Virus record (IMG/VR): IMGVR_UViG_3300028844_006119 | Coordinates: 32,001 to 96,000 of that record | From: a virus | Length of the DNA: 64,000 bases | Direction: 5' to 3' (one strand) | Shown here: in pieces, positions 1-64,000 of the stretch | How positions within the stretch are numbered: the stretch's first letter is position 1 | Layout: each line of letters starts with the position of its first letter | The notes under the pieces: model-generated | What the model was told of the DNA's origin: nothing | Databases searched by the model: none | Seen by the model: only the letters and a program-made list of their open reading frames with translations | Position numbers and translations under genes: made by a program

Positions 1-2
1 TT

Positions 3-473
3 TCCGCGTTGACCAGCAGGAACATTGCAAGCCTGCCTGACATTTTGGCCCCTAAGGGGTGGAAGCCTAAGCCCGCCTCAGAAGGGGGGTACCTGTGGGA
101 GTACGACGCAGGCACCAGCGCCAAGGACATCAAACTCACCGGCGGGTTCCACTCCAACGCCGTCACGGGGAAGAGCCACATAGGCCTTAAGGGGGTCTCT
201 GAGATCTCCGAGGTCGGGCAGAAGCTGAAGTTTGGCTCTCGTCTGGAGTTCCTGGACCTAGAGACGACCCGGGAGCTGGGCTCTCGTTTGATGCCCGAGG
301 AGAAGGTGACCCTTGGCGAAGACACCTCAATCCGACTAGACCCTAGAGCGCCCCGCGCGAAGAGGGTTACCGAGTACTTGCAGGATATTGGTGGAACTTC
401 TGCTCTCCGTAAGTTAGACTTTGGGTCTACTGGATTTACTACGACGCCGGACGGCCGAGGAGGAAAAGGATGA
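3..473 (+). CDS. Hypothetical protein, 5'-truncated by the window edge
   Basis: Frame is open from position 3; its TGA overlaps the next ATG (ATGA). Confidence 0.6.
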   Translation, partial: SALTSRNIASLPDILAPKGWKPKPASEGGYLWEYDAGTSAKDIKLTGGFHSNAVTGKSHIGLKGVSEISEVGQKLKFGSRLEFLDLETTRELGSRLMPEEKVTLGEDTSIRLDPRAPRAKRVTEYLQDIGGTSALRKLDFGSTGFTTTPDGRGGKG

Positions 474-706
474 TTTCTCAGGACATGCTTCAGGCATTCA
501 ATGAGGCGCTGCTCAAGGAAGCTGTTGCCCCTCCGGCTGCGGCAGCGAAGATGAGTGGCAAGATGAAGGGACTTCTGGGCCTCGGAGCTGCTGCCGGCGT
601 GGGAGCGGGAGTTCTCGGAGAGCAGGCCAAGGATGATATCGTCCAAGGACGGCTGTCCAGAAAGCAGATGGCTCGCGGCCAGGGCGTTCACCACCTGCTT
701 ACCTGA
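470..706 (+). CDS. Small KxA-motif, glycine-zipper protein (putative virion cargo)
   Basis: GAGG/GGA-rich upstream; N-terminal AFNEALLKEA followed by GLLGLGAAAGVGAGVLG. Confidence 0.65.
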   Translation: MISQDMLQAFNEALLKEAVAPPAAAAKMSGKMKGLLGLGAAAGVGAGVLGEQAKDDIVQGRLSRKQMARGQGVHHLLT

Positions 707-713
707 GAGTCTC

Positions 714-968
714 ATGAGCGACAAACACAGTCTTTTCCAGAGATCCCCGGAGGCCCTTCTCAGTGAAGGTGCCGAGCGATCTAACGTGGCCGTCACCAAT
801 CAGATGCTGGACGACTTGTTCTCCAGAAGAGATGTGATGGGGAAGAAGGCGTATTCCCAGCTCCGCTCCCTGTTCACGGGCAAGGAGCACTATGGGCGCA
901 ACACTCGCCTCGGCATGTCCGCGAATGAATCCTCTAAGCTCGTAAATCGGGCCTTTAGTGGTGAGTAG
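714..968 (+). CDS. Hypothetical protein (84 aa)
   Basis: ATG at 714 just after the previous stop; fills the gap before the sigma gene. Confidence 0.55.
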   Translation: MSDKHSLFQRSPEALLSEGAERSNVAVTNQMLDDLFSRRDVMGKKAYSQLRSLFTGKEHYGRNTRLGMSANESSKLVNRAFSGE

Positions 969-1791
969 CCTGAGAGATAGGCTGCAGAAGATCGCAGCGA
1001 AGGACCCCTACGAGTTTCCCAAGACGTGGGGCACCAAGGATCGCAAGACAGGTGAGGTTACCCCTTTCTACGGTAAAGCCGCGAAAGAGGTAACTATGTG
1101 GAGGACATGGAAGGAGTCCGGGGAAGATCCCGACCACCTTGCCCCTCTTCTCCAGTCTCTAAATCCTGTGATCAACAGTAATGTTCTGCGCCACCGCGCC
1201 CCACGCATTCACAAGCCGGTGATAGAGGCCGAGGCTCGAACTCTCACCGTGAAGGCACTGCGGAGGTACAACCCCTCTCGGGGGACCATGGTCTCCTCCC
1301 ACGTACACAACAATCTGAAAGGTCTGAACCGCTTTGTAAAGAAGCACCAGAACTTCACACGCATCGTGGAGACTCAGGCCAATAAAATTGGTGATTACGA
1401 CAGGGCAAAATCCTCGTTGGCAGAGGAGCTGGGCAGGGACCCAACTACCTTAGAGATCTCGGACAGAATTAAGTTGTCCCCGAAGAAGGTGGCGCGTCTC
1501 GAGAAGGAGCTCCGTAAGGACAAGTTCTCTGCACTGCCCTCTGACGATATGATCAGTGCCAACCCTTTCGAGAAGACGCTCCCTGAATCCCGAGAGATCA
1601 TTGAGATGCTCCCCTACGAGCTCACAATGAACGAGCAGGCGGTGTTCAACCACCTGTACGGGCGTGGCGGCTTTCGCAAGGACCGGATGACCAAAAGTAT
1701 CGCCAAGAAGTTGGGCTGGTCGGAGTCCAAGGTATCGCAAGTAAAGAACTCCATTATCAAGAAGTACCACGCGTACGAGGACTCTTTTTAA
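958..1791 (+). CDS. Sigma70-family (FliA/SigF-like) RNA polymerase sigma factor
   Basis: Region 2 KALRRYNPSRGTMVSSHV; region 3 LAEELGRDPTTLEISDRI; region 4 LTMNEQAVFNHLYG...IAKKLGWSESKVSQ (HTH). Start is GTG 958 or 961. Confidence 0.88.
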   Translation: MVSSLRDRLQKIAAKDPYEFPKTWGTKDRKTGEVTPFYGKAAKEVTMWRTWKESGEDPDHLAPLLQSLNPVINSNVLRHRAPRIHKPVIEAEARTLTVKALRRYNPSRGTMVSSHVHNNLKGLNRFVKKHQNFTRIVETQANKIGDYDRAKSSLAEELGRDPTTLEISDRIKLSPKKVARLEKELRKDKFSALPSDDMISANPFEKTLPESREIIEMLPYELTMNEQAVFNHLYGRGGFRKDRMTKSIAKKLGWSESKVSQVKNSIIKKYHAYEDSF

Positions 1792-2027
1792 TGGCCGTGT
1801 CCGACATTGGCGAGCTCATAGATCTGATAGAGGACGAGCTGCAGCCCGTGCTCGACGAGGAGGAAAAGCGCCTTGTTGAGGAGGCACTGCTCCTAAAGCT
1901 AGTCTACGAGGGTATGACAGGAACGGCGTTTTCTGATAAAACACCCACAGAGGTAGCCGAGGCGTTCACCGTCCGGTTCATCACAGAAATGGCAGTAACC
2001 GTGGCCCCGGCAGTGGAGCCGGAATAG
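1791..2027 (+). CDS. Acidic hypothetical protein
   Basis: TAATG overlap with the sigma stop; GAGGA upstream. Confidence 0.65.
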   Translation: MAVSDIGELIDLIEDELQPVLDEEEKRLVEEALLLKLVYEGMTGTAFSDKTPTEVAEAFTVRFITEMAVTVAPAVEPE

Positions 2028-2068
2028 CGGCCTCCGCTCCCCCCATACTCCGACAAAAAGCGCAGACA

Positions 2069-2275
2069 ATGGTAATTCAAGATATGGCATTTGCTGCCTT
2101 CATCGTCCACATGGGGCACCCACTTGCCGGCGTCTCACGAAACGGCAGGCGAGTATCCTGGGAGTTCACCCTCACCGAGGAAGAGATCGCAAACATTGAC
2201 GCCCTCTGGCCTTCGAGTGGGGAGAGCAAGTTCTTCAACGTTTACCAAACCCTTAAAAATCAGATTCGGAAATAA
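2069..2275 (+). CDS. Small phage protein, DUF5659-like
   Basis: Pattern DMAFAAFI..MG......RRVSWEF...KFFNVYQTLK resembles this phage family (from memory). Confidence 0.5.
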   Translation: MVIQDMAFAAFIVHMGHPLAGVSRNGRRVSWEFTLTEEEIANIDALWPSSGESKFFNVYQTLKNQIRK

Positions 2276-2279
2276 CCCC

Positions 2280-2356
2280 GAGTCCCGCACAAAAGAGCGT
2301 TGACAGAGATCTGCGCCACGGCTTTCCTTTTTTTCAACTCCACTTTTGTGAGGCTC
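2280..2356 (+). promoter_or_regulatory. Structured leader hairpin occluding the RBS of the 2361 gene
   Basis: GAGTC 2280-84 pairs with GGCTC 2352-56; CACAAAAG 2288-95 with CTTTTGTG 2343-50; GTTGA 2299-2303 with TCAAC 2334-38. The SD-like GAGG at 2350-53 lies in the 3' arm. Confidence 0.5.
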
Positions 2357-2360
2357 TACC

Positions 2361-4154
2361 ATGGCTGTTGCCAACTTCAAGAACATCGTCCCCTTCGGCA
2401 AGGACGCTCTCTTTCCTTTCCAGATGTCTGCCGCATCTCTGTCCACCTCTGCAACCGTCTACCAGCTCGCTGGTACTGATGGCGCAAAGACCACTGTCGG
2501 CAGTGGCGTCAGCGTCATTGACGATGGCGGCGGTCTGTACCGACTGAAGGTCACCTCTGGCAGCATGTCCGGCAGCAACCTGTACTACGCTACCGTGGTC
2601 GCAGGCAGCGAGCAGGTCCGTATTCCGATGTGGTCGTACGCACCCACGGGCCACACCGACGACATCCTGTCGCGCATTGGCGGCTCTGCTGCAGCAATGA
2701 GCTTCACCGGTATCCTGAGCGGCGCAAACAACCTTCAGGGCGCAGTCGATCTGCTCGGTGGCGAGCTTGGTGACTTCAGTACCTCCGGCATTACGGGTAA
2801 TCCCGCTAGCGCTGCCGCTGCCATGAAGATCATCTTCGACAACGTGGATACTCTCGAGAACTCCATCGGTCTCGAGAATGATGCCGATACGGCAGCAACT
2901 CTGTTTGGCCGCATCAAGAAGAACAAGGCGGTTGCAGACGCGATCAAGACCGACACTGACGATCTGCTCGCTGCAGTCGGAGACCACAACGACGCTGCTT
3001 CTGCGGATTACGGTACTGACAAGAGCCTCATGGGCATGGTCCGCCTCTTGGGCGCAGACGTTGGCGAGAACCAGACGGATCTCAACAGCATCATCAGTAA
3101 GGTCGATACCGTCGACGGTATCGTTGATTCCATTCTGGCTGATACCGCAGTTATTGGCGCCCCCGCCGGGGTCTCCGTCTCGGCCGACATCGCAGCCCTC
3201 AAGGCTGAGACTGCGCTGATCGTGGCGGACACCGCTGAGCTTCAGGGTGACTGGGTCAACGGAGGTCGCCTTGACCTGATCCTGGATGCCAGTGCTGCTG
3301 ACGCCCTCGCTGCCAAGACGGCGTCTCAGGCCAACAAGGCTACCCTTGAGAACGGAACCCACGGCCTCGCCCAGTTGCAGAGTGAAATCGCGGACAACCA
3401 GACGGACCTGAACTCGATTCTGGCCGCAGGTGTTAGCCGAGATTCCGCCATCGCTACTGTGGACAGCGAGATCGGCACCCTCCAGACTGACCTTACCGCT
3501 GGGTTCCTGGCTGGCGCCAAGTCCTCCGAGATCGTCGCGCTGGACAATGTTGTCGATGCCGGATTCGTTGCTGGTGCCAAGGCTTCGGATCTGGCAACCG
3601 CCAAGACCGAGATCGACGGCATTCGCACGGATACCGAGGACATCCAGGTCAAGATCGCCGCGGTCCAGGCTACTGCCGATACGCTGGCCCTGCAGGTCAA
3701 CGCTGTTCTGCAGCCGATGGTCCCGTCGGAGCGTTACTCCGGAGCTGCCGCCAAGCGGATCTCCCTCGTGATTCAGACCATCGACGGCGCAACGGGTGCT
3801 GCGGATAACATGGACCAGGCAGGCACCCCCGCCGGGCAGATGTACATCAAGGTGCTTGACGGTGCTGGCAACTCGGTTACCGATTTGCACGATGCTGCTT
3901 CTGGCGGTAATGCTCTCGCTTCCGCCGATGCATCCATCTACAGCGGTGCTGTCAGCGGGTACAAGATCATGAACAACGTGTCGACGGGCTTCTACCAGGC
4001 GTTCCTTGAGATCGCCGCGTACAAGGTCGAGAGCTACGATGTTCTCTTCTACGCCCAGGATAGCGACCCGAATACGGCACAGGAGTTCCGCGCCATGCGT
4101 CAGATGGAGGTTCGCAGCCCCGTCCAGGCTCAGTTCGCTGGCGGTGCGTTCTAA
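2361..4154 (+). CDS. Virion fibre/whisker-like protein with a long acidic coiled coil between globular ends
   Basis: Heptad-like A/D/I/L/T centre; internal repeats ENQTDLNSI/DNQTDLNSI and GFLAGAKSS/GFVAGAKAS; own terminator. Confidence 0.6.
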   Translation: MAVANFKNIVPFGKDALFPFQMSAASLSTSATVYQLAGTDGAKTTVGSGVSVIDDGGGLYRLKVTSGSMSGSNLYYATVVAGSEQVRIPMWSYAPTGHTDDILSRIGGSAAAMSFTGILSGANNLQGAVDLLGGELGDFSTSGITGNPASAAAAMKIIFDNVDTLENSIGLENDADTAATLFGRIKKNKAVADAIKTDTDDLLAAVGDHNDAASADYGTDKSLMGMVRLLGADVGENQTDLNSIISKVDTVDGIVDSILADTAVIGAPAGVSVSADIAALKAETALIVADTAELQGDWVNGGRLDLILDASAADALAAKTASQANKATLENGTHGLAQLQSEIADNQTDLNSILAAGVSRDSAIATVDSEIGTLQTDLTAGFLAGAKSSEIVALDNVVDAGFVAGAKASDLATAKTEIDGIRTDTEDIQVKIAAVQATADTLALQVNAVLQPMVPSERYSGAAAKRISLVIQTIDGATGAADNMDQAGTPAGQMYIKVLDGAGNSVTDLHDAASGGNALASADASIYSGAVSGYKIMNNVSTGFYQAFLEIAAYKVESYDVLFYAQDSDPNTAQEFRAMRQMEVRSPVQAQFAGGAF

Positions 4155-4175
4155 GTAGAACGGTTGCTCAAAGTG

Positions 4176-4211
4176 AAGCCCCCAGCAGGTTCTCCTGCTG
4201 GGGGCTTTCTT
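4176..4211 (+). terminator. Rho-independent terminator
   Basis: Perfect 14-bp stem AAGCCCCCAGCAGG-TTCT-CCTGCTGGGGGCTT followed by TCTT, 21 nt after the stop at 4154. Confidence 0.85.
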
Positions 4212-4286
4212 GCTCCGGGGGCTCCGGGGTGCTACTGTAATAAAGGCACCCTACTTCTGCACAAAGTGTAACGGAGCACCCATAGA

Positions 4287-4679
4287 ATGGCAAAGCGTAT
4301 TTGGAAGTTTGTCGGAGGCAGCAAGTCTGCCCGCACATCCCTGAACGCCGCTCTCGCGGCGACCATCGAGAACCATGAAGGAGAGGTAGCGATCTACAAC
4401 TCCGAAACCGGAGAGATGTACGATCGCGCGGGCGCCCCGTATCCCCCAATCGTCCGGCATCAGTACGACACCGCATGCAACATCCTCGCTATGATTATTG
4501 TTCACGCCATGAGGGAAGAAGAGATCCCGGCCAAAACGATGGCGGGGCTGATTACCCGAATCGGCGGCGAGATGCTAGAGGACATCACCAACTCCTCCGG
4601 GCTGGTCCTCCGGGCCATAGAGGGGGCCAAGGCCGAACTGACGGGAGATCCAGATGACGCGGGACAGGGAGGCAGCTGA
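4287..4679 (+). CDS. Hypothetical protein
   Basis: GGAG RBS at 4273; 130-aa ORF. Confidence 0.7.
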   Translation: MAKRIWKFVGGSKSARTSLNAALAATIENHEGEVAIYNSETGEMYDRAGAPYPPIVRHQYDTACNILAMIIVHAMREEEIPAKTMAGLITRIGGEMLEDITNSSGLVLRAIEGAKAELTGDPDDAGQGGS

Positions 4680-5154
4680 TTGGGCAACCGGTCTTCTCGA
4701 GGAAACTCTAAAGAGAAGAGAGCTGCGCACCCAGGCCGTGGCCCCCTACCTTTACCCGTTTACTATGGGGAAAGACGGGGTTGAGCAGTACCCCTCAACT
4801 CCTATCTCCGCGGGAAACCCTCCCGACATCTCCACTGCGCTGCGCGTACTGGAGACGATGGACCCGCTCTACGCATACCTGTACCTAATGCCCGGCATTC
4901 CTATTCCGGAGTCTGTGTGGCAGGGGCCGGCGTTTACGCCTACGAAAAGGGCGAGCATCCCTCTGGGAGTGCCCCAGGAGATCATAGAAGAAGGGGACTT
5001 TGACTTCTACGTTTTTGGGGCCTTCGTGAGCCCTACGGTCAAGCGGACCTTTTGCATTCCCCTGAAAGGGGATACATTTGGTAAGCTGCAGGTCGTATCC
5101 GGGCTCTATGGAGGAGTGTTTTCCTCCCTGCAAGGCATAGGCGAGGAGGCCTGA
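4654..5154 (+). CDS. Hypothetical protein
   Basis: Overlaps both neighbours in a tightly packed operon. Confidence 0.65.
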   Translation: MTRDREAADWATGLLEETLKRRELRTQAVAPYLYPFTMGKDGVEQYPSTPISAGNPPDISTALRVLETMDPLYAYLYLMPGIPIPESVWQGPAFTPTKRASIPLGVPQEIIEEGDFDFYVFGAFVSPTVKRTFCIPLKGDTFGKLQVVSGLYGGVFSSLQGIGEEA

Positions 5155-5582
5155 TGATCGCTACCGACTCTGCCCACATAAATGTAGCCTTCACTTTGGC
5201 ATTTTACTCGTCGTCCGGCTCCTCCCTCACTGTAACGGCGGAGGTAGTTGTAGCCACCACGGGAGAGGCCACCACGGTCTCTTTAGTAAAAAGTGACGCC
5301 CTAAGCAGTGTGGCGCAGTTCGTCTACGTGGGGAACTATGTCCCTACGGCAGAGGGTTGGTATTTTGTGCAGTACCTGGCCAAGGAGTCCGGAGTCACCC
5401 GAGGTTCTTCTGTGAGCAGATTCCATGCGGCCTCGGCTACTGCGTCCTCTAGTGGGGGCAGCGGGCAGAGCTCCTCCGGGGTCACCACCAGTAGTGACCC
5501 CGAGACCGGCAACGGCACCTCGGTGCCCACTACGGTCGGCGGTAACGCCGGAACGCTGACTTTTAGCACCAGGAACGTCTGA
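5154..5582 (+). CDS. Putative virion structural protein (Ig-like beta sandwich)
   Basis: GAGGAGG RBS; S/T/V-rich; YVGNYVPTAEGWYFVQY beta pattern. Confidence 0.55.
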   Translation: MIATDSAHINVAFTLAFYSSSGSSLTVTAEVVVATTGEATTVSLVKSDALSSVAQFVYVGNYVPTAEGWYFVQYLAKESGVTRGSSVSRFHAASATASSSGGSGQSSSGVTTSSDPETGNGTSVPTTVGGNAGTLTFSTRNV

Positions 5583-6247
5583 TGGCCTTCAAAGCAGTAG
5601 GGGTAGCCACCTCCTCCATTTTGACTATTCAGTTCACTACTTCGAGCGGAAGCTCGTATCTGGTGAACGCGGACGCCACCCCCACCCTGACTATCTCCAC
5701 GGGCGGCTCCGTAGTATCCACCATCACGACGGCCACAAACACTTCTACGGGGGCGTACTCGGCTACCTGGACCCCTGCCGTCGCAGGGGAGCACTCGTTG
5801 CTCTGGTCCTTTGCGGTAGAGGGAGTCAGCTACTCGTCAAGCGACACGATCTTCGTTCTGACTGCTGCGTCCTCGACCGATGTGTCAGATGCCCCAGACG
5901 TGGGCACCGCGAATACTTGCCTGATCACAGGCACCTTTATTGATGCGGCAGGAGACTTTCTATCGGGCATCCGGGTCCGCTTCTCCCCTGACCTGGCCGC
6001 ATCCCGACTCTCCGGGGTAGGGTTCATCGCGTCAGACCTTACTGCGACCTCCGGAGCCAACGGGCAGGTGTCCTTCGCAGCAGTTCGGGGGATCGTGGGG
6101 CTTCTGACTATCTCCGGCACCGACCTGGTCAGGAGGGTGACTATCCCCAGCCAGACGGCGGTTGACCTCTTCGACTTAGCATCGACGGGGCCCGACCTCC
6201 TAGAAGTTCAAGAGCTTGAGCTTCTAGACCTCCCCAGGAGATCCTGA
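5582..6247 (+). CDS. Putative virion structural protein (Ig/BppU-like beta domains)
   Basis: TGAYSATWTPAVAGEHSLLWSF; second domain CLITGTFIDAAG resembles CRVSGYVVGAGG in the next gene. Confidence 0.55.
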   Translation: MAFKAVGVATSSILTIQFTTSSGSSYLVNADATPTLTISTGGSVVSTITTATNTSTGAYSATWTPAVAGEHSLLWSFAVEGVSYSSSDTIFVLTAASSTDVSDAPDVGTANTCLITGTFIDAAGDFLSGIRVRFSPDLAASRLSGVGFIASDLTATSGANGQVSFAAVRGIVGLLTISGTDLVRRVTIPSQTAVDLFDLASTGPDLLEVQELELLDLPRRS

Positions 6248-7149
6248 TGACGACCGCGACGTTCTATCTCTGGGATTCTGTCGATCAAACGGCCGCTACC
6301 GCGGTCGAGTCCGCGCAAGTCCGCCTGTACTCCAGCGATGGGACCGCCTTCATTACATACGGGACTACTGACAGCGCGGGGGAGGTCGCCCTAGACGTGC
6401 CGGATGCTACCTACTGGGTCCGATTCTTCAAGACTGGGTATGCCTTTCCGTCTAAGAGGTCTGTGGTCGTGGACGCAGCCGCAGCCAACAACACATTCGA
6501 CACCGAAGCGGAGAACCTAGAAATCCTGCCCCCATCCTCCGCATCAAATCTGTGTAGGGTCAGTGGGTACGTGGTCGGCGCAGGAGGGCAGCCCCGAAAG
6601 GGGGCAACGTTCCAGTTCATGCTTACGCACCTACGGCACATAGTCAGTGGCCGCCCCATCACCGCATCCAAGGTCACTTGCAGATCGGATGAGTATGGGT
6701 ACACAGAGGTCGAGCTTATCCAGGGGGCCTTTTACGATGTTGTCGTAGAGGGACTGGATGACCAGGTCTTCGTCGCTCAGGTTCCTGAGCTTGGGTACGC
6801 AAAGCTGACCGAGGTTATCTGGCCGTACCCCGCACGAGTCACTTTGTCTTCTGCAACGGTATCAGTTGCCGCTGCGGCAGAAGAGGATGTGACGGTTACT
6901 TTGGTCCTGAGCAGCGGGGTAGTCATGCCCCTACCCTCGGATGCCGCTGCGGGAGCCGTGGGGTTCTCTCTGGCAGCGTCCTCGAGCGACACAGATGTAG
7001 CTACGGTTGTCCTGGACGGGACTACGGCCACCATTACTGGCGTGGCCTCCGGGTCTGCCACCATTTCCTTTACCGCTGCAGGAAGCTACGAAGAGAGGTT
7101 CCCCGAGATCTCCGTGTCTCTGGATTCTATTGCAGTCACGGTGCCGTAA
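6247..7149 (+). CDS. Virion protein with a C-terminal Big_2-type Ig-like domain
   Basis: SSSDTDVATVV...ATITGVASGSATISFTA is the Big_2 pattern; N-terminal GTTDSAGEV...YWVRFFKTGY prealbumin-like pattern. Confidence 0.7.
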   Translation: MTTATFYLWDSVDQTAATAVESAQVRLYSSDGTAFITYGTTDSAGEVALDVPDATYWVRFFKTGYAFPSKRSVVVDAAAANNTFDTEAENLEILPPSSASNLCRVSGYVVGAGGQPRKGATFQFMLTHLRHIVSGRPITASKVTCRSDEYGYTEVELIQGAFYDVVVEGLDDQVFVAQVPELGYAKLTEVIWPYPARVTLSSATVSVAAAAEEDVTVTLVLSSGVVMPLPSDAAAGAVGFSLAASSSDTDVATVVLDGTTATITGVASGSATISFTAAGSYEERFPEISVSLDSIAVTVP

Positions 7150-8576
7150 TGGCTACGAAGATCAGTACGGGGGACATCTCTGCCGCATCGGGGGAGGCAG
7201 TACGCCGAAAAAGGTCCAACTCAGAGGACACTAAGGGGGCCTCGGCAGATCAGATTCGGTGGGACACCTTGCGGGGCAGGGCCTGTAGGCTCTTCCTGTC
7301 CGATCCCGATGCCAGAGTGCAGCTGTACTATTTGGCCTCTAACACCCTTTCCTCGGAGTTACGGACTTTTCACGCTCTGGTGTGTGAAGCAATCTCCCTC
7401 GCAGAGTCAAGCTTCTCCTCCAAGGAGACGTCTGCCAGCATAGCGGCGGACCTCTCGACCAAAAAGGCGGCGCTGTATTTCGAGGTGGGAAACATGAGGG
7501 CATCATCTCCCTCTGCGCCGGTCCTGCCCACCACCCTAAAAGAGGCCGCCGCCTCGTATGCCAACGCCGTAGCTAAGCAGAGCAGCCGGAATAGAAAAAT
7601 CGAGAGAGGCGATTCCGCGGGGGCATCGCTGCCTGCCCTCCTCGCAGAAGCAACCAAGAGAGGTAGGGCCTGCGTATCCCTGATCTCTGTGATGGAGCAG
7701 ACGGGCGGGCGGCTAGAGACGCTCCTCGGGCGCTGGGCGGTGGCTCCGATATTGCCGGGACTGGCTGCCTCCCTCCGGGATCCATCTCTTGCCCCTAAAG
7801 AGGAGCTGCTTAAGGTTGTGGCGGCAGTAGGGGCCTATGATGCCTTCACTGCCCCAGCTACCACCCTTCTGTTGGTCCACACAGGGGTAGGGTTTCCCTC
7901 GAAGCTTGTGCCCCGCATGGATGGGGCCGTACTTACTCTACTGGACGCTAATGGGAAAGAAACGGCCCCGGCTACCTTGCTGGTGTCCCAGGGCTGCGTT
8001 GTAACGGCAGGCACCGCTACTGCGACGATCTTATCGATCTCAGGTAGGGAGCTTACCCTGTCCTCCGAGATTTCGGTTTCAGGAGGGATCAGTATCGCAA
8101 CCAAGGCCCAAAGTGAGCTCTCCGCCTTCGTGGGGACGACACTGGGCGCGATCTCCGCTAACTCCCTGACTATGCCGGCCTCACTCCTGCGTGGAGTCTC
8201 GTTTCGCAAACTGAACAGGCCAGAGGCGTACAAAATCGTGAAGGGGCTGGTTCAGGTGGCTACGGAGCTGGCAGATATTACTACTGAGGCCTCCCGCTCT
8301 GCGGCACTACTGGGGGTTGATGTCCCTGTGACCAAGGGCCTTCTATCTGCAGTACGAGAGTTCTCTCCCTCGGTCGCGGAGTCCTCCCGCCGAGGAGCCT
8401 CCGAGATATTGGACGCTTTGCGGGCCGACGGCCTCGACGTGGTGGAGACTGCGCTTCTGTCCTCGGACCTCTGGTCACTGGATACGCCGAGCGTACACGA
8501 CGCCAGAAGATCGTCCAAAACAGCCTATCAGGTGGGGCAGCTTATGGAGATCATCAACCCGGATCTGAAGGTATAG
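7149..8576 (+). CDS. Hypothetical protein in tail module
   Basis: 475-aa ORF with TAATG overlap. Confidence 0.65.
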   Translation: MATKISTGDISAASGEAVRRKRSNSEDTKGASADQIRWDTLRGRACRLFLSDPDARVQLYYLASNTLSSELRTFHALVCEAISLAESSFSSKETSASIAADLSTKKAALYFEVGNMRASSPSAPVLPTTLKEAAASYANAVAKQSSRNRKIERGDSAGASLPALLAEATKRGRACVSLISVMEQTGGRLETLLGRWAVAPILPGLAASLRDPSLAPKEELLKVVAAVGAYDAFTAPATTLLLVHTGVGFPSKLVPRMDGAVLTLLDANGKETAPATLLVSQGCVVTAGTATATILSISGRELTLSSEISVSGGISIATKAQSELSAFVGTTLGAISANSLTMPASLLRGVSFRKLNRPEAYKIVKGLVQVATELADITTEASRSAALLGVDVPVTKGLLSAVREFSPSVAESSRRGASEILDALRADGLDVVETALLSSDLWSLDTPSVHDARRSSKTAYQVGQLMEIINPDLKV

Positions 8577-8578
8577 GT

Positions 8579-8998
8579 ATGGACGAAACCCTAGACAATC
8601 AGATGGTGAAGATCATCCGGGATGCCCGAGGGTCTATCTCTCAGGCACTCTCTATGATGCAACAGCTCAACGCCAGAGACCTGGCTAACGGAGTGACTCT
8701 CGAGTCCTCCATAGAGGACGCCATCTACGAAATAGACAGCGAGCCCGACTTCGTAGACCCCTACCTGGACGCTGCGTATGGGCTGGCCGAGGCCGAGGCG
8801 GGGCAGGCGCTTACCTTCGGCATCCTGCAGACCCCTAGGAGGATCGGGAGGCTGCAGAGAGTGAGAGACCTGAAGGTGACGCTCTTCGGAGGGAATGTAC
8901 GGGTCGTTAGCGACGAAGGCGTCGTTTCCACCGACAGCATCGGTGGTCTTCTCGATCAACTAAAGAACGTTTCAGTTGATGTCCCGGAGGGCCCATGA
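8579..8998 (+). CDS. Hypothetical protein in tail module
   Basis: 139-aa ORF tightly coupled to both neighbours. Confidence 0.65.
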   Translation: MDETLDNQMVKIIRDARGSISQALSMMQQLNARDLANGVTLESSIEDAIYEIDSEPDFVDPYLDAAYGLAEAEAGQALTFGILQTPRRIGRLQRVRDLKVTLFGGNVRVVSDEGVVSTDSIGGLLDQLKNVSVDVPEGP

Positions 8999-9648
8999 GC
9001 GACTTCCCCCTTTTGGCCGTCAACCAGGTGGCCCATGTAGACAACATCGATTTCTTCGGAGGGGGCTCGTCGGGGATCTTGTCGATGGATATTCGGGGCA
9101 GGGACTTTAAGGGCCTAAATGCCGTAATAATCAACGGCCACAGGTCCCCTACCTTTGTCGTCTTGAGTGACACTCGGCTCCTTGCGGATGTACCGAGAAG
9201 TCAGCTGGGAGGGCCAATTAGGACTATCACAGTGCTAAAGTCGGATGCGTCAACGTCATCCCAAGGATCAGTCATTAGTTTTGAAGCTGTGGGGACCGCC
9301 ACAGTAGTGCCTTCGTCTACATTCCTAGTCCAGAAGGTCCTGAAGTATTTATTCACCACCCCCGGGTCAGATATCTTTTCCCCCACTTCCGGAAGCGGGC
9401 TGCTGGGGCTGCTGGGAACCACGGAGACCGCAGCAGAAAGCCTGGCGCTCCTCGCCAGGCTTCGGGTAAGGGAAGCCCTTTCCCAGATTATACAGGACCA
9501 GGCCCTCTCGTCCGCCCCGATAGAGGAGAAGGTTCAGTCGATAGAGGTCCTCTCCGCGTCATTCAGCAGGACGGATACCTCGCTGGACATTAGACTGGCT
9601 GTGATATCTATGGCCGGGCAGCGAGTCGTAGCGGGCCTAACCATCTAA
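8995..9648 (+). CDS. Baseplate wedge/sheath initiator (T4 gp25-like) with an N-terminal IPT/TIG-like segment
   Basis: LVQKVLKYLFTTPGSDIFSPTSGSGL matches the gp25/GPW pattern; immediately upstream of the baseplate J-like gene. Confidence 0.7.
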   Translation: MSDFPLLAVNQVAHVDNIDFFGGGSSGILSMDIRGRDFKGLNAVIINGHRSPTFVVLSDTRLLADVPRSQLGGPIRTITVLKSDASTSSQGSVISFEAVGTATVVPSSTFLVQKVLKYLFTTPGSDIFSPTSGSGLLGLLGTTETAAESLALLARLRVREALSQIIQDQALSSAPIEEKVQSIEVLSASFSRTDTSLDIRLAVISMAGQRVVAGLTI

Positions 9649-9659
9649 GGAAAATTTCC

Positions 9660-12600
9660 ATGGCAAACACGGATAGCCAGGCCCAGCAAATCAAAGATCT
9701 TCTCGTCGAGAAGATGGAGGCCTATGACCCTACGCTGAACACCGCGCAGGGAAGTGCATTCTACGCTCAAGTAGTTGCCCCGGTATTTTCTGCGATGGGG
9801 GTGGACCCCTTCGATACAGATATCGAGGAGTTTCTACTCACTCGGCTGCGCCAGGAGTTCCCTTCCATGCCTGCGGAGAAGGGGGACGCGGTAGTAGACC
9901 TCCTGATTCGCCCCCTCCAGCTGCTGCTGGAGAGCTTCAAGCGAGAGCTGCAGATCATCCGGGCCGGGCAGTCGGTCAACAATTCCGATGTGATGAGGCT
10001 AGCTGACGCGGAGGACTTGGCCGCTAACTTCTTCGTCACGCGAAGGACCGGAACGCGGGCCTCCGGGATTGTCCGTCTGTACTTCAATCAGCCTACATTT
10101 GTCTCGATCCTGGTGACCACCCAGTTTCGGACAGGTGAGGGGCTGGCCTTCTTCCCCAATATCCCGCAGTTTTTCCGCGCAGAAACGGTGTCGGTGCAGA
10201 GGAGTGGGGACCAGTACTACATCGACATTACGGTTGTCGCTGAGGACGAGGGGGAGGAGTACAACGTCGAGGCGAACACCATCACCTCGGTGTCAGGCAT
10301 TAACGGCATCTCCCGAGTAACTAACCTCTTCGAGTTTGGGGGAGGGAGCATTGCCGAGACTGGGCCAGAACTACTGTCCCGGACAAAGGCTTCCCTGACC
10401 GAAAGAAGCCTCAATACTCGTCGCGGCATCCGGGCTCGGATGTTCTCTGAGTTTACTGACATCCGAAACATGGAAGTTGTTGGGTACGGGGACCCGGAGA
10501 TGAAGAGGGACCGCATCACCGGTGGCGGAGGGATGGATAATGTCTGCTCGGGCATGTGCTTCATCGTTGGCCGGTACGCGATGCTGTTCACCATGTTCGA
10601 GGACCACGGAGTAGATGCTGACCGGTTCCTGAAGGACGGAGACACTCTGGATTTGAACTTCTGGAAGTTTTTGTATGCGCCAAGCAAAGAAAAGGCCATG
10701 CAGAGGTTTGCAGTAGAAAGTGTCATCTACAACTCCGCCGGGGACCTAGAGAACATCCCAACCGTGTATTTGGTGAAGCTGGACGATGCCCCGGACATGG
10801 ACGTACCGGTGGCCAGTGCGCTGCCTGGCGTCCTCCCAGGGGTGTTCTTTACTGGCTACTCCACGGCCACCATCACGATCTCCGGGATCCCGGGGGGAAT
10901 CACCAACCCGGACGACGAGGGCCGCATTTTGGTGGAGGACGGGGCCGTTCACATTGGCGGGCACTACGATGTGTACGTCAGGCCTTCTAGCTCAAATTCC
11001 GGCACGGCCAGCACCTCTATCGAGAGAGGGAAGTTTGCCCTTCATGAGGGGACAGACCTGGTGACCTCGGGAGAGATCTCTGCTCCGTTGCTGCTGACTG
11101 AGGGACATCTATCCAACAAAGTCCACGCCCGCCTTCGCTTGTTTATCGTACCGATCAGCGGCACCTTAGGAGAGGGAGAGGTCATCACGCAGTTTGATGG
11201 GTCTGGGGTCCTAGAGGACGACACCTCAGCTTACCTTCTCGACCTTGACCTGTCCGAGGGGTACGCAGACCTGGCGGCACTTACCTCCGACAATGAGTGG
11301 ACCGCAGGCCGGTACATCAAGGGTCGGACCAGTGGGGCCACCGCAAGAATCATTTCAATTTCGCAGACCCTCTGGAGTGACCTCGGAGTCACCCACGGTA
11401 TGACGCTCAACGTCATCAATGGCGCAGACGCCGGAGTCTACAAAATCCTGGATGTGCGTGGGATTGAGCTCGTACTAGACCTCGAGATGACAGTCCTGGG
11501 GCAGGGGTACCGGTATCGGATCACGGATGAGAGCAGCGTAGACGTATTCAACCCGCAGTTTCAGATCTTTCCGTTTGCGGAGGCTACCGCGAACGACCTG
11601 TCTACGGTCATTGGCACTCCCACGGTTCGGGTCTACCAGGATCTGAGCCTGTACGGAGTGGCCACTGGGCACATCCTAGAGATCCTGTCGGGAGACAACA
11701 AAGGCGAGTACACCATCCAGGGATTCGATGACATTCTGGGCCCACAGGCACCGATCTTAGATCGGGTTCTTCGCGCCACGGACTCTGACCTTGAGTACCG
11801 AATCTTCAAGGCAGGAGTCGGCCTCACTGCGCCGCTCATTAGGATCTCCCCCGGAGGAGTGGAAGCACTAGACGCCTCGGGGCAGAGCTCTGGGTTCGTT
11901 ATCCCTCCGTCGGAGTCTGTCGGAGCAGAAGCTCACGCCGCCTTCTCGGGAGCCAAGGCCGCTTATCTGGGGCTGAACGGGTTTGTTCTCCCGGACCCTG
12001 GCCCGACCTGGATGCCTTCGGCAAATACTGTCGTAGACATCGACACCATGGATCCCGCCACTCTGGCGTACATTGAGCAGTACTACGGAACCCCAGCAGA
12101 TTGCTATTCCCGGGGCTGCACAGAATACGAAGACTCCTACATTGCGGTCATCAACATCGTAGATATGCCTAACGGTAGCGGCGGACACGACATTCGAGTG
12201 CACCTGGACCTGGACCTGCCTACAGAAGCTACTGCATTTCTGCAGACCCTGCGTACCTGGTTGGTCAGCATTGTTGACAGCTTTGAGATGGGAGACGATT
12301 TCCGGTCCCTAATCGACCTTTTTGCTCCCGTGTCGTTGGATGCAGTAGATACGACATCCTGGAACATCATCGCGCAGTACGAGGTGTTGATTCCCCAGGA
12401 GATTTTTGACGGATGCAACAACGTCTTCGTGGCGATTCCTGAATACAACTGGGGCAACGAGTTCGGTAACGACGTCACGTTCCAGGACGCGATGGACAAG
12501 TACAACAACGGAGAGCTCAAGGGGGGCAAGCCCGCGCTGACTAAGGCGGCCCCGGGGAGCGCCCTGACGGTCCTATCGGGTGCAAATGCCGGGTCTTACG

Positions 12601-15600
12601 TCATCAACAAGGTGTACCGCTACTCGTTGGTGAACGGAGGAGCGATCAACACCGCAGGAACGGATGGATTTGCAGGGGCCGACTCCGACGACTACATCAA
12701 CAAGAACAAGATGTTCGAGATCGTGCTTGTCTGCATTGATGATGGCTTCCCAGTAGAGCCGTTTAAGGGCCTTGCTGAGTACTTTGACCTGCCAGCGTCT
12801 ACAGCTCTGGCACTTCCCGCCCCGCCAGCGTTCAATGTGCAGTCAATGGTCAGAACTGGGGCCGACGCAGGCACAGTTCTGGGCCCATGGGAAGTGGTCC
12901 AGCAGGCCATGACCTGGCTCTTCCAGTTCCTGACCTCCGCAGGGTTTGACGTTCCAGAAGAGTTCGTCGTCACGCCGGACTCGGTGCTAAAGAAGCTGAC
13001 CCAGACGTTCTTCGTGGACTACGTCGTAGGAGATACAACATGCGAGCAGATCACTCGTATGAAGTTCCTGGAGCCTACGTCTGTGACTGCGTATGGGAAC
13101 CGGCCCTGCTTTAACTACACCTGGTACGAGACGGACACCACTGCCGCGTCCATTACTTCGGGAGTCATCACCCTGCCGCTAGCAGGCCTTGATGGGGCGG
13201 AACTCGTCTTCTCTCTTGAGACCCTAGGCTCCAAGGAGCAGGTGTCGGCCACCCTGAGCACCTCCATCTCTACCGAGGAAGACCCGGCCACTTTTGTGTC
13301 TCTGCTTCAGAGCGAGATGGACGCCGATAGCGCCAAGCTTCTGTTCACCTATGAGCAGGTCGGGGATCACACGCTCACGTTGACAGTGACGAGCGTCCAG
13401 GAAGGCATTGACGTAAAAATCTCCGGGGATGCCGACCAGGCAACGGACGCTACTCGCCTCATTGGATTCAGCGAGGCGGGCGCAGACTTCACGGAGATTA
13501 CTCTCAACGACCCCGGAGTGGCATACACCCCCAAATCCGTACCGGAGAGGGGAGAACAGCAAGCGAAAGTAATATTCAGCCTCTTGGGGACCACGTACGG
13601 GGTGGCCTTCACCGGAGCCCTAAGCGACTTCGGATCCCCGGAAGTAGGGGACACGATCACAGACAACGCCGGGCAAGCGGTTAATATCGTGGGCATGGTG
13701 CAGTCCACCGATGACGGCAAAGTCCTGTTTCTGCATGACACCGCAGCTCTCGGAGTAGGGCCCTATGTGATCAACGCGGTATCCTACGCGGTATCCTCCC
13801 TTGTCCACTCCTCCATAAACGGAGGCAGCCTCACTATCGCGGCCGCAGCCACGGACGGGGTCGCGGATACCGGGGGACTGGCCAGCCAGCTCACTTCGGG
13901 GGAGTATGCGACACTGGCTTCCCTATCCCTGGGAGTCTCCTCTTCGGCGGTAGGCCAGAAAGCGATCATCGAGGCCTTCGGGACAGGTGAAGTCACCTCT
14001 TCGGCCAAAGCCTGGATCTTTGACGAGATTATGCGGGCCCCCGCATATGCTACGGAGTTCCCGTCTTACGACCTCGGGGATGCCGGGATCACCGTTTATT
14101 GGTCAGAAGACATTAGTGTGGCCTCGGCAGCTGTGGATTCGGGAACGGCCCTGTCCATGACAATTACGTGCGGAAATCTGCCCACATTGCTGTCCTCAGT
14201 GGTCATCGGGACTGCGTCCCTGGGGCCCGGGTACGCGTACTTCGGGTACTCCGCGTTTACCGTCAGTGGGTCGACGTCCACTGACCTGTTGACCTACTCG
14301 GACTATTCTTTTTACGGAGAAGTAGACGGCGCAGGCTGGGGCAGCTCTTTCGAGCCCTCTTCGGTGTCAGAGGTCGACGCCCTATTGGGGCTATTAAACG
14401 CGTCTGTCGGCAGCAGCTACGACGTAGAGACTATTGTTCAGTCCCTCAACGCCCACAGCACGATCCCCTTCTTGGACAGTGATGGCACTGCGCGGGCTGT
14501 CCTGTTCTACGTCCCGGTAGACTCCTCGGCCTTCCTGCAAGTTGGAGGGGAGAGCACCATAGGAGTTCGAGCTCTGAGCCCCCTGACTGCCGGGTTCGGG
14601 GTCACGATGGACTCTGTAACCATTCCCGCTGCTTCGTCGTTTGCAGGGGGGACTTCGGACTACCCAATCAGATCCGCAGGCACAAGTGCTACCGGGGAGT
14701 CTCACACGGTCTACATGCACCCGACAGCGCCCACTCTGTTCTCTGCTACGGCGGGGGCAGCGGAGCTGCTGTACGTAGCTACTGGGTCCGAAGCTCCGTT
14801 CCAGGTCTTCCCAGGAGAGACATCTTCCGGGAAGATTGCTCCCAAGGATCTGTACCGGGATCTAAACCTCTCTACCCATTACGCCGATGCGAAGACCTTT
14901 ACTGCGACTTTCTCGTCTGAGGGCTACGCATCTCCCCTGCTGGCAGGGGTTCGGACCGGGACAGACATTCTCAGGGTCTACGAGCAGAAGGTAAGCCTTG
15001 CAGTAGCCGGCTCGGGCGGCGAAGTTCTGCCTGAGAAGTTCGACCGTGTGGTAGCCGTACAGTCTACCTACGGGTCCTCCGTCATCAACCTGCCCACTCT
15101 CAACACAGGGGCCAACGAGTTCACCTTCTTGAGCGCGTCTTCGGACCTTGAGCGGGATGAGATCGTCCCGGGAGACATTCTGTTCATCGAGGAGGGAGAT
15201 GACCTAGGCGCATACATCGTCCAGTCTGTCTCTGACACGTCGATCACTCTCGACAGGGGCCTGACAACTACCACCGTGCAGATGTACAAGGCGGGCAACG
15301 ACGGAAGCATTGACTCCGGGACGGCATTTACAGACACCAATGCCCCGTTTACTGCGGATGATGTTGGAAGGCATCTGACTATCTTCTGCTCCAACTATGA
15401 GGGCGTAGACGGCAGCTACCAAATCACCGCCGTCACAGACAGCGCCACCGTTGAGCTCGATATCCCGGACGGGGCTTTCCCGGTCACGGAGACCGGAGTT
15501 CACTACGCCGTAGTCAAGGCTCCTATTGACGATCTAGGAGATTCGGACATCGAGGGGGCGACTGCGCTCCACGGTCTGGTGCCGATCCGGATCTACAACC

Positions 15601-16544
15601 ACATCCCCACAGAGTGGCGGGTGGCGTCCTATCACCCGACGGTTTCCCGGGCATCCTCTGATCTCATCTGCACCTATGCTGGAGCTAATTACCCCGCAGA
15701 TAACGCTCATATTCGGGACTTGAGCTACGGCCCGGTACGGGGCTATCTGCAGCCCTATGAGATTGTCCGAGAGAAGGTCGTCCACATCTCGTCCACAGCC
15801 ATGAAGGCCCAGGGAAGAGACAACGGCTTGTACTACTTTGACGTGCGGACAAAGTCCCTTGGAGGCGACTCCGTCTACAACATCCCAAAGGAGACGCCCC
15901 TTACGCCCATCTTCGGTACATATTCCGCCGAAGGCTACCGGATGGAGGTAGCGGACCCTCTGTTCTCTTACTCCCTGAAGGAGCGGGCAACTCTGCACTT
16001 CACATCCAGGTTCCTGCCGGCAGATCTCAATGATATTGAGGACAACAAGGTAAGCATTGAGGGGCTCTCAATGAATATCAAGCACGAGTACTCCGCCCTC
16101 GTCTCCTCAGTTCAGTCTCTGCTCCTGTCATCGGACAACCGGACACTATGCGCCGATCCTCTGGCTCGGCATTTCCTGCCCTCATACGTGTACTTCGACG
16201 TGTCCGCTTCAGGAGGCAACGCCTCTATGGGCAACGCGATTGCGAGCTATATCGACGGACTGGAGCCGGATGAGAGACTGGATGTGTCCATCTTTGAGAA
16301 GTACCTCCATCAGTATGAGGTCACCTCGTATTCCCATCCGCTGACTGTCCAGATCATCACATATGACTTGGACCGGAAGGCGGTGCTAACGAAGTCCCAC
16401 GATGGCATCGGAGGCAGAGAGGACGAGGCGGACTTTAATGGCAGCCACAGGACTACCTACTACATTCCTGGAGAGGTCCGGACAGATTCCGAAGAGACAG
16501 ATATTCCTGACGGAGAGCGCATCTACATCAAGGGGAGAAGCTAG
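9660..16544 (+). CDS. Giant baseplate J / gp6-like wedge protein (2294 aa)
   Basis: AAGGA RBS; LAANFFVTRRTGTRASGIVRLYF, AEDEGEEYNVEANTI, VTN..FGGGSIAETGPELLSR, HIGGHYDVYVR. Confidence 0.75.
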   Translation: MANTDSQAQQIKDLLVEKMEAYDPTLNTAQGSAFYAQVVAPVFSAMGVDPFDTDIEEFLLTRLRQEFPSMPAEKGDAVVDLLIRPLQLLLESFKRELQIIRAGQSVNNSDVMRLADAEDLAANFFVTRRTGTRASGIVRLYFNQPTFVSILVTTQFRTGEGLAFFPNIPQFFRAETVSVQRSGDQYYIDITVVAEDEGEEYNVEANTITSVSGINGISRVTNLFEFGGGSIAETGPELLSRTKASLTERSLNTRRGIRARMFSEFTDIRNMEVVGYGDPEMKRDRITGGGGMDNVCSGMCFIVGRYAMLFTMFEDHGVDADRFLKDGDTLDLNFWKFLYAPSKEKAMQRFAVESVIYNSAGDLENIPTVYLVKLDDAPDMDVPVASALPGVLPGVFFTGYSTATITISGIPGGITNPDDEGRILVEDGAVHIGGHYDVYVRPSSSNSGTASTSIERGKFALHEGTDLVTSGEISAPLLLTEGHLSNKVHARLRLFIVPISGTLGEGEVITQFDGSGVLEDDTSAYLLDLDLSEGYADLAALTSDNEWTAGRYIKGRTSGATARIISISQTLWSDLGVTHGMTLNVINGADAGVYKILDVRGIELVLDLEMTVLGQGYRYRITDESSVDVFNPQFQIFPFAEATANDLSTVIGTPTVRVYQDLSLYGVATGHILEILSGDNKGEYTIQGFDDILGPQAPILDRVLRATDSDLEYRIFKAGVGLTAPLIRISPGGVEALDASGQSSGFVIPPSESVGAEAHAAFSGAKAAYLGLNGFVLPDPGPTWMPSANTVVDIDTMDPATLAYIEQYYGTPADCYSRGCTEYEDSYIAVINIVDMPNGSGGHDIRVHLDLDLPTEATAFLQTLRTWLVSIVDSFEMGDDFRSLIDLFAPVSLDAVDTTSWNIIAQYEVLIPQEIFDGCNNVFVAIPEYNWGNEFGNDVTFQDAMDKYNNGELKGGKPALTKAAPGSALTVLSGANAGSYVINKVYRYSLVNGGAINTAGTDGFAGADSDDYINKNKMFEIVLVCIDDGFPVEPFKGLAEYFDLPASTALALPAPPAFNVQSMVRTGADAGTVLGPWEVVQQAMTWLFQFLTSAGFDVPEEFVVTPDSVLKKLTQTFFVDYVVGDTTCEQITRMKFLEPTSVTAYGNRPCFNYTWYETDTTAASITSGVITLPLAGLDGAELVFSLETLGSKEQVSATLSTSISTEEDPATFVSLLQSEMDADSAKLLFTYEQVGDHTLTLTVTSVQEGIDVKISGDADQATDATRLIGFSEAGADFTEITLNDPGVAYTPKSVPERGEQQAKVIFSLLGTTYGVAFTGALSDFGSPEVGDTITDNAGQAVNIVGMVQSTDDGKVLFLHDTAALGVGPYVINAVSYAVSSLVHSSINGGSLTIAAAATDGVADTGGLASQLTSGEYATLASLSLGVSSSAVGQKAIIEAFGTGEVTSSAKAWIFDEIMRAPAYATEFPSYDLGDAGITVYWSEDISVASAAVDSGTALSMTITCGNLPTLLSSVVIGTASLGPGYAYFGYSAFTVSGSTSTDLLTYSDYSFYGEVDGAGWGSSFEPSSVSEVDALLGLLNASVGSSYDVETIVQSLNAHSTIPFLDSDGTARAVLFYVPVDSSAFLQVGGESTIGVRALSPLTAGFGVTMDSVTIPAASSFAGGTSDYPIRSAGTSATGESHTVYMHPTAPTLFSATAGAAELLYVATGSEAPFQVFPGETSSGKIAPKDLYRDLNLSTHYADAKTFTATFSSEGYASPLLAGVRTGTDILRVYEQKVSLAVAGSGGEVLPEKFDRVVAVQSTYGSSVINLPTLNTGANEFTFLSASSDLERDEIVPGDILFIEEGDDLGAYIVQSVSDTSITLDRGLTTTTVQMYKAGNDGSIDSGTAFTDTNAPFTADDVGRHLTIFCSNYEGVDGSYQITAVTDSATVELDIPDGAFPVTETGVHYAVVKAPIDDLGDSDIEGATALHGLVPIRIYNHIPTEWRVASYHPTVSRASSDLICTYAGANYPADNAHIRDLSYGPVRGYLQPYEIVREKVVHISSTAMKAQGRDNGLYYFDVRTKSLGGDSVYNIPKETPLTPIFGTYSAEGYRMEVADPLFSYSLKERATLHFTSRFLPADLNDIEDNKVSIEGLSMNIKHEYSALVSSVQSLLLSSDNRTLCADPLARHFLPSYVYFDVSASGGNASMGNAIASYIDGLEPDERLDVSIFEKYLHQYEVTSYSHPLTVQIITYDLDRKAVLTKSHDGIGGREDEADFNGSHRTTYYIPGEVRTDSEETDIPDGERIYIKGRS

Positions 16545-18943
16545 TGGCCTCCCCTTACGTAGAAAACCTCAAGCCTGGGGAGTCCGATACAGGAGTCAAC
16601 CCCGAGGGACTCCTGTATTTCGGAGTGCGTGACCTGGACTCGAGGATCAATCGGGCCTCGGTGAACAGCATAGCTACGTTCTCTAAGACTCAATATCTTC
16701 CTACGGCTATCCCCGGCAGCGTCAACACGTACTTTGATGTATTCAATGACGCCCTCCCAGAGTCACGCCCTGCTGGGACCGTGGAGAGGAGTATTGACGA
16801 AGAGGTCCCCTACGACTCCACCGGAGACACAGTCCTCGACAGTACGTACGGCCCCGTTCTCCTAGTCGAGAAGGCAGTGAATGGGGAAGCTACTGAGCGA
16901 GGGGTGCTATTCGTAGAGGCCGACATTTCCGAGACATCTCCGGTGGGCTGCGAGATTCAGGTAGGGATTCAGAGCTACACCCCGTCCTCCGCCGACTACT
17001 TCGCCGATGCTACATACACGGGAGTCGTTGCGGGCTTTGTGTACTGGCCGCTGAATACTGGCGTCTTCGTCTTCTTTAAGGACGACGGAGGAACTCTGAA
17101 GATCGAGGTCGCAGGGCCGGCGCAGGATGGAGCAGGGACCCGGCTGGTGTCTACAACCACAGACTACGACTGGTCCACAAACCTGCACGCTCCCGACAGC
17201 ATCCGAGTGGTCCTGGACCCCACCAGCAGGCTCTCGAAGGTGTTCGTGTTCATCACCTCAGAGTCCGACGGTACCTACTCCGAGACTCTCCTGTTCGAGT
17301 CCACTCTTGAGGCGCTGGGCACTCTCCAGGCGGCGGCTCGGATCGGAAATTACTACGCAGAGGCTCCCCCCAATAAGGTCGTAGCATTCGCGGGCATCGA
17401 CTCCGGCCTGGTGGCGGACTTCGTGGAGATCCACAACATCAATGTCGAGGGGTACGGACTGTTCCTTCTTGGGGCTGGGTCGTCAGTTCCCACGTCCGTT
17501 GCGTCTCGCAGGCCCTCAGACTCCACAGTCGTCTCTGTCTACTCCGATACCCCGGAGTGGGACAGAGAGGAAGTCCTAGGTAGCGTCACAGAAACCGATA
17601 CAGCGTTCACCATCGAGAACTCAGATGCGGGCAACGCGGGCATCTACAAGGAGGACTCGGACCTCAGAAATGAGAGATTCCTGGTGGTCATGCAGGGCTC
17701 TGTGCGCTCATCTGTGCATGAGGGGTCCTTCAGTACTGGGGCGGGGATCGATATCGACGACGGGTCCAACGTGACCGCGATTCGATTTCTAGACGACTTC
17801 TCTACCTACCGGATCGGGCTGTGGGCTGTGCCGGGCTCAGACCTAAACAACACCAACAACTTCTCCGCAGTAGACAGTAGCTGGAATGAGACCACCCCTG
17901 AGGTCCTGGTGATTGCCGACGCGGCCCAGGGGTTCTGCAATGTCTGGGTCTCTGAGGACCCGGCCGTGGCAGTCTCGTCTCTGGATACTGTCTCGATAGC
18001 GCAGGCGTACTCTACGCAAGGGCCTAAGTACTCCGGCTTACCGAAGATGGGTGTGGGATTTGTAGACTCCGACGCTACTACTTTGGCCCACACGGGGTCA
18101 TTTACCCTCTCCAAGCTATTTGTTCTCCCGAACTTCCGGGCGTTTGTCCCTCATCTCCCTTCCGCCGTAGGAAATCTTCCTAGCAGCTCGGGATCTTGGA
18201 GCTCGTGGAGTGCTTACGGGTCAGCTACTCCAGGAGATTTCAGCACCGCCGTGGACGTCACTGATCCGGTCTGGGCCATCGTCCCTACTTCCCCTTCGAG
18301 CTACGACTACTACTCCATGCTCCTAACCGACTCCACCTACCTGGCAGGGGAGAGCGGGATCTCGGTCGTCGCCAAGATCCAGGTCAAAACATGGACCGAC
18401 CAGTTCGGGGCCGTGGACTCTATCCGAGTGCCTACGTGTGGGATCATTGCCATAGACGTGGGAGAGGGGCTATTCCTCCAACTACAGTGCCTCCTCTCCG
18501 ATACAGGAGAAAAATACATTTTCGTGTCAGAGGATGCCCAGGACTATGTGGAGGTCCTGAACCAAACAGAAGCAGGCCAGAAGATCTCTGCGCTAGTAGA
18601 CTTCGCGGAGCCCCACACCTATCTGGTGTCTTATCGCCCCGGCTACGGAGTTCAGGTGTTTGTAGACTTCGCCTCAGTCCCCGCTATCTCCTTGGCCTGG
18701 TCTGAGGAGTCGGCAGTCAAGAGATCAAGCGATTACCTATCTGCCGGGCAGACCGCGTCCGTGGGTGTGATCCCGTACTCGACCTCGGGGGAATCCGCCG
18801 AGCTGGAGATCGGAATTATCGGTGTATCTGTGGGCAGCGGCTTTGACTTCGCCACGAGGATGGTCGTCGAGGATGAGATACTGGAGTCGAGCATCTACGG
18901 AGCGGAAGCGAACATCTTCGTAGACGTCTCGGATGAGGACTAA
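16544..18943 (+). CDS. Virion structural protein (acidic, beta-rich, possibly lectin-like domains)
   Basis: 799 aa; GTG start overlapping the previous TAG; lies between baseplate genes. Confidence 0.6.
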   Translation: MASPYVENLKPGESDTGVNPEGLLYFGVRDLDSRINRASVNSIATFSKTQYLPTAIPGSVNTYFDVFNDALPESRPAGTVERSIDEEVPYDSTGDTVLDSTYGPVLLVEKAVNGEATERGVLFVEADISETSPVGCEIQVGIQSYTPSSADYFADATYTGVVAGFVYWPLNTGVFVFFKDDGGTLKIEVAGPAQDGAGTRLVSTTTDYDWSTNLHAPDSIRVVLDPTSRLSKVFVFITSESDGTYSETLLFESTLEALGTLQAAARIGNYYAEAPPNKVVAFAGIDSGLVADFVEIHNINVEGYGLFLLGAGSSVPTSVASRRPSDSTVVSVYSDTPEWDREEVLGSVTETDTAFTIENSDAGNAGIYKEDSDLRNERFLVVMQGSVRSSVHEGSFSTGAGIDIDDGSNVTAIRFLDDFSTYRIGLWAVPGSDLNNTNNFSAVDSSWNETTPEVLVIADAAQGFCNVWVSEDPAVAVSSLDTVSIAQAYSTQGPKYSGLPKMGVGFVDSDATTLAHTGSFTLSKLFVLPNFRAFVPHLPSAVGNLPSSSGSWSSWSAYGSATPGDFSTAVDVTDPVWAIVPTSPSSYDYYSMLLTDSTYLAGESGISVVAKIQVKTWTDQFGAVDSIRVPTCGIIAIDVGEGLFLQLQCLLSDTGEKYIFVSEDAQDYVEVLNQTEAGQKISALVDFAEPHTYLVSYRPGYGVQVFVDFASVPAISLAWSEESAVKRSSDYLSAGQTASVGVIPYSTSGESAELEIGIIGVSVGSGFDFATRMVVEDEILESSIYGAEANIFVDVSDED

Positions 18944-21900
18944 TGCCCAGTAGAACTACCAGTACCCACCGCTTCAGCGTACAGCCGCTTACTCATCGGC
19001 CGGTGGGGGATGTTACTCCCGCAGAAGCTACGGGGATCATTGGCTCGTCCCAGATCTTCAGCGCGGCGGGGTCTACTGTCGGCGGGCAGCATCTAGAGGG
19101 CATGACGTTCGCGTGGACGGTCTCATCTCCCGAGGGATCCGCTGTAGAGAGTGTGGTTTTCGTGGAGAGCAACGGCTCTCAGGTTCGTCTGGACGCAGAC
19201 GTGACAGGCACCTATGTCCTGACCATGACCCCCACGTACGAGGGGGTCTCAGGGGACGTCGTTACGGCGCCGGCCTTCTTCTCTCCCATCATTGTCCCCG
19301 CGGTGAAGCGTCTGGCGCCTGACGGGAACTTCATGTTCACCGTTCTGTCCGACTTCTGGTCCCTGGTCAACGATAGGCAGGCGTTCCCTGTGCTGTGGTC
19401 GGGCTACACCCAGATAGTGGCCTCCGACTTCCTGCGGGCCCTTCAGGTCGATAGATCTAAGTCTATTGCGACAATTCAGGCCCTCTTCCAGAAGAGACAC
19501 ATCCCGATTTTCCCCAGGATGGACATAGATTCTTCTGACTTGGACATGTTTCTCGGAAACCACCAAAGTGGGAGCTCGGCGTTTACCGGCAACGTCACTT
19601 TCGTGGACAAGGGGATCTTGGTTTCTCCGACAGAGTTCCTGCTTCTGAACACCGCGACCTCGTCGGCCGTGGGAACGAGCATCAGTCTCTACTCCGGTGC
19701 AAACGCAGGGGAGTACCTGATCAGCAGGCTTAACCCGTCGGAGTCGGGGTACATAGTCTCCGAAGCCTCGCCGTTCCCGGACTACAGATCTACTATCTCG
19801 GTATCGGGCGTGGACCTGGTATCCACGGGGTCGGACACGGTATACGCGACCTCTACCGATTTTGCGGCTGCGGGGGCAGTAGCGGGAGATGTTTTACGTA
19901 TCAAGAGCGGACTTAACGCGGGGTACCATAGGCTCACCGCAGTAGGGACGGCTGACGGACTCTCCAACAACAAGACCCTCCAGCTTGCCGCCCCGATCTC
20001 TGCTGGCTCGAACATGCAGTTCGATGTGTTTACGGCCACTCGAGCGTCGTATCTGAAGTCCGAGGCTGCCACTACGAATACCGTATACATTCCCAGGTCC
20101 GACGCGGACTTGGACGCCTACGCGGTAGCGGCCCTGACCTCGACGGGAGGAGAGATCGTCTCCGACTACGAGATCCTGGTCAGCCAGCGGCATTTGATCG
20201 ATTCGGCTCTGGGAAGCCGGATACTCATCAAGACAGGATCCCTTAGCGGGAACTACTTTACTGTCTCATCGTTCAATCCGTCCAGGACAGGATTTATCGT
20301 CTCAGACCCGTTCTCCGGTGACTCATACCCAGAGCCGGTGACCTACGAAATTTCGGTTTCGGCGTCCATCCAGGATCGACTCCTTGTCCTGGACGGGGTG
20401 GGCCACGACATTGCATCGTATGCGCTGCTTGAGGGGCTCCCTACGGAGAGCGAAGGAGGCCGAGGAGACCTCTGGGCAATTACACTGAAGGACCCCACGG
20501 CCCCATCTAGGCGAGAAGGGCTGGAGTGGCGCATTGGTTCCACTATCTTGCTAAATAGCATTGACCATCTGGAGAGTTACGGAGTCAGCGCCGGAGACCA
20601 GATCGTCTTTGAGATCGAACGTGTGGATCTCCAGAAGTCGGCCTTCCTGTACTGCACCGTAACCGGGGTACGGGACGGGCAGGTGTCCTTTGAGCTGGGG
20701 ACCTCCCCCCTAAGCAGCGGGACAGCAGGACAACCGGATCCCGGGAATGTCGAAGAGATCTTTAGCGAGCTATCGGTTCCGTCGGTGGCACTCTCAGACG
20801 CTACGGGCGCTCCGATCTACACATCTAGTGCCCTGGAGGTCTACAGCTTCCTGACGGGATCCAGCTTCTCATCCAAGTTCTTTAATCTGCCCCTGGACGC
20901 GGAAACGCAGATTGACATAGACGAGTTCTTCTCCGTGAGACTCATTCCGCGGTACATAGTTCGGAATACGGCCATTGGGCTGGACCCTGAGGGCGACTTC
21001 GAAGACAGTCCGATATTCTCTGTCCCGGCCTTGGTGGAGTATATAACCCCGGAATCCGTAGACTCCACGGAAAGTGGCTACTTGCTGGTGGCCAAGGACG
21101 GTACCCAAAAAGACCTGAGTACTTTGCCCGTAAAGTTGACGGAGAATTCAGACTTCACGGTATCGGCGAACTCCGTAAAAGGCAGCACCGCAAGCATCCA
21201 GGCAGGAGTGGCTACTATTGTCCTGTCTGATGTGGACCTAGTGGCCCTAGACATCCGAGTGGGGGACTCAATAGAGCTCTTGAGTGGGATCAGTCAGGGC
21301 GTCTACTCCATCGCCGCTATCGTATCCAGGTCGTCCCTGAGAGTCGGGGCCCGGCTCTCCGATAGCTCCCTGCCGGTGTCTACAGAGACGTCGGTCTCGT
21401 TTACGATTGCTCGGCAGACTTCTGGGGTGTTCCTTAGATTCACTGAGCCGTACCTCACCGCCTCTCCGGCCCCAGAGAAGCTGTGGGCTCCTATGATCTT
21501 GGTAGATAACTTCAAGTACATCGAGGACAACTTTGGGGTTCTTGTAGGCGTGTCTCGGCAGGACATCGACCAGTACGGGACTACCCAACTGTCCTACAAG
21601 TCTGCAGTACGGGGACTGATGTACAGCTGGGCTACGGGGCCCACGTTCAGGTCTGCGGAGATTGGGGCACACATCCTCCTGGACGCCCCAGTATCGGAGG
21701 TCCTGGGGGAGGTCGTCGAGGTCAATGACGACTATGCCGGCAGCAGAGGCAGGATCGTCATTGAAGATCTTGCGGATGATGGGGAGACGGGGAAGGGGAT
21801 TCTTAGGACCTACCTCTACCCAAATCGGGACGAGTTCAACTTCGAGGGGTTCTACGGCTTGGGATTAAACCCCGAGACGGGAGATCCGTTTAAGTCCGGA

Positions 21901-23880
21901 GACCGGGTGTATCCGTTCACCCCTCTTTCCAACTCTGTCATCGTCAGCGACAGGGTCAGCAACCCCGGATGGTGGAAGAGGTACGGAGCAGTTTCTGGGG
22001 AGGAGGAGCTAAAGAAGTACCACACATGGCAAGTCGAGCTTGACCTGCACACTGTGGACTCCCGAGACATTGCGCTTGCGTCCGATTTTCTAATGAAGAT
22101 CCGGCCGATCTACACCTTGCCTAAGATTGTCGGAGTTCTGGCCCTGCGAGACACTGTCTATGTAGAAGATGACCTCTTCGTGGACATGGACATCTTTTTC
22201 TATGATGATCCCGCGTTCAGTCGAGAGTCTTCCCACATGGCGGACTCCTACAACGACAGCGGTGCCGCCACTAGGATGCTGGACTTTGGCTCCCTCTCTA
22301 CTCGAACTCTCTTCCAGGGCCACGACCTGGCGGTGGATAGGGCCGTAGACCCCGAGCTGGTCACCTCTGCTCGAGGAGGGTTTGCCTCGGGGTCTGTGAA
22401 TGGTGCGGGGGAAGCAGTTCTCCCCTTCATCAACACCTACTTTGATAGCGAAGTGAAGATCCGGGGGGAGAACTTCGTGCGGGTCGGGGATGTGCTGTTC
22501 ATCACGGATGGCCCCAACCGAGGTCGATTCTTAGTGTCGGAGGTGGTCAGCGACACCCAACTCAGAATTTCCCAATACGCGAACTCCGCCCCAAGAGGGA
22601 TTGACCCCTCGACGCACATGAGGACGGACGCAGCAGCGAAGTTCCACATTCAGCGTCATGAGGACGAGCTCATCACCTCGCACTCCGGGATCTCGTCTGT
22701 AGGCGCGACGGACAACATCATTGTCATCGACAGCGCCACCTTCTGGAGTAACGGGATCACTGCGGACGATGTCCTGATCATCTCTACCGGGAACAACCGT
22801 GGCACCTATCACATAGAGGACCTTGGCGTCTACAACCCCGTAAGCGAGGTCTTCGACGCAGAGGAAACTACTCTTACTCTTCGAGAGACCCTCCCGGATA
22901 ACGCGGACCTGTCTCACTCCTTCGAGATTCGTAGAAGAGCCCTGCTCTCCAATCCGTCGTTCAGCGCCACAGACGGCGTAACTACTGTCTCGACGAACTA
23001 CATCGAATCCGCGTCGAATCCCGACCTCTCCCACATCAAGAAGAGGGACACCCTGACACCCTCTTCGGGAACAGACCAGGACGTAGTCTTTCGGGTTGTA
23101 GGGGTGTCTGGGAACAAGATCTACACGGACCTCCCTTTTACGGCCACCGAGACGGCAGTATCTTTCAGCATCTCCCACCTGGCGTTTGACGAGGACGAGG
23201 ACGACAGTGACTATCGCCTCGAAAGGCTCCACCCCACGGATGAGCTAGAGCTGACCCTGTACCGACCACTGGCCTTGATCCACACCGGAACATTTACCCT
23301 GACGGACGACGGAGTAGCTGCGAATCCCGTCTGCCGGGCCACTGATGAGGGGGCTACAGACCTTACTGCCTTGGCTACCCCGGTTCAAGAGGGTGACCTC
23401 TTGGAGGTGGAGTTTGCCTACACGCCTTCTGGTGGGCCCGGCATCGCGGATGACATCACTACCAGCACTTCTCACGGAATGTACGAGATTACGTCAGTGG
23501 CCACTGACACCGTGACGGTGGCGAAGTCCTTCCCCGGCGTCGTGCTGTCCTCTGCCTCTCTTTTGGATCCCACCGATCCGGAGTATTCTGCTGCGGTCGT
23601 TCCTGAAACTGGAGTTGCCGTAAATATCTACACGCAAGAGGCCAACTTCACCGTGTCGGGGACCTCAGTGGGGCTGAGTACTGGCCTATCTGATACCCTA
23701 GGGTTCCCCATCACCCTGGAAGAAGTGGGAATTGTCCCCGGAGATTTCTTCGAGGACAGCTCTGAGGTGGGGTACCTCATCGTATCAGTATCGGGCTCGA
23801 CTCTTACGCTTGCCGAGGATACGGGAATCACCATCTCCACGCTCATGACCGGCAGAATCTTCAGAAGAGAGTCCCCATGA
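18943..23880 (+). CDS. Large baseplate/tail protein (1645 aa)
   Basis: N-terminal PKD-like segment (FAWTVSSPEGS...DVTGTYVLTM); repeated GD.L.I.SG.N.G.Y modules; context. Confidence 0.65.
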   Translation: MPSRTTSTHRFSVQPLTHRPVGDVTPAEATGIIGSSQIFSAAGSTVGGQHLEGMTFAWTVSSPEGSAVESVVFVESNGSQVRLDADVTGTYVLTMTPTYEGVSGDVVTAPAFFSPIIVPAVKRLAPDGNFMFTVLSDFWSLVNDRQAFPVLWSGYTQIVASDFLRALQVDRSKSIATIQALFQKRHIPIFPRMDIDSSDLDMFLGNHQSGSSAFTGNVTFVDKGILVSPTEFLLLNTATSSAVGTSISLYSGANAGEYLISRLNPSESGYIVSEASPFPDYRSTISVSGVDLVSTGSDTVYATSTDFAAAGAVAGDVLRIKSGLNAGYHRLTAVGTADGLSNNKTLQLAAPISAGSNMQFDVFTATRASYLKSEAATTNTVYIPRSDADLDAYAVAALTSTGGEIVSDYEILVSQRHLIDSALGSRILIKTGSLSGNYFTVSSFNPSRTGFIVSDPFSGDSYPEPVTYEISVSASIQDRLLVLDGVGHDIASYALLEGLPTESEGGRGDLWAITLKDPTAPSRREGLEWRIGSTILLNSIDHLESYGVSAGDQIVFEIERVDLQKSAFLYCTVTGVRDGQVSFELGTSPLSSGTAGQPDPGNVEEIFSELSVPSVALSDATGAPIYTSSALEVYSFLTGSSFSSKFFNLPLDAETQIDIDEFFSVRLIPRYIVRNTAIGLDPEGDFEDSPIFSVPALVEYITPESVDSTESGYLLVAKDGTQKDLSTLPVKLTENSDFTVSANSVKGSTASIQAGVATIVLSDVDLVALDIRVGDSIELLSGISQGVYSIAAIVSRSSLRVGARLSDSSLPVSTETSVSFTIARQTSGVFLRFTEPYLTASPAPEKLWAPMILVDNFKYIEDNFGVLVGVSRQDIDQYGTTQLSYKSAVRGLMYSWATGPTFRSAEIGAHILLDAPVSEVLGEVVEVNDDYAGSRGRIVIEDLADDGETGKGILRTYLYPNRDEFNFEGFYGLGLNPETGDPFKSGDRVYPFTPLSNSVIVSDRVSNPGWWKRYGAVSGEEELKKYHTWQVELDLHTVDSRDIALASDFLMKIRPIYTLPKIVGVLALRDTVYVEDDLFVDMDIFFYDDPAFSRESSHMADSYNDSGAATRMLDFGSLSTRTLFQGHDLAVDRAVDPELVTSARGGFASGSVNGAGEAVLPFINTYFDSEVKIRGENFVRVGDVLFITDGPNRGRFLVSEVVSDTQLRISQYANSAPRGIDPSTHMRTDAAAKFHIQRHEDELITSHSGISSVGATDNIIVIDSATFWSNGITADDVLIISTGNNRGTYHIEDLGVYNPVSEVFDAEETTLTLRETLPDNADLSHSFEIRRRALLSNPSFSATDGVTTVSTNYIESASNPDLSHIKKRDTLTPSSGTDQDVVFRVVGVSGNKIYTDLPFTATETAVSFSISHLAFDEDEDDSDYRLERLHPTDELELTLYRPLALIHTGTFTLTDDGVAANPVCRATDEGATDLTALATPVQEGDLLEVEFAYTPSGGPGIADDITTSTSHGMYEITSVATDTVTVAKSFPGVVLSSASLLDPTDPEYSAAVVPETGVAVNIYTQEANFTVSGTSVGLSTGLSDTLGFPITLEEVGIVPGDFFEDSSEVGYLIVSVSGSTLTLAEDTGITISTLMTGRIFRRESP

Positions 23881-24062
23881 AGAAGCTAAAGGAATCTACC
23901 CGGATCAAGGATCGGCTCTTGATTGAGGGAGGGAGCTTTACGCACGCCAAGGGCGGCATTGTCTCTGAGAATGGAAAACCTGTGGATCCCGAGGTCGTTG
24001 CAAAGGCCTTTGGGGTATCAATAGAAAAAGCCGTAGAAATTAGCCGGAGGCTGTCCCTGTGA
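23877..24062 (+). CDS. Hypothetical protein (61 aa)
   Basis: ATGA and GTGA overlaps at the two ends. Confidence 0.55.
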   Translation: MKKLKESTRIKDRLLIEGGSFTHAKGGIVSENGKPVDPEVVAKAFGVSIEKAVEISRRLSL

Positions 24063-24673
24063 ATTTTTCAGACCTAATGCGGTGGTTCCGCCCCGATGCG
24101 CTGGTTGAGCATAAGAATGCCCCAGCTATTAAGGGATTCTTCCAGGCGGAGACCCGCGAGCGAGGGAAGCTGGTGCAGAAGACCGAGGGGTTCAACGTAT
24201 GGACCCTCACCGGAAGAGAGTACCTCAGCGAGCTGATCTCTTTGAAGGCCGTGTCCCCCAGGACCTCGTACCGGGATGACCGCATTGCCTACATCGGCAT
24301 GGGGGTCGGCTCTCAGTCTGAGGAGGCTGGGGTGTCTTCCCTGGTTACTCCTACTCCCTACGCACCGGGAGAGTTCCTGGCGCCCGTTGCGTCTCCAGTG
24401 ACGTTTCCCGCGTCCTCCACGTCCTCCACTAAGACCTCAGTTCGGTTTATCCGAGAGTTCGGGCTCTCTGAGCTTAGCCTTGGGTACAACGTAGTTCTTA
24501 CGGAGGCCGGACTCTTTACGGACGGGAACCCTGAGGATAACTGGAAGCTAAACGCCCCCACCGGAATCGACGCTTCTGGCGACCGCGCTCCCGTGGCCTA
24601 CAAGACTTTCGAACCCATCACAAAGACGACCCAGTATACTCTTCGAGTGATCTGGGAGGTTAGGTTCCTATGA
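24059..24673 (+). CDS. Baseplate/tail-fibre attachment protein (tail-collar DUF3751-like)
   Basis: LTLTGRE-like start WTLTGREYL, IAYIGMGVG, LTEAGLF, VAYKTFEPITKT...VIWEVRF. Confidence 0.65.
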   Translation: MNFSDLMRWFRPDALVEHKNAPAIKGFFQAETRERGKLVQKTEGFNVWTLTGREYLSELISLKAVSPRTSYRDDRIAYIGMGVGSQSEEAGVSSLVTPTPYAPGEFLAPVASPVTFPASSTSSTKTSVRFIREFGLSELSLGYNVVLTEAGLFTDGNPEDNWKLNAPTGIDASGDRAPVAYKTFEPITKTTQYTLRVIWEVRFL

Positions 24674-27600
24674 GCAAGTTTAAGCGTCGGCCGTTTATGG
24701 CGGGACACACTGATGTCTTTGTCATGTCTCAGCCCTACCTCACGGGAACCGAGCACATCAACTCTGATGGGCTCCTGGACTCCATCGAAGCCCTGACCTC
24801 GGGGGTCACCCAGTTCGAGCTCTCGTTCGAAACTGAGGAGGGTAGCGGAAACTTTCAGCTAGATGTAGCCGTTACGGCGGAGGCGGACAGGACGCTGGCG
24901 GCCATCGTAGAGGCACTAAATACCGCCTTCGGAGCCTCCTCCGTTTCCTCTCTAATCGAGGCATCGGACTTCGAGGGTTGCTTGAGAATTCAGAGTCTAG
25001 GATCGGGGCTTGTAGATACGCCTCCGTTGGATGGCATTCCGGACACTCTCTCCTACGTCAAGATCCTGCCTAACGACAGCGGCAGCTCTTTTGTGGATGG
25101 GGCCGATCTTTTTGGCTTTCCCTCGTTCCCGCATCCCACCGCAGTAGCGACCGCAGGAGACCTGGCACATTCCCCAGTTCGTCCTCTCACTCAGATCAAC
25201 CGTCCTGGGGCGGCATTCATTGCCCGTGGCGAGGACCGAGTAAGCCAGAACTTCAATAGAGCCTTGCACCAGCTGTCCATCAACGAAGACAGCCTGAACA
25301 CCCGCCTTAAGGCGCGGGTTCCTGTTCCCACGGTACTGGATATCGAAAGGGGCTCCACTCGTCTGCAGAAGGACGCATCGAACCGTATCGTAGGGCTTTT
25401 GCTAACCGGAACCCATTCCGACGCTCTTGACTCCATTCTGGGGGCAGAAAGTCGGGTATTTGTTGGGGGAGGGCTATCCCGGACATCCACTCTCCTAGAT
25501 ATCGCAGACTTCTTCAGTGTGCAGGACCAAGAAGACAACCAGATCCAGGCGGATCAACGGGTTGTCCGCGTAGGAGCCGTTACCTCCGGGTACACCGGAT
25601 CGGTAACTGTCCCCACATTTGTATCTGAGAGCGGAGCGCCGACCTCCAGCGTGCCTGACTCTACTGTCCCGCTGGACAACGGAAACCTGCTGGGGCTTCA
25701 GTACGAGAAGACCGCCGCTACGGTCATCAGCTCCGTCACAGACGGCTGTGTGCTGGTCTGCGATTCCGCTACGTTCTCTACTGACGGCGTCATCAAGGGG
25801 GACCTGGTAACTATTTCCGGGTCCTCCATCACTGCGCCTATTTCCCACAACGGGACGTACTACGTAGAGACCGTGATCTCTGAAACAGAGCTCGAAGTCC
25901 GTCCGACAGATCACAACAACGTCTTGATTCTGAACGAAAGTGAGTCTGGGGGACTGGGGAGCGCAACGGTCACTACGGACGGAAGCTTTGCTCAGAACGT
26001 CGTTCTGATGTTCAGCCCTCCCATTGCCGACTTCCCTCCCGATCGGGTTGCGGAGGACGGGACGACTCCCATCACGGGGGTGTTGCGGATTGTGCTGGGA
26101 CTGGAAGCCCCTCTCGGGGAAGTTCCTTCAGAGTTCCTTGCCCGGTCTACGGTCAAGACTGCCGCAGAGGTAGACGCATTTGTCACTCGTCGTGTCTGGC
26201 GGAGGATGTCTTTTGATGGCCTCTACCAGGGACAGAGCTACGATTTCCGAGGCTCTCAGCAAGGTGGTGGCGCCGAGGGACGGATCACCCACGGCCCGAT
26301 CAGCCTAAGCGTCGCCTCCAACCGAGATCGCCCCGCTTCCCTGACCGCAGAGATGACCGGCGCAGGCTCTCTCGAGATGCGGGGTGACGATCTGGTCCTT
26401 ACGGCAGACCCTACGTTTGTCTTCTCCGATACAGACATCGGCAAGGTCGTATTTGTCTCGGACACCGGCGGAACTCTGTTTGCGGACGAGACTCCGTTCA
26501 CTCTCTCCGAGTTTCTGAGCTACCGGGAGATCCGTCTTACTCCTCCGGTCGACTACAAGGACTGGAGAACTGCGGACCTGGTCGGCACTACTTCTTGCTC
26601 CTTCGAGGTAGTTAGCGAGGGCCAGGCGGCTATTCAAGCCGCGATGATGTTCGTGGCGAACGACAAGACCGCCGCAGGGGACGCTTCTTCTAAGACCGGA
26701 CTGGTCTTTGTGAGGAACCACCGTGATGGCGCGGATGGAGACGTTTCCCCCGGAACCAGCTTCCTCCACCTGGAGAGAATTCGTAACGTAAAGACCCGGA
26801 ACGCTGGGGTCAATTCGGATGCCGATGCCCATTTCCTGTCGGCATCGACTACGGCCGCGGCAAGGACCATTACCCTTACCGGGACGACTTCCAGCGACGT
26901 TGTGCATCTCAAGGACAACACGCACCTCTTCTGGAGTGAGAACGCTACCGTCAGGTCCTCCAACGGGATCGGCTGCACACTTCTCCGAATCGTAAACGGC
27001 CCCAATGCTGGATTCTACGAGGTCCACGAGCTGTCCGTCGATACGGGGGTATTCACCGTACAGCCCATCGAAAACGCCTTTGATGGCGCGACCACTTGGG
27101 CGGGCTTCATCTCCACGGCCGTCACTCAGGTTGCTAACCTGTACAACGTGGTCTTCTCCGTAGGCGGCAAAAGAACCGCGCAAGACCCAGTACTTGGCGC
27201 AGTAGAGGTCACCTCCGGAGTCACTGCCTTTGCGGATGCCGCAGATAAGGTGGCCGAAGGCACGTACACCCCGTCTGCGGGAGTGGCCCGCGCAATCCAG
27301 GCTCACTGGATCGGTGAGGGCTCTGCTCTGCATGTCCGTGTCAATGACCCGGACTTCTACTCTATCAGCTCTGTAAGTGCCTCCACCGGGTACGCTATCG
27401 ATGTCCGGGTCTACAACCCGGCGCAGGGTGGGTATGTGCGGGCCCACGCCAACTTCAGTAGTGGGCGGGCTGCCGATCGGGTAGCTAGGGCCCTGAGGCT
27501 GCACACTGACTCTTCTACGGTGGATCGTAAGAGGGAGTCCGTCCCCTCAGATGTCCTTACCGAGGCGTCCGGTTCCTCTCTAGAGGCGACCAGTAGGTAC

Positions 27601-30600
27601 GCAGATCCCGCGATTAAGGTCATGGCGGGTACTGCGGAGGACCCCCAGCACACAAAGCTCTTCCCCGGCGGGCCTTTCCCCGATACTTCCTCTTCGGCCC
27701 TTGTCATTATGGACAACCGGTACGCAGATTTGACGGGAGAGGCGACAGACACCTCTACCGATCAGATCAACGTTCCTCAGGGACTAAGGATCGGAGCCCT
27801 AACGATCACAGGGGCAACTACGATCAATAGGGAGTCTCCCGTACTCAGTATGAGCCCCATACTGTCTTCTGCGGTGGCCCCCTTATTCGCCCTTCGCTCT
27901 TCCGTGGGATTTGGGAGATTTAGTCCTACGGAGTCCCCAACCTGGACCTCGGGCGCGAACTACACGTTGTTCGAAAACTCCAGCTCCCACGGCATTTTCG
28001 GGGCCTGGCCTGGAAAATCCGCGCATCTCATGCCCGGCTGGTCAGACCGCTACTACGCCCATACGGCATCAGCGAGTCTCGGCTTCCCAGAGTTAGACTT
28101 AAACTACCCGACCGCAGGGAGCTCGGTGGGCAGCATTACGCTCAGCAGCTCCGATTACTCACTGTTTCAGACCAAGCACGAGTATGTGCTTTCCCTCCCG
28201 GAGGGTCAGACCCTATTCGGAGGACCCTCGGACTTTGCGGAGCACCTGCCTGGAAGAGTTCTGTGGGTCTCATTGGATGACGGAACCGGAGCAGGAGAGG
28301 CCACGCACTCCTTCCTATTCCGGGTAGAGGCGATGGTTGTATCCTCTGGAATTCGTCTTGCGCTTTATGCGCAGGACGAGGGAGGGCACCGGCCCAACTT
28401 TATGGCCTGGACCGTCATCTCTTGTGGATTAAAGGCCGCTAGGTGGAGCCACGCATACATAGACATTGCCGACTCGATGATGATCGGATCGGCTTACCAG
28501 AAAAGTGAGCTGAGTTCGCTCGAGCTCTACGAGGAGAGCCTCTCACAGGCATCATCTCACAGCCCTATCCTTACGCTTCTCCGCACCTCTCCCTATGCGC
28601 CCCAGGGGGACTACATTGGGTCGGACTGGTACGACATCGAAAAGGATGCGGATGGCTTGGCCTCTATCGAGTACACGGGAGGAGGCACGGTTGCCGTCAC
28701 CGCAGCAAACTTAGGTCTGCTCTCCGACAACGTAGTGTCCCTCGGCCCCAGCGGGTTCATTAAGTTCAGCTTCTTCGCAGACATGAGCTCGAATCCTACC
28801 GGCCAGGCTCTCTGGTTGCTCAACCACGCAATCCCAGGGTTCTCACAAGAGAGTAGCCCCTTCAGTCAATTTTTCCTGGGCGGTGGGGCTACCTGGACCC
28901 AATACGACGACGGCATCGTAAATAATTCCCAGTGGAACGTCTATGCACCAGAGATAGACCTTCTGGGCGCAGAGGCAGACAGAAAGATCTTCCGAAACGG
29001 TTACTTCTTCGAGTCTATTGCCCTGCCTGCCTCAGACCGCTCCCGTATTGATGCGGCTCTGACAGGCACTGTGTCCGACTCCTCTCATATTGTTCGCTGG
29101 TCCCCTCACCGAGGAGGGAGCCTGTCTCTGGCCCAAAGCAGGGCAGGGCAGTTTCCAGCCATTAATGAACTGAGCGGTACAAGAATTTGGATGCCCGTCG
29201 GCAGATCCTTTTCTTCTGAGTACCTGAACCTGCGTGTCAGTGTTGCTGGCTCGCATATTCTAGAGGCTATCTATGGGGCCGACATGGCCACCCCTTGGGC
29301 AACCCATACTGGGTTCTTGATCGCCATCAGGCGTGCCGACGGAACAGCTATCGCAACGAAGGAGATGACGATCGAAGTTGCGGCGGGCTCTACGGGCGAC
29401 CTGGTAGAGAAGGCATTCGCTACCAGCCAGGACATCCAAACTGGCCTGACATTCAGTGATTTCGGAGATAACGGGTTGGGAGGACAGAGCCCGACTTTCC
29501 GAGAAGATGGGTCCCTCAACAAGGGGAGAGCGGAGACAAGTGAGCCTCTATTTGTCACCATCGATTTCTACACGCTGCGACTGTCCAGTACGGAAAGCCT
29601 GGACTCCACTAAGGCTGTGGAGTTGTACGCGACACTGCCGGAGCTGGGGGGAGGCACTTCTCCGGTTATTCCGTTGCCATACGAGGAGATCGCGGGGAGT
29701 GACGCCAACAATGGCAGACTAATCTTCTCCGCACTTCAAGTAACTGACGTTCGTCCTCCCGCATACCTCACAGGCTCTGCCGCAGTTGGAGGCACCGTAA
29801 CGGCAAGGAACTTCAGGTATAGGGATGCGGTCACCAAGTATCTCAGTTCCGGCCCGGAGAAAGTGCAGTTCCATACCGGCCTTCGCTATTCCAATGTGGC
29901 CAGCTCTCATACGTTCACTCTGGCGCCTGCGGCGGACAATTACTACCCGTCCAGCTCAGCTTCTGCCTTGGGACAGCAGACGGGAAACATGTCTCTCGGC
30001 AAATCTGCCTTTAACGGGCTAGGGCCCATTACAGGCATGTTTCAGCCACTTTACGGGTCCGCCGGAGGGTTCAGGTCAACCGAGAGGATCGGATACCTCA
30101 CGGATTCGGCCCTGGATGCGGATATCACTGCCCTGGGGCTGGGGGACAATGCGTACACTTTGGGGACGAGTAACGACCAAGATTCGGTGAGGCTTGTAAA
30201 TGAGCTCAATGGGTCGGGGGTATTGGGATCTGTCAACTCCAAGACTGCGGTCGCCCCCGCGCCAGCGGGCCTGGCAACTCCCCAAGGAATGAGTAGCGTA
30301 GCGGTGCCGGACTCGGCCCTGAATCTGACATATACCGATCAGGGTCAGCCATGGGTTCAGGTAACGCACGACCAGTCTGTGCAGTTCCATAGGGGGGTTA
30401 GCGGTGCGTCTATCGTAGGGCACCACTCAAACGACCCTCTTTGGTACCAGTGTGAGGCCCTCAGCCGCAAAAGAGGCTCCGTCTCCCAGTATCTAGTAAG
30501 GGGAGTGTCGGACGGGTATACCTCTACGGCGCGCGATGCCGAGTTCCTATTCCATAGAAATGGCGTAGTAATGCCGGGCCCAACAGGATTTGTGGTCCCC

Positions 30601-31674
30601 ATTGATGCCCCGGACGGAACCCTGCTCACAGAATTCTCGTGGCATGTGTCGATTACTCCCCGTGTTTGGTCTCAGACCACGGACATCTACGAATACAGCT
30701 CTGAAAAGTCGGGTACCTACGCCGACGGCAGCCTCGACCCCCTACCGGACCACGTAAATACGCCAGAAAAGCAAGCGGATTGGGGGATTTACCACAGCTG
30801 CCCTCAATCTGCCGATGGGGTTACCTCTCCGCCCCCCATTGGGGTGTCGGAGTCGTGCCTGTCCCATGCTGTCGGAGCGTGGGAGGCTAAGGCGGGGTTT
30901 GCAGTAGATATCTACCGACTGAAGATAGGATCTTCGTCTAACCCGGAGGATTGGACTAACTTCGACCACCTAGAGGAGCATTCAATGGCCGAAAGGGTCC
31001 ATACCTCTACGGTCAGCCTGTCCTCCCTGGACAAGCAGCCCCACGAAGTGGTCGACCAGCACTACCCGGCAGCTACAGGACATTCCAGGTCAACGGGCGT
31101 CATTTTCAAATGGAGTGAGTCGGCCGTTGCTGTACCGGGCGCTGTAGGACATCCTCAGTATACGCCCCCCAATGAGTGCCACATTAAGGGCACAGAAGAC
31201 GTTTCGATAGAGATCGATAGATCTCAGTACACTTACTTCGCAGTAATCAGGGCATTTGTGACGGGTGACCGGCTGTTCACAAGTTTAGCCCACCTAGGTT
31301 CGTCAGAGGTGGCCTCAGCTACCGGGTTTGCGGACAGCGCAGGCTCTCTGTACTGGTACTCGCATTGCGGTCCTGGACAGCAGTTTCAGAATTCTGCCGG
31401 AGATCTGCCCGGAGTATGGGCCAGCGGTTGGTCCGAGCTCTCCGAGCCGTTGTCTCAAATCGACTCCTCTCTAGTCCCCCTTTGGGTCAACTCCCAGAAC
31501 GGAGCATCTAGTATGGGTAAGTCTGCTACCTGTCGAGTAGGCACCAATCCGTTTGGTGTTCCTGCCTTCTCCTATGACGTGCCGGGGCTAGGGTTCGGGC
31601 TTCGGGAGCACTTTACTCCCCCAGTATTTACGTTCCGGGCATCTAGATCGGCGTACAAGACGGACAAGCCGTGA
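24670..31674 (+). CDS. Giant tail fibre / receptor-binding-type protein (2334 aa)
   Basis: GGAGG RBS; S/T/G/A-rich beta composition; last large gene of the tail operon. Confidence 0.55.
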   Translation: MSKFKRRPFMAGHTDVFVMSQPYLTGTEHINSDGLLDSIEALTSGVTQFELSFETEEGSGNFQLDVAVTAEADRTLAAIVEALNTAFGASSVSSLIEASDFEGCLRIQSLGSGLVDTPPLDGIPDTLSYVKILPNDSGSSFVDGADLFGFPSFPHPTAVATAGDLAHSPVRPLTQINRPGAAFIARGEDRVSQNFNRALHQLSINEDSLNTRLKARVPVPTVLDIERGSTRLQKDASNRIVGLLLTGTHSDALDSILGAESRVFVGGGLSRTSTLLDIADFFSVQDQEDNQIQADQRVVRVGAVTSGYTGSVTVPTFVSESGAPTSSVPDSTVPLDNGNLLGLQYEKTAATVISSVTDGCVLVCDSATFSTDGVIKGDLVTISGSSITAPISHNGTYYVETVISETELEVRPTDHNNVLILNESESGGLGSATVTTDGSFAQNVVLMFSPPIADFPPDRVAEDGTTPITGVLRIVLGLEAPLGEVPSEFLARSTVKTAAEVDAFVTRRVWRRMSFDGLYQGQSYDFRGSQQGGGAEGRITHGPISLSVASNRDRPASLTAEMTGAGSLEMRGDDLVLTADPTFVFSDTDIGKVVFVSDTGGTLFADETPFTLSEFLSYREIRLTPPVDYKDWRTADLVGTTSCSFEVVSEGQAAIQAAMMFVANDKTAAGDASSKTGLVFVRNHRDGADGDVSPGTSFLHLERIRNVKTRNAGVNSDADAHFLSASTTAAARTITLTGTTSSDVVHLKDNTHLFWSENATVRSSNGIGCTLLRIVNGPNAGFYEVHELSVDTGVFTVQPIENAFDGATTWAGFISTAVTQVANLYNVVFSVGGKRTAQDPVLGAVEVTSGVTAFADAADKVAEGTYTPSAGVARAIQAHWIGEGSALHVRVNDPDFYSISSVSASTGYAIDVRVYNPAQGGYVRAHANFSSGRAADRVARALRLHTDSSTVDRKRESVPSDVLTEASGSSLEATSRYADPAIKVMAGTAEDPQHTKLFPGGPFPDTSSSALVIMDNRYADLTGEATDTSTDQINVPQGLRIGALTITGATTINRESPVLSMSPILSSAVAPLFALRSSVGFGRFSPTESPTWTSGANYTLFENSSSHGIFGAWPGKSAHLMPGWSDRYYAHTASASLGFPELDLNYPTAGSSVGSITLSSSDYSLFQTKHEYVLSLPEGQTLFGGPSDFAEHLPGRVLWVSLDDGTGAGEATHSFLFRVEAMVVSSGIRLALYAQDEGGHRPNFMAWTVISCGLKAARWSHAYIDIADSMMIGSAYQKSELSSLELYEESLSQASSHSPILTLLRTSPYAPQGDYIGSDWYDIEKDADGLASIEYTGGGTVAVTAANLGLLSDNVVSLGPSGFIKFSFFADMSSNPTGQALWLLNHAIPGFSQESSPFSQFFLGGGATWTQYDDGIVNNSQWNVYAPEIDLLGAEADRKIFRNGYFFESIALPASDRSRIDAALTGTVSDSSHIVRWSPHRGGSLSLAQSRAGQFPAINELSGTRIWMPVGRSFSSEYLNLRVSVAGSHILEAIYGADMATPWATHTGFLIAIRRADGTAIATKEMTIEVAAGSTGDLVEKAFATSQDIQTGLTFSDFGDNGLGGQSPTFREDGSLNKGRAETSEPLFVTIDFYTLRLSSTESLDSTKAVELYATLPELGGGTSPVIPLPYEEIAGSDANNGRLIFSALQVTDVRPPAYLTGSAAVGGTVTARNFRYRDAVTKYLSSGPEKVQFHTGLRYSNVASSHTFTLAPAADNYYPSSSASALGQQTGNMSLGKSAFNGLGPITGMFQPLYGSAGGFRSTERIGYLTDSALDADITALGLGDNAYTLGTSNDQDSVRLVNELNGSGVLGSVNSKTAVAPAPAGLATPQGMSSVAVPDSALNLTYTDQGQPWVQVTHDQSVQFHRGVSGASIVGHHSNDPLWYQCEALSRKRGSVSQYLVRGVSDGYTSTARDAEFLFHRNGVVMPGPTGFVVPIDAPDGTLLTEFSWHVSITPRVWSQTTDIYEYSSEKSGTYADGSLDPLPDHVNTPEKQADWGIYHSCPQSADGVTSPPPIGVSESCLSHAVGAWEAKAGFAVDIYRLKIGSSSNPEDWTNFDHLEEHSMAERVHTSTVSLSSLDKQPHEVVDQHYPAATGHSRSTGVIFKWSESAVAVPGAVGHPQYTPPNECHIKGTEDVSIEIDRSQYTYFAVIRAFVTGDRLFTSLAHLGSSEVASATGFADSAGSLYWYSHCGPGQQFQNSAGDLPGVWASGWSELSEPLSQIDSSLVPLWVNSQNGASSMGKSATCRVGTNPFGVPAFSYDVPGLGFGLREHFTPPVFTFRASRSAYKTDKP

Positions 31675-31847
31675 GCTCTCCCTTAAGCCTGGACACTATG
31701 AAGCTTATGTGGGGGATCACCCCCACTAAGCGAGCTGACAGTGTCGAGGAGAAGAAGGAGATCAAGTCTGCGGATCAGGTCCTGTCCTCTCTCACAAAGA
31801 ACCAGCTAAAAAAGCGGCGCTCCTCCAACAAGAAGAAGCGCCGCTAG
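31671..31847 (+). CDS. Small basic protein, 58 aa (not in ORF track)
   Basis: GTGA overlap; hand translation MSSPLSLDTMKLMWGITPTKRADSVEEKKEIKSADQVLSSLTKNQLKKRRSSNKKKRR. Confidence 0.5.
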   Translation: MSSPLSLDTMKLMWGITPTKRADSVEEKKEIKSADQVLSSLTKNQLKKRRSSNKKKRR

Positions 31848-31850
31848 TTC

Positions 31851-32021
31851 TCAGAGAGATAGGGAGATGATCCTACGAATCATGTCCTCCCTATCGCCCT
31901 CACTTGAGTACCCGAGATCGTCGAGAATGTCACGGAGACCTGAGAGGCTTACTGCCTCCAGATCGTCCGTAACGTCTACTAGACCCAGGTCGTCCCCTCT
32001 AGGGACGTGATCTCGTTTCCC
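31851..32021 (-). CDS. SAP-like domain ORF without an ATG start; possible -1 frameshift extension of the upstream gene
   Basis: Hand translation ...VDVTDDLEAVSLSGLRDILDDLGYSSEGDREDMIRRIISLSL; the frame is open back through GGGAAAC at 32021-32015. Confidence 0.5.
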   Translation of the reverse strand, partial: GKRDHVPRGDDLGLVDVTDDLEAVSLSGLRDILDDLGYSSEGDREDMIRRIISLSL

Positions 32022-32839
32022 GGATCTTGCTCTCCATTGTAGACCCAGCAGAGGTGCTCCTCAATGGTCTGCAACTTCTTGGTCAAGTTGGAGATCTCGC
32101 CCTGCAAGGCAGTGATCTCCTCATCACGAGCTGCGGCCGAGGCTGCGGCCTTATCCAGCATAGTTCCGATGGTCTGCAGCATGTCGACCATGAGAGCGTT
32201 GGGCTCCGTAGGCGGGGGAGTTGCCGCCGCCGCCGCCTTCTTGTTCCGGCGGGGACGCCGGCCTGGGGTCGCCTTGGCTCCCTCAACGGGAGCCTCCTCA
32301 ACGGGAGCTTCCTCGACCGGCTTCTTGCGTCGAGTGCGGCGCTGCTTGGGAGGGGCTTTCTCCTCAGGCGCAGCCTCGGGGGCCTCGGGGGCCTCGGCCT
32401 CCTTCTTTGGGGCCTTCGCCGCCTTCTTGGCGCCTCCGCCCAGGTCTGCTGCCAACGCCTGAAGGGCGGCGTCATCCATCTCTGCGACCCCGGAGTACAG
32501 CTGTTCCCCGTTGTCATTGGTCATGGCACTGATGGCATCTACCAAGGCCTGTGCCTTCATTGGAAAGGATTTGCCCTGGCTCACAGCCCCAGAAAGAACT
32601 GCCACCATGCGAAGGTGCTTGCGTGATCCGATGATATCCATATCTATGATTTGTCCTGGTTTTTGTTTGGTTTTTATTACTACTTCTGGTCCGAACAGAT
32701 CTACTGCCCGGACCCTGCCATTGAGCACAGAGTCTTCTACATTTTCGAAGACCCCACACCCTTCAAGGAGCATCACCATCTCCGGGGTCGCTTTTCTGCA
32801 GTGAGGCAGCGAAGCGCAGGAGATGCAGGGGCCTCTCAT
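31979..32839 (-). CDS. Putative nucleoid/DNA-binding protein: N-terminal Cys motif, K/A/P/E/R-rich linker, C-terminal coiled coil
   Basis: ATGA overlap at 32839; CISCASLPHC; KKAAKAPKKEAEAPEAPE, PVEEAPVEEAPVE, RRTRRKK. Confidence 0.6.
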   Translation of the reverse strand: MRGPCISCASLPHCRKATPEMVMLLEGCGVFENVEDSVLNGRVRAVDLFGPEVVIKTKQKPGQIIDMDIIGSRKHLRMVAVLSGAVSQGKSFPMKAQALVDAISAMTNDNGEQLYSGVAEMDDAALQALAADLGGGAKKAAKAPKKEAEAPEAPEAAPEEKAPPKQRRTRRKKPVEEAPVEEAPVEGAKATPGRRPRRNKKAAAAATPPPTEPNALMVDMLQTIGTMLDKAAASAAARDEEITALQGEISNLTKKLQTIEEHLCWVYNGEQDPGNEITSLEGTTWV

Positions 32840-33138
32840 AGGATGTCTTCTTTGAGTCCCATCCAGCATCGAACGACGATCATGTTTGGGCACCCGTAGG
32901 ACACACACTTTCCATTACACCCCGGAAGTTGTGTCCGAAGTCTCCGGAAATTCCTACGGATATGGTCCTGCATCTCCTGTCTATGGGCAGAGAGAGGACA
33001 TTCCTCTCCTTCTTCCCCGTCTAGGGTGGCCTCGAGCTCCGACCGAGGCCCGTCTCTGTGGACATTCTTACCGTCCACTTCCCTGCAGAGCTCCTGGAGC
33101 TCCGTTCTATTCAGCTCGTCGTACATCCGGGATCCCAT
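32836..33138 (-). CDS. Small protein with a HeH/SAP/Rho-N-like N-terminus and Cys-rich C-terminus
   Basis: YDELNRTELQELCREV...RSELEATL; CNGKCVSYGC. Start may be 33126. Confidence 0.55.
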   Translation of the reverse strand: MGSRMYDELNRTELQELCREVDGKNVHRDGPRSELEATLDGEEGEECPLSAHRQEMQDHIRRNFRRLRTQLPGCNGKCVSYGCPNMIVVRCWMGLKEDIL

Positions 33139-33580
33139 AGTTTTCTGGGTCTCCGGGCCTCAGAATCATTCTAAGGCCTGTCGGCTCTCCCATGCTTTTG
33201 GTTAGGGTCAGACGGAAAAACAGGCAGTCGTCGATCTCTCCGAGAGTCTCTACGAGACAGTCCTCGACCAACTTACGCCTATTCCCTACGTCAAACTTCT
33301 TATGCAGTGTTTTGGCCTTCTTTTTCGCCCAGCCTTTATTGATCACTGTCTCGAAGAAGAAGTGAATATCAAGCTCGTAGATGCTCCGCTCGTCGTGAAG
33401 TCCTACGAATTGGCTCATTTCAATCAAGTAGTTTTGTCGAATATGCTCCGAGAAAAGCTTCTTGAAGTCGCGAGCCTCCTTTGAGTAAACCTGTCCTCCC
33501 TGCCACCTGTGAACCCGAATTCGGTTTTCAGAGGGAGGAAGGAAGGGGATGAACAGACTTAGCTCCCTATTTGAAGTCAT
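33107..33580 (-). CDS. rusA: RusA-family Holliday junction resolvase
   Basis: IPFLPPSEN; DVGNRRKLVEDCL....IDD matches D.DN..K...D.L....DD. Confidence 0.75.
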   Translation of the reverse strand: MTSNRELSLFIPFLPPSENRIRVHRWQGGQVYSKEARDFKKLFSEHIRQNYLIEMSQFVGLHDERSIYELDIHFFFETVINKGWAKKKAKTLHKKFDVGNRRKLVEDCLVETLGEIDDCLFFRLTLTKSMGEPTGLRMILRPGDPENYGIPDVRRAE

Positions 33581-34133
33581 TGCCGCCCCCGCTCCACTTC
33601 TTCCGTCCAATGTTCCCGTCCCTGCGGTTCATGCTGATCTCCATCTCCTTGGTGGTGATGAGGCGCGACACCACGCGCAGGTCCCTGCTGGCGGCCTCCG
33701 CGCGGATCTCTACAAGTCTCGAGTACGTGTCCTCCTCAACGTAGTTGGCATTGGCCTCCACCCACCGAGAATCCGTTACCGTCTTGTCCTCTTTGTCCTG
33801 GACAGTGCCGGTCTGTCTCTTCCTGATCTGAGCCTTGGCCTGCTTCAGCTTCTGCTCTGCATTAGATGCGGCGGCCTTCGCCACTGTCAGCAGCCCGTGA
33901 ACCCAATCAGTAAAGCGGCACTGCAGAGAGTAGATCTCCCCCAGCTCTTTGTTGGTGTAGCTGTTGATATCCGCAGGGAGATGCCCGTCATAGTAGGACC
34001 CGTCATCCAGCATGGGACGTGGAGCCATCTGGAGGCCCACATCCTCAAGGCGCTGAATGGCTCTCATCGTCGCGTTGTCGTACTTCTCATCGGCCTCGTC
34101 CAGGCGAATGGAGTAATCCATGCCGCTTTTCAC
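33567..34133 (-). CDS. Helical protein, possible UvsY-like recombination mediator
   Basis: Long coiled-coil hairpin; located in the recombination cluster near recA. Confidence 0.35.
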   Translation of the reverse strand: MKSGMDYSIRLDEADEKYDNATMRAIQRLEDVGLQMAPRPMLDDGSYYDGHLPADINSYTNKELGEIYSLQCRFTDWVHGLLTVAKAAASNAEQKLKQAKAQIRKRQTGTVQDKEDKTVTDSRWVEANANYVEEDTYSRLVEIRAEAASRDLRVVSRLITTKEMEISMNRRDGNIGRKKWSGGGNDFK

Positions 34134-34942
34134 GACAGCCTCTGGTCACAGAAGTAGTTGTAGGGGCACTGCTGACACATGTTCTTGTCTGCATCTGCGA
34201 TAGGCGCGATGCCCGACTCAATCGCGTCATCTACTTTCTTGCCCTTATTTCTCCACCACTTCTTGTAGGTGCGCGGGTTGTACGGGACTACGAACTCCTT
34301 GACGGAGTGCGGCCACAGCTTCGACACGTACAGGAAGCTGATGAACGGGATGTCCAACGCCGTCGCATAGATGCCCTCTGCCTGAACCAGATGCTCCTTC
34401 TTGGGCTCGGTGAGCTTATCGAACTCCTTGCCGATGCTCTTGATCTCGAGAAGGACTCTTGCCTTCGGCAGCTCAACCACGCCATCTGTGCGGCTGTTCA
34501 GAACAAAAGCCTCGGGCAGATCCACCCGGACCTCATCCCTGAACTTTCCCGGTAGGGCGACGTGTAGCGCCCGCTGAACCACATCGTGGATTGCATGGCC
34601 CATGGAGAAGGTCACCAGAAGCTCTGGGCGGAACTCCGACTTTGGGGCTCTGTCCGCGATCACATCGTAGTACAGGCGACGCCGACACGTATGTGCGGAT
34701 GACGCGTGAATGGTCCCTACCGACCGCATCCCCTTCTTCCAAAGACCCGTGCCGTCGCAGGTCCGACAGGTTTCTGTTGGCGGAGCCTCCTTCCACTCCT
34801 CATACTCGTCGAGGGTGGATCCGGTCTCTCGGCCCATTTGTCGGGCACCCTTGTAGTAGTACTCACGGAGCTTGATCCCGCTCCGAACTTCCTCTACCTC
34901 TTCTGCGCTTGAGTTGAGCAAATCTTCAATTGTCCAAATCAT
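34130..34942 (-). CDS. Cas4-like PD-(D/E)XK exonuclease with Fe-S cysteines
   Basis: HASSAHTCRRRLYY, GHAIHD, TDG, EIKS, Q....YA, CQQCPYNYFC; extra CRTCDGTG. Confidence 0.8.
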   Translation of the reverse strand: MIWTIEDLLNSSAEEVEEVRSGIKLREYYYKGARQMGRETGSTLDEYEEWKEAPPTETCRTCDGTGLWKKGMRSVGTIHASSAHTCRRRLYYDVIADRAPKSEFRPELLVTFSMGHAIHDVVQRALHVALPGKFRDEVRVDLPEAFVLNSRTDGVVELPKARVLLEIKSIGKEFDKLTEPKKEHLVQAEGIYATALDIPFISFLYVSKLWPHSVKEFVVPYNPRTYKKWWRNKGKKVDDAIESGIAPIADADKNMCQQCPYNYFCDQRLS

Positions 34943-35393
34943 TAAATGCCTCCAGCATCTGGATGAACCAGTCCTCAGGTACGATGTAATAGGCCTGGCC
35001 CTGCTTTCGGAACTCCACATAGAACAGGGGAATCTGGTCCCCCTCGGACTGGTTGGCGATCTTCTGCAGTTCCTCGGCCTTCAAGCTGTATGACTTCTTA
35101 TCCGTGTACTTGCATTCGACGCGGACAGTGTCTGACCGGACATCCCCTTTATCGATGGGGGTCTGCCCGGAAGCGATGGTCTGACGAGCGCCTAGATTCT
35201 TGGCCACTCTTTTCTCTTGTTTATCTGCCTGCCTGCGGGTGCTTTTAGACTTAGGTTTCTTGGGTGTGTATTCCCGAGAAACGGCCTGGAACTTAGAGAA
35301 GGTTCTGCGGCATGTGCCACAAATGGTCTTCCCCAAGGCCCAGGCCTTGATGTTGAAGCCACCACAATGCGGGCATGAATCCCGCTTGCCCAT
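34926..35393 (-). CDS. Hjc-type PD-(D/E)XK nuclease/resolvase with an N-terminal Zn ribbon
   Basis: CPHC...CGTC; QEKRVAK, SG....KGDV, VECK. Confidence 0.7.
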   Translation of the reverse strand: MGKRDSCPHCGGFNIKAWALGKTICGTCRRTFSKFQAVSREYTPKKPKSKSTRRQADKQEKRVAKNLGARQTIASGQTPIDKGDVRSDTVRVECKYTDKKSYSLKAEELQKIANQSEGDQIPLFYVEFRKQGQAYYIVPEDWFIQMLEAFNDLDN

Positions 35394-36547
35394 CAGTGGC
35401 TACACCGGATTCCGGCCTTAGAGAGCGTAAGCCTCTCGATCTCGTCAAGCAGATCATTCTCGATGACGTACTGAGCCGCCTTTGCAGCTCCCTGTCCGAT
35501 CTGCTCTCCGTTGTACGAGTACCAGGCTCCCGCCCGCTCCACTACTCCATGTTGTGCGGCGACAGACACACTGTGCTCTGCTCGGGCAATCCCACACAGG
35601 GAGTAGTAGAAGTCGTACTTGCCCTGAGCCCCCTCGTGACCGCCAGCCTTCTGCTTTGTGATCTCCCAGCGGATCGTCTTTCCGATCTTGCCCTTCTTCG
35701 GATCCTTGATCGTAGCGACCGGGCTCATCTGCAGAGTGACCCACCGAGCGTGCTTCAGAGCCCAGCCCCCGGCTTCAATCGTCTTCGGGCTGTACTTGTT
35801 GGCGCGGTCAGTGTTGTCCCGGACCTGATTGATCGCCAGGACGCAGGTGAGGTTGGGGTTCCCCTTCTCGTCAGGCGCCATGGCGAAGTTCAGCTTTCTG
35901 GCGAAGCGGGTGTTCAGCATCGCTGCGCCACCCACTCGCTGAGACCCCGACAGATCGTTCTCGTCGTCATGCTCCGTCAGCAACGAGCCGAACGAATCAA
36001 TCAGTACGATGTCGAACTCCCGGCTGCCGATCAGCTCAAGGGCAATAGAGAGGCTGTCCTCTGCGGTGGACGGAGGTACGGTGACGAAGTCCCCTACCTG
36101 ATCCGTCAGCTCCTCAACCTCTTCGTCGGAGAGACCCTCTTCGCCCTCCCGCTCCATCTGGCGGTTGAGCTCGTTGACCTCTAGCTCTGAGAGTGCGACT
36201 CGCACCCCGCAGCTCTTCGCAAAGAGCTTGTCGTACACCATCTCCGTGCTGACTACGGCGATGGAGGTGTTCTCCCCATGTCGGATTTGGTGCTCCCTAA
36301 TCACCTGATTGGCGATCCAGTTCTTCCCGACACCCTGCTTCCCGGTCAGGAAGCTCATCCCTCCGGCGGGGAATCCGCCTGAGAGAGCGATGTCCAGGTC
36401 CAGGAGGGACGTAGACAAGCGCTTCAGCATCCAGGGCATTGTGTACTCCCCGGCGTTAAACACCTTTCCGGGGTACCGGGACTTTAGCTGGTTGAGTACT
36501 CCAGCAACGCCGCTACTTGCGGCGGTTTCCTTCTTCTTTCTTGGCAT
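35393..36547 (-). CDS. recA: RecA/UvsX recombinase
   Basis: STSLLDLDIALSGGFPAG, Walker A GKQGVGKN, IVLIDS, INQVRD, GGWALKH, GVVERAGAWYSY...GQG. Confidence 0.92.
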   Translation of the reverse strand: MPRKKKETAASSGVAGVLNQLKSRYPGKVFNAGEYTMPWMLKRLSTSLLDLDIALSGGFPAGGMSFLTGKQGVGKNWIANQVIREHQIRHGENTSIAVVSTEMVYDKLFAKSCGVRVALSELEVNELNRQMEREGEEGLSDEEVEELTDQVGDFVTVPPSTAEDSLSIALELIGSREFDIVLIDSFGSLLTEHDDENDLSGSQRVGGAAMLNTRFARKLNFAMAPDEKGNPNLTCVLAINQVRDNTDRANKYSPKTIEAGGWALKHARWVTLQMSPVATIKDPKKGKIGKTIRWEITKQKAGGHEGAQGKYDFYYSLCGIARAEHSVSVAAQHGVVERAGAWYSYNGEQIGQGAAKAAQYVIENDLLDEIERLTLSKAGIRCSH

Positions 36548-36698
36548 TTTTCTCCCAGGGACGAGTCCCACAGTTCGGGCAATGAGGCGTCATGCCTCGG
36601 TAATTTACGGATCGAGACCCGCAGGAAGAGCAGGGGGCCGCCCCCTGCATAGCGGTCTTGTTCATTTCTTCGTCGGTTACGACTGCGTACTTGTCCAT
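36513..36698 (-). CDS. Small Zn-ribbon protein
   Basis: CSSCG...CPNCG; contains EEMNKTA. Confidence 0.6.
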   Translation of the reverse strand: MDKYAVVTDEEMNKTAMQGAAPCSSCGSRSVNYRGMTPHCPNCGTRPWEKNAKKEEGNRRK

Positions 36699-36964
36699 CT
36701 GTTCAACTCCTGTCGAAAGGCTCTCATTGGCTTTACTGAGAGTAGGAGCATCCTAACCTTCGACGTCGTCCCGTGGACAGGGTCTCGTAGCGTTTTCGGA
36801 CGCATAGCTGAGCGCAGACGGAAGAGGGACTTGAAAGCTACTTCCTCCTGTCTGGTCAACGCTTCTCTTATGACGTTGTTCTGCGTGTCCATGAACAAGC
36901 GCACCGCGTTGCGCGGCATGCCCGTCCTCTTAGCGATCTCTCGCTCCATCTCCTTATCCGTCAT
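36677..36964 (-). CDS. HU/IHF-like DNA-binding protein
   Basis: MTDKEMEREIAKRTG...IREAL...RDPVHG...VKPMRAFRQEL. Confidence 0.75.
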   Translation of the reverse strand: MTDKEMEREIAKRTGMPRNAVRLFMDTQNNVIREALTRQEEVAFKSLFRLRSAMRPKTLRDPVHGTTSKVRMLLLSVKPMRAFRQELNRWTSTQS

Positions 36965-37166
36965 TGTTGACCACGGTGAAGGAGGCCGTACTGCCAAAAA
37001 CGAGAGCGCCTTTCTCACTCCGAAACAGCAGGCCAAGCTCCGAAGCCTCCTCAAAGGTGACTGCTATCGCTGGCTCAATTTTAATCCCATCGAGGGAGTA
37101 GAGAAGGACTTCTACTCCCTCTAAGGATCGAAGTTTGGGGCGATATTCTACGGTGACTCCCATCAC
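36954..37166 (-). CDS. Hypothetical protein
   Basis: Overlaps the polA stop and the HU-like start. Confidence 0.55.
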   Translation of the reverse strand: MMGVTVEYRPKLRSLEGVEVLLYSLDGIKIEPAIAVTFEEASELGLLFRSEKGALVFGSTASFTVVNNDG

Positions 37167-39574
37167 TTTGCTTCTCCCCAGCTGTGGGCCTGGTCCATGG
37201 AAATGATGATAGGAACGTCCATTGGGATGGGGTTCTCCATCAGCTCCTTGATCAAGCTCATCGCCTCTTCGATTACTTCCGGGATGTCAGGCACCTCGAA
37301 GACCAATTCGTCATGGATCTGCATCAGCATCCGTACTCCCAACGATCGGAGGTCCTTGCTGTACTCACAGTTCAGCATGGCCTCAACAGCGATGTCCGCT
37401 GCTGAGCCCTGAATGATCGAGTTGACCGACTGCCTGCGGGCCATTGACGCCATTGCCCGGTCATCACTAATGATATCCGGGAGCCTCCTGTATCTCCCCT
37501 GAATGGTCTGTACGTACAGATCTTCTTCGCACCGGTCGTGGGTGTCGTAGATGAATCGACGAACATTGGGGTAGATCTCGAAGTACGTCTCGATCAGCTC
37601 TTGTGCCTTGGGGCAGGAGTCGTACGTCCTCCCGTTCTTCATGGTCTTTGTGTGCAGCGGAAGTCCCAGCTGAGCGCCCAACTTTCCCGCCCCAATTCCA
37701 TACAGCAGGCCAAAACCAACAGCCTTCATTCCAGCACGAAGCTCGATGAGGGCTTTCTGGTCGTCTGTGGGACTGCTGGCTTTCTTTGCCGCAACAATCT
37801 CATCGTAGTCAGCGCCCACAGCAAGTGCGCCGGTCATGGAGTGAAGGTCTTTGCCCTCTCTGATTGTTTCAATCATCGTAGGATCCTGGCTCATGTGAGC
37901 CATGATCCGCATCTCCAGCTGCTCGTAGTCGGCCACGATCAGTGTCATGGGCTGGCGACAGTCGTAGTCAGGCAGAGAAATGTGGCGAAGCGGCCGAACC
38001 GTATGGTCCCCACAATCTCCGTACTTTCCGGCCACAAATAGCTCGCGCAGCCTTGTGCCCCACTCTCCACGGGAAGGGATGTTCTGGAGGTTTGGGTTTC
38101 CAGAAGAGAGACGCCCCGTGACGGTCCCGTGGATCTTCAGATCGGTGTGGATTCTGCCGATCTTGTCTGTAGTGGCGGGCAAGCCCGTCAGGTACGTCCC
38201 GTGCAGCTTCTTTAGGACACGGTGTTCCTGGAGACATTCTGCCAGAGGCTCTCCCTTTTCTGCCCACTCCTTGATCACCTCTTTGTTGGTGGAGGGGTTC
38301 TTGATCCCCGTAGACCCGCCTTTTGTCCAAACTCGAGGCTTGTTCCCAAAGGGGTCCTTCCAGTTTCCAGAAGCATCCTGAGAGAAGAACAGCTTCAGGA
38401 GCTGTTTGGGGCTGTTTGGGTTTACGTCCCACCCGGCCATACGCACCAGGGTTCTCTCCAACCTGTCGATGTCCTTGCCCATGGGGATGCGGAGAGCGTG
38501 CGTAGCTGGAAGGTCAATGAAGAACCCCCTCCGCTCCATGTTCCACAAAGTCCGAAGGAACTTAGTCGTAGTCTTGTAGTAGTACTCCTTCAGAGTCATT
38601 GAGTCGGTCATTTGGACCGCCTCCATCTCATCACAGAGGGTGTCCACCAGGGTGTAAGAGGCCCAAGCGTCCAAGGAGGCGTAGTCGCCTACCAGAAGCT
38701 TGAGCATCTCAAGGGGCTCCTCGTCTGCGCGCACCATGCCCTTCAGGCTCTCTAGGACGATCTCATGCGCGTCCTCCAATAAGAGAGGCTCTTGGAGCGC
38801 GTCTTTGTACTTGCTGCGCTCGTCTCTCTCCACCGCCGGGAGACCCAGTAGCTCCATAAAGTCGGACACGTACCCCAGACGGGTGCGGGTCTTTGGACAT
38901 ACCCCGAACTTTCGGGCAATGCTCAGGAGGCTCGACGCCGTCATCAGATTGGTTGCCTGACCGGAAGCTCGGAACTCTCCGAGGGCCTTGCTGACCTTCT
39001 TGAGGGCCTGGATCACAGCGTCGTCCCCATAGACCTTCCCCACCAGGGCCAGAAGTTCGAGCGCGTAGCCCTCGTCCTTGGCCTCCAGGGCGTCGTGCAT
39101 GTGAACCAGGGTCTCTACTTCCTTATCTATGGAGCCCACTCCCCCAAATACGTCCTTGAAGGGAGCCATACGAAGGCCCAGGTAGTCAGACGCGCACTGC
39201 TTCAGGCCGTGCCTGCCCCTGCGATTCTCATCCAACAGCCAGTCCATGGCTACTGTGTCTTCCAGGACGCCCCGCAAGTCGATGCCGTGACTGGCGACCA
39301 TGTGCATGTCGAACTTTGCATTCGTCATACGCTTCGAAATCTTGGGATCCTCCAAGATTCCCTTGAAGAAATCGAGCAGCCGCACCGGGGCGCAGATCCG
39401 AGTATCCCCATCTGAGAAGGAAAAGAACTTAACTCTAGCCGCTGTCTTGGATAGGCCTGTCGTCTCCGTGTCGAAACCAATCTTGTGGCAGCTTTCGTAG
39501 CGGGCTGCCCACTCCTCCGCTTCCTCTTCGGTATCAACGTATACCGGGTCTGGGGTCCTGATGAACCTATACAT
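37163..39574 (-). CDS. polA: Family A DNA polymerase with 3'-5' exonuclease
   Basis: ExoI FDTETTG, ExoII NAKFD, ExoIII YASLD; TVTGRLSS..PNLQNIP; motif A DYEQLEMR, motif B RAGMKAVGFGLLYG, motif C IHDEL. Confidence 0.95.
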   Translation of the reverse strand: MYRFIRTPDPVYVDTEEEAEEWAARYESCHKIGFDTETTGLSKTAARVKFFSFSDGDTRICAPVRLLDFFKGILEDPKISKRMTNAKFDMHMVASHGIDLRGVLEDTVAMDWLLDENRRGRHGLKQCASDYLGLRMAPFKDVFGGVGSIDKEVETLVHMHDALEAKDEGYALELLALVGKVYGDDAVIQALKKVSKALGEFRASGQATNLMTASSLLSIARKFGVCPKTRTRLGYVSDFMELLGLPAVERDERSKYKDALQEPLLLEDAHEIVLESLKGMVRADEEPLEMLKLLVGDYASLDAWASYTLVDTLCDEMEAVQMTDSMTLKEYYYKTTTKFLRTLWNMERRGFFIDLPATHALRIPMGKDIDRLERTLVRMAGWDVNPNSPKQLLKLFFSQDASGNWKDPFGNKPRVWTKGGSTGIKNPSTNKEVIKEWAEKGEPLAECLQEHRVLKKLHGTYLTGLPATTDKIGRIHTDLKIHGTVTGRLSSGNPNLQNIPSRGEWGTRLRELFVAGKYGDCGDHTVRPLRHISLPDYDCRQPMTLIVADYEQLEMRIMAHMSQDPTMIETIREGKDLHSMTGALAVGADYDEIVAAKKASSPTDDQKALIELRAGMKAVGFGLLYGIGAGKLGAQLGLPLHTKTMKNGRTYDSCPKAQELIETYFEIYPNVRRFIYDTHDRCEEDLYVQTIQGRYRRLPDIISDDRAMASMARRQSVNSIIQGSAADIAVEAMLNCEYSKDLRSLGVRMLMQIHDELVFEVPDIPEVIEEAMSLIKELMENPIPMDVPIIISMDQAHSWGEAK

Positions 39575-39612
39575 AGCTTTCCTAGGTGTTAAAGAACGAC
39601 GCGCGGTAGCGC

Positions 39613-39656
39613 GAGGTGTAGGAAGACTTAGAGCCTTCCTACACCCCGCTTATGAC
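39613..39656 (-). promoter_or_regulatory. GTCATAA motif plus strong hairpin upstream of polA
   Basis: TTATGAC at 39650-56; inverted repeat GGTGTAGGAAG 39615-25 / CTTCCTACACC 39635-45, extendable by G-U pairs on the - strand RNA. Confidence 0.55.
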
Positions 39657-39664
39657 AGCTTTTC

Positions 39665-40804
39665 CTACTTCCTGAATCGGCCGTAGCCCTTGGAGCCGGA
39701 CTCGTACCCGATGTCATCTTCTCGTAGCTCAAGGAGCTCAGAGAAGTGGGCGTTGCCCTTGGCCTCCGTGTAGAGACCCAGGTCGAACTGAGCCTTTACC
39801 AGCTTGTCCAGATCCTCTGGGAAGATCAGCTTGCCCTCGGCGTCAAGCTCCGGGTTGCCGTCCTCGTCTACCGCGACGGGGGAGGTTCCGTCCGCAAGAC
39901 GGAAGTCTGCGAGAGGAATCACCTTATCGACTCGGATCGTAGGCCACTGGCCTTCCCGCACCTTGGTGATCTGCGCCGCCACTTCCCAGAAGTGAAGAGG
40001 CGTGGGGTCTTCACAGCTATCGCAGAGGCTCTGCGACTGTGGGTAGCCCACATGGCCGCACGCCCCACACCGAATACTGTTGTCTCCAAAACGCTTGACC
40101 TCTCCCTCGGTGAGATCGGTGTCTTCTACGTCCAGAAGGATGTCCTCACACGTCTCGCAGGTGTAGACAGCGGGGAACAGAGACCCCCCGCAGCCGCACA
40201 TCTGCCCCGCCTGGCGACCAATCTCCTTGATCTTCTCAAAGTGGGTGGCGGGCAGCTCGAGGAACTTCTTTCGGAAGAAGCAGCAGTCATCAAACTGTTG
40301 CTGCTTGATAGTGTCCTTCTTCTCACGAAGGGACTTGATGGCGTCCCACCGATGAACGATCTCGCCCTTGAGCTTGCCGTGGCGGTATCGCAGGGGAGCA
40401 CCACTCTTGTCGTTCACCTGCTCTCGGCGGAACAGATCGAAGTGGATGACATTCATGAAGAACCGGTTGGGCTCCCCGTAGCGAGGCGAGGAGACTCTAG
40501 TGTCTCCACAATCTGCGCGCTCGCTGAGAGTGCAGGTGCCCGACTCTTCTCCTCGGAAGTAGCCCCAGCTCTGGTTGCCCCACTTGTTCGTGTACTGAAC
40601 CTTGTACATGGGAAGCCCCAGAAACTGGGAACGGTCCCCTTCTTCTGCGGGGTAGTCTCCGGGGGTTAGGGAGATCCAGGCGGTGTCCCCGTCCTTGAGG
40701 CGGAGCTCATCGCTCCACTTCGCTGTCCAGCCGTTCCGCTTTCCGCGGTTGTTATTGCGTTGGTTGTCTCGCCGCGATGAGGCGGTCAAAGGGATATTTG
40801 CCAT
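39665..40804 (-). CDS. Probable single-stranded DNA-binding protein (gp32-like) with Zn-ribbon insert
   Basis: Position between primase and polA; aromatic/beta-rich N-terminal half; CGC, CETC, CGAC, CDSC; acidic region near the C-terminus. Confidence 0.5.
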   Translation of the reverse strand: MANIPLTASSRRDNQRNNNRGKRNGWTAKWSDELRLKDGDTAWISLTPGDYPAEEGDRSQFLGLPMYKVQYTNKWGNQSWGYFRGEESGTCTLSERADCGDTRVSSPRYGEPNRFFMNVIHFDLFRREQVNDKSGAPLRYRHGKLKGEIVHRWDAIKSLREKKDTIKQQQFDDCCFFRKKFLELPATHFEKIKEIGRQAGQMCGCGGSLFPAVYTCETCEDILLDVEDTDLTEGEVKRFGDNSIRCGACGHVGYPQSQSLCDSCEDPTPLHFWEVAAQITKVREGQWPTIRVDKVIPLADFRLADGTSPVAVDEDGNPELDAEGKLIFPEDLDKLVKAQFDLGLYTEAKGNAHFSELLELREDDIGYESGSKGYGRFRK

Positions 40805-41790
40805 TGTCGTTTTGCCTTACTGATAGTGATTGGCTTCTCGCAAAGAGTCCGCAGCTCTCCTTCCGTGAGGTCATCCGGTTGATGGATTCCCTCTGGAAGT
40901 GGAATTACGAATCTTCTTGATGTCGCCAACTGATTGCTGATTTTGATCGTTGCTCTTTGCCCGGCAACGTCATTATCCAGACAGAGAAGGATTCTCCGTC
41001 CGCTCTCCACCAGCTTTTTTTGCTGGAGTTCTGACATGTGGCTGCCCATTAGGGCGACCACGTTCTCTATTCCTGACTGCACGAACCAAAGAGCTGCTTT
41101 GAACCCCTCGACTACGTAGAGATCAGGAAGTTCTTCGCTCAGTGCTCGGTCTTCCCGCCACAGGTAGTTCGTCTTCGAAAAGGACGTCACCGTGAGGCCA
41201 TATTCTAGCAGTTCCCGGGTGTAGACCTTGTACTTACCGTATTCAGATTTCTCAGTCCTTCTGCCCACTATTCCCACCAGCTCTTCGAGCTGATTTCTGA
41301 CGGGGAAGGTCACCCGACGAAGTTTGCGATCGTATCCAATGTCATGGTCGAGCAGCAAATCTTCGTCGAACCCTTCTCTTAGTAGTGCCGTAGGGCAGAA
41401 GTCAAAGACCCCCAGAAGCTTCTCTGGGAGGACCTTTGTCTCGTCTTTCTCCTGGCTTTTAACTCGTCTCCGAGAGCCAGGGGCAGACTTCGGGAGGTTC
41501 TCTATCTTCCGGTCAATAGTTGACCGCTTCTCTCCCAGCTCCTTCAGGAATGTCCGGGCGTTCCCGCCCCCACATCCCGCAAAGCAGTACCACAGGCCTG
41601 ACTCCGAGTTCACGGAGAGACTGGGCTTTGATTTGCCTGGAGTCTCTCCGTGAATTGGACAAAAGCCCATGTAGTTGCTGTTGGCCCCAGGACGTAAGCC
41701 CTGCACGTACTCCTGATACAGCTCTAGGTAGTCAGCTTCTAAAGGGGCTGGGCCTCTTGGGGGCTTTCTTTGGGGCTTGTCCACCGCCAC
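40786..41790 (-). CDS. dnaG: DNA primase (CHC2 Zn finger + Toprim)
   Basis: CPIH...PSLSVN...WYCFAGC; YVVEGF; VVALMG; LDNDVAG. Start uncertain. Confidence 0.9.
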   Translation of the reverse strand: MAVDKPQRKPPRGPAPLEADYLELYQEYVQGLRPGANSNYMGFCPIHGETPGKSKPSLSVNSESGLWYCFAGCGGGNARTFLKELGEKRSTIDRKIENLPKSAPGSRRRVKSQEKDETKVLPEKLLGVFDFCPTALLREGFDEDLLLDHDIGYDRKLRRVTFPVRNQLEELVGIVGRRTEKSEYGKYKVYTRELLEYGLTVTSFSKTNYLWREDRALSEELPDLYVVEGFKAALWFVQSGIENVVALMGSHMSELQQKKLVESGRRILLCLDNDVAGQRATIKISNQLATSRRFVIPLPEGIHQPDDLTEGELRTLCEKPITISKAKRQWQISL

Positions 41791-43129
41791 CTCCTGAGCT
41801 CTGCTGAGCCTCTTTGTGCTCCATCTGCTTCTTGGTTTCTAGGAATTGCTTGATGTTCACTGACTTTTCGAGGACCGAGAAGTCAGCCCCAGGGCACGCG
41901 TTGATCACAAAAGGCCTCACAACTGCCTCACGAACCTTACTAAACACGAGCATGATGGATGCACCGCGACCGGTAGGGTTCGGTCCTCGAAAGGCTCTGA
42001 TCGCCATATCCGCGTCCATTCCGAGAGCGTCAGAGAACGACAAGTCGTCCAAATCCCCACTCGGCTCCTTGGCGTTCGCCCTGTTGGCCTGGGTTGTCCC
42101 GATTACGGGGCACTCCAGGTACTGGGCCATCCCCTTCAGGTCCTGGGAGATGTGAGCGATCTGCTTCCAGTCTGCGGATTTAACCCCAGACCGGGCATCT
42201 CGCATCAAGTAGAGCCCATCCACGACGACCAAGTCGGGCTGAAACCGCTCAGCGGCGGCAATCAAGTCGTCTACTGTCGAAGACTTCCTCTTTCCCTTAT
42301 CGCTGACACAGAGGAGGGATCTCCGCTGTGCTCCCACGCTCCCGTCTTCTTCAATGTCCTCCAGGGCCTCCAGAAGGTCGAAGTAGTGCTCCTCGTCCTC
42401 TACCGACAGGTTGCCGGTAGTCAGCTTTGCGTAGTCAACTCCGCCCAGAACCGAAGTAATTCTCCGCAGGATGTCCTTAGAGGAGATCTCCTTGGAGAAG
42501 AACATGACCCTCCGGTTAGCCTGCCAAGCATGGGCAGCCATCACACAAGCAAGCCAGGTCTTCATGTTCCCCGGCCTGCCGTAGATGACAATGAACTGCT
42601 CATCCTGCATCCCTCCAGTGGGGCGGTTCAGGATGGCCCAGGGAAAGGGGATTCCTATTACACCGCCGGCCTTCTTCTTTGTCGTGTACTCCAGCCGGAT
42701 GATCTCTGAGGCGTCCAAGAGCGTGATTCCTCCATCCTCGGAGGCCTCGACATTCAGCTCCCGCAGCCTGGGCAGAAAGCTGTCCAGGATCAGAGATGGG
42801 TCGGAGTCGGACAGCAGCTCATCGCTGACGCTCTCCACAAGCTGATGAAGCTTTACTTGGGTATTTTGCCTCTTAATATCCCCAACCAACGCCCCTACGT
42901 GGTTTCGGGTAGGGCTGAAGTCGAAGTCGGGAAACTTCCTCTTCAGTCTTTCTGCGGTGGGAACCTCTCCTCGCTGCTGTGGGTTGTGAAACTCGTCCCA
43001 CAGCCAGGAGAAGACCTCAGACGCAGAGTCGAGGGAGAACATCTCTCGAGTCACTCCCTTCTTCTTAATGGTCGAGAAATCTCCGGTGTTAATGATGTTG
43101 GAGATCAGCTCTAGTTCTGGATGAGCCAT
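41732..43129 (-). CDS. dnaB: DnaB-like replicative helicase
   Basis: GIPFPW..LN..TGG, GRPGNMKT, FFSKE, VVVDGLY, ISQDLK.MA, QANR, DAD. Confidence 0.9.
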   Translation of the reverse strand: MAHPELELISNIINTGDFSTIKKKGVTREMFSLDSASEVFSWLWDEFHNPQQRGEVPTAERLKRKFPDFDFSPTRNHVGALVGDIKRQNTQVKLHQLVESVSDELLSDSDPSLILDSFLPRLRELNVEASEDGGITLLDASEIIRLEYTTKKKAGGVIGIPFPWAILNRPTGGMQDEQFIVIYGRPGNMKTWLACVMAAHAWQANRRVMFFSKEISSKDILRRITSVLGGVDYAKLTTGNLSVEDEEHYFDLLEALEDIEEDGSVGAQRRSLLCVSDKGKRKSSTVDDLIAAAERFQPDLVVVDGLYLMRDARSGVKSADWKQIAHISQDLKGMAQYLECPVIGTTQANRANAKEPSGDLDDLSFSDALGMDADMAIRAFRGPNPTGRGASIMLVFSKVREAVVRPFVINACPGADFSVLEKSVNIKQFLETKKQMEHKEAQQSSGGGGGQAPKKAPKRPSPFRS

Positions 43130-43401
43130 TACAGGGGATCCTCGTCTAAGCGGTTTAGGGACTCCTCCCGGTTTCGGTCGGATGGGGGGCGGAGACCGAG
43201 GTCTTGTAGGACGGATGCCTTAGCGGCAGTAACGAAGTCTTCCGCCAGGGACAGGACCTTCGGGTCGGTAACGACTGATTGCCCTCCGGCCACGGGGCCG
43301 GAGAACTCAGATGTCTCGAGGCATAGGATATAGGAAATCCTGACCTGGCCTTCCGAGGAGATAGTGACCTCCTGGATGTCCAGATCAAGCTCAATTTCCA
43401 T
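43129..43401 (-). CDS. Hypothetical protein
   Basis: ATG at 43401 (MEIELDL) with purine-rich upstream sequence. Confidence 0.55.
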   Translation of the reverse strand: MEIELDLDIQEVTISSEGQVRISYILCLETSEFSGPVAGGQSVVTDPKVLSLAEDFVTAAKASVLQDLGLRPPSDRNREESLNRLDEDPL

Positions 43402-43747
43402 TTCCTGTCTCCTTCTTGTACTTCTCGTACAGCCCCTTAGCTTCCAAGATGGCCTCCTGCACCATCTCCTGCGCCACCCCACTGGCGGCCTCGTAGGCAA
43501 AGCCAATAATGTCCTCGTCCTGGTCGCAGGACAGGGAGACCGATACATGAGCGTCAAACCCATTCCCGAAGTCTTTGTCCGACATACCATACGACACTGA
43601 GACCTTGGCCTTGGCGTCCCCGACCAAATCTGAAATTTCTTTTGCGCTCATGGCTAAATGCTCCGTGGTTAGTGCGTGATCGAACTTGAAGGACCTATGG
43701 CCGAGCCGGAGAGACCCCCGGATCTGGCCGACAGAGGCTACTTGCAC
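43391..43747 (-). CDS. Hypothetical protein
   Basis: Packed in operon; alternative start at 43651. Confidence 0.55.
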   Translation of the reverse strand: MQVASVGQIRGSLRLGHRSFKFDHALTTEHLAMSAKEISDLVGDAKAKVSVSYGMSDKDFGNGFDAHVSVSLSCDQDEDIIGFAYEAASGVAQEMVQEAILEAKGLYEKYKKETGNGN

Positions 43748-44166
43748 AGGTTCTTCGGGAGGGAGACCCTAGCGGTCCCAGTCTTCTTAGTCCCCAGACC
43801 TGCGTAGACGGCCCGAAGGTCACCCGGCAGTCTCTCCAGCTGTTTCCCGTCCACCGTGTACTTCAGGAAGCCCGCGGACAGGAGATCCTCCAGGTGGTCT
43901 CCGTCTTCTGCCTCCATGACGATATCGTCAACATCGAAGACAATTTTGCTCGGGCCGGGAGTCACTCGGAAGACGAGGCCGTCCCCGAAGGTATGCGAGC
44001 CCGCGCCCAAGGAGCGCAGTTCCCGCTTAGCAGCCTCTGCTGCCTTGGCCACATCTCCCAGCATCTCCCTGAGAGCTCCGGTAAGCTCAGGGGCTTGGTC
44101 TGCGAGGGCCGTCCAGGCTTCCCCAATGTTTTCGTGTAGTTCTGTGAGTTCTTCGATAGCGCTCAT
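43738..44166 (-). CDS. Hypothetical protein
   Basis: ATGA overlap with the UDG stop. Confidence 0.65.
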   Translation of the reverse strand: MSAIEELTELHENIGEAWTALADQAPELTGALREMLGDVAKAAEAAKRELRSLGAGSHTFGDGLVFRVTPGPSKIVFDVDDIVMEAEDGDHLEDLLSAGFLKYTVDGKQLERLPGDLRAVYAGLGTKKTGTARVSLPKNLCK

Positions 44167-44879
44167 GTGTCACTTCCTCGGATAGTGTCGTAGTTTTTAA
44201 GCAGGGAGAGGCCGTATCGGAGGTCTCCCATTGTCTTGTATGTGTCCCCGGACTTCTTAGAGACCAGGGACTGGTCGCCTCGCCTCAGCAAGAAGCTGGG
44301 CGACAGGATCGCAAGCATGGGGTACCGGACGGTCCTGCCCGTTACGGGGGAGGGGATGCGGATGTCAAAGATGTCCCCCCTCTTGTCCATGATCGAAACC
44401 TTCTTCCCCAGCACTGCCGATGCTGCGATCTTTCCCGCAGCGATGATCAGTTTGGGGTCCACCGCGTAGATGGTCCGTTGCAGGCGCTCTCTGCAGTTCT
44501 TAATCTCCTCGACTGAGGGGCTTCTTTCGTGGGGCCGACAGAGTACGACGTTCGTGAAGAAGACCTTCTCCTCGACCACATCCCGTATCTGCCGGAAATA
44601 CTCCTCATTGTCCTCTAGAGAGCGCGCGGCCAGTGTCTCTTCTGTGTCCCCCCATACCATGTCCAGCATCTGTAGCAGGAGCTGCCCGGAGCGTCCCGCA
44701 AAGGGCACTCCGCTGGAGTCTTCGTCTGCGCCGGGAACTTCCCCGACGATCATGATATCCGCGCTGACACTACCCGAACCAAACACTACTTGAGTGCGGC
44801 TCTCACAGAGCAGTGGGCACTTCTCGCAGCCCTGATACTCATCGTAGAGCAGTCTTACTGCACGCCGTCCGTATGCCAT
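44163..44879 (-). CDS. Family-4 uracil-DNA glycosylase-like protein (Fe-S)
   Basis: CEKCPL..SRTQVVFGSG, VGEVPG..ED..G.PFAG.SG.LL, TNVVLCRP, EIKNC; GGAGG RBS. Confidence 0.88.
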   Translation of the reverse strand: MAYGRRAVRLLYDEYQGCEKCPLLCESRTQVVFGSGSVSADIMIVGEVPGADEDSSGVPFAGRSGQLLLQMLDMVWGDTEETLAARSLEDNEEYFRQIRDVVEEKVFFTNVVLCRPHERSPSVEEIKNCRERLQRTIYAVDPKLIIAAGKIAASAVLGKKVSIMDKRGDIFDIRIPSPVTGRTVRYPMLAILSPSFLLRRGDQSLVSKKSGDTYKTMGDLRYGLSLLKNYDTIRGSDT

Positions 44880-44889
44880 ACGGGGCCTC

Positions 44890-46266
44890 CTATATTTGTT
44901 GTTTGGGTCTCCAGTCTCTTTTGACTCGATATCCGTTCCTTTTTGCTTCGTTGACGAGGGAGTAGATCATCCCTCTACAGAGGTCTACGTTGCTGTCCAG
45001 GAACAGGAAAACTGCAGGCGGCTTCTTACTGGGGTGCTCCCGAAGAATCCTCCCCACGCTCTGCTGAAACGTAATGGCAGAGTGCGCCCTTGCCGCAAAG
45101 GGGGTGACCAGCAGGAGCGTGTCGAGATCCTTACGGTTGTACGCCTCTTTGCCCACCCCTATAGTCGCGAACACCAGGTCCGAGCCATTCAGCTGATCCA
45201 GCCTATCGCCGGACTTTGTACCTCCGTGAATCAACGTGCTTCTGGGGTACCTCGCATGAAGCTCCTTCACATGTTCTACGCCGTGAGACAGGACGTAAGT
45301 AGTCCGGCCCTGATCCTTACAGTCCTTGAGGACCAGGTCTATTAGGGAGTTTCTGGCCCCGTTCTTGCCTAAAACGCCCCTCATCAGGCCCACGTTGATC
45401 TGGCCTGCTTTGTCGATCATCCCCCTATTCTCTTTGTCTGTGTACATGACCCCGGTGTCTACGAGGTAGACGGTGGGGACAAGATCCTGAGTGGTGTCGC
45501 TGAAGAACACGTTGCCCAGATGAGAGAAGAAGATCCCCTCGCATCTGTCCGTCCGGTTTGGGGTCGCACTCAGTCCAATGCGCTTCCCTATGCAGATATC
45601 GGCCGCGTTAGAGAAAAACTCTGCCGCCATGCAGTGACATTCGTCGTAGATGACTAGCCCAAATCGGCTCAGAAACTCAGCAGACGTTCTACCGTCCTGA
45701 ACTCTTCGGGCCAAGGTCTGTACCGTGGAGAGGCATATGTCTGCCTCGTACTCGAACTTTTTACCTTGAATCCATCCGATGCTCCCGGAGTGGTCGAAGA
45801 ACTGATTGAGCTCGTTGAGCCAGTTTTCCAGGTGGGCCTTCTGCGGAGATACAATCAGGGTCGGAACCTTTTCATGGCTGGCCTTCAGCCACCCTAGGAC
45901 GGTCTTGCCTTTACCGCAGGCCAGGTTCAGAATGCCTCCGTCCGACTTCTTTAGTGCTTCCCATGCCTCCGCCTGGTTGGGCCGCAGAGAAAATGAGGTC
46001 TTTGGGCTGAGGGAGATTGAAGGGAAAGAAGTAGGGCGAGCATCGATTACGGGGCATCCCATAGAGGAGAGCTGGCTGCTACTCAGTGCGCTTCGAGGAA
46101 CCTCATAGTGCGCGGGGTGTTCCTTGACCAGGACTCGGGGAGTCCCAGCAGAGTCCTCCCCAAACCGTAGAGTCCCTCGAAGCACCTTCCCTTGAATGTG
46201 ACTCTTCGGTAGGAACAGGGACCTCGCAATATAGGCGGAGCCCTCCTTCATCGGCAGTAGTTTCAT
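44890..46266 (-). CDS. Superfamily 2 DExH helicase (UvsW/XPB-like)
   Basis: LRPNQ, CGKGKT, DECH, LSATP, QQSVGRILR. Confidence 0.9.
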   Translation of the reverse strand: MKLLPMKEGSAYIARSLFLPKSHIQGKVLRGTLRFGEDSAGTPRVLVKEHPAHYEVPRSALSSSQLSSMGCPVIDARPTSFPSISLSPKTSFSLRPNQAEAWEALKKSDGGILNLACGKGKTVLGWLKASHEKVPTLIVSPQKAHLENWLNELNQFFDHSGSIGWIQGKKFEYEADICLSTVQTLARRVQDGRTSAEFLSRFGLVIYDECHCMAAEFFSNAADICIGKRIGLSATPNRTDRCEGIFFSHLGNVFFSDTTQDLVPTVYLVDTGVMYTDKENRGMIDKAGQINVGLMRGVLGKNGARNSLIDLVLKDCKDQGRTTYVLSHGVEHVKELHARYPRSTLIHGGTKSGDRLDQLNGSDLVFATIGVGKEAYNRKDLDTLLLVTPFAARAHSAITFQQSVGRILREHPSKKPPAVFLFLDSNVDLCRGMIYSLVNEAKRNGYRVKRDWRPKQQI

Positions 46267-46679
46267 TCCTTCTTTCCTCTCCCGAAGATGTTGCCCGTGT
46301 ACCTCTTGCGGGGGATATGAGATACTGCATCTGAGATCGTATCCACGAAGCCCTGCAGGGCATTAAGGCTACTGTTGTGTAGCGCAACTTCCCCGAAGGT
46401 ATCGCCCGGTTCCGGGTCTACCTCTGATAGGGAGTGGCTTCCGATTTTGGTCCTCTTGGTGGGTGTTTTTCCTCCTGTGGGTGAATTTCGTCTAGCTATC
46501 GGGGCGGAATTTTCCTCCCGCTTCTGCTTTCTGCGGATTACTAGCCCGCAGGTGGTGACCGAGGGACATGCTCGGCATGTTCGGTCATCCCGGTCGTAGT
46601 AATCTTCGTCTCCGTAGCACTCCGGCTTACTTGAGGTATTGGCCGTCGTGCTATATCTTTTGCTGAACTCGTCAGACAT
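46263..46679 (-). CDS. Hypothetical protein with a 4-Cys motif; first gene of the replication unit
   Basis: AGGAGG RBS; PECYG....CRACPSVTTC. Confidence 0.7.
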   Translation of the reverse strand: MSDEFSKRYSTTANTSSKPECYGDEDYYDRDDRTCRACPSVTTCGLVIRRKQKREENSAPIARRNSPTGGKTPTKRTKIGSHSLSEVDPEPGDTFGEVALHNSSLNALQGFVDTISDAVSHIPRKRYTGNIFGRGKKE

Positions 46680-46757
46680 GGGCTATGCCTCCTATTAAGT
46701 GCCAAATTTGTTATGACGCGGTATGGTAAGATCTACATGCTCGTCCGGAGTTTCCAC
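46680..46757. promoter_or_regulatory. Divergent promoter region between replication and head blocks
   Basis: AT-richer gap between divergent starts; TTATGAC at 46711-17. Confidence 0.55.
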
Positions 46758-47936
46758 ATGTCTGTAATCGACCACCATGACGACCTATGCGAGTCCTTCC
46801 TGGCCTCTGTAGACCCCAATCAGGTGTCTGAGATCATGAAGACCTCTTCCTGGAGGGAGTCCTCGGACCTCCTGGACCGGGACTTTGCGCTCATCCTGGT
46901 GGACGAGGTCGGCAAGGAGCACAGGAAGTTTGCCTGTTTCGACTCCGGCAATGCGCTGATGTCGGAGTGGTACCTTTTGCACGCTGAGCACGGCCTAGAC
47001 AGCGACTCCGTCAAGACCGCCGCCGCCAACATCGTAGACTCCCTGGAGCACTACGGACTGACCCCTGCACCCGCTTCCGTTTACCTGGCAGACCGTACTT
47101 CCGGGGCAGATTCTCGGAGGGTTAAGGTAGCTGGGGCTCCAATGTCTGACTCCCACAGCTCTATTCGCGCCGCAAAGGGTGGGGCGATTGGGGGAGCAGC
47201 TCTGGGAGCGATTTCTGGAGCTAAGGGAGGGGGGACTCCTCTTCAGATCGCCGGTCGGATGCTAGGCAGAGGCGCCGCAGTGGGCACCGCTGGCGCGCTG
47301 GGAGTGGGCGGTATGGACTACACAGCCAAGAACGCCTCGGCGTTTGACTACGTAGCAGACGCTGCCGCTTCGTGGGACGACCTCGATCCGTACGACAGAC
47401 ACGAAGTTGCTGTAAATCTGGTGAAGGTCGCCTCCGCAGGCGGAGCAACCGTTCCTGGCCACATTCGCGCCTACAGCGGCACTTCCTTGAGCCCGAACTT
47501 CAAGAAGATCGCAGAGGCCCGCAGGGACTTCACCTCCCAGCAAGACACCCAGGACGGGTACACGCGGTTGTCGAAGATGGCCGCGGCCATGGACCCTGAT
47601 GATGTCGTCGAGGCCATGTACCTCCTAGACGAGCAGGCCCAGATCAACCACCGCTACGGAAGTCGCATCCCCGACCCAGTTCTGTCCGTCTATGGCACCA
47701 CCAAGGAGGCAGAGTTCTCCTGGACCCACGGCGGCGACTATGTGAACGAGAGGATGCTAAAGAGGTACGCGGGCAGCGATTCCTCCCAGAAGATGGAAGA
47801 TGTCTTCACCGATGATCTCAAGGATCTCTTTCGGAGAGACCCCATCTCTGTGTTCAAGCGGATGCCCGACGAGCAGAAGATCCTCCTCGCTAGAATGGCC
47901 TCCCAGTCCCGAGATAACAATAACGGCGGATACTGA
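46758..47936 (+). CDS. Putative head (core/scaffold-type) protein with multiple KxA sites and a glycine-zipper cassette
   Basis: GGAG RBS before ATG 46758; 8 of 18 Lys are in K-x-A (hand count); upstream of portal. Confidence 0.6.
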   Translation: MSVIDHHDDLCESFLASVDPNQVSEIMKTSSWRESSDLLDRDFALILVDEVGKEHRKFACFDSGNALMSEWYLLHAEHGLDSDSVKTAAANIVDSLEHYGLTPAPASVYLADRTSGADSRRVKVAGAPMSDSHSSIRAAKGGAIGGAALGAISGAKGGGTPLQIAGRMLGRGAAVGTAGALGVGGMDYTAKNASAFDYVADAAASWDDLDPYDRHEVAVNLVKVASAGGATVPGHIRAYSGTSLSPNFKKIAEARRDFTSQQDTQDGYTRLSKMAAAMDPDDVVEAMYLLDEQAQINHRYGSRIPDPVLSVYGTTKEAEFSWTHGGDYVNERMLKRYAGSDSSQKMEDVFTDDLKDLFRRDPISVFKRMPDEQKILLARMASQSRDNNNGGY

Positions 47937-48727
47937 TGTCCTTGTTCAAGGACGAGCAGGCTCATCCATTGATCCTCCTCAGGAAGTACCTGGGGATGTT
48001 CGGCATTGACGCCCTGGAGTGGGAGCCGCCCGTGATCAAGAGCTCGGTAGAGGATGAGACGGGGACTTCAATCGCCCGGATCAACCTGCTGAAGCTCATG
48101 GCCGCCATCGCCGTGGCCAATCACGATTCGTTCTGGAAGGACTGGCAGACGTTCCACTTCCTTACCGCTGCCTTGAACAACAACATCCCATCCGCCGCAG
48201 TCCTGTCGGATCAGACCGTGGGACAGATGATGACCGCGGTAGACATCGCGAACACCATACGTAAAGACTTGGGGAAGGCCACGTCAGTGCCTTCCTTTGG
48301 GGAGAAAGTCGCTCGGTACATCGCAGCGCAGGCCCTCGAGTCTGGAATTTGGTACCTGCCGTCCCCTCTAGGCTTCGCAAACAAGTACTGTGCCGGGCTC
48401 ATGCAGCGGTGCGGGAGATGCAGTAATGAGGAGGAGCGTCAGGATGACGGGCTCTGTAGTTATTGTACGGAGAGGTACAGCATGGACTCCCTGCAGAAGA
48501 TGGAGCCAGATCCCGACCTGGCAGGGCAATGGGACGCATCTAAGGTGAAGCCTTTTACCCTGCACCCATACGAGGGAGTAAGTCAGCGCCTGACCGAAGC
48601 TCTCACCCATAAGGACGTGGTCCTGGGGGAGACTCAGGATGACATCTGCGCCGCTAAACTGCTGACCGGACTGGAGTACATGAGCTATAGAAGGGCTCAA
48701 CTCAGGTCTCAAGGGGCGACTCAGTGA
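47936..48727 (+). CDS. Hypothetical head-module protein with Zn ribbon
   Basis: CGRC...CSYC; TGATG overlap. Confidence 0.6.
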   Translation: MSLFKDEQAHPLILLRKYLGMFGIDALEWEPPVIKSSVEDETGTSIARINLLKLMAAIAVANHDSFWKDWQTFHFLTAALNNNIPSAAVLSDQTVGQMMTAVDIANTIRKDLGKATSVPSFGEKVARYIAAQALESGIWYLPSPLGFANKYCAGLMQRCGRCSNEEERQDDGLCSYCTERYSMDSLQKMEPDPDLAGQWDASKVKPFTLHPYEGVSQRLTEALTHKDVVLGETQDDICAAKLLTGLEYMSYRRAQLRSQGATQ

Positions 48728-49689
48728 TTTCCAGCGGCTCCCTCTTTTTCTTCAGCGACGAAATACAAAAGTGTGCAGGCATGCCTGCGCCTCAGCAAGC
48801 GCAGCAACCTGAGAAGAAACAGAGCTTTCTCTCCAGGAACAAGATGACTTTGGGAGCCGGCGCTCTTGCCGCAGGGATGATCCTAAAGAACCCCCAGGCA
48901 GCCTCCAAGTACCTGGGCCAAGTGAAGCAGATGGTCACTAACCCTAAGGCAGCCCTTCAGCGTGGCTGGAGATCTGGCTCATCCAACATCACCGGCAAGG
49001 TCCCCGGGGCCTCCGAGTCGGCGTCCAAGAGAGTCAGACTGTACAAGGACGTCTTAAGCTCGGCCGAGCAAGGCAAGCTTCAGTCCGTCAAATCCCTCGA
49101 CACTATTGGCGCGGGGGGAACTTCTGCGAGAGCTTCGGGCTGGGGAAGCGCGGGTAGGTCGTTCAGTAGAGCAGGACAAGAGCTAAAGATGTCCCCCGAT
49201 CTCACTAAGAGAGTGGGAGACATGCAAGCCAAGCTCAAGGCCGGAGAAGAAGTCTCAGAGCAAGCCTTGAAGGGCCTTTATGCTGAGATTCAGGGTGCTG
49301 GAAAGGGCCTTAAGATGAGGAAGGGCCTGTCGTACTATGCCCCTGGAGAGCGTACGATGATGACAGGTCTGGGCACAGGTCTGGGGGCAACGGCGGGCCT
49401 TGAGACCCACGATGCGGAAACAGGACGCAAGAGGGGCGTGGCGGAGCGAGTTGCTCGCGGGACTGTCGGTGCTGCGACTGGCACCGCGATGTCCTCCCTA
49501 TTCATGGGACGAGGCGCAAGGCTCAGCAGCAAGAACTTATTCACAGGAAATAGAGGCTCTCTGCTCAGCCAAAAGGGACTTCTGCCAGTCGCGGCAACGA
49601 CTCCCCTACTGGTGGGTACTGAGGCCGCTGGGGAGGTCGCGGGGAAGGGCGGAGAGCTGGCCGACAGAGCCTTTGGACAGAAATCATGA
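48724..49689 (+). CDS. Basic Gly/Ala-rich KxA-motif protein (putative virion cargo)
   Basis: FFSDEIQKCAG leader; LGAGALAAG, GLGTGLGATAG, GTVGAATG segments. Confidence 0.6.
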   Translation: MISSGSLFFFSDEIQKCAGMPAPQQAQQPEKKQSFLSRNKMTLGAGALAAGMILKNPQAASKYLGQVKQMVTNPKAALQRGWRSGSSNITGKVPGASESASKRVRLYKDVLSSAEQGKLQSVKSLDTIGAGGTSARASGWGSAGRSFSRAGQELKMSPDLTKRVGDMQAKLKAGEEVSEQALKGLYAEIQGAGKGLKMRKGLSYYAPGERTMMTGLGTGLGATAGLETHDAETGRKRGVAERVARGTVGAATGTAMSSLFMGRGARLSSKNLFTGNRGSLLSQKGLLPVAATTPLLVGTEAAGEVAGKGGELADRAFGQKS

Positions 49690-51788
49690 ACGTAGTTTCT
49701 AGCGAATCAAACCGATTCAACCCGCGCCCTGTCGACTATGAGGGTGGCCGGGGCTTCGGCATTCGCTACCCGTCCCCCTTCTTCGATGTCGCGCAGCAGT
49801 TTCTTCCGTCCGACGTACACCAGCTCCATCACTGGTGTCGGTACTACTTTCTGACCAACCCGGTTATCAACGCTGCCTGCTCCAAGATGGCGGAGTACCC
49901 CGTCACTCCTCTCGTCTTTGAGACGGAAGACCCCAAGCTGGTAGAGCTGGGCAAGTCCCTAGAAGATCAGCTAAAGCTGCGATCTTTTCAGGTTGAAGTC
50001 GGACTAGACTACTTTGTCTACGGAAATGCGTTCATCTCGCTGTTCTTCCCGTTTGAGAAGTACCTCCTCTGCCCGAAGTGCAAGGAGCGTTACCGCGCCA
50101 GCAAGAACCGCTTCAGATACAAGTGGCGGAGCGGTCGCTTCTATCTGAAGGAGTGCAAGTGCGGGTACCAGGGGTACGCGAAGCAGCAGGATGTCTACAT
50201 CCGCAGCGCGCGCGACATTCGCCTGGTTCGGTGGAATCCAGAGAACGTCAACATCAAGTACAACGAGATCACAGGTAAGGCGAAGTACTACTTCAAGCTG
50301 CCTCGAGCGATCGCCAACGATATCAAGTTGGGCGACGCGGACACGATCGAGACGCTACCCCTTGAGTTCCTAGAGGCTGCCCGTAAGAAGAAGTCCCTCC
50401 TGTTTACTCAGGACAACCTCTATCACTTGAAGCGTCCGACGATTGCCCAGAAGGATCAGGGCTGGGGCACTCCCCTGATCTACCCCTTGCTGAAGGACGC
50501 GTTCTACCTGCAGGTCATGAAGAAGGCGAACGAGGCGGTCCTCATGGAACACATCGTTCCTATGAGGATACTCTTCCCTGGGCAGAGCACGGGCGGGAAT
50601 GAGGGTCCATACGGATCCTATAACCTGAGCAACTGGAAAAAGAAGGTAGACGCTGAGATCAACATGTGGCGTCGGGACCACAACTACATCCCAGTTCTGC
50701 CCGTGAACGTCGGGTTCCAGCAGATCGGCGGACAGGGCCGAGCCCTTCTGATGTACCAGGAGATGCGTCTTCTTTCGGAGCAGATGCTCGCGGGCGCAGG
50801 AATCCCTGTCGAGTTCATCTTCGGCGGGCTTCAGTGGAGCGGGTCCAGCACCTCCCTCCGGGCTCTGGAGAACATGTTCCTGGGGTACAACAAGCAGCGC
50901 CATGAGCTCGTAAACAAGTTCATCGTGGAGAAGGTTTGCTCCTTCATGCGTTGGCCCAAGATCTCGGTGCGCTTTGACAAGTTCAAGATGGCCGACGATC
51001 TGCAGAGAAGCATGTTCTACCTGCAGCTCAACCAGGCGCAGAAGGTCAGTGACCGCAGGCTGCTTGAGGAGATCGGAGAGAACTTCGATCTCGAGAACGA
51101 TCGCATGATGTCCGAGCTAAAGAAGAACCTTCAGACGCAGCGCACCATGCAGGTCGCCGGTGCTGACGTTCAGGGAGAGATCCAGCTTCGCACTTCCCGG
51201 TACCAGGCTAAGTCTCAGTCCCTAATGGCGAAGGCACAGGCCGAAGTCCAGATGGAGATGCAGAAGAAGCAGCTGGAGATGCAGCAGCAGATGCAGCAGC
51301 AGGTGCAGCAGGGTGCAAACCCTCAACAGGTTCAGGCGGCGCAGCAGGCGGCGCAGCAACAACAAGGCGCAGCAGCACAGGCCGCCCCGCAAGGTCAGGC
51401 TCAGCAGGGCGGAGGTCAGGCTCAGCAGACTCCCGGTATGCCGGACGGGGCCACCGCGTACGATGAGAACGCGAAGTCTCCTAACGACACGGGGATGCCC
51501 GCAGCTATGGCGGGTATGACTTCTCAGATCCAGCAGGGAGCTGGAGGAGTAGACCTTCGATACATCGCCCAGAGAGCCGCGGCGTTCTTGAAAACGGTCA
51601 AGAAGGAGCAGGGCCCTGAGGCCATGTACAAGTCTTTGGCCGAGATGCAAACCGGCAATCCGAATCTCTATCAGCTGGTTGTCCAGCTATTGAACGATAC
51701 AGGATCTAAGGAAAATCCCCAGAACGCCCAGGCGGCCCCCAAGCCTAACGGGAATCCGCAAGCGGATATTTCCCGTCAGGTGGGGTAG
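49686..51788 (+). CDS. Portal protein
   Basis: YFLTNPVINAACSKMAEY, DYFVYGNAF, YHLKR...GWGTPLI, AGAGIPVEFI, V.FDK; Gln-rich C-terminal tail. Confidence 0.8.
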   Translation: MNVVSSESNRFNPRPVDYEGGRGFGIRYPSPFFDVAQQFLPSDVHQLHHWCRYYFLTNPVINAACSKMAEYPVTPLVFETEDPKLVELGKSLEDQLKLRSFQVEVGLDYFVYGNAFISLFFPFEKYLLCPKCKERYRASKNRFRYKWRSGRFYLKECKCGYQGYAKQQDVYIRSARDIRLVRWNPENVNIKYNEITGKAKYYFKLPRAIANDIKLGDADTIETLPLEFLEAARKKKSLLFTQDNLYHLKRPTIAQKDQGWGTPLIYPLLKDAFYLQVMKKANEAVLMEHIVPMRILFPGQSTGGNEGPYGSYNLSNWKKKVDAEINMWRRDHNYIPVLPVNVGFQQIGGQGRALLMYQEMRLLSEQMLAGAGIPVEFIFGGLQWSGSSTSLRALENMFLGYNKQRHELVNKFIVEKVCSFMRWPKISVRFDKFKMADDLQRSMFYLQLNQAQKVSDRRLLEEIGENFDLENDRMMSELKKNLQTQRTMQVAGADVQGEIQLRTSRYQAKSQSLMAKAQAEVQMEMQKKQLEMQQQMQQQVQQGANPQQVQAAQQAAQQQQGAAAQAAPQGQAQQGGGQAQQTPGMPDGATAYDENAKSPNDTGMPAAMAGMTSQIQQGAGGVDLRYIAQRAAAFLKTVKKEQGPEAMYKSLAEMQTGNPNLYQLVVQLLNDTGSKENPQNAQAAPKPNGNPQADISRQVG

Positions 51789-52048
51789 CGCAGCATGGGG
51801 AGATCTATGCCCGCAGGGAACTTCAGCGGATCCCCGGCCCCTGAGGGGTACAGGTACGCAAGGATTTCCCTGGAGTTGTCTATTAGGCATCTTTCGTGGA
51901 AGATCGGCTCTTGGTCTCCTGAGTCGAAGTAGGTCTCCGATACGGTGTACCTCTTTGGCCTCCTCCCCACCTCATACCTGGACAGGCTGACCATCTTCTC
52001 ATTCTCTACGATCTGGGCCGTGCACCAGTCGCACTTGAATCTATCCAT
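51776..52048 (-). CDS. Small Zn-finger protein
   Basis: CDWC...HERC. Confidence 0.6.
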   Translation of the reverse strand: MDRFKCDWCTAQIVENEKMVSLSRYEVGRRPKRYTVSETYFDSGDQEPIFHERCLIDNSREILAYLYPSGAGDPLKFPAGIDLPMLRYPT

Positions 52049-52352
52049 CGACGATGGCCAGCATCAGTACTCCGCTCTCATACCCGCAGATTTCGCATTT
52101 ACCGTTGCCGTAGTAAGGCTGTAGGATGAGACCCTCGGTGCAGGTCGAGCAGACCCACAAGTAGTCCCCAAACGCATTATCGATAAGAGAGCATGTCTCA
52201 CACGCCACATCACTACAGAGGCTTTCGGCCAAGGGACAGTACGCCGTATGTATCGGCTCGTCCCTCTGCTTCTTCTCTGTCGGGACCGCCGGGGCATCTA
52301 AAGAGAAGCCGGAGGGCCGGGCAAAAAGCCCGGCCCTCCTCTTCTTACTCAC
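52041..52352 (-). CDS. Small Cys-rich protein
   Basis: CETC, CSTC, CEIC plus other Cys. Confidence 0.55.
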   Translation of the reverse strand: MSKKRRAGLFARPSGFSLDAPAVPTEKKQRDEPIHTAYCPLAESLCSDVACETCSLIDNAFGDYLWVCSTCTEGLILQPYYGNGKCEICGYESGVLMLAIVDG

Positions 52353-52452
52353 CGTCGAGCTCGTCTAGCTCAGCGAGCGCGTCCTTCAGGACGCGCTCGC
52401 TCTGCTGCATCAGCCCCACCACGAAGGCGAGGCCGAATAGCCCCACGACCAC
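52345..52452 (-). CDS. 35-aa peptide with hydrophobic N-terminus (not in ORF track)
   Basis: Hand translation MVVGLFGLAFVVGLMQQSERVLKDALAELDELDGE; GGAGG upstream; overlaps both neighbours. Confidence 0.45.
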   Translation of the reverse strand: MVVGLFGLAFVVGLMQQSERVLKDALAELDELDGE

Positions 52453-52535
52453 TACGCCTCCCGAAAGAGGCGGTCAACCTCTTCTTGTGGGGTCTCGGGG
52501 GTCGGGGTCTCAGTCTCGTCAGCTGTATAGATCAT
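52452..52535 (-). CDS. 27-aa acidic peptide (not in ORF track)
   Basis: AAGGAG RBS; hand translation MIYTADETETPTPETPQEEVDRLFREA. Confidence 0.45.
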   Translation of the reverse strand: MIYTADETETPTPETPQEEVDRLFREA

Positions 52536-52546
52536 TCTTCACTCCT

Positions 52547-52584
52547 TTTTGGTCGGGCTATGTCCCGACCAAAAGAGTTATGAC
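52547..52584 (-). promoter_or_regulatory. GTCATAA motif plus 11-bp hairpin in the divergent gap before the RNAP gene
   Basis: TTTTGGTCGGG 52547-57 / CCCGACCAAAA 52564-74; TTATGAC 52578-84. Confidence 0.55.
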
Positions 52585-52605
52585 TCGTAAACAATAAGGA
52601 TTCAC

Positions 52606-55600
52606 ATGGCAAACCTGGCTCCAGGGGACGCATACCGCCTCCTCGAAGAAAGAACCAAAGAAGCCATCAAGAGTCACTTCCCGGTCGAAGGCCGAGAAAA
52701 CAGACTCGAGTTGGTAGATATTTCCACGGATGAGGATGCCTCCTCTGCGTCTGGAAAGCACCACAGCTACAACCACACGTCTCAGACGGACGCAAAGCTC
52801 CATGACAGAACATGGGGTCCCAACATCGTAGGGACGTTCCGGCTCGTAAACATGGAGACGGGTAAGGTCGTAGACCAGGGGAAGCGCACCCTGGGCCAGC
52901 TGCCTAAGATCACCAGTCGGTACAGCTACATCGTTGAGGGGAACGAACGTCAAGTCGACAGCGTCTTCCGCCTTAACCCCGGCGCCTATCACGTAGAGGC
53001 CGACAACGGAGATCTTCTTGCGAAGTGGAACGTCGCCGCAGGATCCAAGGTTGGTTCGTTCAAGATCTCCATTGAGCGTAAGCATCCCAAGAAACTGGGG
53101 GCCATGTACCTGATTGTGAAGAGTGGCACGCAGTCTACTCGCAAGATCCCGGCGTACGGAATCCTCTCCGCCCTGGGAGTATCCGACCCTGCTATGCGCA
53201 AGGCGTGGGGAGAATCCGTATTCGAGGTAAACCGCAGGATCTCCAAGCCCAACGACCTTCTAAACTTTCACGAAGCGGTGGAGAAGCGCCGAGCGGGCAA
53301 GGATAAGTACGAGACGCCTACCCTCTCCGAGGCCCGCAAGTTTGCGAAGGAAGTCTTCGAGGGCGCAGAAGTAAACCCCGATACGATGCTTGCTACGCTG
53401 GGCAAGAAGTTCACCAACATCTCTGGGGACGCTCTCCTGGCCTCCTCGGCCAAGGTGGTGGGAATTAGCAAGGGGACCGCGGAGCCTGACGACAGACAGT
53501 CTCTCTCCAACAAGCGCCTCTTCGGGATGGAAGATTTCATCCACGAGGAGATCTCTAAGGGATCGTCTCGGTTCGAGATGCAGAAGAAGATCCGGAACAA
53601 CCTCGATCGTAAGGGCAAGATCTCAGACATTCTTCCGGCTGCGTCCGTGGGGTATGGGAGGCTGATCACGCGCAAGTTCAAGGCTGCCCAACTTCCGACC
53701 CAGACAAATCCCCTTCAGTTCGTGTCTAACCACACGAAGACGACCATTCTCGGTCAGGCGTTTGGCGGAATTAAGGGAGACAATGTCAACCTTGATCGAG
53801 ACAAGCTGATCAATCCCTCTCACTTGGGGCTGCTTGATCCTCTGCAGACACCAGAGAACACCTCTACCGGCGTCTCGCTGCACATCCCAATCGGGGCCAA
53901 TAAGAAAGGTCAGCAGCTTTACACAAAAGTCCTGAACGTAAAGACCGGGAAGTTCGAGAATAAAAACGCAGCGGAGATGGAGAAGGCCGTCGTTGCATAC
54001 CCCGACCAGGTGAAAATCACCCGCACGAAGACCGGAGCCACAGTCCGGCCCCTGCACCCCGACGTTGTCGTCTATGACTCAGACCGCAGCACGGCCAAGA
54101 GGCCCTGGAAGGACGTCCAGTACGTTCTTCCCAACGCAAAGACACTATTCTCGGTTAGCGCAAACATGATCCCGTTCGTTCAGAACGACAACGGGAACCG
54201 AGCCATGATGGCCGCTAAGCACCAGGAGCAAGCAGTCTCTCTGAAAGACCGAGAAGCCCCGCTGGTTCAGGCTGAATTTGCGGGAGGGGTCTCATTCGAC
54301 CAGATGATCGGCAAGTTGAACTCTACTACCGCTAGTGTGGCCGGAACTGTGTCGAGAATCACCAAGGATTCTGTTTACATAAAGGGCGCGGCAGGAAAAG
54401 CGGTGTCCCACCCGATCTACAACCACCATCCCCTCAACGGCACGAAGCACATGATGCATTCGACTCCGGTTGTGAAGGTGGGAGACAAGGTAAAGGTTGG
54501 ACAGCTCATCGCCGACTCTAACTTCACCAAGGACGGCACCCTATCCTTGGGTACGAATCTTCGCGTCGGGTATCTGCCGTACAAGGGCTACAACTTTGAG
54601 GACGGGACCGTCATCTCGGAGACTGCCGCCAAGAAGTTGGTGTCCACCCATCTCCACATCGAAGAAGCGGAGATGTTCGCCAACGTAGTCGTAAACAGGA
54701 AGCTGTGGAGAAACTTCGCTGGGGCCAACAAGGCCACGGCAGAAGTGATGAGCAAGCTGGACGAGGATGGCGTCATCAAGGAGGGAGCCAAGGTAGTTCC
54801 CGACGATGTGTTGATCACTCGGCTGGTCAAGGCGGAGATGACTCGAGAGAACCAGGACGTCAAGAGGTCCCTGAAGAAGGCTATCCGGGACTACAAAGAC
54901 GCCGCAGTGGTCTGGAAGCATGAGTACGGCGGCACTGTCGTTCGAGTCGTCAAGACTGCGAAGAAGATCCAGGTTCATATCCGCACTGAGCAGACAATGG
55001 AGCCCGGAGATAAGCTGTCGGGGCGTCACGGTAACAAGGGAATCATCACCAAGATCCTGCCTGACGATATGATGCCCAAGGATAAGAGCGGGAAGCCCGT
55101 CCATGTCCTGATGAGCCCCGCAGGCGTCCCATCCCGTATGAATGTCGGGCAGGTCCTGGAGACGGCTGCAAGTAAGATTGCCCGCAAGACGGGAAAGTCG
55201 TACAAGATCGAGAACTTCGATGCCTCCGTTGATTACTCCCAGAAGATTAAGGATGAGCTCAAGAAGCACAATCTTTCCGATACGGAGGAGCTTTTCGATC
55301 CCGAAACCGGAGAGTCTCTCGGGCAGATCTTTACGGGTGAGCAGTACATGCTCAAGCTGGACCACCAGGCCGAAAAGAAGGTGTCTGCCCGATCTGGAGG
55401 ATCTGGGTATGCCTATCGGCCCACCGGCGAGGCAATCTCCGGTTCGGGCATCGGGAAGGGCGGGCAACGAATTGGTGGCCTAGACACCTACGCTCTGCTG
55501 GCACACGGAGCCAAGAGAAATCTGATGGAGATGCAGACCTACAAGTCTGACTCCGAGCAGGCCCGGGATGTCTGGATTCGGGTGATGCAGGGACAGCGTC

Positions 55601-58600
55601 CGCCTCCCCCCAAGGTCCCTACCTCGATGGAGCACTTCAAGAAGTACCTACGGGCTACGGGGGTCTATGCCGAGGAGACTGGCGGTGTGTACTCCCTGTC
55701 TCCCATGACGGATGCTCAGACCCTAGGGCAGAGTAAAGGCGCGCTCGTAGCGGCGGATAAGACGCTGGTGGCAAAGGGGATGCTCACCAAGGAAGAAAAG
55801 GGCGGCCTGTTTGATAGGGGCAAGACCGGAGGCATGGAGGGCAAATTCTGGTCCCACATCGACATGAAGACCCGGATGCCCAACCCAATGTTTGAGACCG
55901 CAATCCAGTCTCTGCTCGGCCTAAAAAAGGCGGAGTTTGAAAAGCTGGTCTCCGAAAACGGAGCCGTGGGGAAGAAGTCCGGGTTCCAGATCATTGAGGA
56001 GCGTCTGCGCGCCATCAAGGTTCCCTCCGAGCTAAAGAAGGCGGAAGAGGAGCTGAAGACCGCTAAGAAGGCGGACCTCAACAAGAAGTACAAGAAGGTC
56101 CGGTATCTTCGCGCGCTGAAGGAGCTCAAGACCTCTCCGGTAGACGCCTATACGAACCAGCATCTCCCAGTGCTGCCTCCCATCTTGAGGCCGGTAAAGA
56201 TTGGATACGACGGCACACAGATGATTGATGCCGCGAATCAGTACTACGCCATGATCGGCCAGATGACCAAGCAGGTAGAGCAGGGGAAGAAGGAGGGGCT
56301 GCCGAAGGCCGACATCTTCAAGAGAGAAGCGCAGCTATACGACCTGGTCCGTGCGTTGCGCCTGAATGGCATGACTCAGGAAGGCAGGGAGCTTCCCAGT
56401 CTGATGGACAAGATGACGGGCTCGAAGCCCAAACACTCATTCTTTCAGCAGGGTGTTCTGTCGAAGCGGCAGGACTTGTCGGGCCGGACGGTCGTTACCC
56501 CAGAGCCCGCATTGAAGATGGACCAGGTGGGCATCCCTGTCGATATGGCGATGGAGACGTACAAGCCGTTCGTCATCAGAGAGCTGTGGCGTCGTATGGG
56601 AATCGCCAAGAGCCCTGGCGAAGCAAGACGCATGATCAAGAAGAACCACCCCTCCGCCAAGAAAGCGTTGGAGAGGGTGATTACTCAGCGTCCAGTAATC
56701 ATGAAGAGAGACCCTGCGCTTCATATGTTTTCTACTATGGCCTTCAAGCCAGTTCTTGTGCCGGGGAAGTCGATCAAGATCCACCCACTTGTGTGCGGCG
56801 GCTTCAACGCGGACTTCGATGGCGACACCATGGCCATGTATGTGCCCGTGACTGAGGAAGCTGCGGAGGAGGCCCTGGAGAAGATGCTCCCGTCTAAGAA
56901 CCTGTTTTCCCCCACACACGGGGGCCTCATGTTGACCCCCAGCCAGGATGCCGTTCTCGGCATCTACCAGGCTACAAAGTGGGGCAAGAAGGTTCCTGGA
57001 ATCCTTACGGAGGAGCAGGCGCTTCAGCAGCTGAAGAACGGAAAGTTGAAGTCTGACAACGTCATCACGGTCAAGGGCCACAAGAAGCCTACGACTGCGG
57101 GAAGACTGCGGATCAACAAGACCCTGCCCGGCAGCGTAAAGAATGATCCCGAGCTTCTATACGATCCCAAATTCCGCATGGCCAAGGGCGCTATGAAGGG
57201 ATTCGCAACTCGAGTAGCCCAATCCGATCCGGATGAGTTCTCCGGCATGATCGACGGATGGAAGGAGTTGGGGTTCACGCTGTCATATAAGAACGGTAGT
57301 TCGTTCAGCCTGAATGATTTTCACGACGGTAAGACCATCCGAGACAACGTCCTGAAGAAGTACAAGAAGGAAGAGAATGTGATTCGCAAGTCTGGTATTT
57401 CTCGTAAAAAGAAGGACCAGAAGATTATCGCCCTGTACCAAAAAGCAGGCGAGGAACTCAAGGTTATCGGGCAGGCCCACTACAAGGCTAAAAAAGACAA
57501 CCGTATGTGGGAGTGGGCTGAAAGCGGTGCGCGAAGCAACTGGGGCCAGTTCGGTCAGTTGGTCATGGGGCCCATGCTTGTGCAGAACCCCTCCAAGGAG
57601 TTTGTGCCTGTACCGCTCACTACCTCGTTTGGGGAGGGGCTCCCGATCTCTCAGTACTGGGCAGCGCTGCATGGCGCCCGAAAGGGAACCCTGGATCGCG
57701 CAGCAGGAACTAGAGACCCCGGAGCGCTCACCAAGGAGTTGATCAACACAGTCATTGCGTACTCTGTGACCGACAAGGACTGTGGTACTTCCAAGGGCAC
57801 TCTGATGTCCGTCATGGCGAAGGACATCGAGGGCAGGTACCTGGCGCGCGAGGTGCCCCTGAAGAGCGGGGACAAACTGACCCGTGGAACCCTGGTCAGC
57901 TCGGCATTGTTGACCAGGATGAAGAACTCCGGCCCCCAGAAGGTCCTGGTGCGCTCCCCTCTTCACTGCCAGCAGGCAACGGGCATTTGCGCCACTTGCT
58001 ATGGGCTTAACGAGAGAGGAACTCTCTACAAAAAGGGAACCAACGTTGGCATCATTGCCGGCCATGCCCTCGGAGAGCCAGTCACTCAGATGCAGATGCG
58101 GACGTTCCACACGGGCGGCGCCGGAACCGACGGGCTGACGGATTACTTCCAGCAGGCAAAGGACCTCTTCAAGGTGCCCGAGAAGCTACGAGGTGCCGCT
58201 ACGTTGGCGGAGGTCACCGGCAGGGTAGATAAAATCGAGACGGATGCCCTTGGCGGTAAGAAGGTCACGATTGGCGGAAAGCTGCACGTTGTCCCCCACT
58301 CGACCCCACTCCTCCCGAAGATTAGGGTCGGGGCGGACGTGAAGAAGACAGACGCGCTCTCTGTTGGTCGGAAAAATCCGCACGACATCCTTCGGATCTC
58401 CAACAACATCCATGCTGTCCGCAATCACCTCACGACAGAGCTAGACTCTCTGTACGTAGAGACTACGGGGAACGAGAGGCGGAGGAACATCGAGACGGTG
58501 ATCCGTGCGATGACCGATGTTGCGCAGGTGACCGAAAGCTCTGAGCACGAGAACCTGCTCAATGGGCAGATGATGTCTCTTTCCCGGATTGAGAACAGGA

Positions 58601-58944
58601 ACAAAGAGCTGAAGAAGTTGGGACTCCCCACCATCCAGCACAAGCCTCTGCTGAAGCCTATGGACAAAGTCCCGCTTTCCGGTAAAGAAGACTGGATGGC
58701 GCGACTAAACTTCCAGAGGCTTAAGGACACCCTTATCGAGGGCGGGGCACAGAACTGGAAGTCAGATATCCAGGGTCACCCCATCCCAGGCCTGGCGCAT
58801 GGTGCGGCGTTTGGACTGCAAGCCCCAAAGACCGCAGCCATAAGCTCCCCTTTCCCCAAGCCCCCCAAACCTGTTAAACTTCCGGCACCTGTGCCTGCCG
58901 CCCCGCAGGGCATCTTCGGGTCCTTCTTTGGAGCAAAGTCATGA
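52606..58944 (+). CDS. rpoBC: Fused beta-beta' (RpoB-RpoC) DNA-directed RNA polymerase, single 2112-aa chain
   Basis: Beta motifs QTPE, NRAMM, GYNFED, GDKLSGRHGNKG, PSRMNVGQ, YMLKLDH, GGQRIG; beta' motifs LPVLPPILRP, KRQDLSGR, NADFDGD (56806-56826), PSQD, HGARKG, RSPLHC, CATCYG, GEPVTQMQMRTFHTGG; no internal stop. Confidence 0.96.
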   Translation: MANLAPGDAYRLLEERTKEAIKSHFPVEGRENRLELVDISTDEDASSASGKHHSYNHTSQTDAKLHDRTWGPNIVGTFRLVNMETGKVVDQGKRTLGQLPKITSRYSYIVEGNERQVDSVFRLNPGAYHVEADNGDLLAKWNVAAGSKVGSFKISIERKHPKKLGAMYLIVKSGTQSTRKIPAYGILSALGVSDPAMRKAWGESVFEVNRRISKPNDLLNFHEAVEKRRAGKDKYETPTLSEARKFAKEVFEGAEVNPDTMLATLGKKFTNISGDALLASSAKVVGISKGTAEPDDRQSLSNKRLFGMEDFIHEEISKGSSRFEMQKKIRNNLDRKGKISDILPAASVGYGRLITRKFKAAQLPTQTNPLQFVSNHTKTTILGQAFGGIKGDNVNLDRDKLINPSHLGLLDPLQTPENTSTGVSLHIPIGANKKGQQLYTKVLNVKTGKFENKNAAEMEKAVVAYPDQVKITRTKTGATVRPLHPDVVVYDSDRSTAKRPWKDVQYVLPNAKTLFSVSANMIPFVQNDNGNRAMMAAKHQEQAVSLKDREAPLVQAEFAGGVSFDQMIGKLNSTTASVAGTVSRITKDSVYIKGAAGKAVSHPIYNHHPLNGTKHMMHSTPVVKVGDKVKVGQLIADSNFTKDGTLSLGTNLRVGYLPYKGYNFEDGTVISETAAKKLVSTHLHIEEAEMFANVVVNRKLWRNFAGANKATAEVMSKLDEDGVIKEGAKVVPDDVLITRLVKAEMTRENQDVKRSLKKAIRDYKDAAVVWKHEYGGTVVRVVKTAKKIQVHIRTEQTMEPGDKLSGRHGNKGIITKILPDDMMPKDKSGKPVHVLMSPAGVPSRMNVGQVLETAASKIARKTGKSYKIENFDASVDYSQKIKDELKKHNLSDTEELFDPETGESLGQIFTGEQYMLKLDHQAEKKVSARSGGSGYAYRPTGEAISGSGIGKGGQRIGGLDTYALLAHGAKRNLMEMQTYKSDSEQARDVWIRVMQGQRPPPPKVPTSMEHFKKYLRATGVYAEETGGVYSLSPMTDAQTLGQSKGALVAADKTLVAKGMLTKEEKGGLFDRGKTGGMEGKFWSHIDMKTRMPNPMFETAIQSLLGLKKAEFEKLVSENGAVGKKSGFQIIEERLRAIKVPSELKKAEEELKTAKKADLNKKYKKVRYLRALKELKTSPVDAYTNQHLPVLPPILRPVKIGYDGTQMIDAANQYYAMIGQMTKQVEQGKKEGLPKADIFKREAQLYDLVRALRLNGMTQEGRELPSLMDKMTGSKPKHSFFQQGVLSKRQDLSGRTVVTPEPALKMDQVGIPVDMAMETYKPFVIRELWRRMGIAKSPGEARRMIKKNHPSAKKALERVITQRPVIMKRDPALHMFSTMAFKPVLVPGKSIKIHPLVCGGFNADFDGDTMAMYVPVTEEAAEEALEKMLPSKNLFSPTHGGLMLTPSQDAVLGIYQATKWGKKVPGILTEEQALQQLKNGKLKSDNVITVKGHKKPTTAGRLRINKTLPGSVKNDPELLYDPKFRMAKGAMKGFATRVAQSDPDEFSGMIDGWKELGFTLSYKNGSSFSLNDFHDGKTIRDNVLKKYKKEENVIRKSGISRKKKDQKIIALYQKAGEELKVIGQAHYKAKKDNRMWEWAESGARSNWGQFGQLVMGPMLVQNPSKEFVPVPLTTSFGEGLPISQYWAALHGARKGTLDRAAGTRDPGALTKELINTVIAYSVTDKDCGTSKGTLMSVMAKDIEGRYLAREVPLKSGDKLTRGTLVSSALLTRMKNSGPQKVLVRSPLHCQQATGICATCYGLNERGTLYKKGTNVGIIAGHALGEPVTQMQMRTFHTGGAGTDGLTDYFQQAKDLFKVPEKLRGAATLAEVTGRVDKIETDALGGKKVTIGGKLHVVPHSTPLLPKIRVGADVKKTDALSVGRKNPHDILRISNNIHAVRNHLTTELDSLYVETTGNERRRNIETVIRAMTDVAQVTESSEHENLLNGQMMSLSRIENRNKELKKLGLPTIQHKPLLKPMDKVPLSGKEDWMARLNFQRLKDTLIEGGAQNWKSDIQGHPIPGLAHGAAFGLQAPKTAAISSPFPKPPKPVKLPAPVPAAPQGIFGSFFGAKS

Positions 58945-59363
58945 ACAAGATCGCCGCATACGAAATCGCACTCGAGAGAATCGAACTTGAGAAGCGGGCT
59001 GACTCCCTGGTGGAGGCCTACGGCACCAGTGAGGGCTACATGCCGGGTGCCTACCTTCAGGCGTTTGATCAGATCGAGAAGGAAGCCGGAATCCAGGCTA
59101 TCGCAAATATCGGGAGCCGCCTCTCAACAGCGGCGCGAGGCACCATTAAAGGGATGATGGGGAGCGGCGGGGCAGTAGTCCGAAAGGGCGGGAAGATGCA
59201 GCTTAGCAGGGGAGCCGGACTTGGGGACACGGCTAAGTACTACGGAGCTCGAGGCGTGCAGCGCGCGGGAAGATTCGCCATGCAGAATCCCGGCGCGACT
59301 GCAGCTGTTGGCGGGGTCGGAGGTGTCGGAGCTGCCGGCCTCGGGTACAAGGCTCTGAAGTAG
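58941..59363 (+). CDS. KxA-motif glycine-zipper protein (putative virion cargo)
   Basis: MNKIAA, LEKRAD, FDQIEKEAG; C-terminal AAVGGVGGVGAAGLG. Confidence 0.65.
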   Translation: MNKIAAYEIALERIELEKRADSLVEAYGTSEGYMPGAYLQAFDQIEKEAGIQAIANIGSRLSTAARGTIKGMMGSGGAVVRKGGKMQLSRGAGLGDTAKYYGARGVQRAGRFAMQNPGATAAVGGVGGVGAAGLGYKALK

Positions 59364-59364
59364 A

Positions 59365-60564
59365 ATGCCCGCACCCGTCTCCCCAGCAGCGCCTTCTCCG
59401 GCATTGATCCTCCAAGGGCGCATCTCTGAAGTAGATGCGCCCCGGTGGCTATGCAAGGTGCGGGTTGACGGGAGAGACGATGATGTGACCACGACCATCC
59501 CATCTGTGTACTCTCATCCGATGAACGGGGAGGGGATCCACTTCTTGCCGGAGGTTGGAGCGTTTTGCTACGTCTGCTTTAGCTCCGACAAGAAGACCAT
59601 CCCCTTCCTGCTTTCTGCTGGAGCCGCAACGGTGCCGAAGGATCGGTCTTCATCCGAAGGCCTTCCCGGGTCGATGGATATGTTCCGTCCCCTCCTGACC
59701 GCAGGGGACATTGCCCTTCTCACTAGAGACGGCAACGGCCTTACCCTGCGCAGAGGAGGAGTGACGGAACTCAAGGGCACGTCCCTGGCTAAGATCGTGT
59801 TCAACCCGACGATGAACCAGGTGTTCACCATCGCTGAGAACTACCGGGTCCAGACGTTTGGAGGATCTACTGAGTGGAAGAACCTCCGACGCGAGGAAAA
59901 CCCAGATGGCCAGGTCAGGACGCGGCTCTCTACTGTGGTCAAGGAGTACGCCACCTCCAAGGGCTACAGTGTCCGTCTCCAGATGGGTGCCACTGAGGGA
60001 GCGCCTGTTGCGCTTCAGGGCGACGATTCGGCAGAGAAAGCGCCGGACAAGGTGGTGGAAGAGTCGGAAGCTGTGACGCTCTCCGGTACAGGAGATACAT
60101 ACACGGTCACGGTGCCCAAGTCTGTTCCGCTGCTGGACAGCACTAGGGTTGTGGACTTCAGGATCTACGAGGACGAGACGGTCGCTGAAGATGCGCTAGA
60201 GGTAGTGATGAATCTCGGCATGGACCGAGAAGGAGACATCCAACTCGAGACCGATGGCGCTATGAAGATCGACGTGCCCAAGAAGTGGGTGGAGATTGTC
60301 GTTGGAGGCAGCACTCCGTTTATCAATACGGAAGCGGCAGGGGCGCAGAAGGTACTGGTAACTACTGGGACACAGGGCAACACTGAGCCGGTGATCAAGG
60401 GATTCGCATTCCTGTCAGATCTTGCGGCCTCTCTGACCGAGATTAAGACGGCCCTGAACGGGCTCGGCATTCCGACTGTCTCGACGGATGCCCTATTGGC
60501 AAACATCCTTACTTCTGTGGCGGACGGAGCTCCATATCTGTCTACTACTCTGGAGAGTGAATAA
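59365..60564 (+). CDS. Baseplate central spike (gp5/gpV-like OB fold)
   Basis: GRISEVD...CKVR...FLPEVGAFCYV OB-fold pattern, followed by beta-rich repeats. Confidence 0.7.
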   Translation: MPAPVSPAAPSPALILQGRISEVDAPRWLCKVRVDGRDDDVTTTIPSVYSHPMNGEGIHFLPEVGAFCYVCFSSDKKTIPFLLSAGAATVPKDRSSSEGLPGSMDMFRPLLTAGDIALLTRDGNGLTLRRGGVTELKGTSLAKIVFNPTMNQVFTIAENYRVQTFGGSTEWKNLRREENPDGQVRTRLSTVVKEYATSKGYSVRLQMGATEGAPVALQGDDSAEKAPDKVVEESEAVTLSGTGDTYTVTVPKSVPLLDSTRVVDFRIYEDETVAEDALEVVMNLGMDREGDIQLETDGAMKIDVPKKWVEIVVGGSTPFINTEAAGAQKVLVTTGTQGNTEPVIKGFAFLSDLAASLTEIKTALNGLGIPTVSTDALLANILTSVADGAPYLSTTLESE

Positions 60565-60797
60565 TGCCCCTCACCGGCACCGAAGATGCTCTCTCTGCTG
60601 CGATTAAGGCTAAGGTCCAGACTAATAACCCTGACTTTGCCAGTAAGATCGGGGATGATTGGGATTGGCTGTTTGACTCTATCGCCAAGGCGGTTGTAGA
60701 TCACGTCAGAGACAATATTTTGGTCGCCGGCACTACGGTTACGACGTGTGGTGCTGGTGCCGGTTCCGGTGTCTTCACCCACGTTTCCACTTCTTGA
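60564..60797 (+). CDS. Small spike-associated protein
   Basis: TAATG overlap; IAKAVVDHV pattern; directly follows the spike gene. Confidence 0.55.
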   Translation: MPLTGTEDALSAAIKAKVQTNNPDFASKIGDDWDWLFDSIAKAVVDHVRDNILVAGTTVTTCGAGAGSGVFTHVSTS

Positions 60798-60805
60798 GGA
60801 CTAAA

Positions 60806-62146
60806 ATGGCACAACTCCTATTTCTGCCTGATGTCGACCCGAATTCCTTTTTCGAGAAGGAGGCGTCGATCTCGAAGATGCCCGAGGACGAGAAGGATTG
60901 GCCCAGCCACATCCTGAGCATGCTGTACGAGCAGCTGCCCTTCCTCAGCAAGTTCTCGGTCAACATCATGATCCAGAGAATGGAGCCGGAGGCAGGATTT
61001 GCGTTTGGTTACGCCCTGGTTCTGTCTAAGAGCGATCCGCGGGTCTCCACTGAGTCCAAGAACGTTGAGAACGGGATCCGCATTCCTCTCATCGTGGCAG
61101 ATCGGCAGCTCCAGCCGTTCCATACCTTTGAGCTGAAGGGACAGGTCCGGCCCCTTACTCCTGAACGAGTCGCGGCTGCCATGATGAACCCCGCGATGTT
61201 CGACGGCCCGGCCACAAAGCCCGAGACTCAGAAGTCTCTCGTCGATCAGATGTACCCGCCCTACCAGCAGCGCCAGGGCTTCGGCATGACCAGCAGTGGA
61301 AATGCAGGAGGCATGGGTAAGGTCAGTTCTATGCCCCTCTCTGCTATGACGGCCCCACAGCTAAAGCAGCACGCCCGACTGAAGGAAACTGAGAGGGGAG
61401 ATGCCGCTGCGGCATCCATGACCAGCGGTCAGCGGCTGGAGCAGGCAGGAAGAGCTGCCATTGTCCCCACTGCTGCGGGTGCGTTGATCTCGGCAGGCAG
61501 AGGTGCCATGAAAGGCGGCGGGACTTGGAAAAACAGACTTGCCCGTGGGGCGGCTGGGGTCACTACCGGAGCCCTAACGGGTGCGGGAATCTCTGCAGTA
61601 AATACCGGAGTTCAGGAGTCCGCTAGAGTGGCACGGGATGCTCAGAGGGCTAAGTTGGCCTCCCGGATTAAGAAGGGTCTGCCTCCTGCGCTCGCCCGCA
61701 ACGCAGCAAAGGTAAAAGCAGTGCAGAATCCGGAGGCGGGCGCAGAGGTCCCTGCGGGGCTGCGGAAGAAGGGTTCGGTAAGGGAAGCCCACGTAAAGGA
61801 AGCACTGGCCCGCCTGGACTTCAATCCCAGCCGTAGGATTCCTTCAAACATGGTTATGAAGGGCTCTAAGGTCAAGGTGATGCCGGGCGTTACCGCCATG
61901 TCCCTGCGCTTCTTCCCCGTCATGGGAACAAAATTTGTAATAGGCGTGGATACCAAGCTGGCGAAGAAGCTCGGGAAGATGAAGGATCAGAATCAGATCC
62001 GGCAAGCACTAATGGGGCCCATGAAGGCGGAGATCCGGGCTGCGCGCGGTAAGCGCCCCTCCCCCGGAATGTTCATGCTCTTCTCCAAGACGAAGACGGG
62101 ATACGCGTACCAGGTTCCCACCCCCATCCCCGGGATGGCCGCGTGA
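60806..62146 (+). CDS. Modular putative head protein (globular N-domain plus Gly/Ala-rich basic cassettes)
   Basis: GAGGA RBS; FFEKEAS, GKVSS, AKLAS, VKEAL boundaries. Confidence 0.65.
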   Translation: MAQLLFLPDVDPNSFFEKEASISKMPEDEKDWPSHILSMLYEQLPFLSKFSVNIMIQRMEPEAGFAFGYALVLSKSDPRVSTESKNVENGIRIPLIVADRQLQPFHTFELKGQVRPLTPERVAAAMMNPAMFDGPATKPETQKSLVDQMYPPYQQRQGFGMTSSGNAGGMGKVSSMPLSAMTAPQLKQHARLKETERGDAAAASMTSGQRLEQAGRAAIVPTAAGALISAGRGAMKGGGTWKNRLARGAAGVTTGALTGAGISAVNTGVQESARVARDAQRAKLASRIKKGLPPALARNAAKVKAVQNPEAGAEVPAGLRKKGSVREAHVKEALARLDFNPSRRIPSNMVMKGSKVKVMPGVTAMSLRFFPVMGTKFVIGVDTKLAKKLGKMKDQNQIRQALMGPMKAEIRAARGKRPSPGMFMLFSKTKTGYAYQVPTPIPGMAA

Positions 62147-62961
62147 TTCCCTTCTACCCCAAGTTTGGAAGCCAGGAGGATGCTCCAGGGTATGGCCCTG
62201 CTGCGTCCGAGGATAAGTGCGAGAACTGCGCGCATTATCGTAACTTGGGGAACCAAGGGCACTGCGAGAAGTTCTCGTTTATGTGCCAGCCTGAGTACGC
62301 CTGTGACGACTTCCGGCCTTCGGGAGTAATCAAGGAGTCCAGCGTGGTTGCGGAGGCTGCGGCCCTCCCCCGGAAGAAGGTCGAGGCGGTACAGGACACT
62401 GCGCGTGCCCTAAAAGAGAGAAACATCTCTCGAGCCCTGAACTCTGCCCAAAAAGACCTGATGCCGGGGAGATACGACAAGGCCATTGAGAACCTAAAGC
62501 ATCTATACCCCAAAGAGGCTGCTTCTCCTTTCATGCAGGGACTCGATCCTCTTGCAGGGGAGGTCGCCCGGGGAGCTATCCGGGATCGGCTGAATCCCGA
62601 CGTCTCTTCGGAGGAAATGACCCGCAGACGGAGACTCGCGACGCTGGGCGGAGTAGTCGGAGGCGGAGTCCTGGTCCCTGGCGCAGTCTCCGCTGTCCTA
62701 GGGGCCGGTGTTGGAGCTATGGGGAATAGAGGGTTGGGGAGAGTTACGGGAGCCGCGCGCCAGGCAGGGCGGGCTCTGCGAGGAACCTTTACCCGGGCAG
62801 GAAGTCCTGCTCTTATTGCCGGGGCAGGGATCGGAGCAATGGGGGCTCGCTCCCAATACGATTTAGGGGCGGGGCTTGCCGAGCTTGCCGCCGAGAAGCA
62901 CGCCTCTACCGACCACAGCTTGCGGTCTTTTCTTAGGAAGAATCATGAACAAGAACGCTAA
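62143..62961 (+). CDS. Modular protein with a HiPIP-like 4-Cys segment and a glycine-zipper cassette
   Basis: GY.....CENCAHY......C......PEYACDDF; PKEAAS...EKHAS flank a Gly-rich hydrophobic hairpin. Confidence 0.6.
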   Translation: MIPFYPKFGSQEDAPGYGPAASEDKCENCAHYRNLGNQGHCEKFSFMCQPEYACDDFRPSGVIKESSVVAEAAALPRKKVEAVQDTARALKERNISRALNSAQKDLMPGRYDKAIENLKHLYPKEAASPFMQGLDPLAGEVARGAIRDRLNPDVSSEEMTRRRRLATLGGVVGGGVLVPGAVSAVLGAGVGAMGNRGLGRVTGAARQAGRALRGTFTRAGSPALIAGAGIGAMGARSQYDLGAGLAELAAEKHASTDHSLRSFLRKNHEQER

Positions 62962-64000
62962 GGTCTTTGGGGCCACCCACGACTCCGACAGAGCGAACAA
63001 TGCGGCCATCCCCTACTCTGGTAGGCGGCGGGAATATGTTCTCTACCTCAATGCGAAGTCTAAGGAATCCCCCACCAAGCTGGTTACGGCGCTCCTAACT
63101 GGGGCAGGTCTCGGAGGACTGGCGGGAGGACTTGCCGGCCTTGGTGGGGGCGCGAAAGGTGCCCTAGTTGGTATCCTTGCTGGGGCCCTTGGTGGCTCCC
63201 TCTTCGGCGCCCTGGCTAAGGCCATCGATGATGGGAACATTCAAGAGGCTAAGCGCATCCTCCGTAAGGGCCACATCGACCAGGGGCTTGGGGAAGCCAT
63301 CATGCGAAACCAGCGAGCCAAGGAACAGGTGGCCCGGAGCAGACACTCCGAGACCCAACGCCGTCTCTCTGGAATCGAGAGAGGTATGAGTCGAGCCAGC
63401 AGCTACCCACACCGTAGTCGTAGGGTCACTGTGAAGGTCGGATCTCTTTGTTCCAAGATCGCAGGTACCTTGAACGAGTCCGACTTCGAGCGCTTCAATG
63501 AGGTGTTTTCCGACGCCAATACTCGACGAATGATTGAGAAGAACGCCTCCGTCATGGAGTGCCTCACCCTCCTGACTGACTCGGAGATTCACAGCACCGA
63601 CAAGATGGCTTCGGCGGCGGCCTCGGCATTCACGATGGGCTACGACGTGGTCCAGGTGAGACCTTCCGGCTACGGCTACACAGTCAAGGTGTCCGCTGCT
63701 CCGCAGGGCGTGGCCCCGCAAGAAACCCAGATGACTCAGCAGCAGGCTCAGCAGGCTCTTCCTCCTGAGATGCTTCAGGCTGCAGACCAGCAGGGCGCTG
63801 GCACGGTCACCAACGTGCAGGCAGACCCCGATCCGCTCGCGGAGAAGATGGCGCCGGCTACCGGGTTCGGCCTCTACAAGGTCACCGATGCTACTTCAGG
63901 CAAGCAGGTCGTTGGCTATGTCATTCCCGGACTGTTTGATCCGGTCTCGGGACAGCCCTCGCAGGTGAGCCTGTTCACCAACGGCTCCGCATACTGCGTG
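62945..64000 (+). CDS. Modular putative head protein, 3'-truncated (not in ORF track)
   Basis: Hand translation open for 352 codons: MNKNAKVF...GAGLGGLAGGLAGLGGGAKGALVG...KVGSLCSKIAGTLNESDF...EKNAS...DKMAS... Confidence 0.75.
   Translation, partial: MNKNAKVFGATHDSDRANNAAIPYSGRRREYVLYLNAKSKESPTKLVTALLTGAGLGGLAGGLAGLGGGAKGALVGILAGALGGSLFGALAKAIDDGNIQEAKRILRKGHIDQGLGEAIMRNQRAKEQVARSRHSETQRRLSGIERGMSRASSYPHRSRRVTVKVGSLCSKIAGTLNESDFERFNEVFSDANTRRMIEKNASVMECLTLLTDSEIHSTDKMASAAASAFTMGYDVVQVRPSGYGYTVKVSAAPQGVAPQETQMTQQQAQQALPPEMLQAADQQGAGTVTNVQADPDPLAEKMAPATGFGLYKVTDATSGKQVVGYVIPGLFDPVSGQPSQVSLFTNGSAYCV

What the first reader, a model, noticed from the sequence alone, without database searches (positions are those of the whole stretch)
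958..1791. Sigma factor with a cargo-like leader and an altered core-binding surface: possible private sigma-RNAP pair
Seen: the sigma gene lies among structural genes and starts with LRDRLQKIAA. Its region 2.2 reads IEAEARTLTVKAL rather than the usual DL.QEG.LGL. The RNAP beta' coiled coil (~56227-56360) reads DAANQYYAMIGQMTKQ versus E. coli SDLNDLYRRVINRNNR, placing Met at the R275 position by eye alignment. Known: sigma region 2.2 and this coiled coil form the main holoenzyme interface. Inference: a co-evolved, orthogonal two-protein holoenzyme delivered with the DNA.
Basis: partly seen in the sequence, partly recalled or inferred. Interest (0 to 1): 0.75.

Follow-up and report, generated by a model that had tools for sequence, protein, structure and literature searches.

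The report
Phage sigma paired with own polymerase
An uncultured large phage encodes a bacterial-type sigma factor whose polymerase-binding surface has been rebuilt to fit the equally rebuilt docking helices of the phage's own one-chain RNA polymerase. The pair probably travels in the virus particle to switch on the phage's early genes.

Summary
ORF 958-1791 is a three-domain sigma-70-family factor. Its region 2.2 (VIEAEARTLTVKAL) has lost the D-L-x-Q-E-G core-binding motif. The phage's 2112-aa fused beta-beta' RNA polymerase (RNAP; 52606-58944) has Met at the E. coli beta' R275 position. Only 1 of 19 predicted sigma-contact positions matches E. coli, against 35% identity in the surrounding segment.

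- **Co-occurrence:** sigma and polymerase occur together in 17 of 19 related viral contigs.
- **Complex prediction:** it docks sigma region 2.1/2.2 on these clamp helices (ipSAE 0.75, best control 0.00). This may partly reflect likeness to solved holoenzymes.
- **Other subunits:** no alpha, omega or second sigma was found in the 77%-complete genome.
- **Promoter:** TAAAA-N14-G(T/G)CATAA, FliA-like, has 19 of its 20 core sites on the minus strand, ahead of replication and early-type genes. It is absent before sigma, polymerase and virion genes.
- **Leader:** the sigma's N-terminal LRDRLQKIA|A carries a hydrophobic-x-K-x-A motif. It recurs in 61 of 121 divergent sigma relatives (14 expected) and is dense in head-module proteins, so it is probably a head-protease or cargo signal.
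- **Virion evidence:** in the distant relative Salmonella phage Arash, sigma, beta and beta' were all found by virion mass spectrometry.

Orthogonality to host core and packaging in this phage remain untested. This scan has met the same system on other phage DNA.

The parts
958..1791 (+). Sigma-70-family factor gene (277 aa from GTG 958; probable true start GTG 961, 276 aa)
970..999 (+). N-terminal leader LRDRLQKIAA, containing the hydrophobic-x-K-x-A motif; putative cut after KIA
   Evidence: The motif is conserved in sigma relatives and shared with head-module proteins.
1219..1260 (+). Region 2.2 (residues 88-101, VIEAEARTLTVKAL), the predicted contact surface for the beta' clamp helices
   Evidence: alignment; contacts at residues 82-99.
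714..968 (+). Conserved 84-aa ORF whose stop overlaps the sigma start (translational coupling). Function unknown.
   Evidence: 36-68% identical directly upstream of sigma in six related contigs; no Pfam hit.
52606..58944 (+). Single-chain beta-beta' RNA polymerase, 2112 aa, with GRHGNKG and NADFDGD motifs
56227..56360 (+). Beta' clamp helices (coiled coil), residues 1208-1252. M1220 = E. coli R275, R1240 = E295, L1247 = A302.
   Evidence: alignment; contacts at 1215-1247.
54583..54660 (+). Beta flap-tip region (about residues 660-685), the usual docking site of sigma region 4. Present but divergent.
   Evidence: The coordinates are approximate, converted from the alignment.
52578..52584 (-). 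GTCATAA promoter core, 22 nt from the polymerase start codon and pointing away from it
   Evidence: The same arrangement occurs in G005 and G006 and with GGTATAAG in G010.
46711..46717 (-). GTCATAA promoter core at the head of the minus-strand replication module
39650..39656 (-). GTCATAA promoter core 82 nt upstream of the family A DNA polymerase gene
36868..36874 (-). GTCATAA site upstream of small minus-strand genes and the RecA-like gene

Best explanation
**What it is.** The gene encodes a group-3-like (FliA/SigB-like) sigma-70-family factor. It is most likely the dedicated initiation subunit of the phage's own single-chain beta-beta' RNA polymerase.

**How it binds.** Binding is inferred to follow the canonical geometry. 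Sigma regions 2.1/2.2 dock on the beta' clamp helices, and region 4 presumably docks on the retained flap-tip helix. Nearly every contact residue is replaced on both partners. For example, the Arg275 and Gln406 equivalents become Met and Ala, and the Glu295 equivalent becomes Arg.

**What it reads.** The holoenzyme most likely reads a phage-specific promoter, TAAAA-N14-G(T/G)CATAA. About 20 copies precede the minus-strand replication and early-type operons.

**How it is delivered.** Sigma and polymerase genes lie in virion-gene blocks on the other strand and lack this promoter. They are therefore probably made late. Sigma carries an N-terminal hydrophobic-x-K-x-A leader of the kind found on head-module proteins, probably a head-maturation-protease or capsid-targeting signal. 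Both proteins are probably packaged and injected to start the next infection.

**Shown versus inferred.**
- Shown by computation: family membership, altered residues, co-occurrence, motif statistics.
- Inferred: binding, promoter assignment, packaging, independence from host subunits.
For: **It is a sigma factor**
-.

**The interface is remade on both sides**
-.
- Only 1 of 19 predicted beta' contact positions is identical to E. coli, against 35% in the same segment (P about 0.003).
- Predicted sigma contacts fall on the equivalents of sigma70 L402, D403, Q406, E407, N409 and M413.

**Predicted complex**
- Beta' 1010-1480 was folded with sigma 1-140.
- ipSAE was 0.75 (three runs: 0.74-0.77); the best of three controls was 0.00.
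- The tool's calibration: 58 of 80 solved complexes and 2 of 110 mismatched pairs reached the mark. These counts hold only roughly here because my own alignments were used.
- The runs share at least 79% of contacts, and the partner's pLDDT is at least 74.

**Co-inheritance**
- 17 of 19 viral contigs with a sigma relative encode the polymerase.
- The two exceptions are a 22%-complete fragment and a 45-kb phage with only a 41-residue match.
- The two proteins diverge in parallel: sigma 62 to 27% identity, polymerase 66 to 31%.

**No competing subunits**
- No alpha, omega or second sigma was found in the genome.

**Promoter**
- 9 of 10 GTCATAA sites lie in the 10% of the genome that is intergenic.
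- 19 of 20 G[TG]CATAA sites are on the minus strand, most of them 25-85 nt upstream of minus-strand genes.
- Those genes include family A DNA polymerase, DnaG-like primase, DnaB-like helicase, RecA, uracil-DNA glycosylase and RusA.
- The position-weight-matrix consensus is T.AAAA-N14-GKCATAA, with FliA-like spacing.
- The motif is strand-biased in relatives G005 (23 versus 3) and G006 (2 versus 20).
- It appears as GGTATAAG in the more distant G010.

**Leader**
-.

**Packaging in a relative**
- Arash virion mass spectrometry found beta (most spectra of any protein), beta' and sigma. Sigma had 24 unique peptides and 100% coverage (PMC10585845).
- The gene order around sigma is shared with Arash.
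Against: - No experiment exists for this phage: no transcript ends, no binding data, no virion proteome.
- The complex prediction can pass by likeness to the many solved sigma-core structures. The tool says a pass shows likeness, not binding.
- Co-occurrence and parallel divergence are expected for any two core genes of one phage lineage.
- The Arash preparation contained 116 of about 270 proteins, including ribonucleotide reductases. Presence there is weak proof of packaging. The Arash and Vibrio D69 sigmas also lack the N-terminal leader.
- The polymerase has no conserved leader, and its K-x-A site count is at chance.
- The total number of GKCATAA sites is not above chance. Only their strand, position and flanks are non-random.
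- The protease assignment rests on one weak PHROG hit (9.6e-5).
- The genome is 77% complete, so a missing alpha, omega or second sigma cannot be excluded.
- What transcribes the sigma, polymerase and virion genes is unknown.
Confidence: 0.65

Rival explanations
1. Classical phage sigma. The protein redirects the host core RNA polymerase to phage promoters, as T4 gp55, SPO1 gp28/gp34 or phiEco32 gp36 do. The phage beta-beta' enzyme then initiates with another factor or none.
For: Every characterised phage-encoded sigma-70-family protein acts on host core (reviews read). Regions 3 and 4 remain recognisably bacterial. The promoter resembles host FliA promoters.
Against: The D-L-x-Q-E-G core-binding motif, kept by sigmas that bind bacterial core, is gone. 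The sigma is found with the phage polymerase in 17 of 19 related contigs spanning 27-94% identity and different G+C contents. The phage clamp helices are changed at the matching positions. The promoter is conserved between phages that probably infect different hosts.
Confidence: 0.1
2. Cognate pair, but not private. The sigma serves the phage polymerase and can also bind host core, or host sigmas can use the phage enzyme. There is then no orthogonality.
For: The docking geometry is predicted to be canonical. E407 and K414 equivalents are retained. The flap-tip helix is present. Nothing here tested cross-binding.
Against: At 18 of 19 predicted beta' contact positions the residue differs from E. 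coli, including a charge reversal at the E295 position and loss of four arginines. Sigma lacks the D403 and Q406 equivalents. These are suggestive only.
Confidence: 0.2
3. Cognate pair that is not packaged. Sigma and polymerase are made after infection, with host RNAP transcribing them. They then transcribe the replication genes as a middle class, in the manner of T7. The N-terminal K-x-A motif would serve another purpose, such as regulated proteolysis or partner binding.
For: No virion data exist for this clade. The Arash preparation was proteome-rich (116 proteins). The polymerase has no leader. Relatives with leaderless sigmas exist.
Against: Both genes sit inside virion-gene blocks, and sigma is translationally coupled to its neighbours. 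Neither gene has the phage promoter. The sigma leader matches the motif that is dense in proteins lying between a protease-like gene and the major head protein, and that sits at the head protein's own N-terminus. RNAP beta gave the most spectra of any protein in Arash virions.
Confidence: 0.25

Closest known systems
Salmonella phage Arash gp10 (sigma), gp206 and gp216 (RNAP); Vibrio phages D69/D181/D148
   Same: They have homologous sigma (27-32% identity over residues 41-192) and homologous bacterial-type RNAP. Sigma sits at the same place in the tail/baseplate module. In Arash all three proteins were detected in virions.
   Different: Their RNAP is split: beta plus the front of beta' in one chain, the rest of beta' in another. 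Here it is a single 2112-aa chain. Their sigmas lack the N-terminal leader. The Arash paper annotates the proteins but does not analyse pairing, interface or promoters. The D69 sigma is annotated as hypothetical.
Virion and non-virion multisubunit RNAPs of jumbo phages phiKZ and AR9, with specificity subunits gp68 and gp226
   Same: They are phage-encoded beta/beta'-type polymerases without alpha or omega. One set is packaged and injected. A phage-specific initiation subunit reads phage-specific promoters (reviews read).
   Different: Those enzymes are very divergent and split into 4-5 chains. According to these reviews they have no sigma-70-family homologue. Here the core is a single bacterial-like chain and the factor is a true sigma-70-family protein with sigma2, sigma3 and sigma4 domains.
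Bacterial FliA/WhiG (sigma28) and SigB/F/G group-3 sigma factors
   Same: They are the best NCBIfam and Foldseek matches. They share the three-domain layout without region 1.1. The promoter has TAAA at -35 and the same spacing as TAAA-N15-GCCGATAA (the FliA consensus is from my own knowledge).
   Different: The score is 36 bits against a family cut-off of 190. Regions 2.1-2.2 are unalignable by family models. The core-binding motif and the aromatic melting residues are replaced. The -10 core is G(T/G)CATAA. The partner is a phage polymerase.
Phage sigma factors that redirect host core (T4 gp55, SPO1 gp28/gp34, phiEco32 gp36)
   Same: They are phage-encoded sigma-family proteins that impose phage promoter specificity.
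   Different: Those phages encode no beta/beta' and depend on host core. Here a cognate phage core co-occurs, and the core-binding surface is remade.
T4 internal proteins with a capsid-targeting sequence cleaved by the gp21 prohead protease; N4 virion RNAP
   Same: A short N-terminal leader ends in the head protease's recognition motif on proteins carried in the head and injected. A polymerase is delivered with the DNA to transcribe early genes. (This is my own knowledge of T4 and N4.)
   Different: The motif here is hydrophobic-x-K-x-A followed by A/S/G, not L/I-x-E. Cleavage and packaging are not demonstrated. N4's enzyme is a single-subunit T7-like polymerase without sigma.

Membership tests
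Sigma-70 family | Sigma3 domain (region 3) | tested here: met
   PF04539 scores 34.5 bits against a cut-off of 25.3, at residues 143-181. It was also precomputed on nearly all of the 37 homologues.
Sigma-70 family | Sigma4 helix-turn-helix domain (region 4.2) | tested here: met
   Pfam r4 is below its cut-off (13.5 against 24.1 bits). The family profile aligns to RpoS/RpoD through region 4.2, to residues 270-274, at about 1e-12. The AF2 model has confident helices at 209-276.
Sigma-70 family | Sigma2 domain fold (regions 1.2-2.4) | tested here: met
   The profile aligns from position 38-45 to WhiG (6pfv) and SigB (8x6g) chains. Foldseek aligns 250-300 columns to whole sigma chains. pLDDT is 82-93 over residues 41-130.
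Sigma-70 family | Sequence match to the region 2 model (PF04542) | tested here: not met
   There was no PF04542 hit at E up to 10 on the protein or at E up to 1 in the whole genome.
Sigma-70 family | Region 2.2 core-binding motif D-L-x-Q-E-G | tested here: not met
   It reads V-I-E-A-E-A. Only the E407 equivalent is kept.
Sigma-70 family | Aromatic -10 melting residues (sigma70 Y430, W433, W434) | tested here: not met
   They are H115, N118 and N119. Some alternative sigmas also lack them (my own knowledge).
FliA/WhiG subfamily (TIGR02479) | Score above the curated subfamily cut-off | tested here: not met
   36.2 bits against 189.6. It is the best NCBIfam hit but far below the cut-off.
Phage virion-packaged multisubunit RNAP systems (phiKZ/AR9 type) | Phage-encoded beta/beta' homologues without alpha or omega | tested here: met
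   beta-beta'; no alpha or omega in the 77%-complete genome.
Phage virion-packaged multisubunit RNAP systems (phiKZ/AR9 type) | Polymerase present in the virion | not testable with these tools
   The only data come from a relative: Arash virion mass spectrometry.
Phage virion-packaged multisubunit RNAP systems (phiKZ/AR9 type) | Beta and beta' split into 4-5 chains, with a non-sigma specificity subunit | tested here: not met
   There is one 2112-aa chain, and the factor is a sigma-70-family protein.
Capsid-targeting / prohead-protease leader (T4 type) | Short N-terminal leader ending in a motif shared with head proteins of the same phage | tested here: met
   - [LIVMF]xKxA[ASG] is about 4 times denser in the first 30 residues of the phage's proteins than elsewhere (12 of 38 sites).
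- It is dense in proteins lying between the protease-like gene and the major head protein.
- It occurs at residue 23 of the head protein.
- It is present at residues 4-23 in 57 of 61 motif-bearing sigma representatives; 61 of 121 carry it against 14.2 expected.
Capsid-targeting / prohead-protease leader (T4 type) | Actual cleavage by the head protease, and presence in the head | not testable with these tools
   The protease is assigned only by a weak PHROG hit (9.6e-5), and it has no PDB sequence relative.

The most novel reading that the evidence does not exclude
A minimal, self-sufficient bacterial-type holoenzyme made of only two polypeptides: a single-chain beta-beta' and a sigma-70-family factor. 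Its rebuilt sigma2/clamp-helix interface would make it orthogonal to the host enzyme. It would be loaded into the capsid through a protease-cleaved K-x-A leader and injected to fire a private TAAAA-N14-GKCATAA promoter set. This would be a third, previously undescribed solution for phage transcriptional autonomy, beside the T7/N4-type and phiKZ-type enzymes.
Probability: 0.35. Interest if true: 0.85.

Novelty: new variant of a known kind. Interest (0 to 1): 0.7.

Why it matters
Reviews of phage transcription describe two kinds of large phage. Some carry their own multisubunit polymerases and have no sigma homologue. Others carry sigma factors and borrow the host core. This lineage does both, and it is large: 519 clusters at 50% identity score below 1e-30. 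If confirmed, four things would follow.

- It would give the smallest known bacterial-type holoenzyme, with no alpha or omega and one catalytic chain.
- It would be a natural experiment in re-coding the universally conserved sigma-core interface.
- It would provide a ready orthogonal polymerase/sigma/promoter triplet for synthetic biology.
- It would be a new example of enzyme delivery through the capsid with a simple leader code.

Cultured relatives (Arash on Salmonella, D69 on Vibrio) make all of this directly testable.

Tried and rejected
**Searches that found nothing**
- A second sigma, alpha and omega were sought in the genome and not found. The weak region-4-like hits are a MerR-type HTH protein and a ParB/KorB protein.
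- PHROG and Pfam scans of most neighbours returned nothing. The structural context therefore rests on a few hits plus gene order shared with Arash.
- The protease-like protein has no sequence relative in the PDB.
- Four literature searches found no description of a phage beta-beta' plus sigma pair other than the Arash genome paper. The library does not cover subscription journals.

**Analyses that failed or gave no signal**
- A pairwise MAFFT of sigma against sigma70 misaligned region 2.2 by about 25 residues (second half). I discarded it in favour of the HMM alignment and the 17-sequence alignment.
- The count of GKCATAA is not above chance (4 in the window against 6.8 expected). The case rests on strand, position and flanking conservation, not abundance.
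- I looked for a leader on the polymerase. Its N-terminal 'TKEA' is part of the conserved beta N-terminus and is not kept in other clades. Its K-x-A count equals expectation.
- No clear promoter motif was found for plus-strand (virion, sigma, polymerase) genes.

**Steps that could not be run**
- Testing the phage sigma against a host core was impossible.
Full report
**Source.** The window is bases 32001-96000 of a 142,186-bp IMG/VR virus record that is judged 77% complete. G+C is about 57% throughout.

**The sigma gene.**
- ORF 958-1791(+) encodes 277 aa.
- Pfam finds Sigma70_r3 above its cut-off, a weak r4, and no r2. PHROG 351 is 'RNA polymerase sigma factor'.
- A word-indexed search found 37 homologue clusters, all metagenomic. 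Full-length conservation holds down to about 57% identity, on contigs of up to 168 kb.
- A profile search of 1.84 billion representatives found 519 clusters below 1e-30, so the family is large.
- The family profile matches RpoS/RpoD/SigA chains in the PDB at about 1e-12, from the second half of region 2.2 to region 4.2. It matches WhiG and SigB chains from profile position 38-45.
- The AlphaFold model has mean pLDDT 78, and above 82 over residues 41-130. By Foldseek it retrieves only sigma factors, with B. subtilis SigD and RpoS first.
- NCBIfam ranks FliA/WhiG and SigB/F/G first, but at 36 bits against cut-offs near 190-234. Every match starts near residue 98.
- It is therefore a true three-domain sigma-70-family protein, closest to group 3 and outside every curated bacterial subfamily. 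Regions 2.1-2.2 are beyond the reach of family models.

**Start and neighbours.**
- Homologues begin M-S-[DS]-[LI]-R-D-R-L-Q-K, so the second GTG (961) is the likely start.
- The start overlaps the stop (966-968) of an 84-aa ORF. That ORF is conserved directly upstream of sigma in six related contigs at 36-68% identity. It has no Pfam hit.
- Downstream lie a weak major-tail hit and a 2294-aa protein with a baseplate-wedge domain (2.5e-21).
- Upstream lies a 1328-aa protein with a weak endolysin hit.
- tblastn shows the order 546-aa / 1328-aa / sigma / 2294-aa / 1645-aa corresponds to Arash gp6 / gp8 / gp10 / gp13 / gp14. In Arash the flanking products are virion proteins by mass spectrometry.
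- 'Among structural genes' is therefore correct, and the arrangement is old.

**Region 2.2.** The HMM alignment and a 17-sequence MAFFT alignment that includes E. coli RpoD (RpoD taken from NC_000913) agree.

| E. coli sigma70 | This sigma |
|---|---|
| L402 | P87 |
| D403 | V88 |
| L404 | I89 |
| Q406 | A91 |
| E407 | E92 |
| G408 | A93 |
| N409 | R94 |
| M413 | V98 |
| K414 | K99 |
| Y430 | H115 |
| W433 / W434 | N118 / N119 |

Across the phage clades the Q406 position is A, N, L or T, never Q. The D403 position is never D.

**The polymerase.**
- ORF 52606-58944 is one 2112-aa protein. It carries beta (Rpb2_6, Rpb2_7) and then beta' (Rpb1_2, Rpb1_3, Rpb1_5) domains. It has the GRHGNKG and NADFDGD motifs.
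- BLAST against E. coli shows the cores are retained. Beta SI1 and SI2 and beta' SI3 are absent, and the beta' N-terminus is shortened.
- The flap-tip helix is present but divergent.
- HMMER alignments to solved beta' chains and MAFFT with E. coli RpoC give the equivalences below.

| E. coli beta' | Phage residue |
|---|---|
| R270 | A1215 |
| R271 | M1216 |
| N274 | Q1219 |
| R275 | M1220 |
| R278 | Q1223 |
| E295 | R1240 |
| A302 | L1247 |

- In other clades the R275 position is L or A.
- Two bacterial beta' chains (PDB 6j9e and 6wvj) have an identical helix-1 sequence in this stretch, which also matches E. coli.

**Do the two proteins go together?**
- A scan of viral contigs found 19 loci with a sigma relative, and 17 of them encode the polymerase. 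The exceptions are a 22%-complete fragment and a 45-kb phage with only a 41-residue match.
- Where sigma is at least 35% identical, the polymerase is one 2074-2126-aa frame. In the Arash-like clade it is split into beta plus the front of beta', and the rest of beta'.
- Identities fall in parallel.
- No alpha (PF01000, PF01193), omega (PF01192) or other sigma was found in the genome.
- I folded beta' 1010-1480 (alignment A2) with sigma 1-140 (alignment A1). The score was ipSAE 0.75 and the best of three controls was 0.00. The tool's calibration is 58 of 80 solved complexes and 2 of 110 mismatched pairs reaching the mark; these counts hold only roughly here. The runs share at least 79% of contacts, and the partner's pLDDT is at least 74.
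- The confident contacts are beta' 1215-1247, which correspond to E. coli 270-302, and sigma 56-65 and 82-99.
- The predicted contacts use the positions that correspond to beta' R275, E295 and A302 and to sigma70 L402-M413. As far as I recall, these are the residues where core-binding mutations were mapped.
- Because many holoenzymes are solved, this pass shows that the canonical docking is still geometrically compatible. It does not show that the proteins bind.
- At the 19 beta' contact positions only P288 is unchanged, against 35% identity over the same 372-column segment (P about 0.003).

**Promoters.**
- An earlier first-reader note on another genome suggested a motif. I then ran an unbiased intergenic k-mer enrichment.
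- GTCATAA was the top 7-mer: 9 of its 10 copies lie in the 10% of the genome that is intergenic, and all 10 are on the minus strand.
- G[TG]CATAA has 20 sites, 19 of them on the minus strand and most 25-85 nt upstream of minus-strand genes.
- The aligned sites give T.AAAA-N14-G(T/G)CATAA plus a weaker downstream TTG. A weight-matrix scan finds only one plus-strand site, before a ParB-like gene.
- The minus-strand genes in the window are family A DNA polymerase, DnaG-like primase, DnaB-like helicase, SF2 helicase, uracil-DNA glycosylase, RecA and RusA.
- No site precedes sigma, the polymerase or the virion genes. One site lies 22 nt from the polymerase start, pointing away from it.
- The total count is not above chance. 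The signal lies in strand, place and flanks.
- The heptamer is strongly strand-biased in G005 (23 versus 3; reversed-pattern control 1 and 2) and in G006 (2 versus 20).
- In the complete 181-kb genome G010 (sigma 36% identical, G+C 49%), the top intergenic 8-mer is GGTATAAG. It has a similar upstream CAAAA box, and again one copy lies just upstream of the polymerase gene and faces away.
- A promoter that follows the sigma/polymerase pair across phages of different base composition argues for a phage-borne reader.
- The -35 box and spacing resemble FliA promoters (from my own knowledge), in line with the sigma's nearest relatives.

**The leader.**
- Earlier first-reader notes on this genome proposed a K-x-A signal, and I tested it.
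- In this phage's proteins, [LIVMF]xKxA[ASG] occurs 12 times in the first 30 residues (4290 positions) and 26 times elsewhere (38,381 positions).
- Among 50%-identity representatives of the sigma family with an N-terminal extension of at least 10 residues, 61 of 121 carry hydrophobic-x-K-x-A there, against 14.2 expected from shuffles. In 57 of the 61 the motif starts at residues 4-23, although the extensions are otherwise unalignable.
- The genome's head module contains a large terminase (4e-60), a 657-aa protein with a weak head-maturation-protease hit, and a weak major-head-protein hit.
- The two proteins between protease and head protein carry 6-7 K-x-A sites each. The head protein has STKTA|AAS at residue 23, and the protease-like protein has VTKTA|SG at residue 37.
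- This is the pattern expected of a head-protease recognition code, as in T4 and phiKZ (my own knowledge). It makes the sigma's LRDRLQKIA|A a plausible cleaved cargo leader.
- The polymerase has no such leader. The Arash and D69 sigmas have no N-terminal extension.

**Packaging evidence from a relative.** In Arash virions, RNAP beta (gp206) gave the most spectra of any protein. Beta' (gp216) and sigma (gp10; 24 unique peptides, 100% coverage) were also found. However, 116 proteins were detected in all, including metabolic enzymes (PMC10585845).

**Literature.** Reviews from 2020, 2021 and 2026 state that phage multisubunit polymerases lack sigma homologues and that sigma-encoding large phages lack polymerases. 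My searches found only the Arash genome paper for this combination.

**Earlier scan notes.** This scan has already met the same system on other phage DNA, and follow-up agents reached similar readings. I treat those notes as leads, not evidence. The promoter and leader claims were re-derived here.

**Verdict.**
- The best reading is a cognate sigma for a phage-encoded single-chain polymerase, with a re-coded but geometrically canonical interface. The pair reads a private FliA-like promoter on early and replication genes and is probably delivered in the capsid.
- Pairing is likely (about 0.8).
- Packaging is plausible (about 0.55).
- Orthogonality and the sufficiency of two proteins are open.

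Noticed in passing
window 46758-47936, and genome positions 94945-96933, 103837-104394, 107170-109178 and 110532-111668 (window coordinates plus 32000): K-x-A-[ASG] sites are dense in head-module proteins, with 5-12 K-x-A sites per protein. One sits at residue 23 of the putative major head protein and one at residue 37 of the protease-like protein. This is probably the head-maturation-protease recognition code.
   Followed up: partly
window 55630-55980 (beta-beta' residues about 1010-1123): The beta' N-terminal part is about 100 aa, against 178 in E. coli. By eye, the stretch that holds the zinc-binding cysteines in E. coli appears to be missing. Beta SI1 and SI2 and beta' SI3 are also absent.
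   Followed up: partly
window 52540-52577: A G+C-rich hairpin (GGTCGGG...CCCGACC) lies immediately beside the GTCATAA promoter in the 557-bp gap upstream of the polymerase gene. It would sit at the 5' end of the divergent transcript.
   Followed up: no
window 1791-2027: A 78-aa, very acidic ORF (19 D/E against 5 K/R) starts at the sigma stop codon. It has no family hit and no detectable homologue by tblastn, although relatives have a gap of similar size there. It could be a sigma partner.
   Followed up: partly
window 470-706: A 78-aa ORF is coupled by an ATGA overlap to the 1328-aa virion protein. It begins with FNEALLKEAV, the same leader pattern, followed by a Gly/Ala-rich hydrophobic stretch.
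   Followed up: no
window 59365-60564: The 399-aa protein two genes after the polymerase has a weak baseplate-spike OB-domain hit (Phage_base_V, 3e-4). The polymerase gene therefore also sits next to virion genes.
   Followed up: no
G010 (loci L048-L057), for example 137539(-) and 137570(+): In a complete 181-kb relative the promoter core is GGTATAAG rather than G(T/G)CATAA. This one-base shift parallels the different region 2.3/2.4 sequence of its sigma. Two copies face each other in one intergenic gap.
   Followed up: partly
genome 122595-123127 (outside the window): Two adjacent small genes share the N-terminal peptide DLEVLHFFSDEVEK and then diverge right after the K-x-A site.
   Followed up: no
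genome about 6800-9200 (outside the window): Several intergenic stretches look like tRNA genes on the minus strand, for example sequences ending in GAGCTA-type arms. I did not run the tRNA finder on them.
   Followed up: no

Follow-up and report, generated by a model that had tools for sequence, protein, structure and literature searches.

A recurrent K-x-A motif in head-module proteins of an uncultured Arash-like phage and its putative prohead protease

The 64,000-nt stretch analysed here (the window) belongs to an uncultured phage of 142 kb, which has two cultured relatives, Salmonella phage Arash and Vibrio phage D69, both merely ~30% identical to it. The locus raises the question of why otherwise unrelated head-region proteins share the short pattern K-x-A, and what reads it. 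A sequence-only reading had proposed that K-x-A is a maturation or capsid-targeting code acting on many proteins, with the protease gene outside the window. The peptides quoted for it are all present, namely FNEALLKEAV (470), LRDRLQKIAA (958), FSDEIQKCAG (48724), MNKIAA, LEKRAD and FDQIEKEAG (58941), FFEKEAS (60806), PKEAAS and EKHAS (62143), and MNKNA, SKIAG, IEKNAS and DKMAS (62945). Proteins are named by their start coordinates in the window, and the relevant genes are as follows.

470..706, + strand: 78-aa ORF, leader ending AFNEALL-K-E-A-V (K-E-A at nt 515-523), followed by a Gly/Ala-rich segment
958..1791, + strand: sigma factor, N-terminal RLQ-K-I-A-A (K-I-A at nt 988-996)
46758..47936, + strand: 392-aa protein upstream of the portal gene, candidate multi-site protease substrate by K-x-A counts and conservation; K-x-A starts at nt 46926, 47013, 47124, 47328, 47424, 47505, 47574 and 47703
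48724..49689, + strand: 321-aa protein, leader FFSDEIQ-K-C-A-GMPA (K-C-A at nt 48769-48777)
49686..51788, + strand: portal protein (context), with 30% identity to gp204, the portal of Arash (E 2e-87), and a weak phrog_2833 match
52606..58944, + strand: single-chain beta-beta' RNA polymerase within the head module (Pfam Rpb2_6, Rpb1_2, Rpb1_5)
58941..59363, + strand: 140-aa protein, leader MNKIAAY...LEKRA...IEKEA (sites at nt 58947, 58992 and 59079), Gly-rich basic tail
60806..62146, + strand: 446-aa protein, N-terminal FFEKEA-S (site at nt 60857-60865), with a weak PHROG match to an internal virion protein
62143..62961, + strand: 272-aa Cys-rich protein; PKEAAS and EKHAS unsupported
62945..64000, + strand, continuing to genome position 96933: 662-aa protein, picked out by K-x-A count and conservation
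Genome 105219-107192, outside the window: candidate prohead protease by fold and gene context, as the N-terminal domain of a 657-aa protein

Enrichment and conservation of K-x-A

All 1600 gapped residue pairs were scanned in the head-module proteins, and K-x-A took rank 1 with 82 instances against 38.7 expected (p=1e-9, uncorrected for the 1600 tests). As a positive control, the same scan of T4 gp67, gp68, gp21, gp22 and gp23 put L-x-E first and I-x-E second; L/I-x-E is the experimentally known motif of the T4 gp21 protease, and its recovery validates the method. K-x-A is also rank 1 in gp218-226 of Arash (46 vs 21 expected) and in 0266-0275 of D69 (51 vs 22 expected). Enrichment over a composition-matched background had been set as the test of the proposed code, and it was found in head-module proteins only, the count in all other proteins of the phage being at expectation. 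The excess is densest in the protease/scaffold/capsid block (window-equivalent 71486-79668), with 46 instances against 15.9 expected (p=7e-10). At the nucleotide level, AAR-NNN-GCN occurs in 64, 2 and 2 copies in the three reading frames and in 5, 4 and 2 copies on the opposite strand, and the Ala is spelled with all four Ala codons, so the signal lies in the protein and not in the DNA. The K-x-A marking of many head-assembly and internal proteins is a real feature of this phage.

Expectations for single proteins were taken from residue shuffles inside each protein, by which composition is controlled. In the range 46758-64000, the count is enriched in two proteins only, the 46758 protein (8 vs 2.3 expected, p<0.0005) and the 62945 protein (12 vs 4.1 expected, p=0.001); the earlier hand count, which placed 8 of the 18 Lys of the 46758 protein in K-x-A, is exact. 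The shuffle tests gave no count excess for the 48724, 58941 (3 vs 1.5), 60806 and 62143 (2 vs 1.9) proteins, the portal (4 vs ~4) or the RNA polymerase (17 vs 17.1). Three further sites in the range, those of the 48724, 58941 and 60806 proteins, draw their support from conservation only.

Conservation was scored in 3-13 metagenomic relatives, depending on the protein. Over 11 candidate substrates, motif Lys scores 0.73 (other Lys 0.49, p=6.5e-5) and motif Ala 0.78 (other Ala 0.48, p=1.3e-8); the remaining proteins have no gap of this kind. Many of the retained sites lie in flanking sequence that is merely 20-40% identical. In the 46758 protein, six of the eight sites have such support, and over seven relatives motif Lys scores 0.82 (other Lys 0.44) and motif Ala 0.82 (other Ala 0.41); its sites at aa 123 and 191 are separated by a basic cassette that is rich in Gly and Ala and hypervariable. 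This protein matched nothing in Pfam or PHROG, and its AF2 model is of low confidence (pLDDT 52.8). In the 48724 leader, the Lys scores 1.00 and the Ala 0.67 over six relatives; motif Lys of the 58941 protein reaches 0.83 in six relatives, against 0.11 for other Lys; and F-F-E-K-x-A-S-I-A is kept by every relative of the 60806 protein examined. At the far left of the window, the single relative found for the 470 ORF has K-M-A at the same position, and the one relative of the sigma factor has RLE-K-L-A-E there.

The 62945 protein consists of an N-terminal Gly-zipper basic module of ~185 aa, encoded as a separate gene in relatives, fused before a conserved body; the leader that opens this body ends in IEKNA-S (nt 63539-63547). 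Over ten relatives, IEKNAS and five C-terminal sites score 0.9-1.0, and DKMAS is retained with an offset of two residues. MNKNA sits in the N-terminal module, which is missing from the aligned orthologues, and lines up loosely with KEA-RVFG of the stand-alone module copies.

Among the quoted peptides, the 48724 and 58941 sites, FFEKEAS and IEKNAS thus stand as instances of the motif, while SKIAG of the 62945 protein and PKEAAS and EKHAS of the 62143 protein find no conservation in relatives. The N-terminal region of the 62143 protein reads FYPKFGS here and FWPKIAG in relatives. The RNA polymerase combines a chance count with motif Lys that is under no visible selection (0.42 vs 0.48 for other Lys, 13 relatives) and is usable as an internal negative control. 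The proposed code on many proteins is therefore borne out by enrichment and conservation, but the motif is not on all head-region proteins, because the RNA polymerase, the portal and the 47936, 59365 and 62143 proteins are without supported sites.

The conserved sites give the logo [L/F/I]-[E/T/V]-K-x-A-[S/A]-A, which is matched by [L/M/I]-[E/V]-K-x-A-[S/A] in Arash and D69. If the cut is placed after Ala, the 42 conserved sites have Ser (16) or Ala (7) at P1', Ala at P2' in 19, and L/F/I at P5 in 23. Substrates of signal peptidase I (A-x-A) were considered and rejected as a source of the pattern, as the sites are mostly internal, with acidic or polar residues before them, Lys at -3 and no hydrophobic core.

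Candidate protease and capsid protein outside the window

A protease gene outside the window had been predicted, and one is found at genome 105219-107192, where a protease domain with a Cys-rich insert is followed in the same chain by ~340 aa of helical C-terminal domain. As modelled, the product has the T4 gp21/herpesvirus assemblin fold: residues 54-285 of the AF2 model align with T4 gp21 (5JBL) at Z 8.8 (rmsd 2.8, 131 residues aligned) and residues 57-285 with herpesvirus proteases at Z 5-6.7, and the model has 49 BFVD matches at E<=1e-3, many of them named prohead protease. Foldseek against the PDB returned nothing at E<=0.001, its top rows being the same protease families. At the sequence level the protein matches phrog_18299, head maturation protease (E 1e-4), and is similar to phage G gp19 (tblastn, E 2e-10), which is listed among the head maturation proteases of that phage (PMC12484599). 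It matched no Pfam family at E<=0.01, including S77, S78, S21 and U35, and nothing by sequence in the PDB; its sequence is not recognisably similar to that of T4 gp21 (hhalign probability 0.4%). Across 41 diverse homologues, His138 and Ser194 never vary and, at a guess from this alignment, might be the catalytic residues.

The protease itself carries conserved K-x-A at aa 37, 293 and 410, inside the low-confidence stretches 1-40, 292-317 and 409-415, which are probably disordered to judge from the model; a further K-x-A at aa 416 directly adjoins the last stretch. Its N-terminal site has aligned counterparts at aa 30 in Arash and at aa 27 in D69. The protease gene is followed by two scaffold-like genes (322 aa and 121 aa) and by the capsid gene (genome 110532-111668), a gene order shared by Arash and D69, and the small scaffold-like proteins beside the protease have 7-11 K-x-A sites each. 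A check of the capsid protein for the motif had been suggested, and a conserved K-T-A is indeed found at its residues 23-25, with K-x-A at residue 27 in the capsid proteins of both Arash and D69.

Arash and the Vibrio phages D69, D181 and D148 have proteases of the same family (32% identical within the domain), and Arash and D69 share with this phage the logo and the site positions in protease and capsid protein. Only core proteins remain detectably similar between the phage and these two relatives, the substrate proteins having diverged beyond BLAST detection. The RNA polymerase, one chain here, is split in two genes in Arash and these Vibrio phages. In the Arash paper the words protease and cleavage occur 0 times, and it holds no processing analysis (PMC10585845); in the D69 record the corresponding genes are annotated as hypothetical.

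Readings of the motif

The explanation that we consider probable is that the phage's own prohead serine protease recognises and cuts K-x-A, in full [L/F/I]-[E/T/V]-K-x-A then [S/A]-A. What ties the motif to the protease is circumstantial, namely their co-occurrence in three phage lineages; by analogy with assemblin, the proposed cut would lie after the Ala. Under this explanation, the protease would be assembled into the prohead along with scaffold-like and internal proteins, would release itself via cuts in its own flanking linkers and would remove ~25 residues from the capsid protein. The multi-site proteins, i.e., the 46758 protein and the 302-aa, 322-aa and 121-aa proteins beside the protease, would be cut to small pieces, and short N-terminal leaders (FFSDEIxKxA; MNKIAAY...KxA) would be taken off.

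Unrelated proteins do share short N-terminal leaders that end in K-x-A, as suggested earlier. The F-S-D-E-I-x-K-x-A leader of the 48724 protein also opens genes at genome 104384 and 108126, outside the window, and the M-[ND]-K-[IL]-A-A-Y start of the 58941 protein recurs on several unrelated small genes of relatives. Such leaders end in K-x-A, the motif found in excess in the scaffold proteins, the protease and the capsid protein, which points to the leader end as a putative prohead protease site and to the leaders as candidate signals for loading proteins into the capsid; they would probably bring otherwise unrelated proteins into the prohead, as does the T4 capsid-targeting sequence. In virion preparations of Arash, its RNA polymerase, its sigma factor Gp10 and proteins encoded around the protease are present (PMC10585845). 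The preparation also held many replication enzymes and is thus not clean evidence of cargo packaging (PMC10585845). A maturation or capsid-targeting role of K-x-A is supported as far as sequence analysis can go.

Conservation and enrichment fit recognition as well as cleavage, and K-x-A might be a binding or targeting motif only, which docks scaffold and cargo on the capsid interior, the portal or the protease and stays uncut. The opening of shared leaders by the motif and the placement of several conserved sites in predicted helices rather than linkers agree with docking. It is nevertheless unlikely, as sites are found in the disordered linkers on either side of the protease domain and in the capsid N-arm, both known cutting places of prohead proteases, P1 and P1' are small, as is usual for a protease pocket, and the 7-11 sites per small scaffold-like protein recall T4 gp22, which is degraded by gp21. 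We give much less credence to the idea that nothing reads K-x-A in trans and that it just reflects the composition or secondary structure of Ala-rich, helical or coiled-coil scaffold proteins: the proteins with an excess are indeed rich in Ala and mostly helical, and A-A and L-x-E are mildly enriched too in the pair scan, but the within-protein shuffles control composition, the i, i+2 spacing is not a helical period, and K-A, K-x-x-A and A-x-K are absent from the top-ranked patterns in all three phages. The selective conservation of motif Lys and Ala, and the recurrence of the motif in settings as non-homologous as capsid N-arm, protease linkers and short leaders, also speak against it.

The circumstantial nature of the motif-protease link leaves some room for another reader, such as a protease of the host, another one of the phage or a Lys-modifying enzyme. 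This is similarly improbable, because the logo is the same despite very different hosts (Salmonella, Vibrio and a third one at 57% G+C), the protease has the motif on both sides of its own domain, and the sites have Lys at P3 without the hydrophobic core of signal-peptidase substrates; the family scan of head-module proteins found no second protease. Chance or a DNA-level signal can be practically dismissed, given the strength of the excess even before correction, its repetition in Arash and D69, and the frame counts.

If cleavage by the prohead protease is true, K-x-A would be a new specificity for a well-known kind of head-maturation system, and our literature search found no description of a prohead protease with Lys-x-Ala-then-Ser/Ala specificity. 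A wider proposal, which we put forward only tentatively, is that the Arash-like lineage has a prohead protease of this specificity, closer to assemblin than to any characterised phage enzyme, and that portable K-x-A leaders and K-x-A joints form a modular code for loading and releasing many capsid cargos. These cargos might include a private sigma factor, glycine-zipper basic peptides and polyprotein modules shuffled between genes, delivered with the DNA beside an uncut single-chain RNA polymerase.

Comparison with known systems

The proteases of phiKZ (gp175) and SPN3US (gp245) cut after Glu, at S/A/G-x-E. Both phages have no sequence relation to this one. They resemble what is predicted here in that many of their head and ejection proteins, with N-terminal propeptides, are processed at a short motif, and in that an RNA polymerase is in the virion (PMC10052503, PMC5694885); that polymerase consists of split subunits, unlike the single chain and sigma factor of this phage.

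T4 likewise encodes a gp21-fold protease beside scaffold and capsid genes, has small scaffold or core proteins (gp22, gp67 and gp68) dense in a three-residue motif (L/I-x-E), an N-terminal site in the capsid protein, and short shared N-terminal leaders that end in the motif, namely the capsid-targeting sequence of the internal proteins IPI-III and Alt. The differences from T4 are Ala instead of Glu at P1, Lys at P3 and a hydrophobic residue at P5, as deduced for the phage from its logo, and a protease that has the ~340-aa helical C-terminal domain and the Cys-rich insert and lacks detectable gp21 sequence similarity.

The consensus of herpesvirus assemblin, the maturational protease, is V/L/I-x-A then S. 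The likeness to it that had been pointed out earlier holds at the logo level, where under the assumed cut position P1 is Ala and P1' mostly Ser or Ala, and extends to the shared fold and to the fusion of the protease to a scaffold-like C-terminal part with its own sites flanking. The phage differs from assemblin in the invariant Lys at P3 instead of an aliphatic residue, in far more substrates with far more sites in each, and in its tailed-phage setting.

Genomic context of the head-region genes

The sequence derives from a single contig of 142,186 bp that is dense in phage genes, and positions 46758-64000 form a block of plus-strand genes. The closest cultured relatives are the Salmonella phage Arash and the Vibrio phages D69, D181 and D148, with about 30% protein identity, and the metagenomic relatives comprise dozens of contigs with 40-80% identity. 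In addition to the two genes listed here, the block encodes seven to eight proteins without a known family.

Identified genes of the head-region block
49686-51788, plus strand: portal gene, 30% identity to the Arash portal
52606-58944, plus strand: single-chain beta-beta' RNA polymerase, 2112 aa, recognized by its Pfam domains

A Pfam search of ten head-region proteins in the window (the Ser-rich short ORF at 52193 excluded) returned one weak OB-fold match besides the domains of the RNA polymerase, and nothing else. The RNA polymerase gene has the portal gene on one side and the internal-protein genes on the other, and its product is one chain in this phage, whereas it is found as two pieces in Arash and D69.

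Enrichment and conservation of Lys-x-Ala

A sequence-only reading of this DNA had proposed that recurrent Lys-x-Ala (K-x-A) sites form a cutting or targeting code across the head-region proteins. The peptides that it quoted were all found in the sequence, and its hand count for the protein encoded at 46758, 8 of 18 Lys within K-x-A, is exact. Measured against 2000 shuffles of each protein, a handful of proteins stood above background, but there was no general genome-wide excess. The 46758 protein has 8 sites with 2.3 expected, and the 62945 protein has 12 with 4.1 expected. The strongest excess was observed directly past the window, at window-equivalent positions 71486-79668. The counts there include 11 sites in a 657-aa candidate prohead protease (2.5 expected) and, in its neighbours, 11 in a 302-aa protein (2.65 expected), 7 in a 322-aa protein and 5 in a 121-aa protein (1 expected).

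K-x-A counts by gene block, observed versus expected
Protease/scaffold/capsid block: 46 versus 15.9
Window 58941-64933: 21 versus 11.6
RNA polymerase: 17 versus 17.1
Tail block: 7 versus 10.6
Other blocks tested: observed/expected mostly near 1.0 (0.8-1.1); baseplate/fibre block 1.5

The baseplate/fibre ratio is due to a 2334-aa protein (window 24670-31674) with 12 K-x-A versus 4.3 expected (p=0.002), five of which, mostly K-T-A-A, lie within residues 1-860. A PHROG search with this protein gave no match. The excess may reflect processing of its N-terminal part as well, or be a chance effect.

Using a blind ranking of all 1600 residue pairs at gaps of 0-3, K-x-A was identified as the top pattern in the head-module proteins (82 versus 38.7, p=1e-9), and in the rest of the proteome it fell outside the ten best-ranked patterns. 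The same scan placed it first in Arash gp218-226 (46 versus 21) and D69 0266-0275 (51 versus 22), and not among the best-ranked patterns in the portal, polymerase and tail proteins of these two phages. Just the portal, polymerase, protease, capsid protein and some tail proteins of Arash and D69 still match ours; their candidate substrates have diverged beyond detectable similarity, so that the ranking there is close to an independent replicate. With T4 gp67, gp68, gp21, gp22 and gp23 as a positive control, L-x-E ranked first and I-x-E second, which is the experimentally known cut motif of gp21. Since the known T4 motif is recovered, gapped-pair ranking offers a way to infer protease specificity without data beyond the sequence. 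In phage G, whose protease is a more distant relative, the head module was not clearly enriched for K-x-A (rank 13, p=0.02).

Conservation was measured in alignments with 3-13 relatives per protein, and the motif Lys and motif Ala were far better conserved than other Lys and Ala within the same proteins. Pooling 11 candidate substrates, the difference between motif and other residues had p=6.5e-5 for Lys and p=1.3e-8 for Ala, and there was no such difference in all remaining aligned proteins. The RNA polymerase, with its 17 sites at chance level, provided a clean negative control (motif Lys 0.42 versus other Lys 0.48).

Conservation of motif Lys versus other Lys
46758 protein: 0.82 versus 0.44
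58941 protein: 0.83 versus 0.11
302-aa protein: 0.80 versus 0.42
322-aa protein: 0.96 versus 0.40

Taking Lys as P3 and Ala as P1, the logo from 42 sites kept in relatives reads [L/F/I] at P5, [E/T/V] at P4, K, x, A, [S/A], A, in agreement with the originally proposed [hydrophobic]-x-K-x-A-[A/S/G]; in Arash and D69 it reads [L/M/I]-[E/V]-K-x-A-[S/A]. Certain sites, DKMAS of the 62945 protein among them, persist with a shift of one or two residues. The relatives' alignments gave no support to SKIAG or to PKEAAS and EKHAS of the 62143 protein, which had been counted among the sites. For the sigma factor and the ORF at 470 just one relative was found, so conservation there is read from a single comparison sequence.

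A candidate prohead protease and the placement of sites

Candidate protease gene
Genome 105219-107192 (L001:9219-11192): candidate prohead protease, 657 aa, weak PHROG match to head maturation proteases

The 657-aa protein has a domain in common with Arash gp222, D69 0270 and phage G gp19, the last of which is listed among the head maturation proteases of phage G (PMC12484599). At least 249 metagenomic homologues were found, none of them with a Pfam protease domain. Several contain inteins (Pfam PF14528, PF13403, PF14890), which indicates a highly conserved essential site. In the AF2 model (mean pLDDT 78), residues of about 41-290 form an alpha/beta domain and residues 320-625 a helical one, with low-confidence stretches between. 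In structural alignment, the alpha/beta domain matched T4 gp21 with Z 8.8 and rmsd 2.8 over 131 residues, followed by a run of herpesvirus proteases at Z 5-6.7. Foldseek against the PDB gave nothing at E<=0.001, its best rows nonetheless being assemblin and gp21, and BFVD gave 49 matches at E<=1e-3, many bearing the name prohead protease. VIA re-alignment and BFVD are taken to settle the gp21/assemblin fold of the modelled domain.

Sequence comparison gave no such link: a Pfam scan of ten proteins encoded near the protease found no protease family, the protease profile returned nothing meaningful from the PDB sequences, and hhalign against T4 gp21 gave no match. The case for membership is therefore built on the fold, the position of the gene and the links to PHROG and phage G. 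The candidates for the catalytic pair are His138 and Ser194, both invariant in an alignment of 41 diverse homologues. A Cys/His-rich insert at aa 200-245, with C204, C207, C218, H220 and C241 all conserved, looks like a metal-binding site.

Three conserved K-x-A of the protease, at aa 37, 293 and 410, lie within low-confidence stretches of the AF2 model (1-40, 292-317 and 409-415), and a further site at aa 416 adjoins the last of these. The N-terminal site corresponds in the alignment to K30 of Arash gp222 and to K27 of D69 0270, both of which have a further site just past the domain, at aa 218 and aa 214 respectively. In gp19 of Bacillus phage G (L044:8674-9576), LVKTAA and VVKIAP directly precede the protease domain, a position similar to that of K-T-A-S in the protease of this phage. 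In the capsid protein, a fully conserved K-T-A was found at residues 23-25; the capsid proteins of Arash and D69 show LxKEA-GAA, at residue 27. It is at positions like these that characterised prohead proteases release themselves and trim the capsid protein. With 7-11 sites each, the small proteins resemble core proteins of the T4 gp22 type, which are broken down into peptides.

Leaders, modules and the proposed processing

Two leaders recur. F-S-D-E-I-x-K-x-A stands at the start of the 48724 protein and of two small genes adjacent to the protease, and a looser version of it starts the 470 ORF. The other, M-[ND]-K-[IL]-A-A-Y with K-x-A about 15 residues later, is found in the 58941 protein and in several unrelated small genes of relatives. 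The 470-706 ORF (78 aa) overlaps a longest-ORF call at 633-968 in a different frame, and it is probably the real gene of the two because one relative retains it. The 62143 protein (272 aa, 62143-62961) has a conserved N-terminal Cys cluster (C-x-x-C, C-E-K-F-S-F, C, C-D-D-F); its residues 5-11 read FWPKIAG in relatives versus FYPKFGS in this phage, where a likely site has been lost.

After K-x-A leaders or between K-x-A sites, a recurrent Gly/Ala-rich module was observed, with basic flanks and GxxxG-like runs resembling glycine zippers.

Occurrences of the Gly/Ala-rich module
Window 47124-47336: cassette within the 46758 protein
Window 62945-63500: fused ahead of the 62945 protein body
Window 59100-59363: tail of the 58941 protein
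Window 470-706: the 470 ORF
L033:9831-10382 and L022:18917-20035: stand-alone genes in relatives

The module might act as an internal peptide that is membrane-active or binds DNA. In the 62945 protein, residues 1-185 form a glycine-zipper/basic module that relatives encode either as an independent gene, which has a leader of its own, or joined to a 58941-like leader. In the 46758 protein, two sites flank a hypervariable basic Gly/Ala-rich cassette, and a low-confidence AF2 model (pLDDT 52.8, 8 sequences) weakly supports disorder at aa 114-193 between them. Such shuffling is indirect evidence, and fits pieces destined to be cut apart.

In Arash virion preparations, RNA polymerase, sigma factor and proteins encoded around the protease were detected, together with many replication enzymes (PMC10585845). 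The coverage column of its Table 2 conflicts with the peptide counts, several large enzymes, such as the ribonucleotide reductase alpha subunit, having 100% coverage from 2 unique peptides. This inconsistency and the many replication enzymes listed as virion proteins make the table unusable for or against processing, and the paper and its supplements yielded no peptide lists or N-termini. No conserved K-x-A leader was found at the polymerase N-terminus, and its K-x-A are at chance; if packaged, it does not use the leaders described here. The paper on phage G contains no data on cleavage (PMC12484599), literature searches for the motifs or sites cut by prohead or maturation proteases yielded just the T4, phiKZ and SPN3US systems, which cut at Glu, and no description of K-x-A specificity or of this lineage was found in the literature searched.

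Overall, the prohead protease probably reads K-x-A as its cut-and-load code. An origin by chance or from a DNA signal is refuted: AAR-NNN-GCN occurs 64, 2 and 2 times when the enriched genes are read in each of the three frames, and every one of the four Ala codons is in use, so the signal is at the protein level and a DNA-level motif is ruled out. Among protein-level explanations, a docking motif that stays uncut is unlikely. A by-product of composition or structure, set beside the motif residues kept over other Lys and Ala, appears very improbable, and a motif read by another enzyme is given equally little weight.

If the cut-and-load code is true, the motif maps which proteins are processed, and where, across an unstudied lineage that includes two cultured phages, Arash and Vibrio D69, and hundreds of metagenomic relatives. 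It would account for the unusual gene fusions and splits and for the variable cassettes between sites, and would provide candidate tags to load foreign proteins into these capsids. Ala-then-Ser cutting by a phage enzyme of the gp21/assemblin fold would also inform how specificity evolved in the protease that tailed phages and herpesviruses have in common.

Prohead protease processing with targeting leaders is a textbook kind of system, and the protease and K-x-A leaders would act like T4 gp21 with its capsid-targeting sequences. The proposed code differs from that of gp21 in having Lys at P3 and Ala at P1, and the Ala-then-Ser character of the proposed cut recalls herpesvirus assemblin.

Follow-up and report, generated by a model that had tools for sequence, protein, structure and literature searches.

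Why does an acidic phage protein carry, between two copies of the tripeptide pattern K-x-A, a basic segment rich in glycine and alanine, and might that segment be made to leave the protein? The window in which the question arises is a stretch of 64,000 nucleotides, bases 32001-96000 of a 142,186-bp IMG/VR virus record with a CheckV completeness of 77%. The source phage is uncultured, myovirus-like and related to Salmonella phage Arash, although its nearest cultured relatives (Arash and the Vibrio phages D69, D148 and D181) are distant. The segment belongs to a protein, here called the carrier, encoded in an ORF at 46713-47936 on the + strand; positions 47124-47336, where the first-pass annotation had placed a glycine-zipper cassette, are codons K138 to S208 of that ORF. 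The true start is probably the ATG at 46758 (M16), because a GGAG precedes it by 7 nt and the homologues share the start MPVIDHHDDL. The features of the gene, with residues counted from the opening of the ORF, are as follows.

46758..47936, +: carrier protein gene (P0001 family; ORF opens at 46713), likely ATG at 46758, 392 aa, 59 homologues
46758..47132, +: acidic N-terminal folded domain, aa 16-140, charge -11, pLDDT 70-87 for aa 52-128
47124..47132, +: K138-V-A140, upstream candidate protease site, at the order-to-disorder boundary
47133..47333, +: cassette, aa 141-207, 67 aa, basic and Gly/Ala-rich, no internal K-x-A
47169..47225, +: zipper 1, aa 153-171, G-x-x-x-G register G156/160/164/168/172
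47265..47312, +: zipper 2, aa 185-200, second Gly/Ala stretch, after an amphipathic connector (muH 0.52)
47325..47333, +: K205-N-A207, downstream candidate protease site, with S208-A209 next, fitting the motif's P1' Ser and P2' Ala
47334..47933, +: acidic helical C-terminal domain, aa 208-407, from invariant columns, the AlphaFold model and charge

The cassette runs from RRVKVA to AKNA↓S (the arrow marks a candidate cut), between two acidic folded domains. Its composition is 48% Gly+Ala with a net charge of +4 and a pI of 10.4, against -11 (pI 4.7) in the upstream flank and -8 (pI 5.0) in the downstream flank, so the acidic-to-basic switch is real and abrupt. In an AlphaFold2 model built from an alignment of 30 sequences, pLDDT falls below 50 over precisely residues 140-207, with confidently folded parts on either side. 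The sharp transition described in the first-pass annotation is thus borne out by composition, charge and pLDDT, while the length stated there, 68 aa, should read 67.

The 59 homologues found for the carrier, all of them metagenomic, allow the segment to be seen in a family context. In their alignment the N-terminal domain ends in a nearly invariant D-x-R-R-V and the C-terminal domain begins at a nearly invariant S-x-F/Y-D. The linker between these two anchors measures from 3 to about 390 aa and is the single site of all length variation; in the longer members (P0042, 44, 47, 48, 50, 52 and 60) the extra residues all lie within it. What it contains differs from one member to another, from short Ser/Thr-rich pieces through Met/Pro/Gly or Pro/Met/Ser low complexity to Gly-zipper-like stretches, and two family members have the motif ...LIGEDGPEAVVPL... 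in this position. Net positive charge is the one constant linker property, in almost all homologues.

Among the 41 homologues in which both anchors could be located, K-x-A occurs within 8 aa after RRV in 31 and K-x-[AG] within 9 aa before the conserved Ser in 35 (immediately before it in 28), and 27 have candidate sites at both edges; these counts are not independent events, and the background is a K-x-A in 17% of all 9-aa windows of the family. One subclade (P0022, 24, 27, 28 and 31) has lost the upstream site. Elsewhere the edge site shifts by 2-4 residues among homologues and yet is kept (RRVKVA, RRVYVKTA↓S, GKTAEAT↓S), which is the behaviour of a short linear motif and unlike that of a structural residue. 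The proposal that the cassette is an indel with its ends at K-x-A therefore agrees with the family, whose one hypervariable site is this linker and most of whose members have K-x-A at its edges. The alignment shows neither a cassette integral to the fold nor boundaries unrelated to K-x-A.

Carrier identity was sought by several routes. No match was found by tblastn of the protein against 50,697 phage records, and neither PHROGs nor Pfam, the latter also scanned with all 30 aligned members, assigned a family. Foldseek with the whole model returned nothing from the PDB at E <= 0.001, and only two uncharacterised phage proteins from BFVD. Among ESM Atlas matches, weak rows (TM 0.19-0.43) pointed to DUF6582, an identity that Pfam did not confirm and that we rejected; the remaining matches are viral clusters without names. 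Arash gp199, which has a similar gene position, was likewise rejected as a homologue (hhalign with the family profile, probability 0.1), and a profile search of the whole genome of Arash, the only cultured relative with a virion proteome, found no member of the carrier family.

The carrier gene opens a + strand block. The genes after it encode proteins of 263 aa and 321 aa, the portal (700 aa), a fused beta-beta' RNA polymerase of 2112 aa and several candidate internal virion proteins. More head genes follow downstream of the window: the large terminase, a protease candidate of 657 aa, an acidic scaffold-like protein of 322 aa, small proteins and the major capsid protein (378 aa). In the relatives examined, the carrier family gene is always the first + strand gene of the portal-containing block. 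This position, together with the motif load described below, suggests that the carrier is associated with the head.

49686..51788, +: portal protein, weak PHROG match, 31% identity to the annotated Arash portal (E 8e-82)
genome 105219-107192: 657-aa protease candidate, weak PHROG head-maturation-protease match (E 9.6e-5), five genes upstream of the capsid gene

Motifs were counted in the head-module proteins, excluding the 2112-aa RNA polymerase. K-x-A was seen 86 times where 40.7 were expected (z 8.1), and K-x-A[SAG] 45 times for 11.6 (z 10.3). The reversed pattern A-x-K occurs at its expected frequency in the same proteins (39 seen, 40.5 expected, z -0.3), R-x-A, K-x-G and K-x-S show no excess there, and in the rest of the genome K-x-A[SAG] was seen 53 times for 42.9 expected, which was counted as no excess. 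When all gapped dipeptides were scanned without bias, K-x-A ranked first in the head module and far from the top elsewhere in the genome. K-x-A-[S/A/G] is therefore a real, directional motif specific to the head module. Its extended preferences are I/F/L at P5, E at P4, S at P1' (4.2-fold) and A at P2'.

The excess is concentrated in the carrier (5 seen, 0.6 expected) and a 302-aa protein (8 seen, 0.7 expected), and is found also in the protease itself, the scaffold-like protein, two small proteins and the 685-aa protein at 62876. It extends to other phages: carrier relatives at 27-31% identity have 6-8 K-x-A where about 0.5 are expected, and in the head-module proteins of Arash the top gapped dipeptide is the same (47 seen, 22 expected, z 6.3). 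The N-terminal region of the major capsid protein bears the motif (STKTA↓AAS), which is retained in relatives down to Arash (LVKEA↓GAA), whose capsid protein is 26% identical. In the family of the 321-aa protein, a conserved N-terminal leader, F-S-D/E-E-I/L-x-K-x-A↓G, ends in the motif, and at locus L010, where the 321-aa protein is fused to the upstream gene, ...ATKTA↓G stands at the junction.

48724..49689, +: 321-aa protein, leader FFSDEIQKCA↓G conserved in relatives, Gly-rich stretches
62876..64000, +: start of the 685-aa protein, Gly zipper, K-x-A[SAG] 6 seen and 1.2 expected

From these patterns, K-x-A is probably the signal that the phage's own prohead protease recognises, and the enzyme would cut after the Ala. 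The protease candidate belongs to a family of 2279 representatives, 283-1497 aa long, that have in common only an N-terminal domain of about 270 aa; its His138 and Ser194 are invariant in 47 aligned sequences. Although phmmer against PDB sequences gave no match, structural comparison of the AlphaFold2 model (pLDDT 86) ranks T4 gp21 (5JBL) first, with Z 9.2 and an rmsd of 2.8 across 131 aa. Next come 35 entries for herpesvirus proteases (Z 5.6-8.2), and no unrelated fold scores above 4.9. Foldseek places the same families, T4 gp21 and the herpesvirus proteases, on top. Judged from the predicted model, the genome encodes a protease with the T4 gp21 / herpesvirus assemblin fold.

Comparison with characterised systems shows both a shared principle and a different code. 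In T4, the prohead protease gp21 cuts after Glu (L/I-x-E), and its substrates include the internal proteins IPI-III and Alt, which have a capsid targeting sequence, and the core proteins gp67 and gp68; small peptides cut from the core proteins stay in the head. As in T4, many head-module proteins of the phage studied here share a short recurrent motif, N-terminal leaders terminate in it, and the protease has the same fold; unlike in T4, the motif is K-x-A before a small residue, the substrates lack sequence similarity to those of T4, and the candidate cargo is nested between two folded domains of the carrier instead of standing behind an N-terminal leader. Herpesvirus assemblin, the maturational protease, cuts (V/L/I)-x-A↓S. 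The P1 Ala and P1' Ser preferences predicted here match this consensus, and would suit the assemblin fold better than they suit the Glu-specific phage enzymes. The preferences for Lys at P3 and Glu at P4 differ from assemblin, as do the dozens of sites on many substrates, where assemblin has two sites in the scaffold-protease precursor. In giant phages, gp175 of phiKZ and gp245 of Salmonella phage SPN3US process head and ejection proteins at the motif A-X-E, and the head also contains a virion RNA polymerase; apart from self-cleavage of the protease, every cleavage identified in SPN3US removes an N-terminal propeptide (PMC10052503). Many head proteins with multiple motif copies are a feature that our phage shares with phiKZ and SPN3US, whereas excision of an internal linker would be a different layout from that of SPN3US, and the P1 residue of the predicted sites is Ala rather than Glu.

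Taken together with the linker edges, these observations lead us to propose that the K-x-A-bounded linker of a head-module carrier is excised by the assemblin-fold prohead protease, freeing a basic zipper peptide as internal cargo, a reading that we consider the likeliest, though evenly poised between right and wrong. The carrier would be a conserved, acidic, two-domain head-module protein in which the disordered linker alone tolerates insertions. As the head matures, cutting by the protease would part the two domains and release the content of the linker. For the source phage and its nearest relatives, this content would be a basic peptide of 67 residues that includes two glycine-zipper stretches. 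The peptide may then stay in the capsid with the DNA and would probably exit with it at infection. The anatomy of the gene, the pattern of indels, the motif statistics, the fold of the protease and the conservation of the zipper come directly from the analysis; packaging in the head, cleavage at both sites, survival of the peptide and any later activity are the parts of this scheme that we infer.

The carrier has eight K-x-A sites spread over the whole protein, four of them invariant in the family. The sites K72/A74, K288/A290 and K331/A333, all invariant, fall where helices or a strand are predicted, so the motif could serve structure or binding as well. The same distribution suits a protein that is chopped in its entirety, as is T4 gp22, a scaffold-like core protein whose pieces leave the capsid after proteolysis. 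The cassette would in that case have no function after cleavage and the linker would be no more than a tolerated insertion site; the acidic, helical character of the carrier, which it shares with scaffolding proteins, and the highly variable linker content, Pro/Met/Ser low complexity included, fit this account. Several properties of the zipper itself, set out in the next two paragraphs, make it decidedly unlikely.

In P0001-3, P0004 and P0013 the cassettes share 33-34% identity, yet the i,i+4 Gly columns and the Ala that follows them are invariant. Within a single sequence the register alone is not significant, since 9% of shuffles contain a 5-long G(i,i+4) chain; it goes beyond chance because it is conserved in diverged cassettes. 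Between the carrier genes of three close relatives (the window, L007 and L030), divergence is lowest in the zipper core, with 0-5 differences per 60 nt compared with 6-20 over the remainder of the gene, and highest in the first 12 residues of the cassette. Synonymous differences per codon amount to 0.09-0.12 in the cassette versus 0.27-0.39 in the flanks. RNA structure was rejected as the cause of the low synonymous divergence in the zipper core (z -0.6), and a paralogous nucleotide copy of the cassette was not found in the genome; mosaic recombination is a possible source of the low synonymous rate. By these sequence comparisons the zipper segment, with its constrained Gly register in the least diverged part of the gene, is not junk, which is hard to reconcile with a piece that is simply degraded.

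Recurrence points the same way. Of the 60 family sequences scanned, namely the query and its 59 homologues, 13 have zipper-like stretches; these occur in several subclades, some of them distant, and always within the linker or an N-terminal extension. A quick maximum-likelihood tree of 57 rows, with three fragments omitted, requires 9 changes between presence and absence of the zipper, of which at least 6 are forced by well-supported branches. Such gains and losses are compatible with the idea, put forward in the first-pass annotation, of a swappable passenger. The genome also encodes small proteins in which a K-x-A leader is followed directly by a zipper; these stand-alone mini-proteins suggest that a zipper peptide is itself a product, which speaks against the degraded scaffold and supports the reading in which the peptide is excised. 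They belong to a wider set of Gly/Ala-rich ORFs in the window, which includes the 321-aa and 685-aa proteins and the following three.

470..706, +: 78-aa ORF, leader ...FNEALLKEA followed by a Gly-zipper stretch, a stand-alone 'leader + zipper cargo'
58941..59363, +: 140-aa protein, acidic helical front with three K-x-A sites and a basic Gly-rich tail
60746..62146, +: 466-aa protein, internal Gly/Ala stretch, weak PHROG match to an internal virion protein

Comparable cassettes had been reported in these ORFs. Gly/Ala-rich stretches do adjoin K-x-A sites in them, but their likeness to the cassette is one of composition only, since local alignment against shuffles gives z 1.3-2.6, which is not above composition.

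The conserved Gly register speaks for self-association through helix-helix packing, perhaps within a membrane. DNA binding or charge neutralisation is equally well supported by the positive charge that the linker keeps across the family. We compared the cassette with known glycine zippers. It resembles the Pfam families PF05433 ('Glycine zipper 2TM domain'), PF13488 and PF13441 in having two short Gly/Ala stretches in i,i+4 register with a short loop. In contrast to these and to transmembrane (G/A/S)xxxGxxxG zippers, it falls below Pfam thresholds and is less hydrophobic, and it sits in a cytoplasmically made phage head-module protein, whereas the Pfam zippers occur in outer-membrane lipoprotein. 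None of the three families matched P0001 or the cassette even at E up to 10; the best match among the homologues, P0013, reached E 0.19-0.7 (10-12 bits, against cut-offs of 24-29). The Kyte-Doolittle 19-aa maximum of the cassette is 1.00, below transmembrane thresholds, its Wimley-White octanol transfer energy is +9 to +13 kcal/mol and its Eisenberg mean hydrophobicity is 0.39-0.52. The AlphaFold model has no helix in the cassette, and a predicted homo-tetramer scored 0.03, the cassette's own fold being uncertain. None of the papers listed in a literature search on phage ejection or capsid proteins contained the term 'glycine zipper'.

The hydrophobicity values and the Pfam results lend little support to the membrane activity that the first-pass annotation had attributed to the released peptides, and a role of the cassette in an ejection channel or in the host membrane is speculation. 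In its fuller form, the freed peptide and the other zipper cassettes would be ejected and insert in the host membrane, where they would build or assist a channel for DNA entry or perturb the membrane. In favour of this are the conserved GxxxG-type register of five turns, the sub-threshold resemblance of homologue cassettes to the Pfam 2TM zipper, and the sister cassette of the 685-aa protein, the only one in the set whose zipper reaches transmembrane hydrophobicity (KD19 1.93). The RNA polymerase beta subunit of Arash is the most detected protein in virion preparations (PMC10585845), so large head cargo may be delivered in this group. The cassette's sub-threshold hydrophobicity and lack of a Pfam match count against such a channel, as does the linker's constant feature, which is positive charge and not hydrophobicity; in addition, the gene set of the phage includes contractile-tail genes, with which there is no obvious need for a peptide channel. 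On balance we regard this extension as quite improbable.

A membrane could also be involved if the linker were never cut. The carrier would then work as one chain, in which the zipper acts in cis as a self-association element or as a weak membrane tether for a portal-adjacent assembly factor; T4 prohead assembly, which starts in association with the membrane, comes to mind. The gene does head the portal-containing block in all relatives, the Gly register is conserved, a two-helix hairpin would keep both domains on one side, and zipper 1, with an Eisenberg mean hydrophobicity of 0.52, is a borderline case for a multimeric membrane helix. Even so, about three quarters of the homologues are without a zipper and some linkers are 20 aa long, making a conserved role in cis unlikely. 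The Kyte-Doolittle maximum and the octanol transfer energy are unfavourable here too, and an uncut linker would leave unaccounted for both the K-x-A at its two edges and the retention of these sites as they drift. We thus think it unlikely, and prefer excision of the linker.

If the excision model is correct, it would extend the principle of protease-processed head cargo, as in T4 and phiKZ, to a little-studied group of phages, with a new layout in which the cargo lies in the excised linker of a carrier rather than behind an N-terminal tag. The code would also be new, K-x-A before a small residue, and its closeness to assemblin specificity would bear on how specificity evolves within a shared fold. 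The linker slot would be a natural, perhaps engineerable, route for loading peptides into capsids. We offer more doubtfully the broader suggestion that K-x-A-bounded inter-domain linkers are general 'passenger slots' from which any inserted peptide, brought into the prohead by the carrier, would be cut free, that the zipper peptides delivered in this way and by K-x-A leaders form a family of injected effectors that self-associate, act on membranes or organise DNA, and that in this phage lineage the protease evolved a herpesvirus-like Ala/Ser specificity. For annotation, K-x-A density would help to predict which proteins of the group without an assigned function are internal to the head. In the group that includes Arash, D69, D148 and D181, the RNA polymerase gene sits in the head block, beside the portal gene.

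K-x-A is the candidate site of the phage's own prohead protease. The protein with the densest K-x-A load in the genome and the candidate protease are both encoded past the end of the window:

genome 103486-104394 (window 71486-72394), 302-aa protein rich in K-x-A
genome 105219-107192 (window 73219-75192), candidate protease gene

The 302-aa protein carries 11 K-x-A sites, eight of which take the form K-x-A[SAG], against 0.7 expected, and because of this load it looks like a substrate designed for processing into fragments some 25 aa long. The protease family comprises 2279 representative sequences with total lengths of 283 to 1497 aa. What they have in common is confined to an N-terminal domain of roughly 270 aa; the C-terminal part thus constitutes a second hypervariable region. 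Three invariant cysteines (C204, C207 and C218) adjoin the catalytic serine and possibly form a metal site.

Leaders ending in K-x-A are also found at the start of two smaller ORFs:

window 470-706, 78-aa ORF: leader ending ...FNEALLKEA, then a Gly zipper (LLGLGAAAGVGAGVLG), then a basic tail
window 958-1791, 277-aa ORF in the tail/baseplate block, beginning ...LRDRLQKIA|A (bar, inferred cut)

The leader of the 277-aa ORF is of the same kind as that of the 78-aa ORF, which overlaps the end of a 1328-aa gene by a few bases. In a relative of 164.6 kb, the 263-aa and 321-aa genes that follow the carrier gene in the block are joined as one 637-aa ORF (L010:11028-12941). This fusion has a K-T-A|G at the end of the second protein's leader, an arrangement that resembles a natural polyprotein junction.

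When the zipper core of the carrier gene (window 47190-47336) was compared with its counterparts in two relatives (L007:10424-10611 and L030:1155-1345), synonymous differences per codon were 0.09-0.12, versus 0.27-0.39 in the remainder of the gene, and the two relatives differed from each other at a single position in about 190 nt. Mosaic recombination and nucleotide-level constraint are both possible causes of this low divergence; searches of the core for an RNA structure signal and for a paralogous copy found neither. In two carrier homologues, P0017 (L020:10523) and P0033, the motif ALIGEDGPEAVVPL replaces the zipper in the same linker slot. Phage tape-measure and tail proteins often contain this GE-x-GPE motif, which occurs at no other place in this genome.

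Further along the block, one 2112-aa ORF (window 52606-58944) combines the beta and beta' domains of a bacterial-type RNA polymerase in cellular order (Pfam Rpb2_6, E 1e-65, and Rpb1_2, E 4e-30). In the cultured Salmonella phage Arash, a distant relative, the beta and beta' homologues are two separate genes, and no protein is detected more in its virion preparations than the RNA polymerase beta subunit (PMC10585845). The polymerase ORF lies close downstream of the portal gene, separated from it by a 134-aa ORF.
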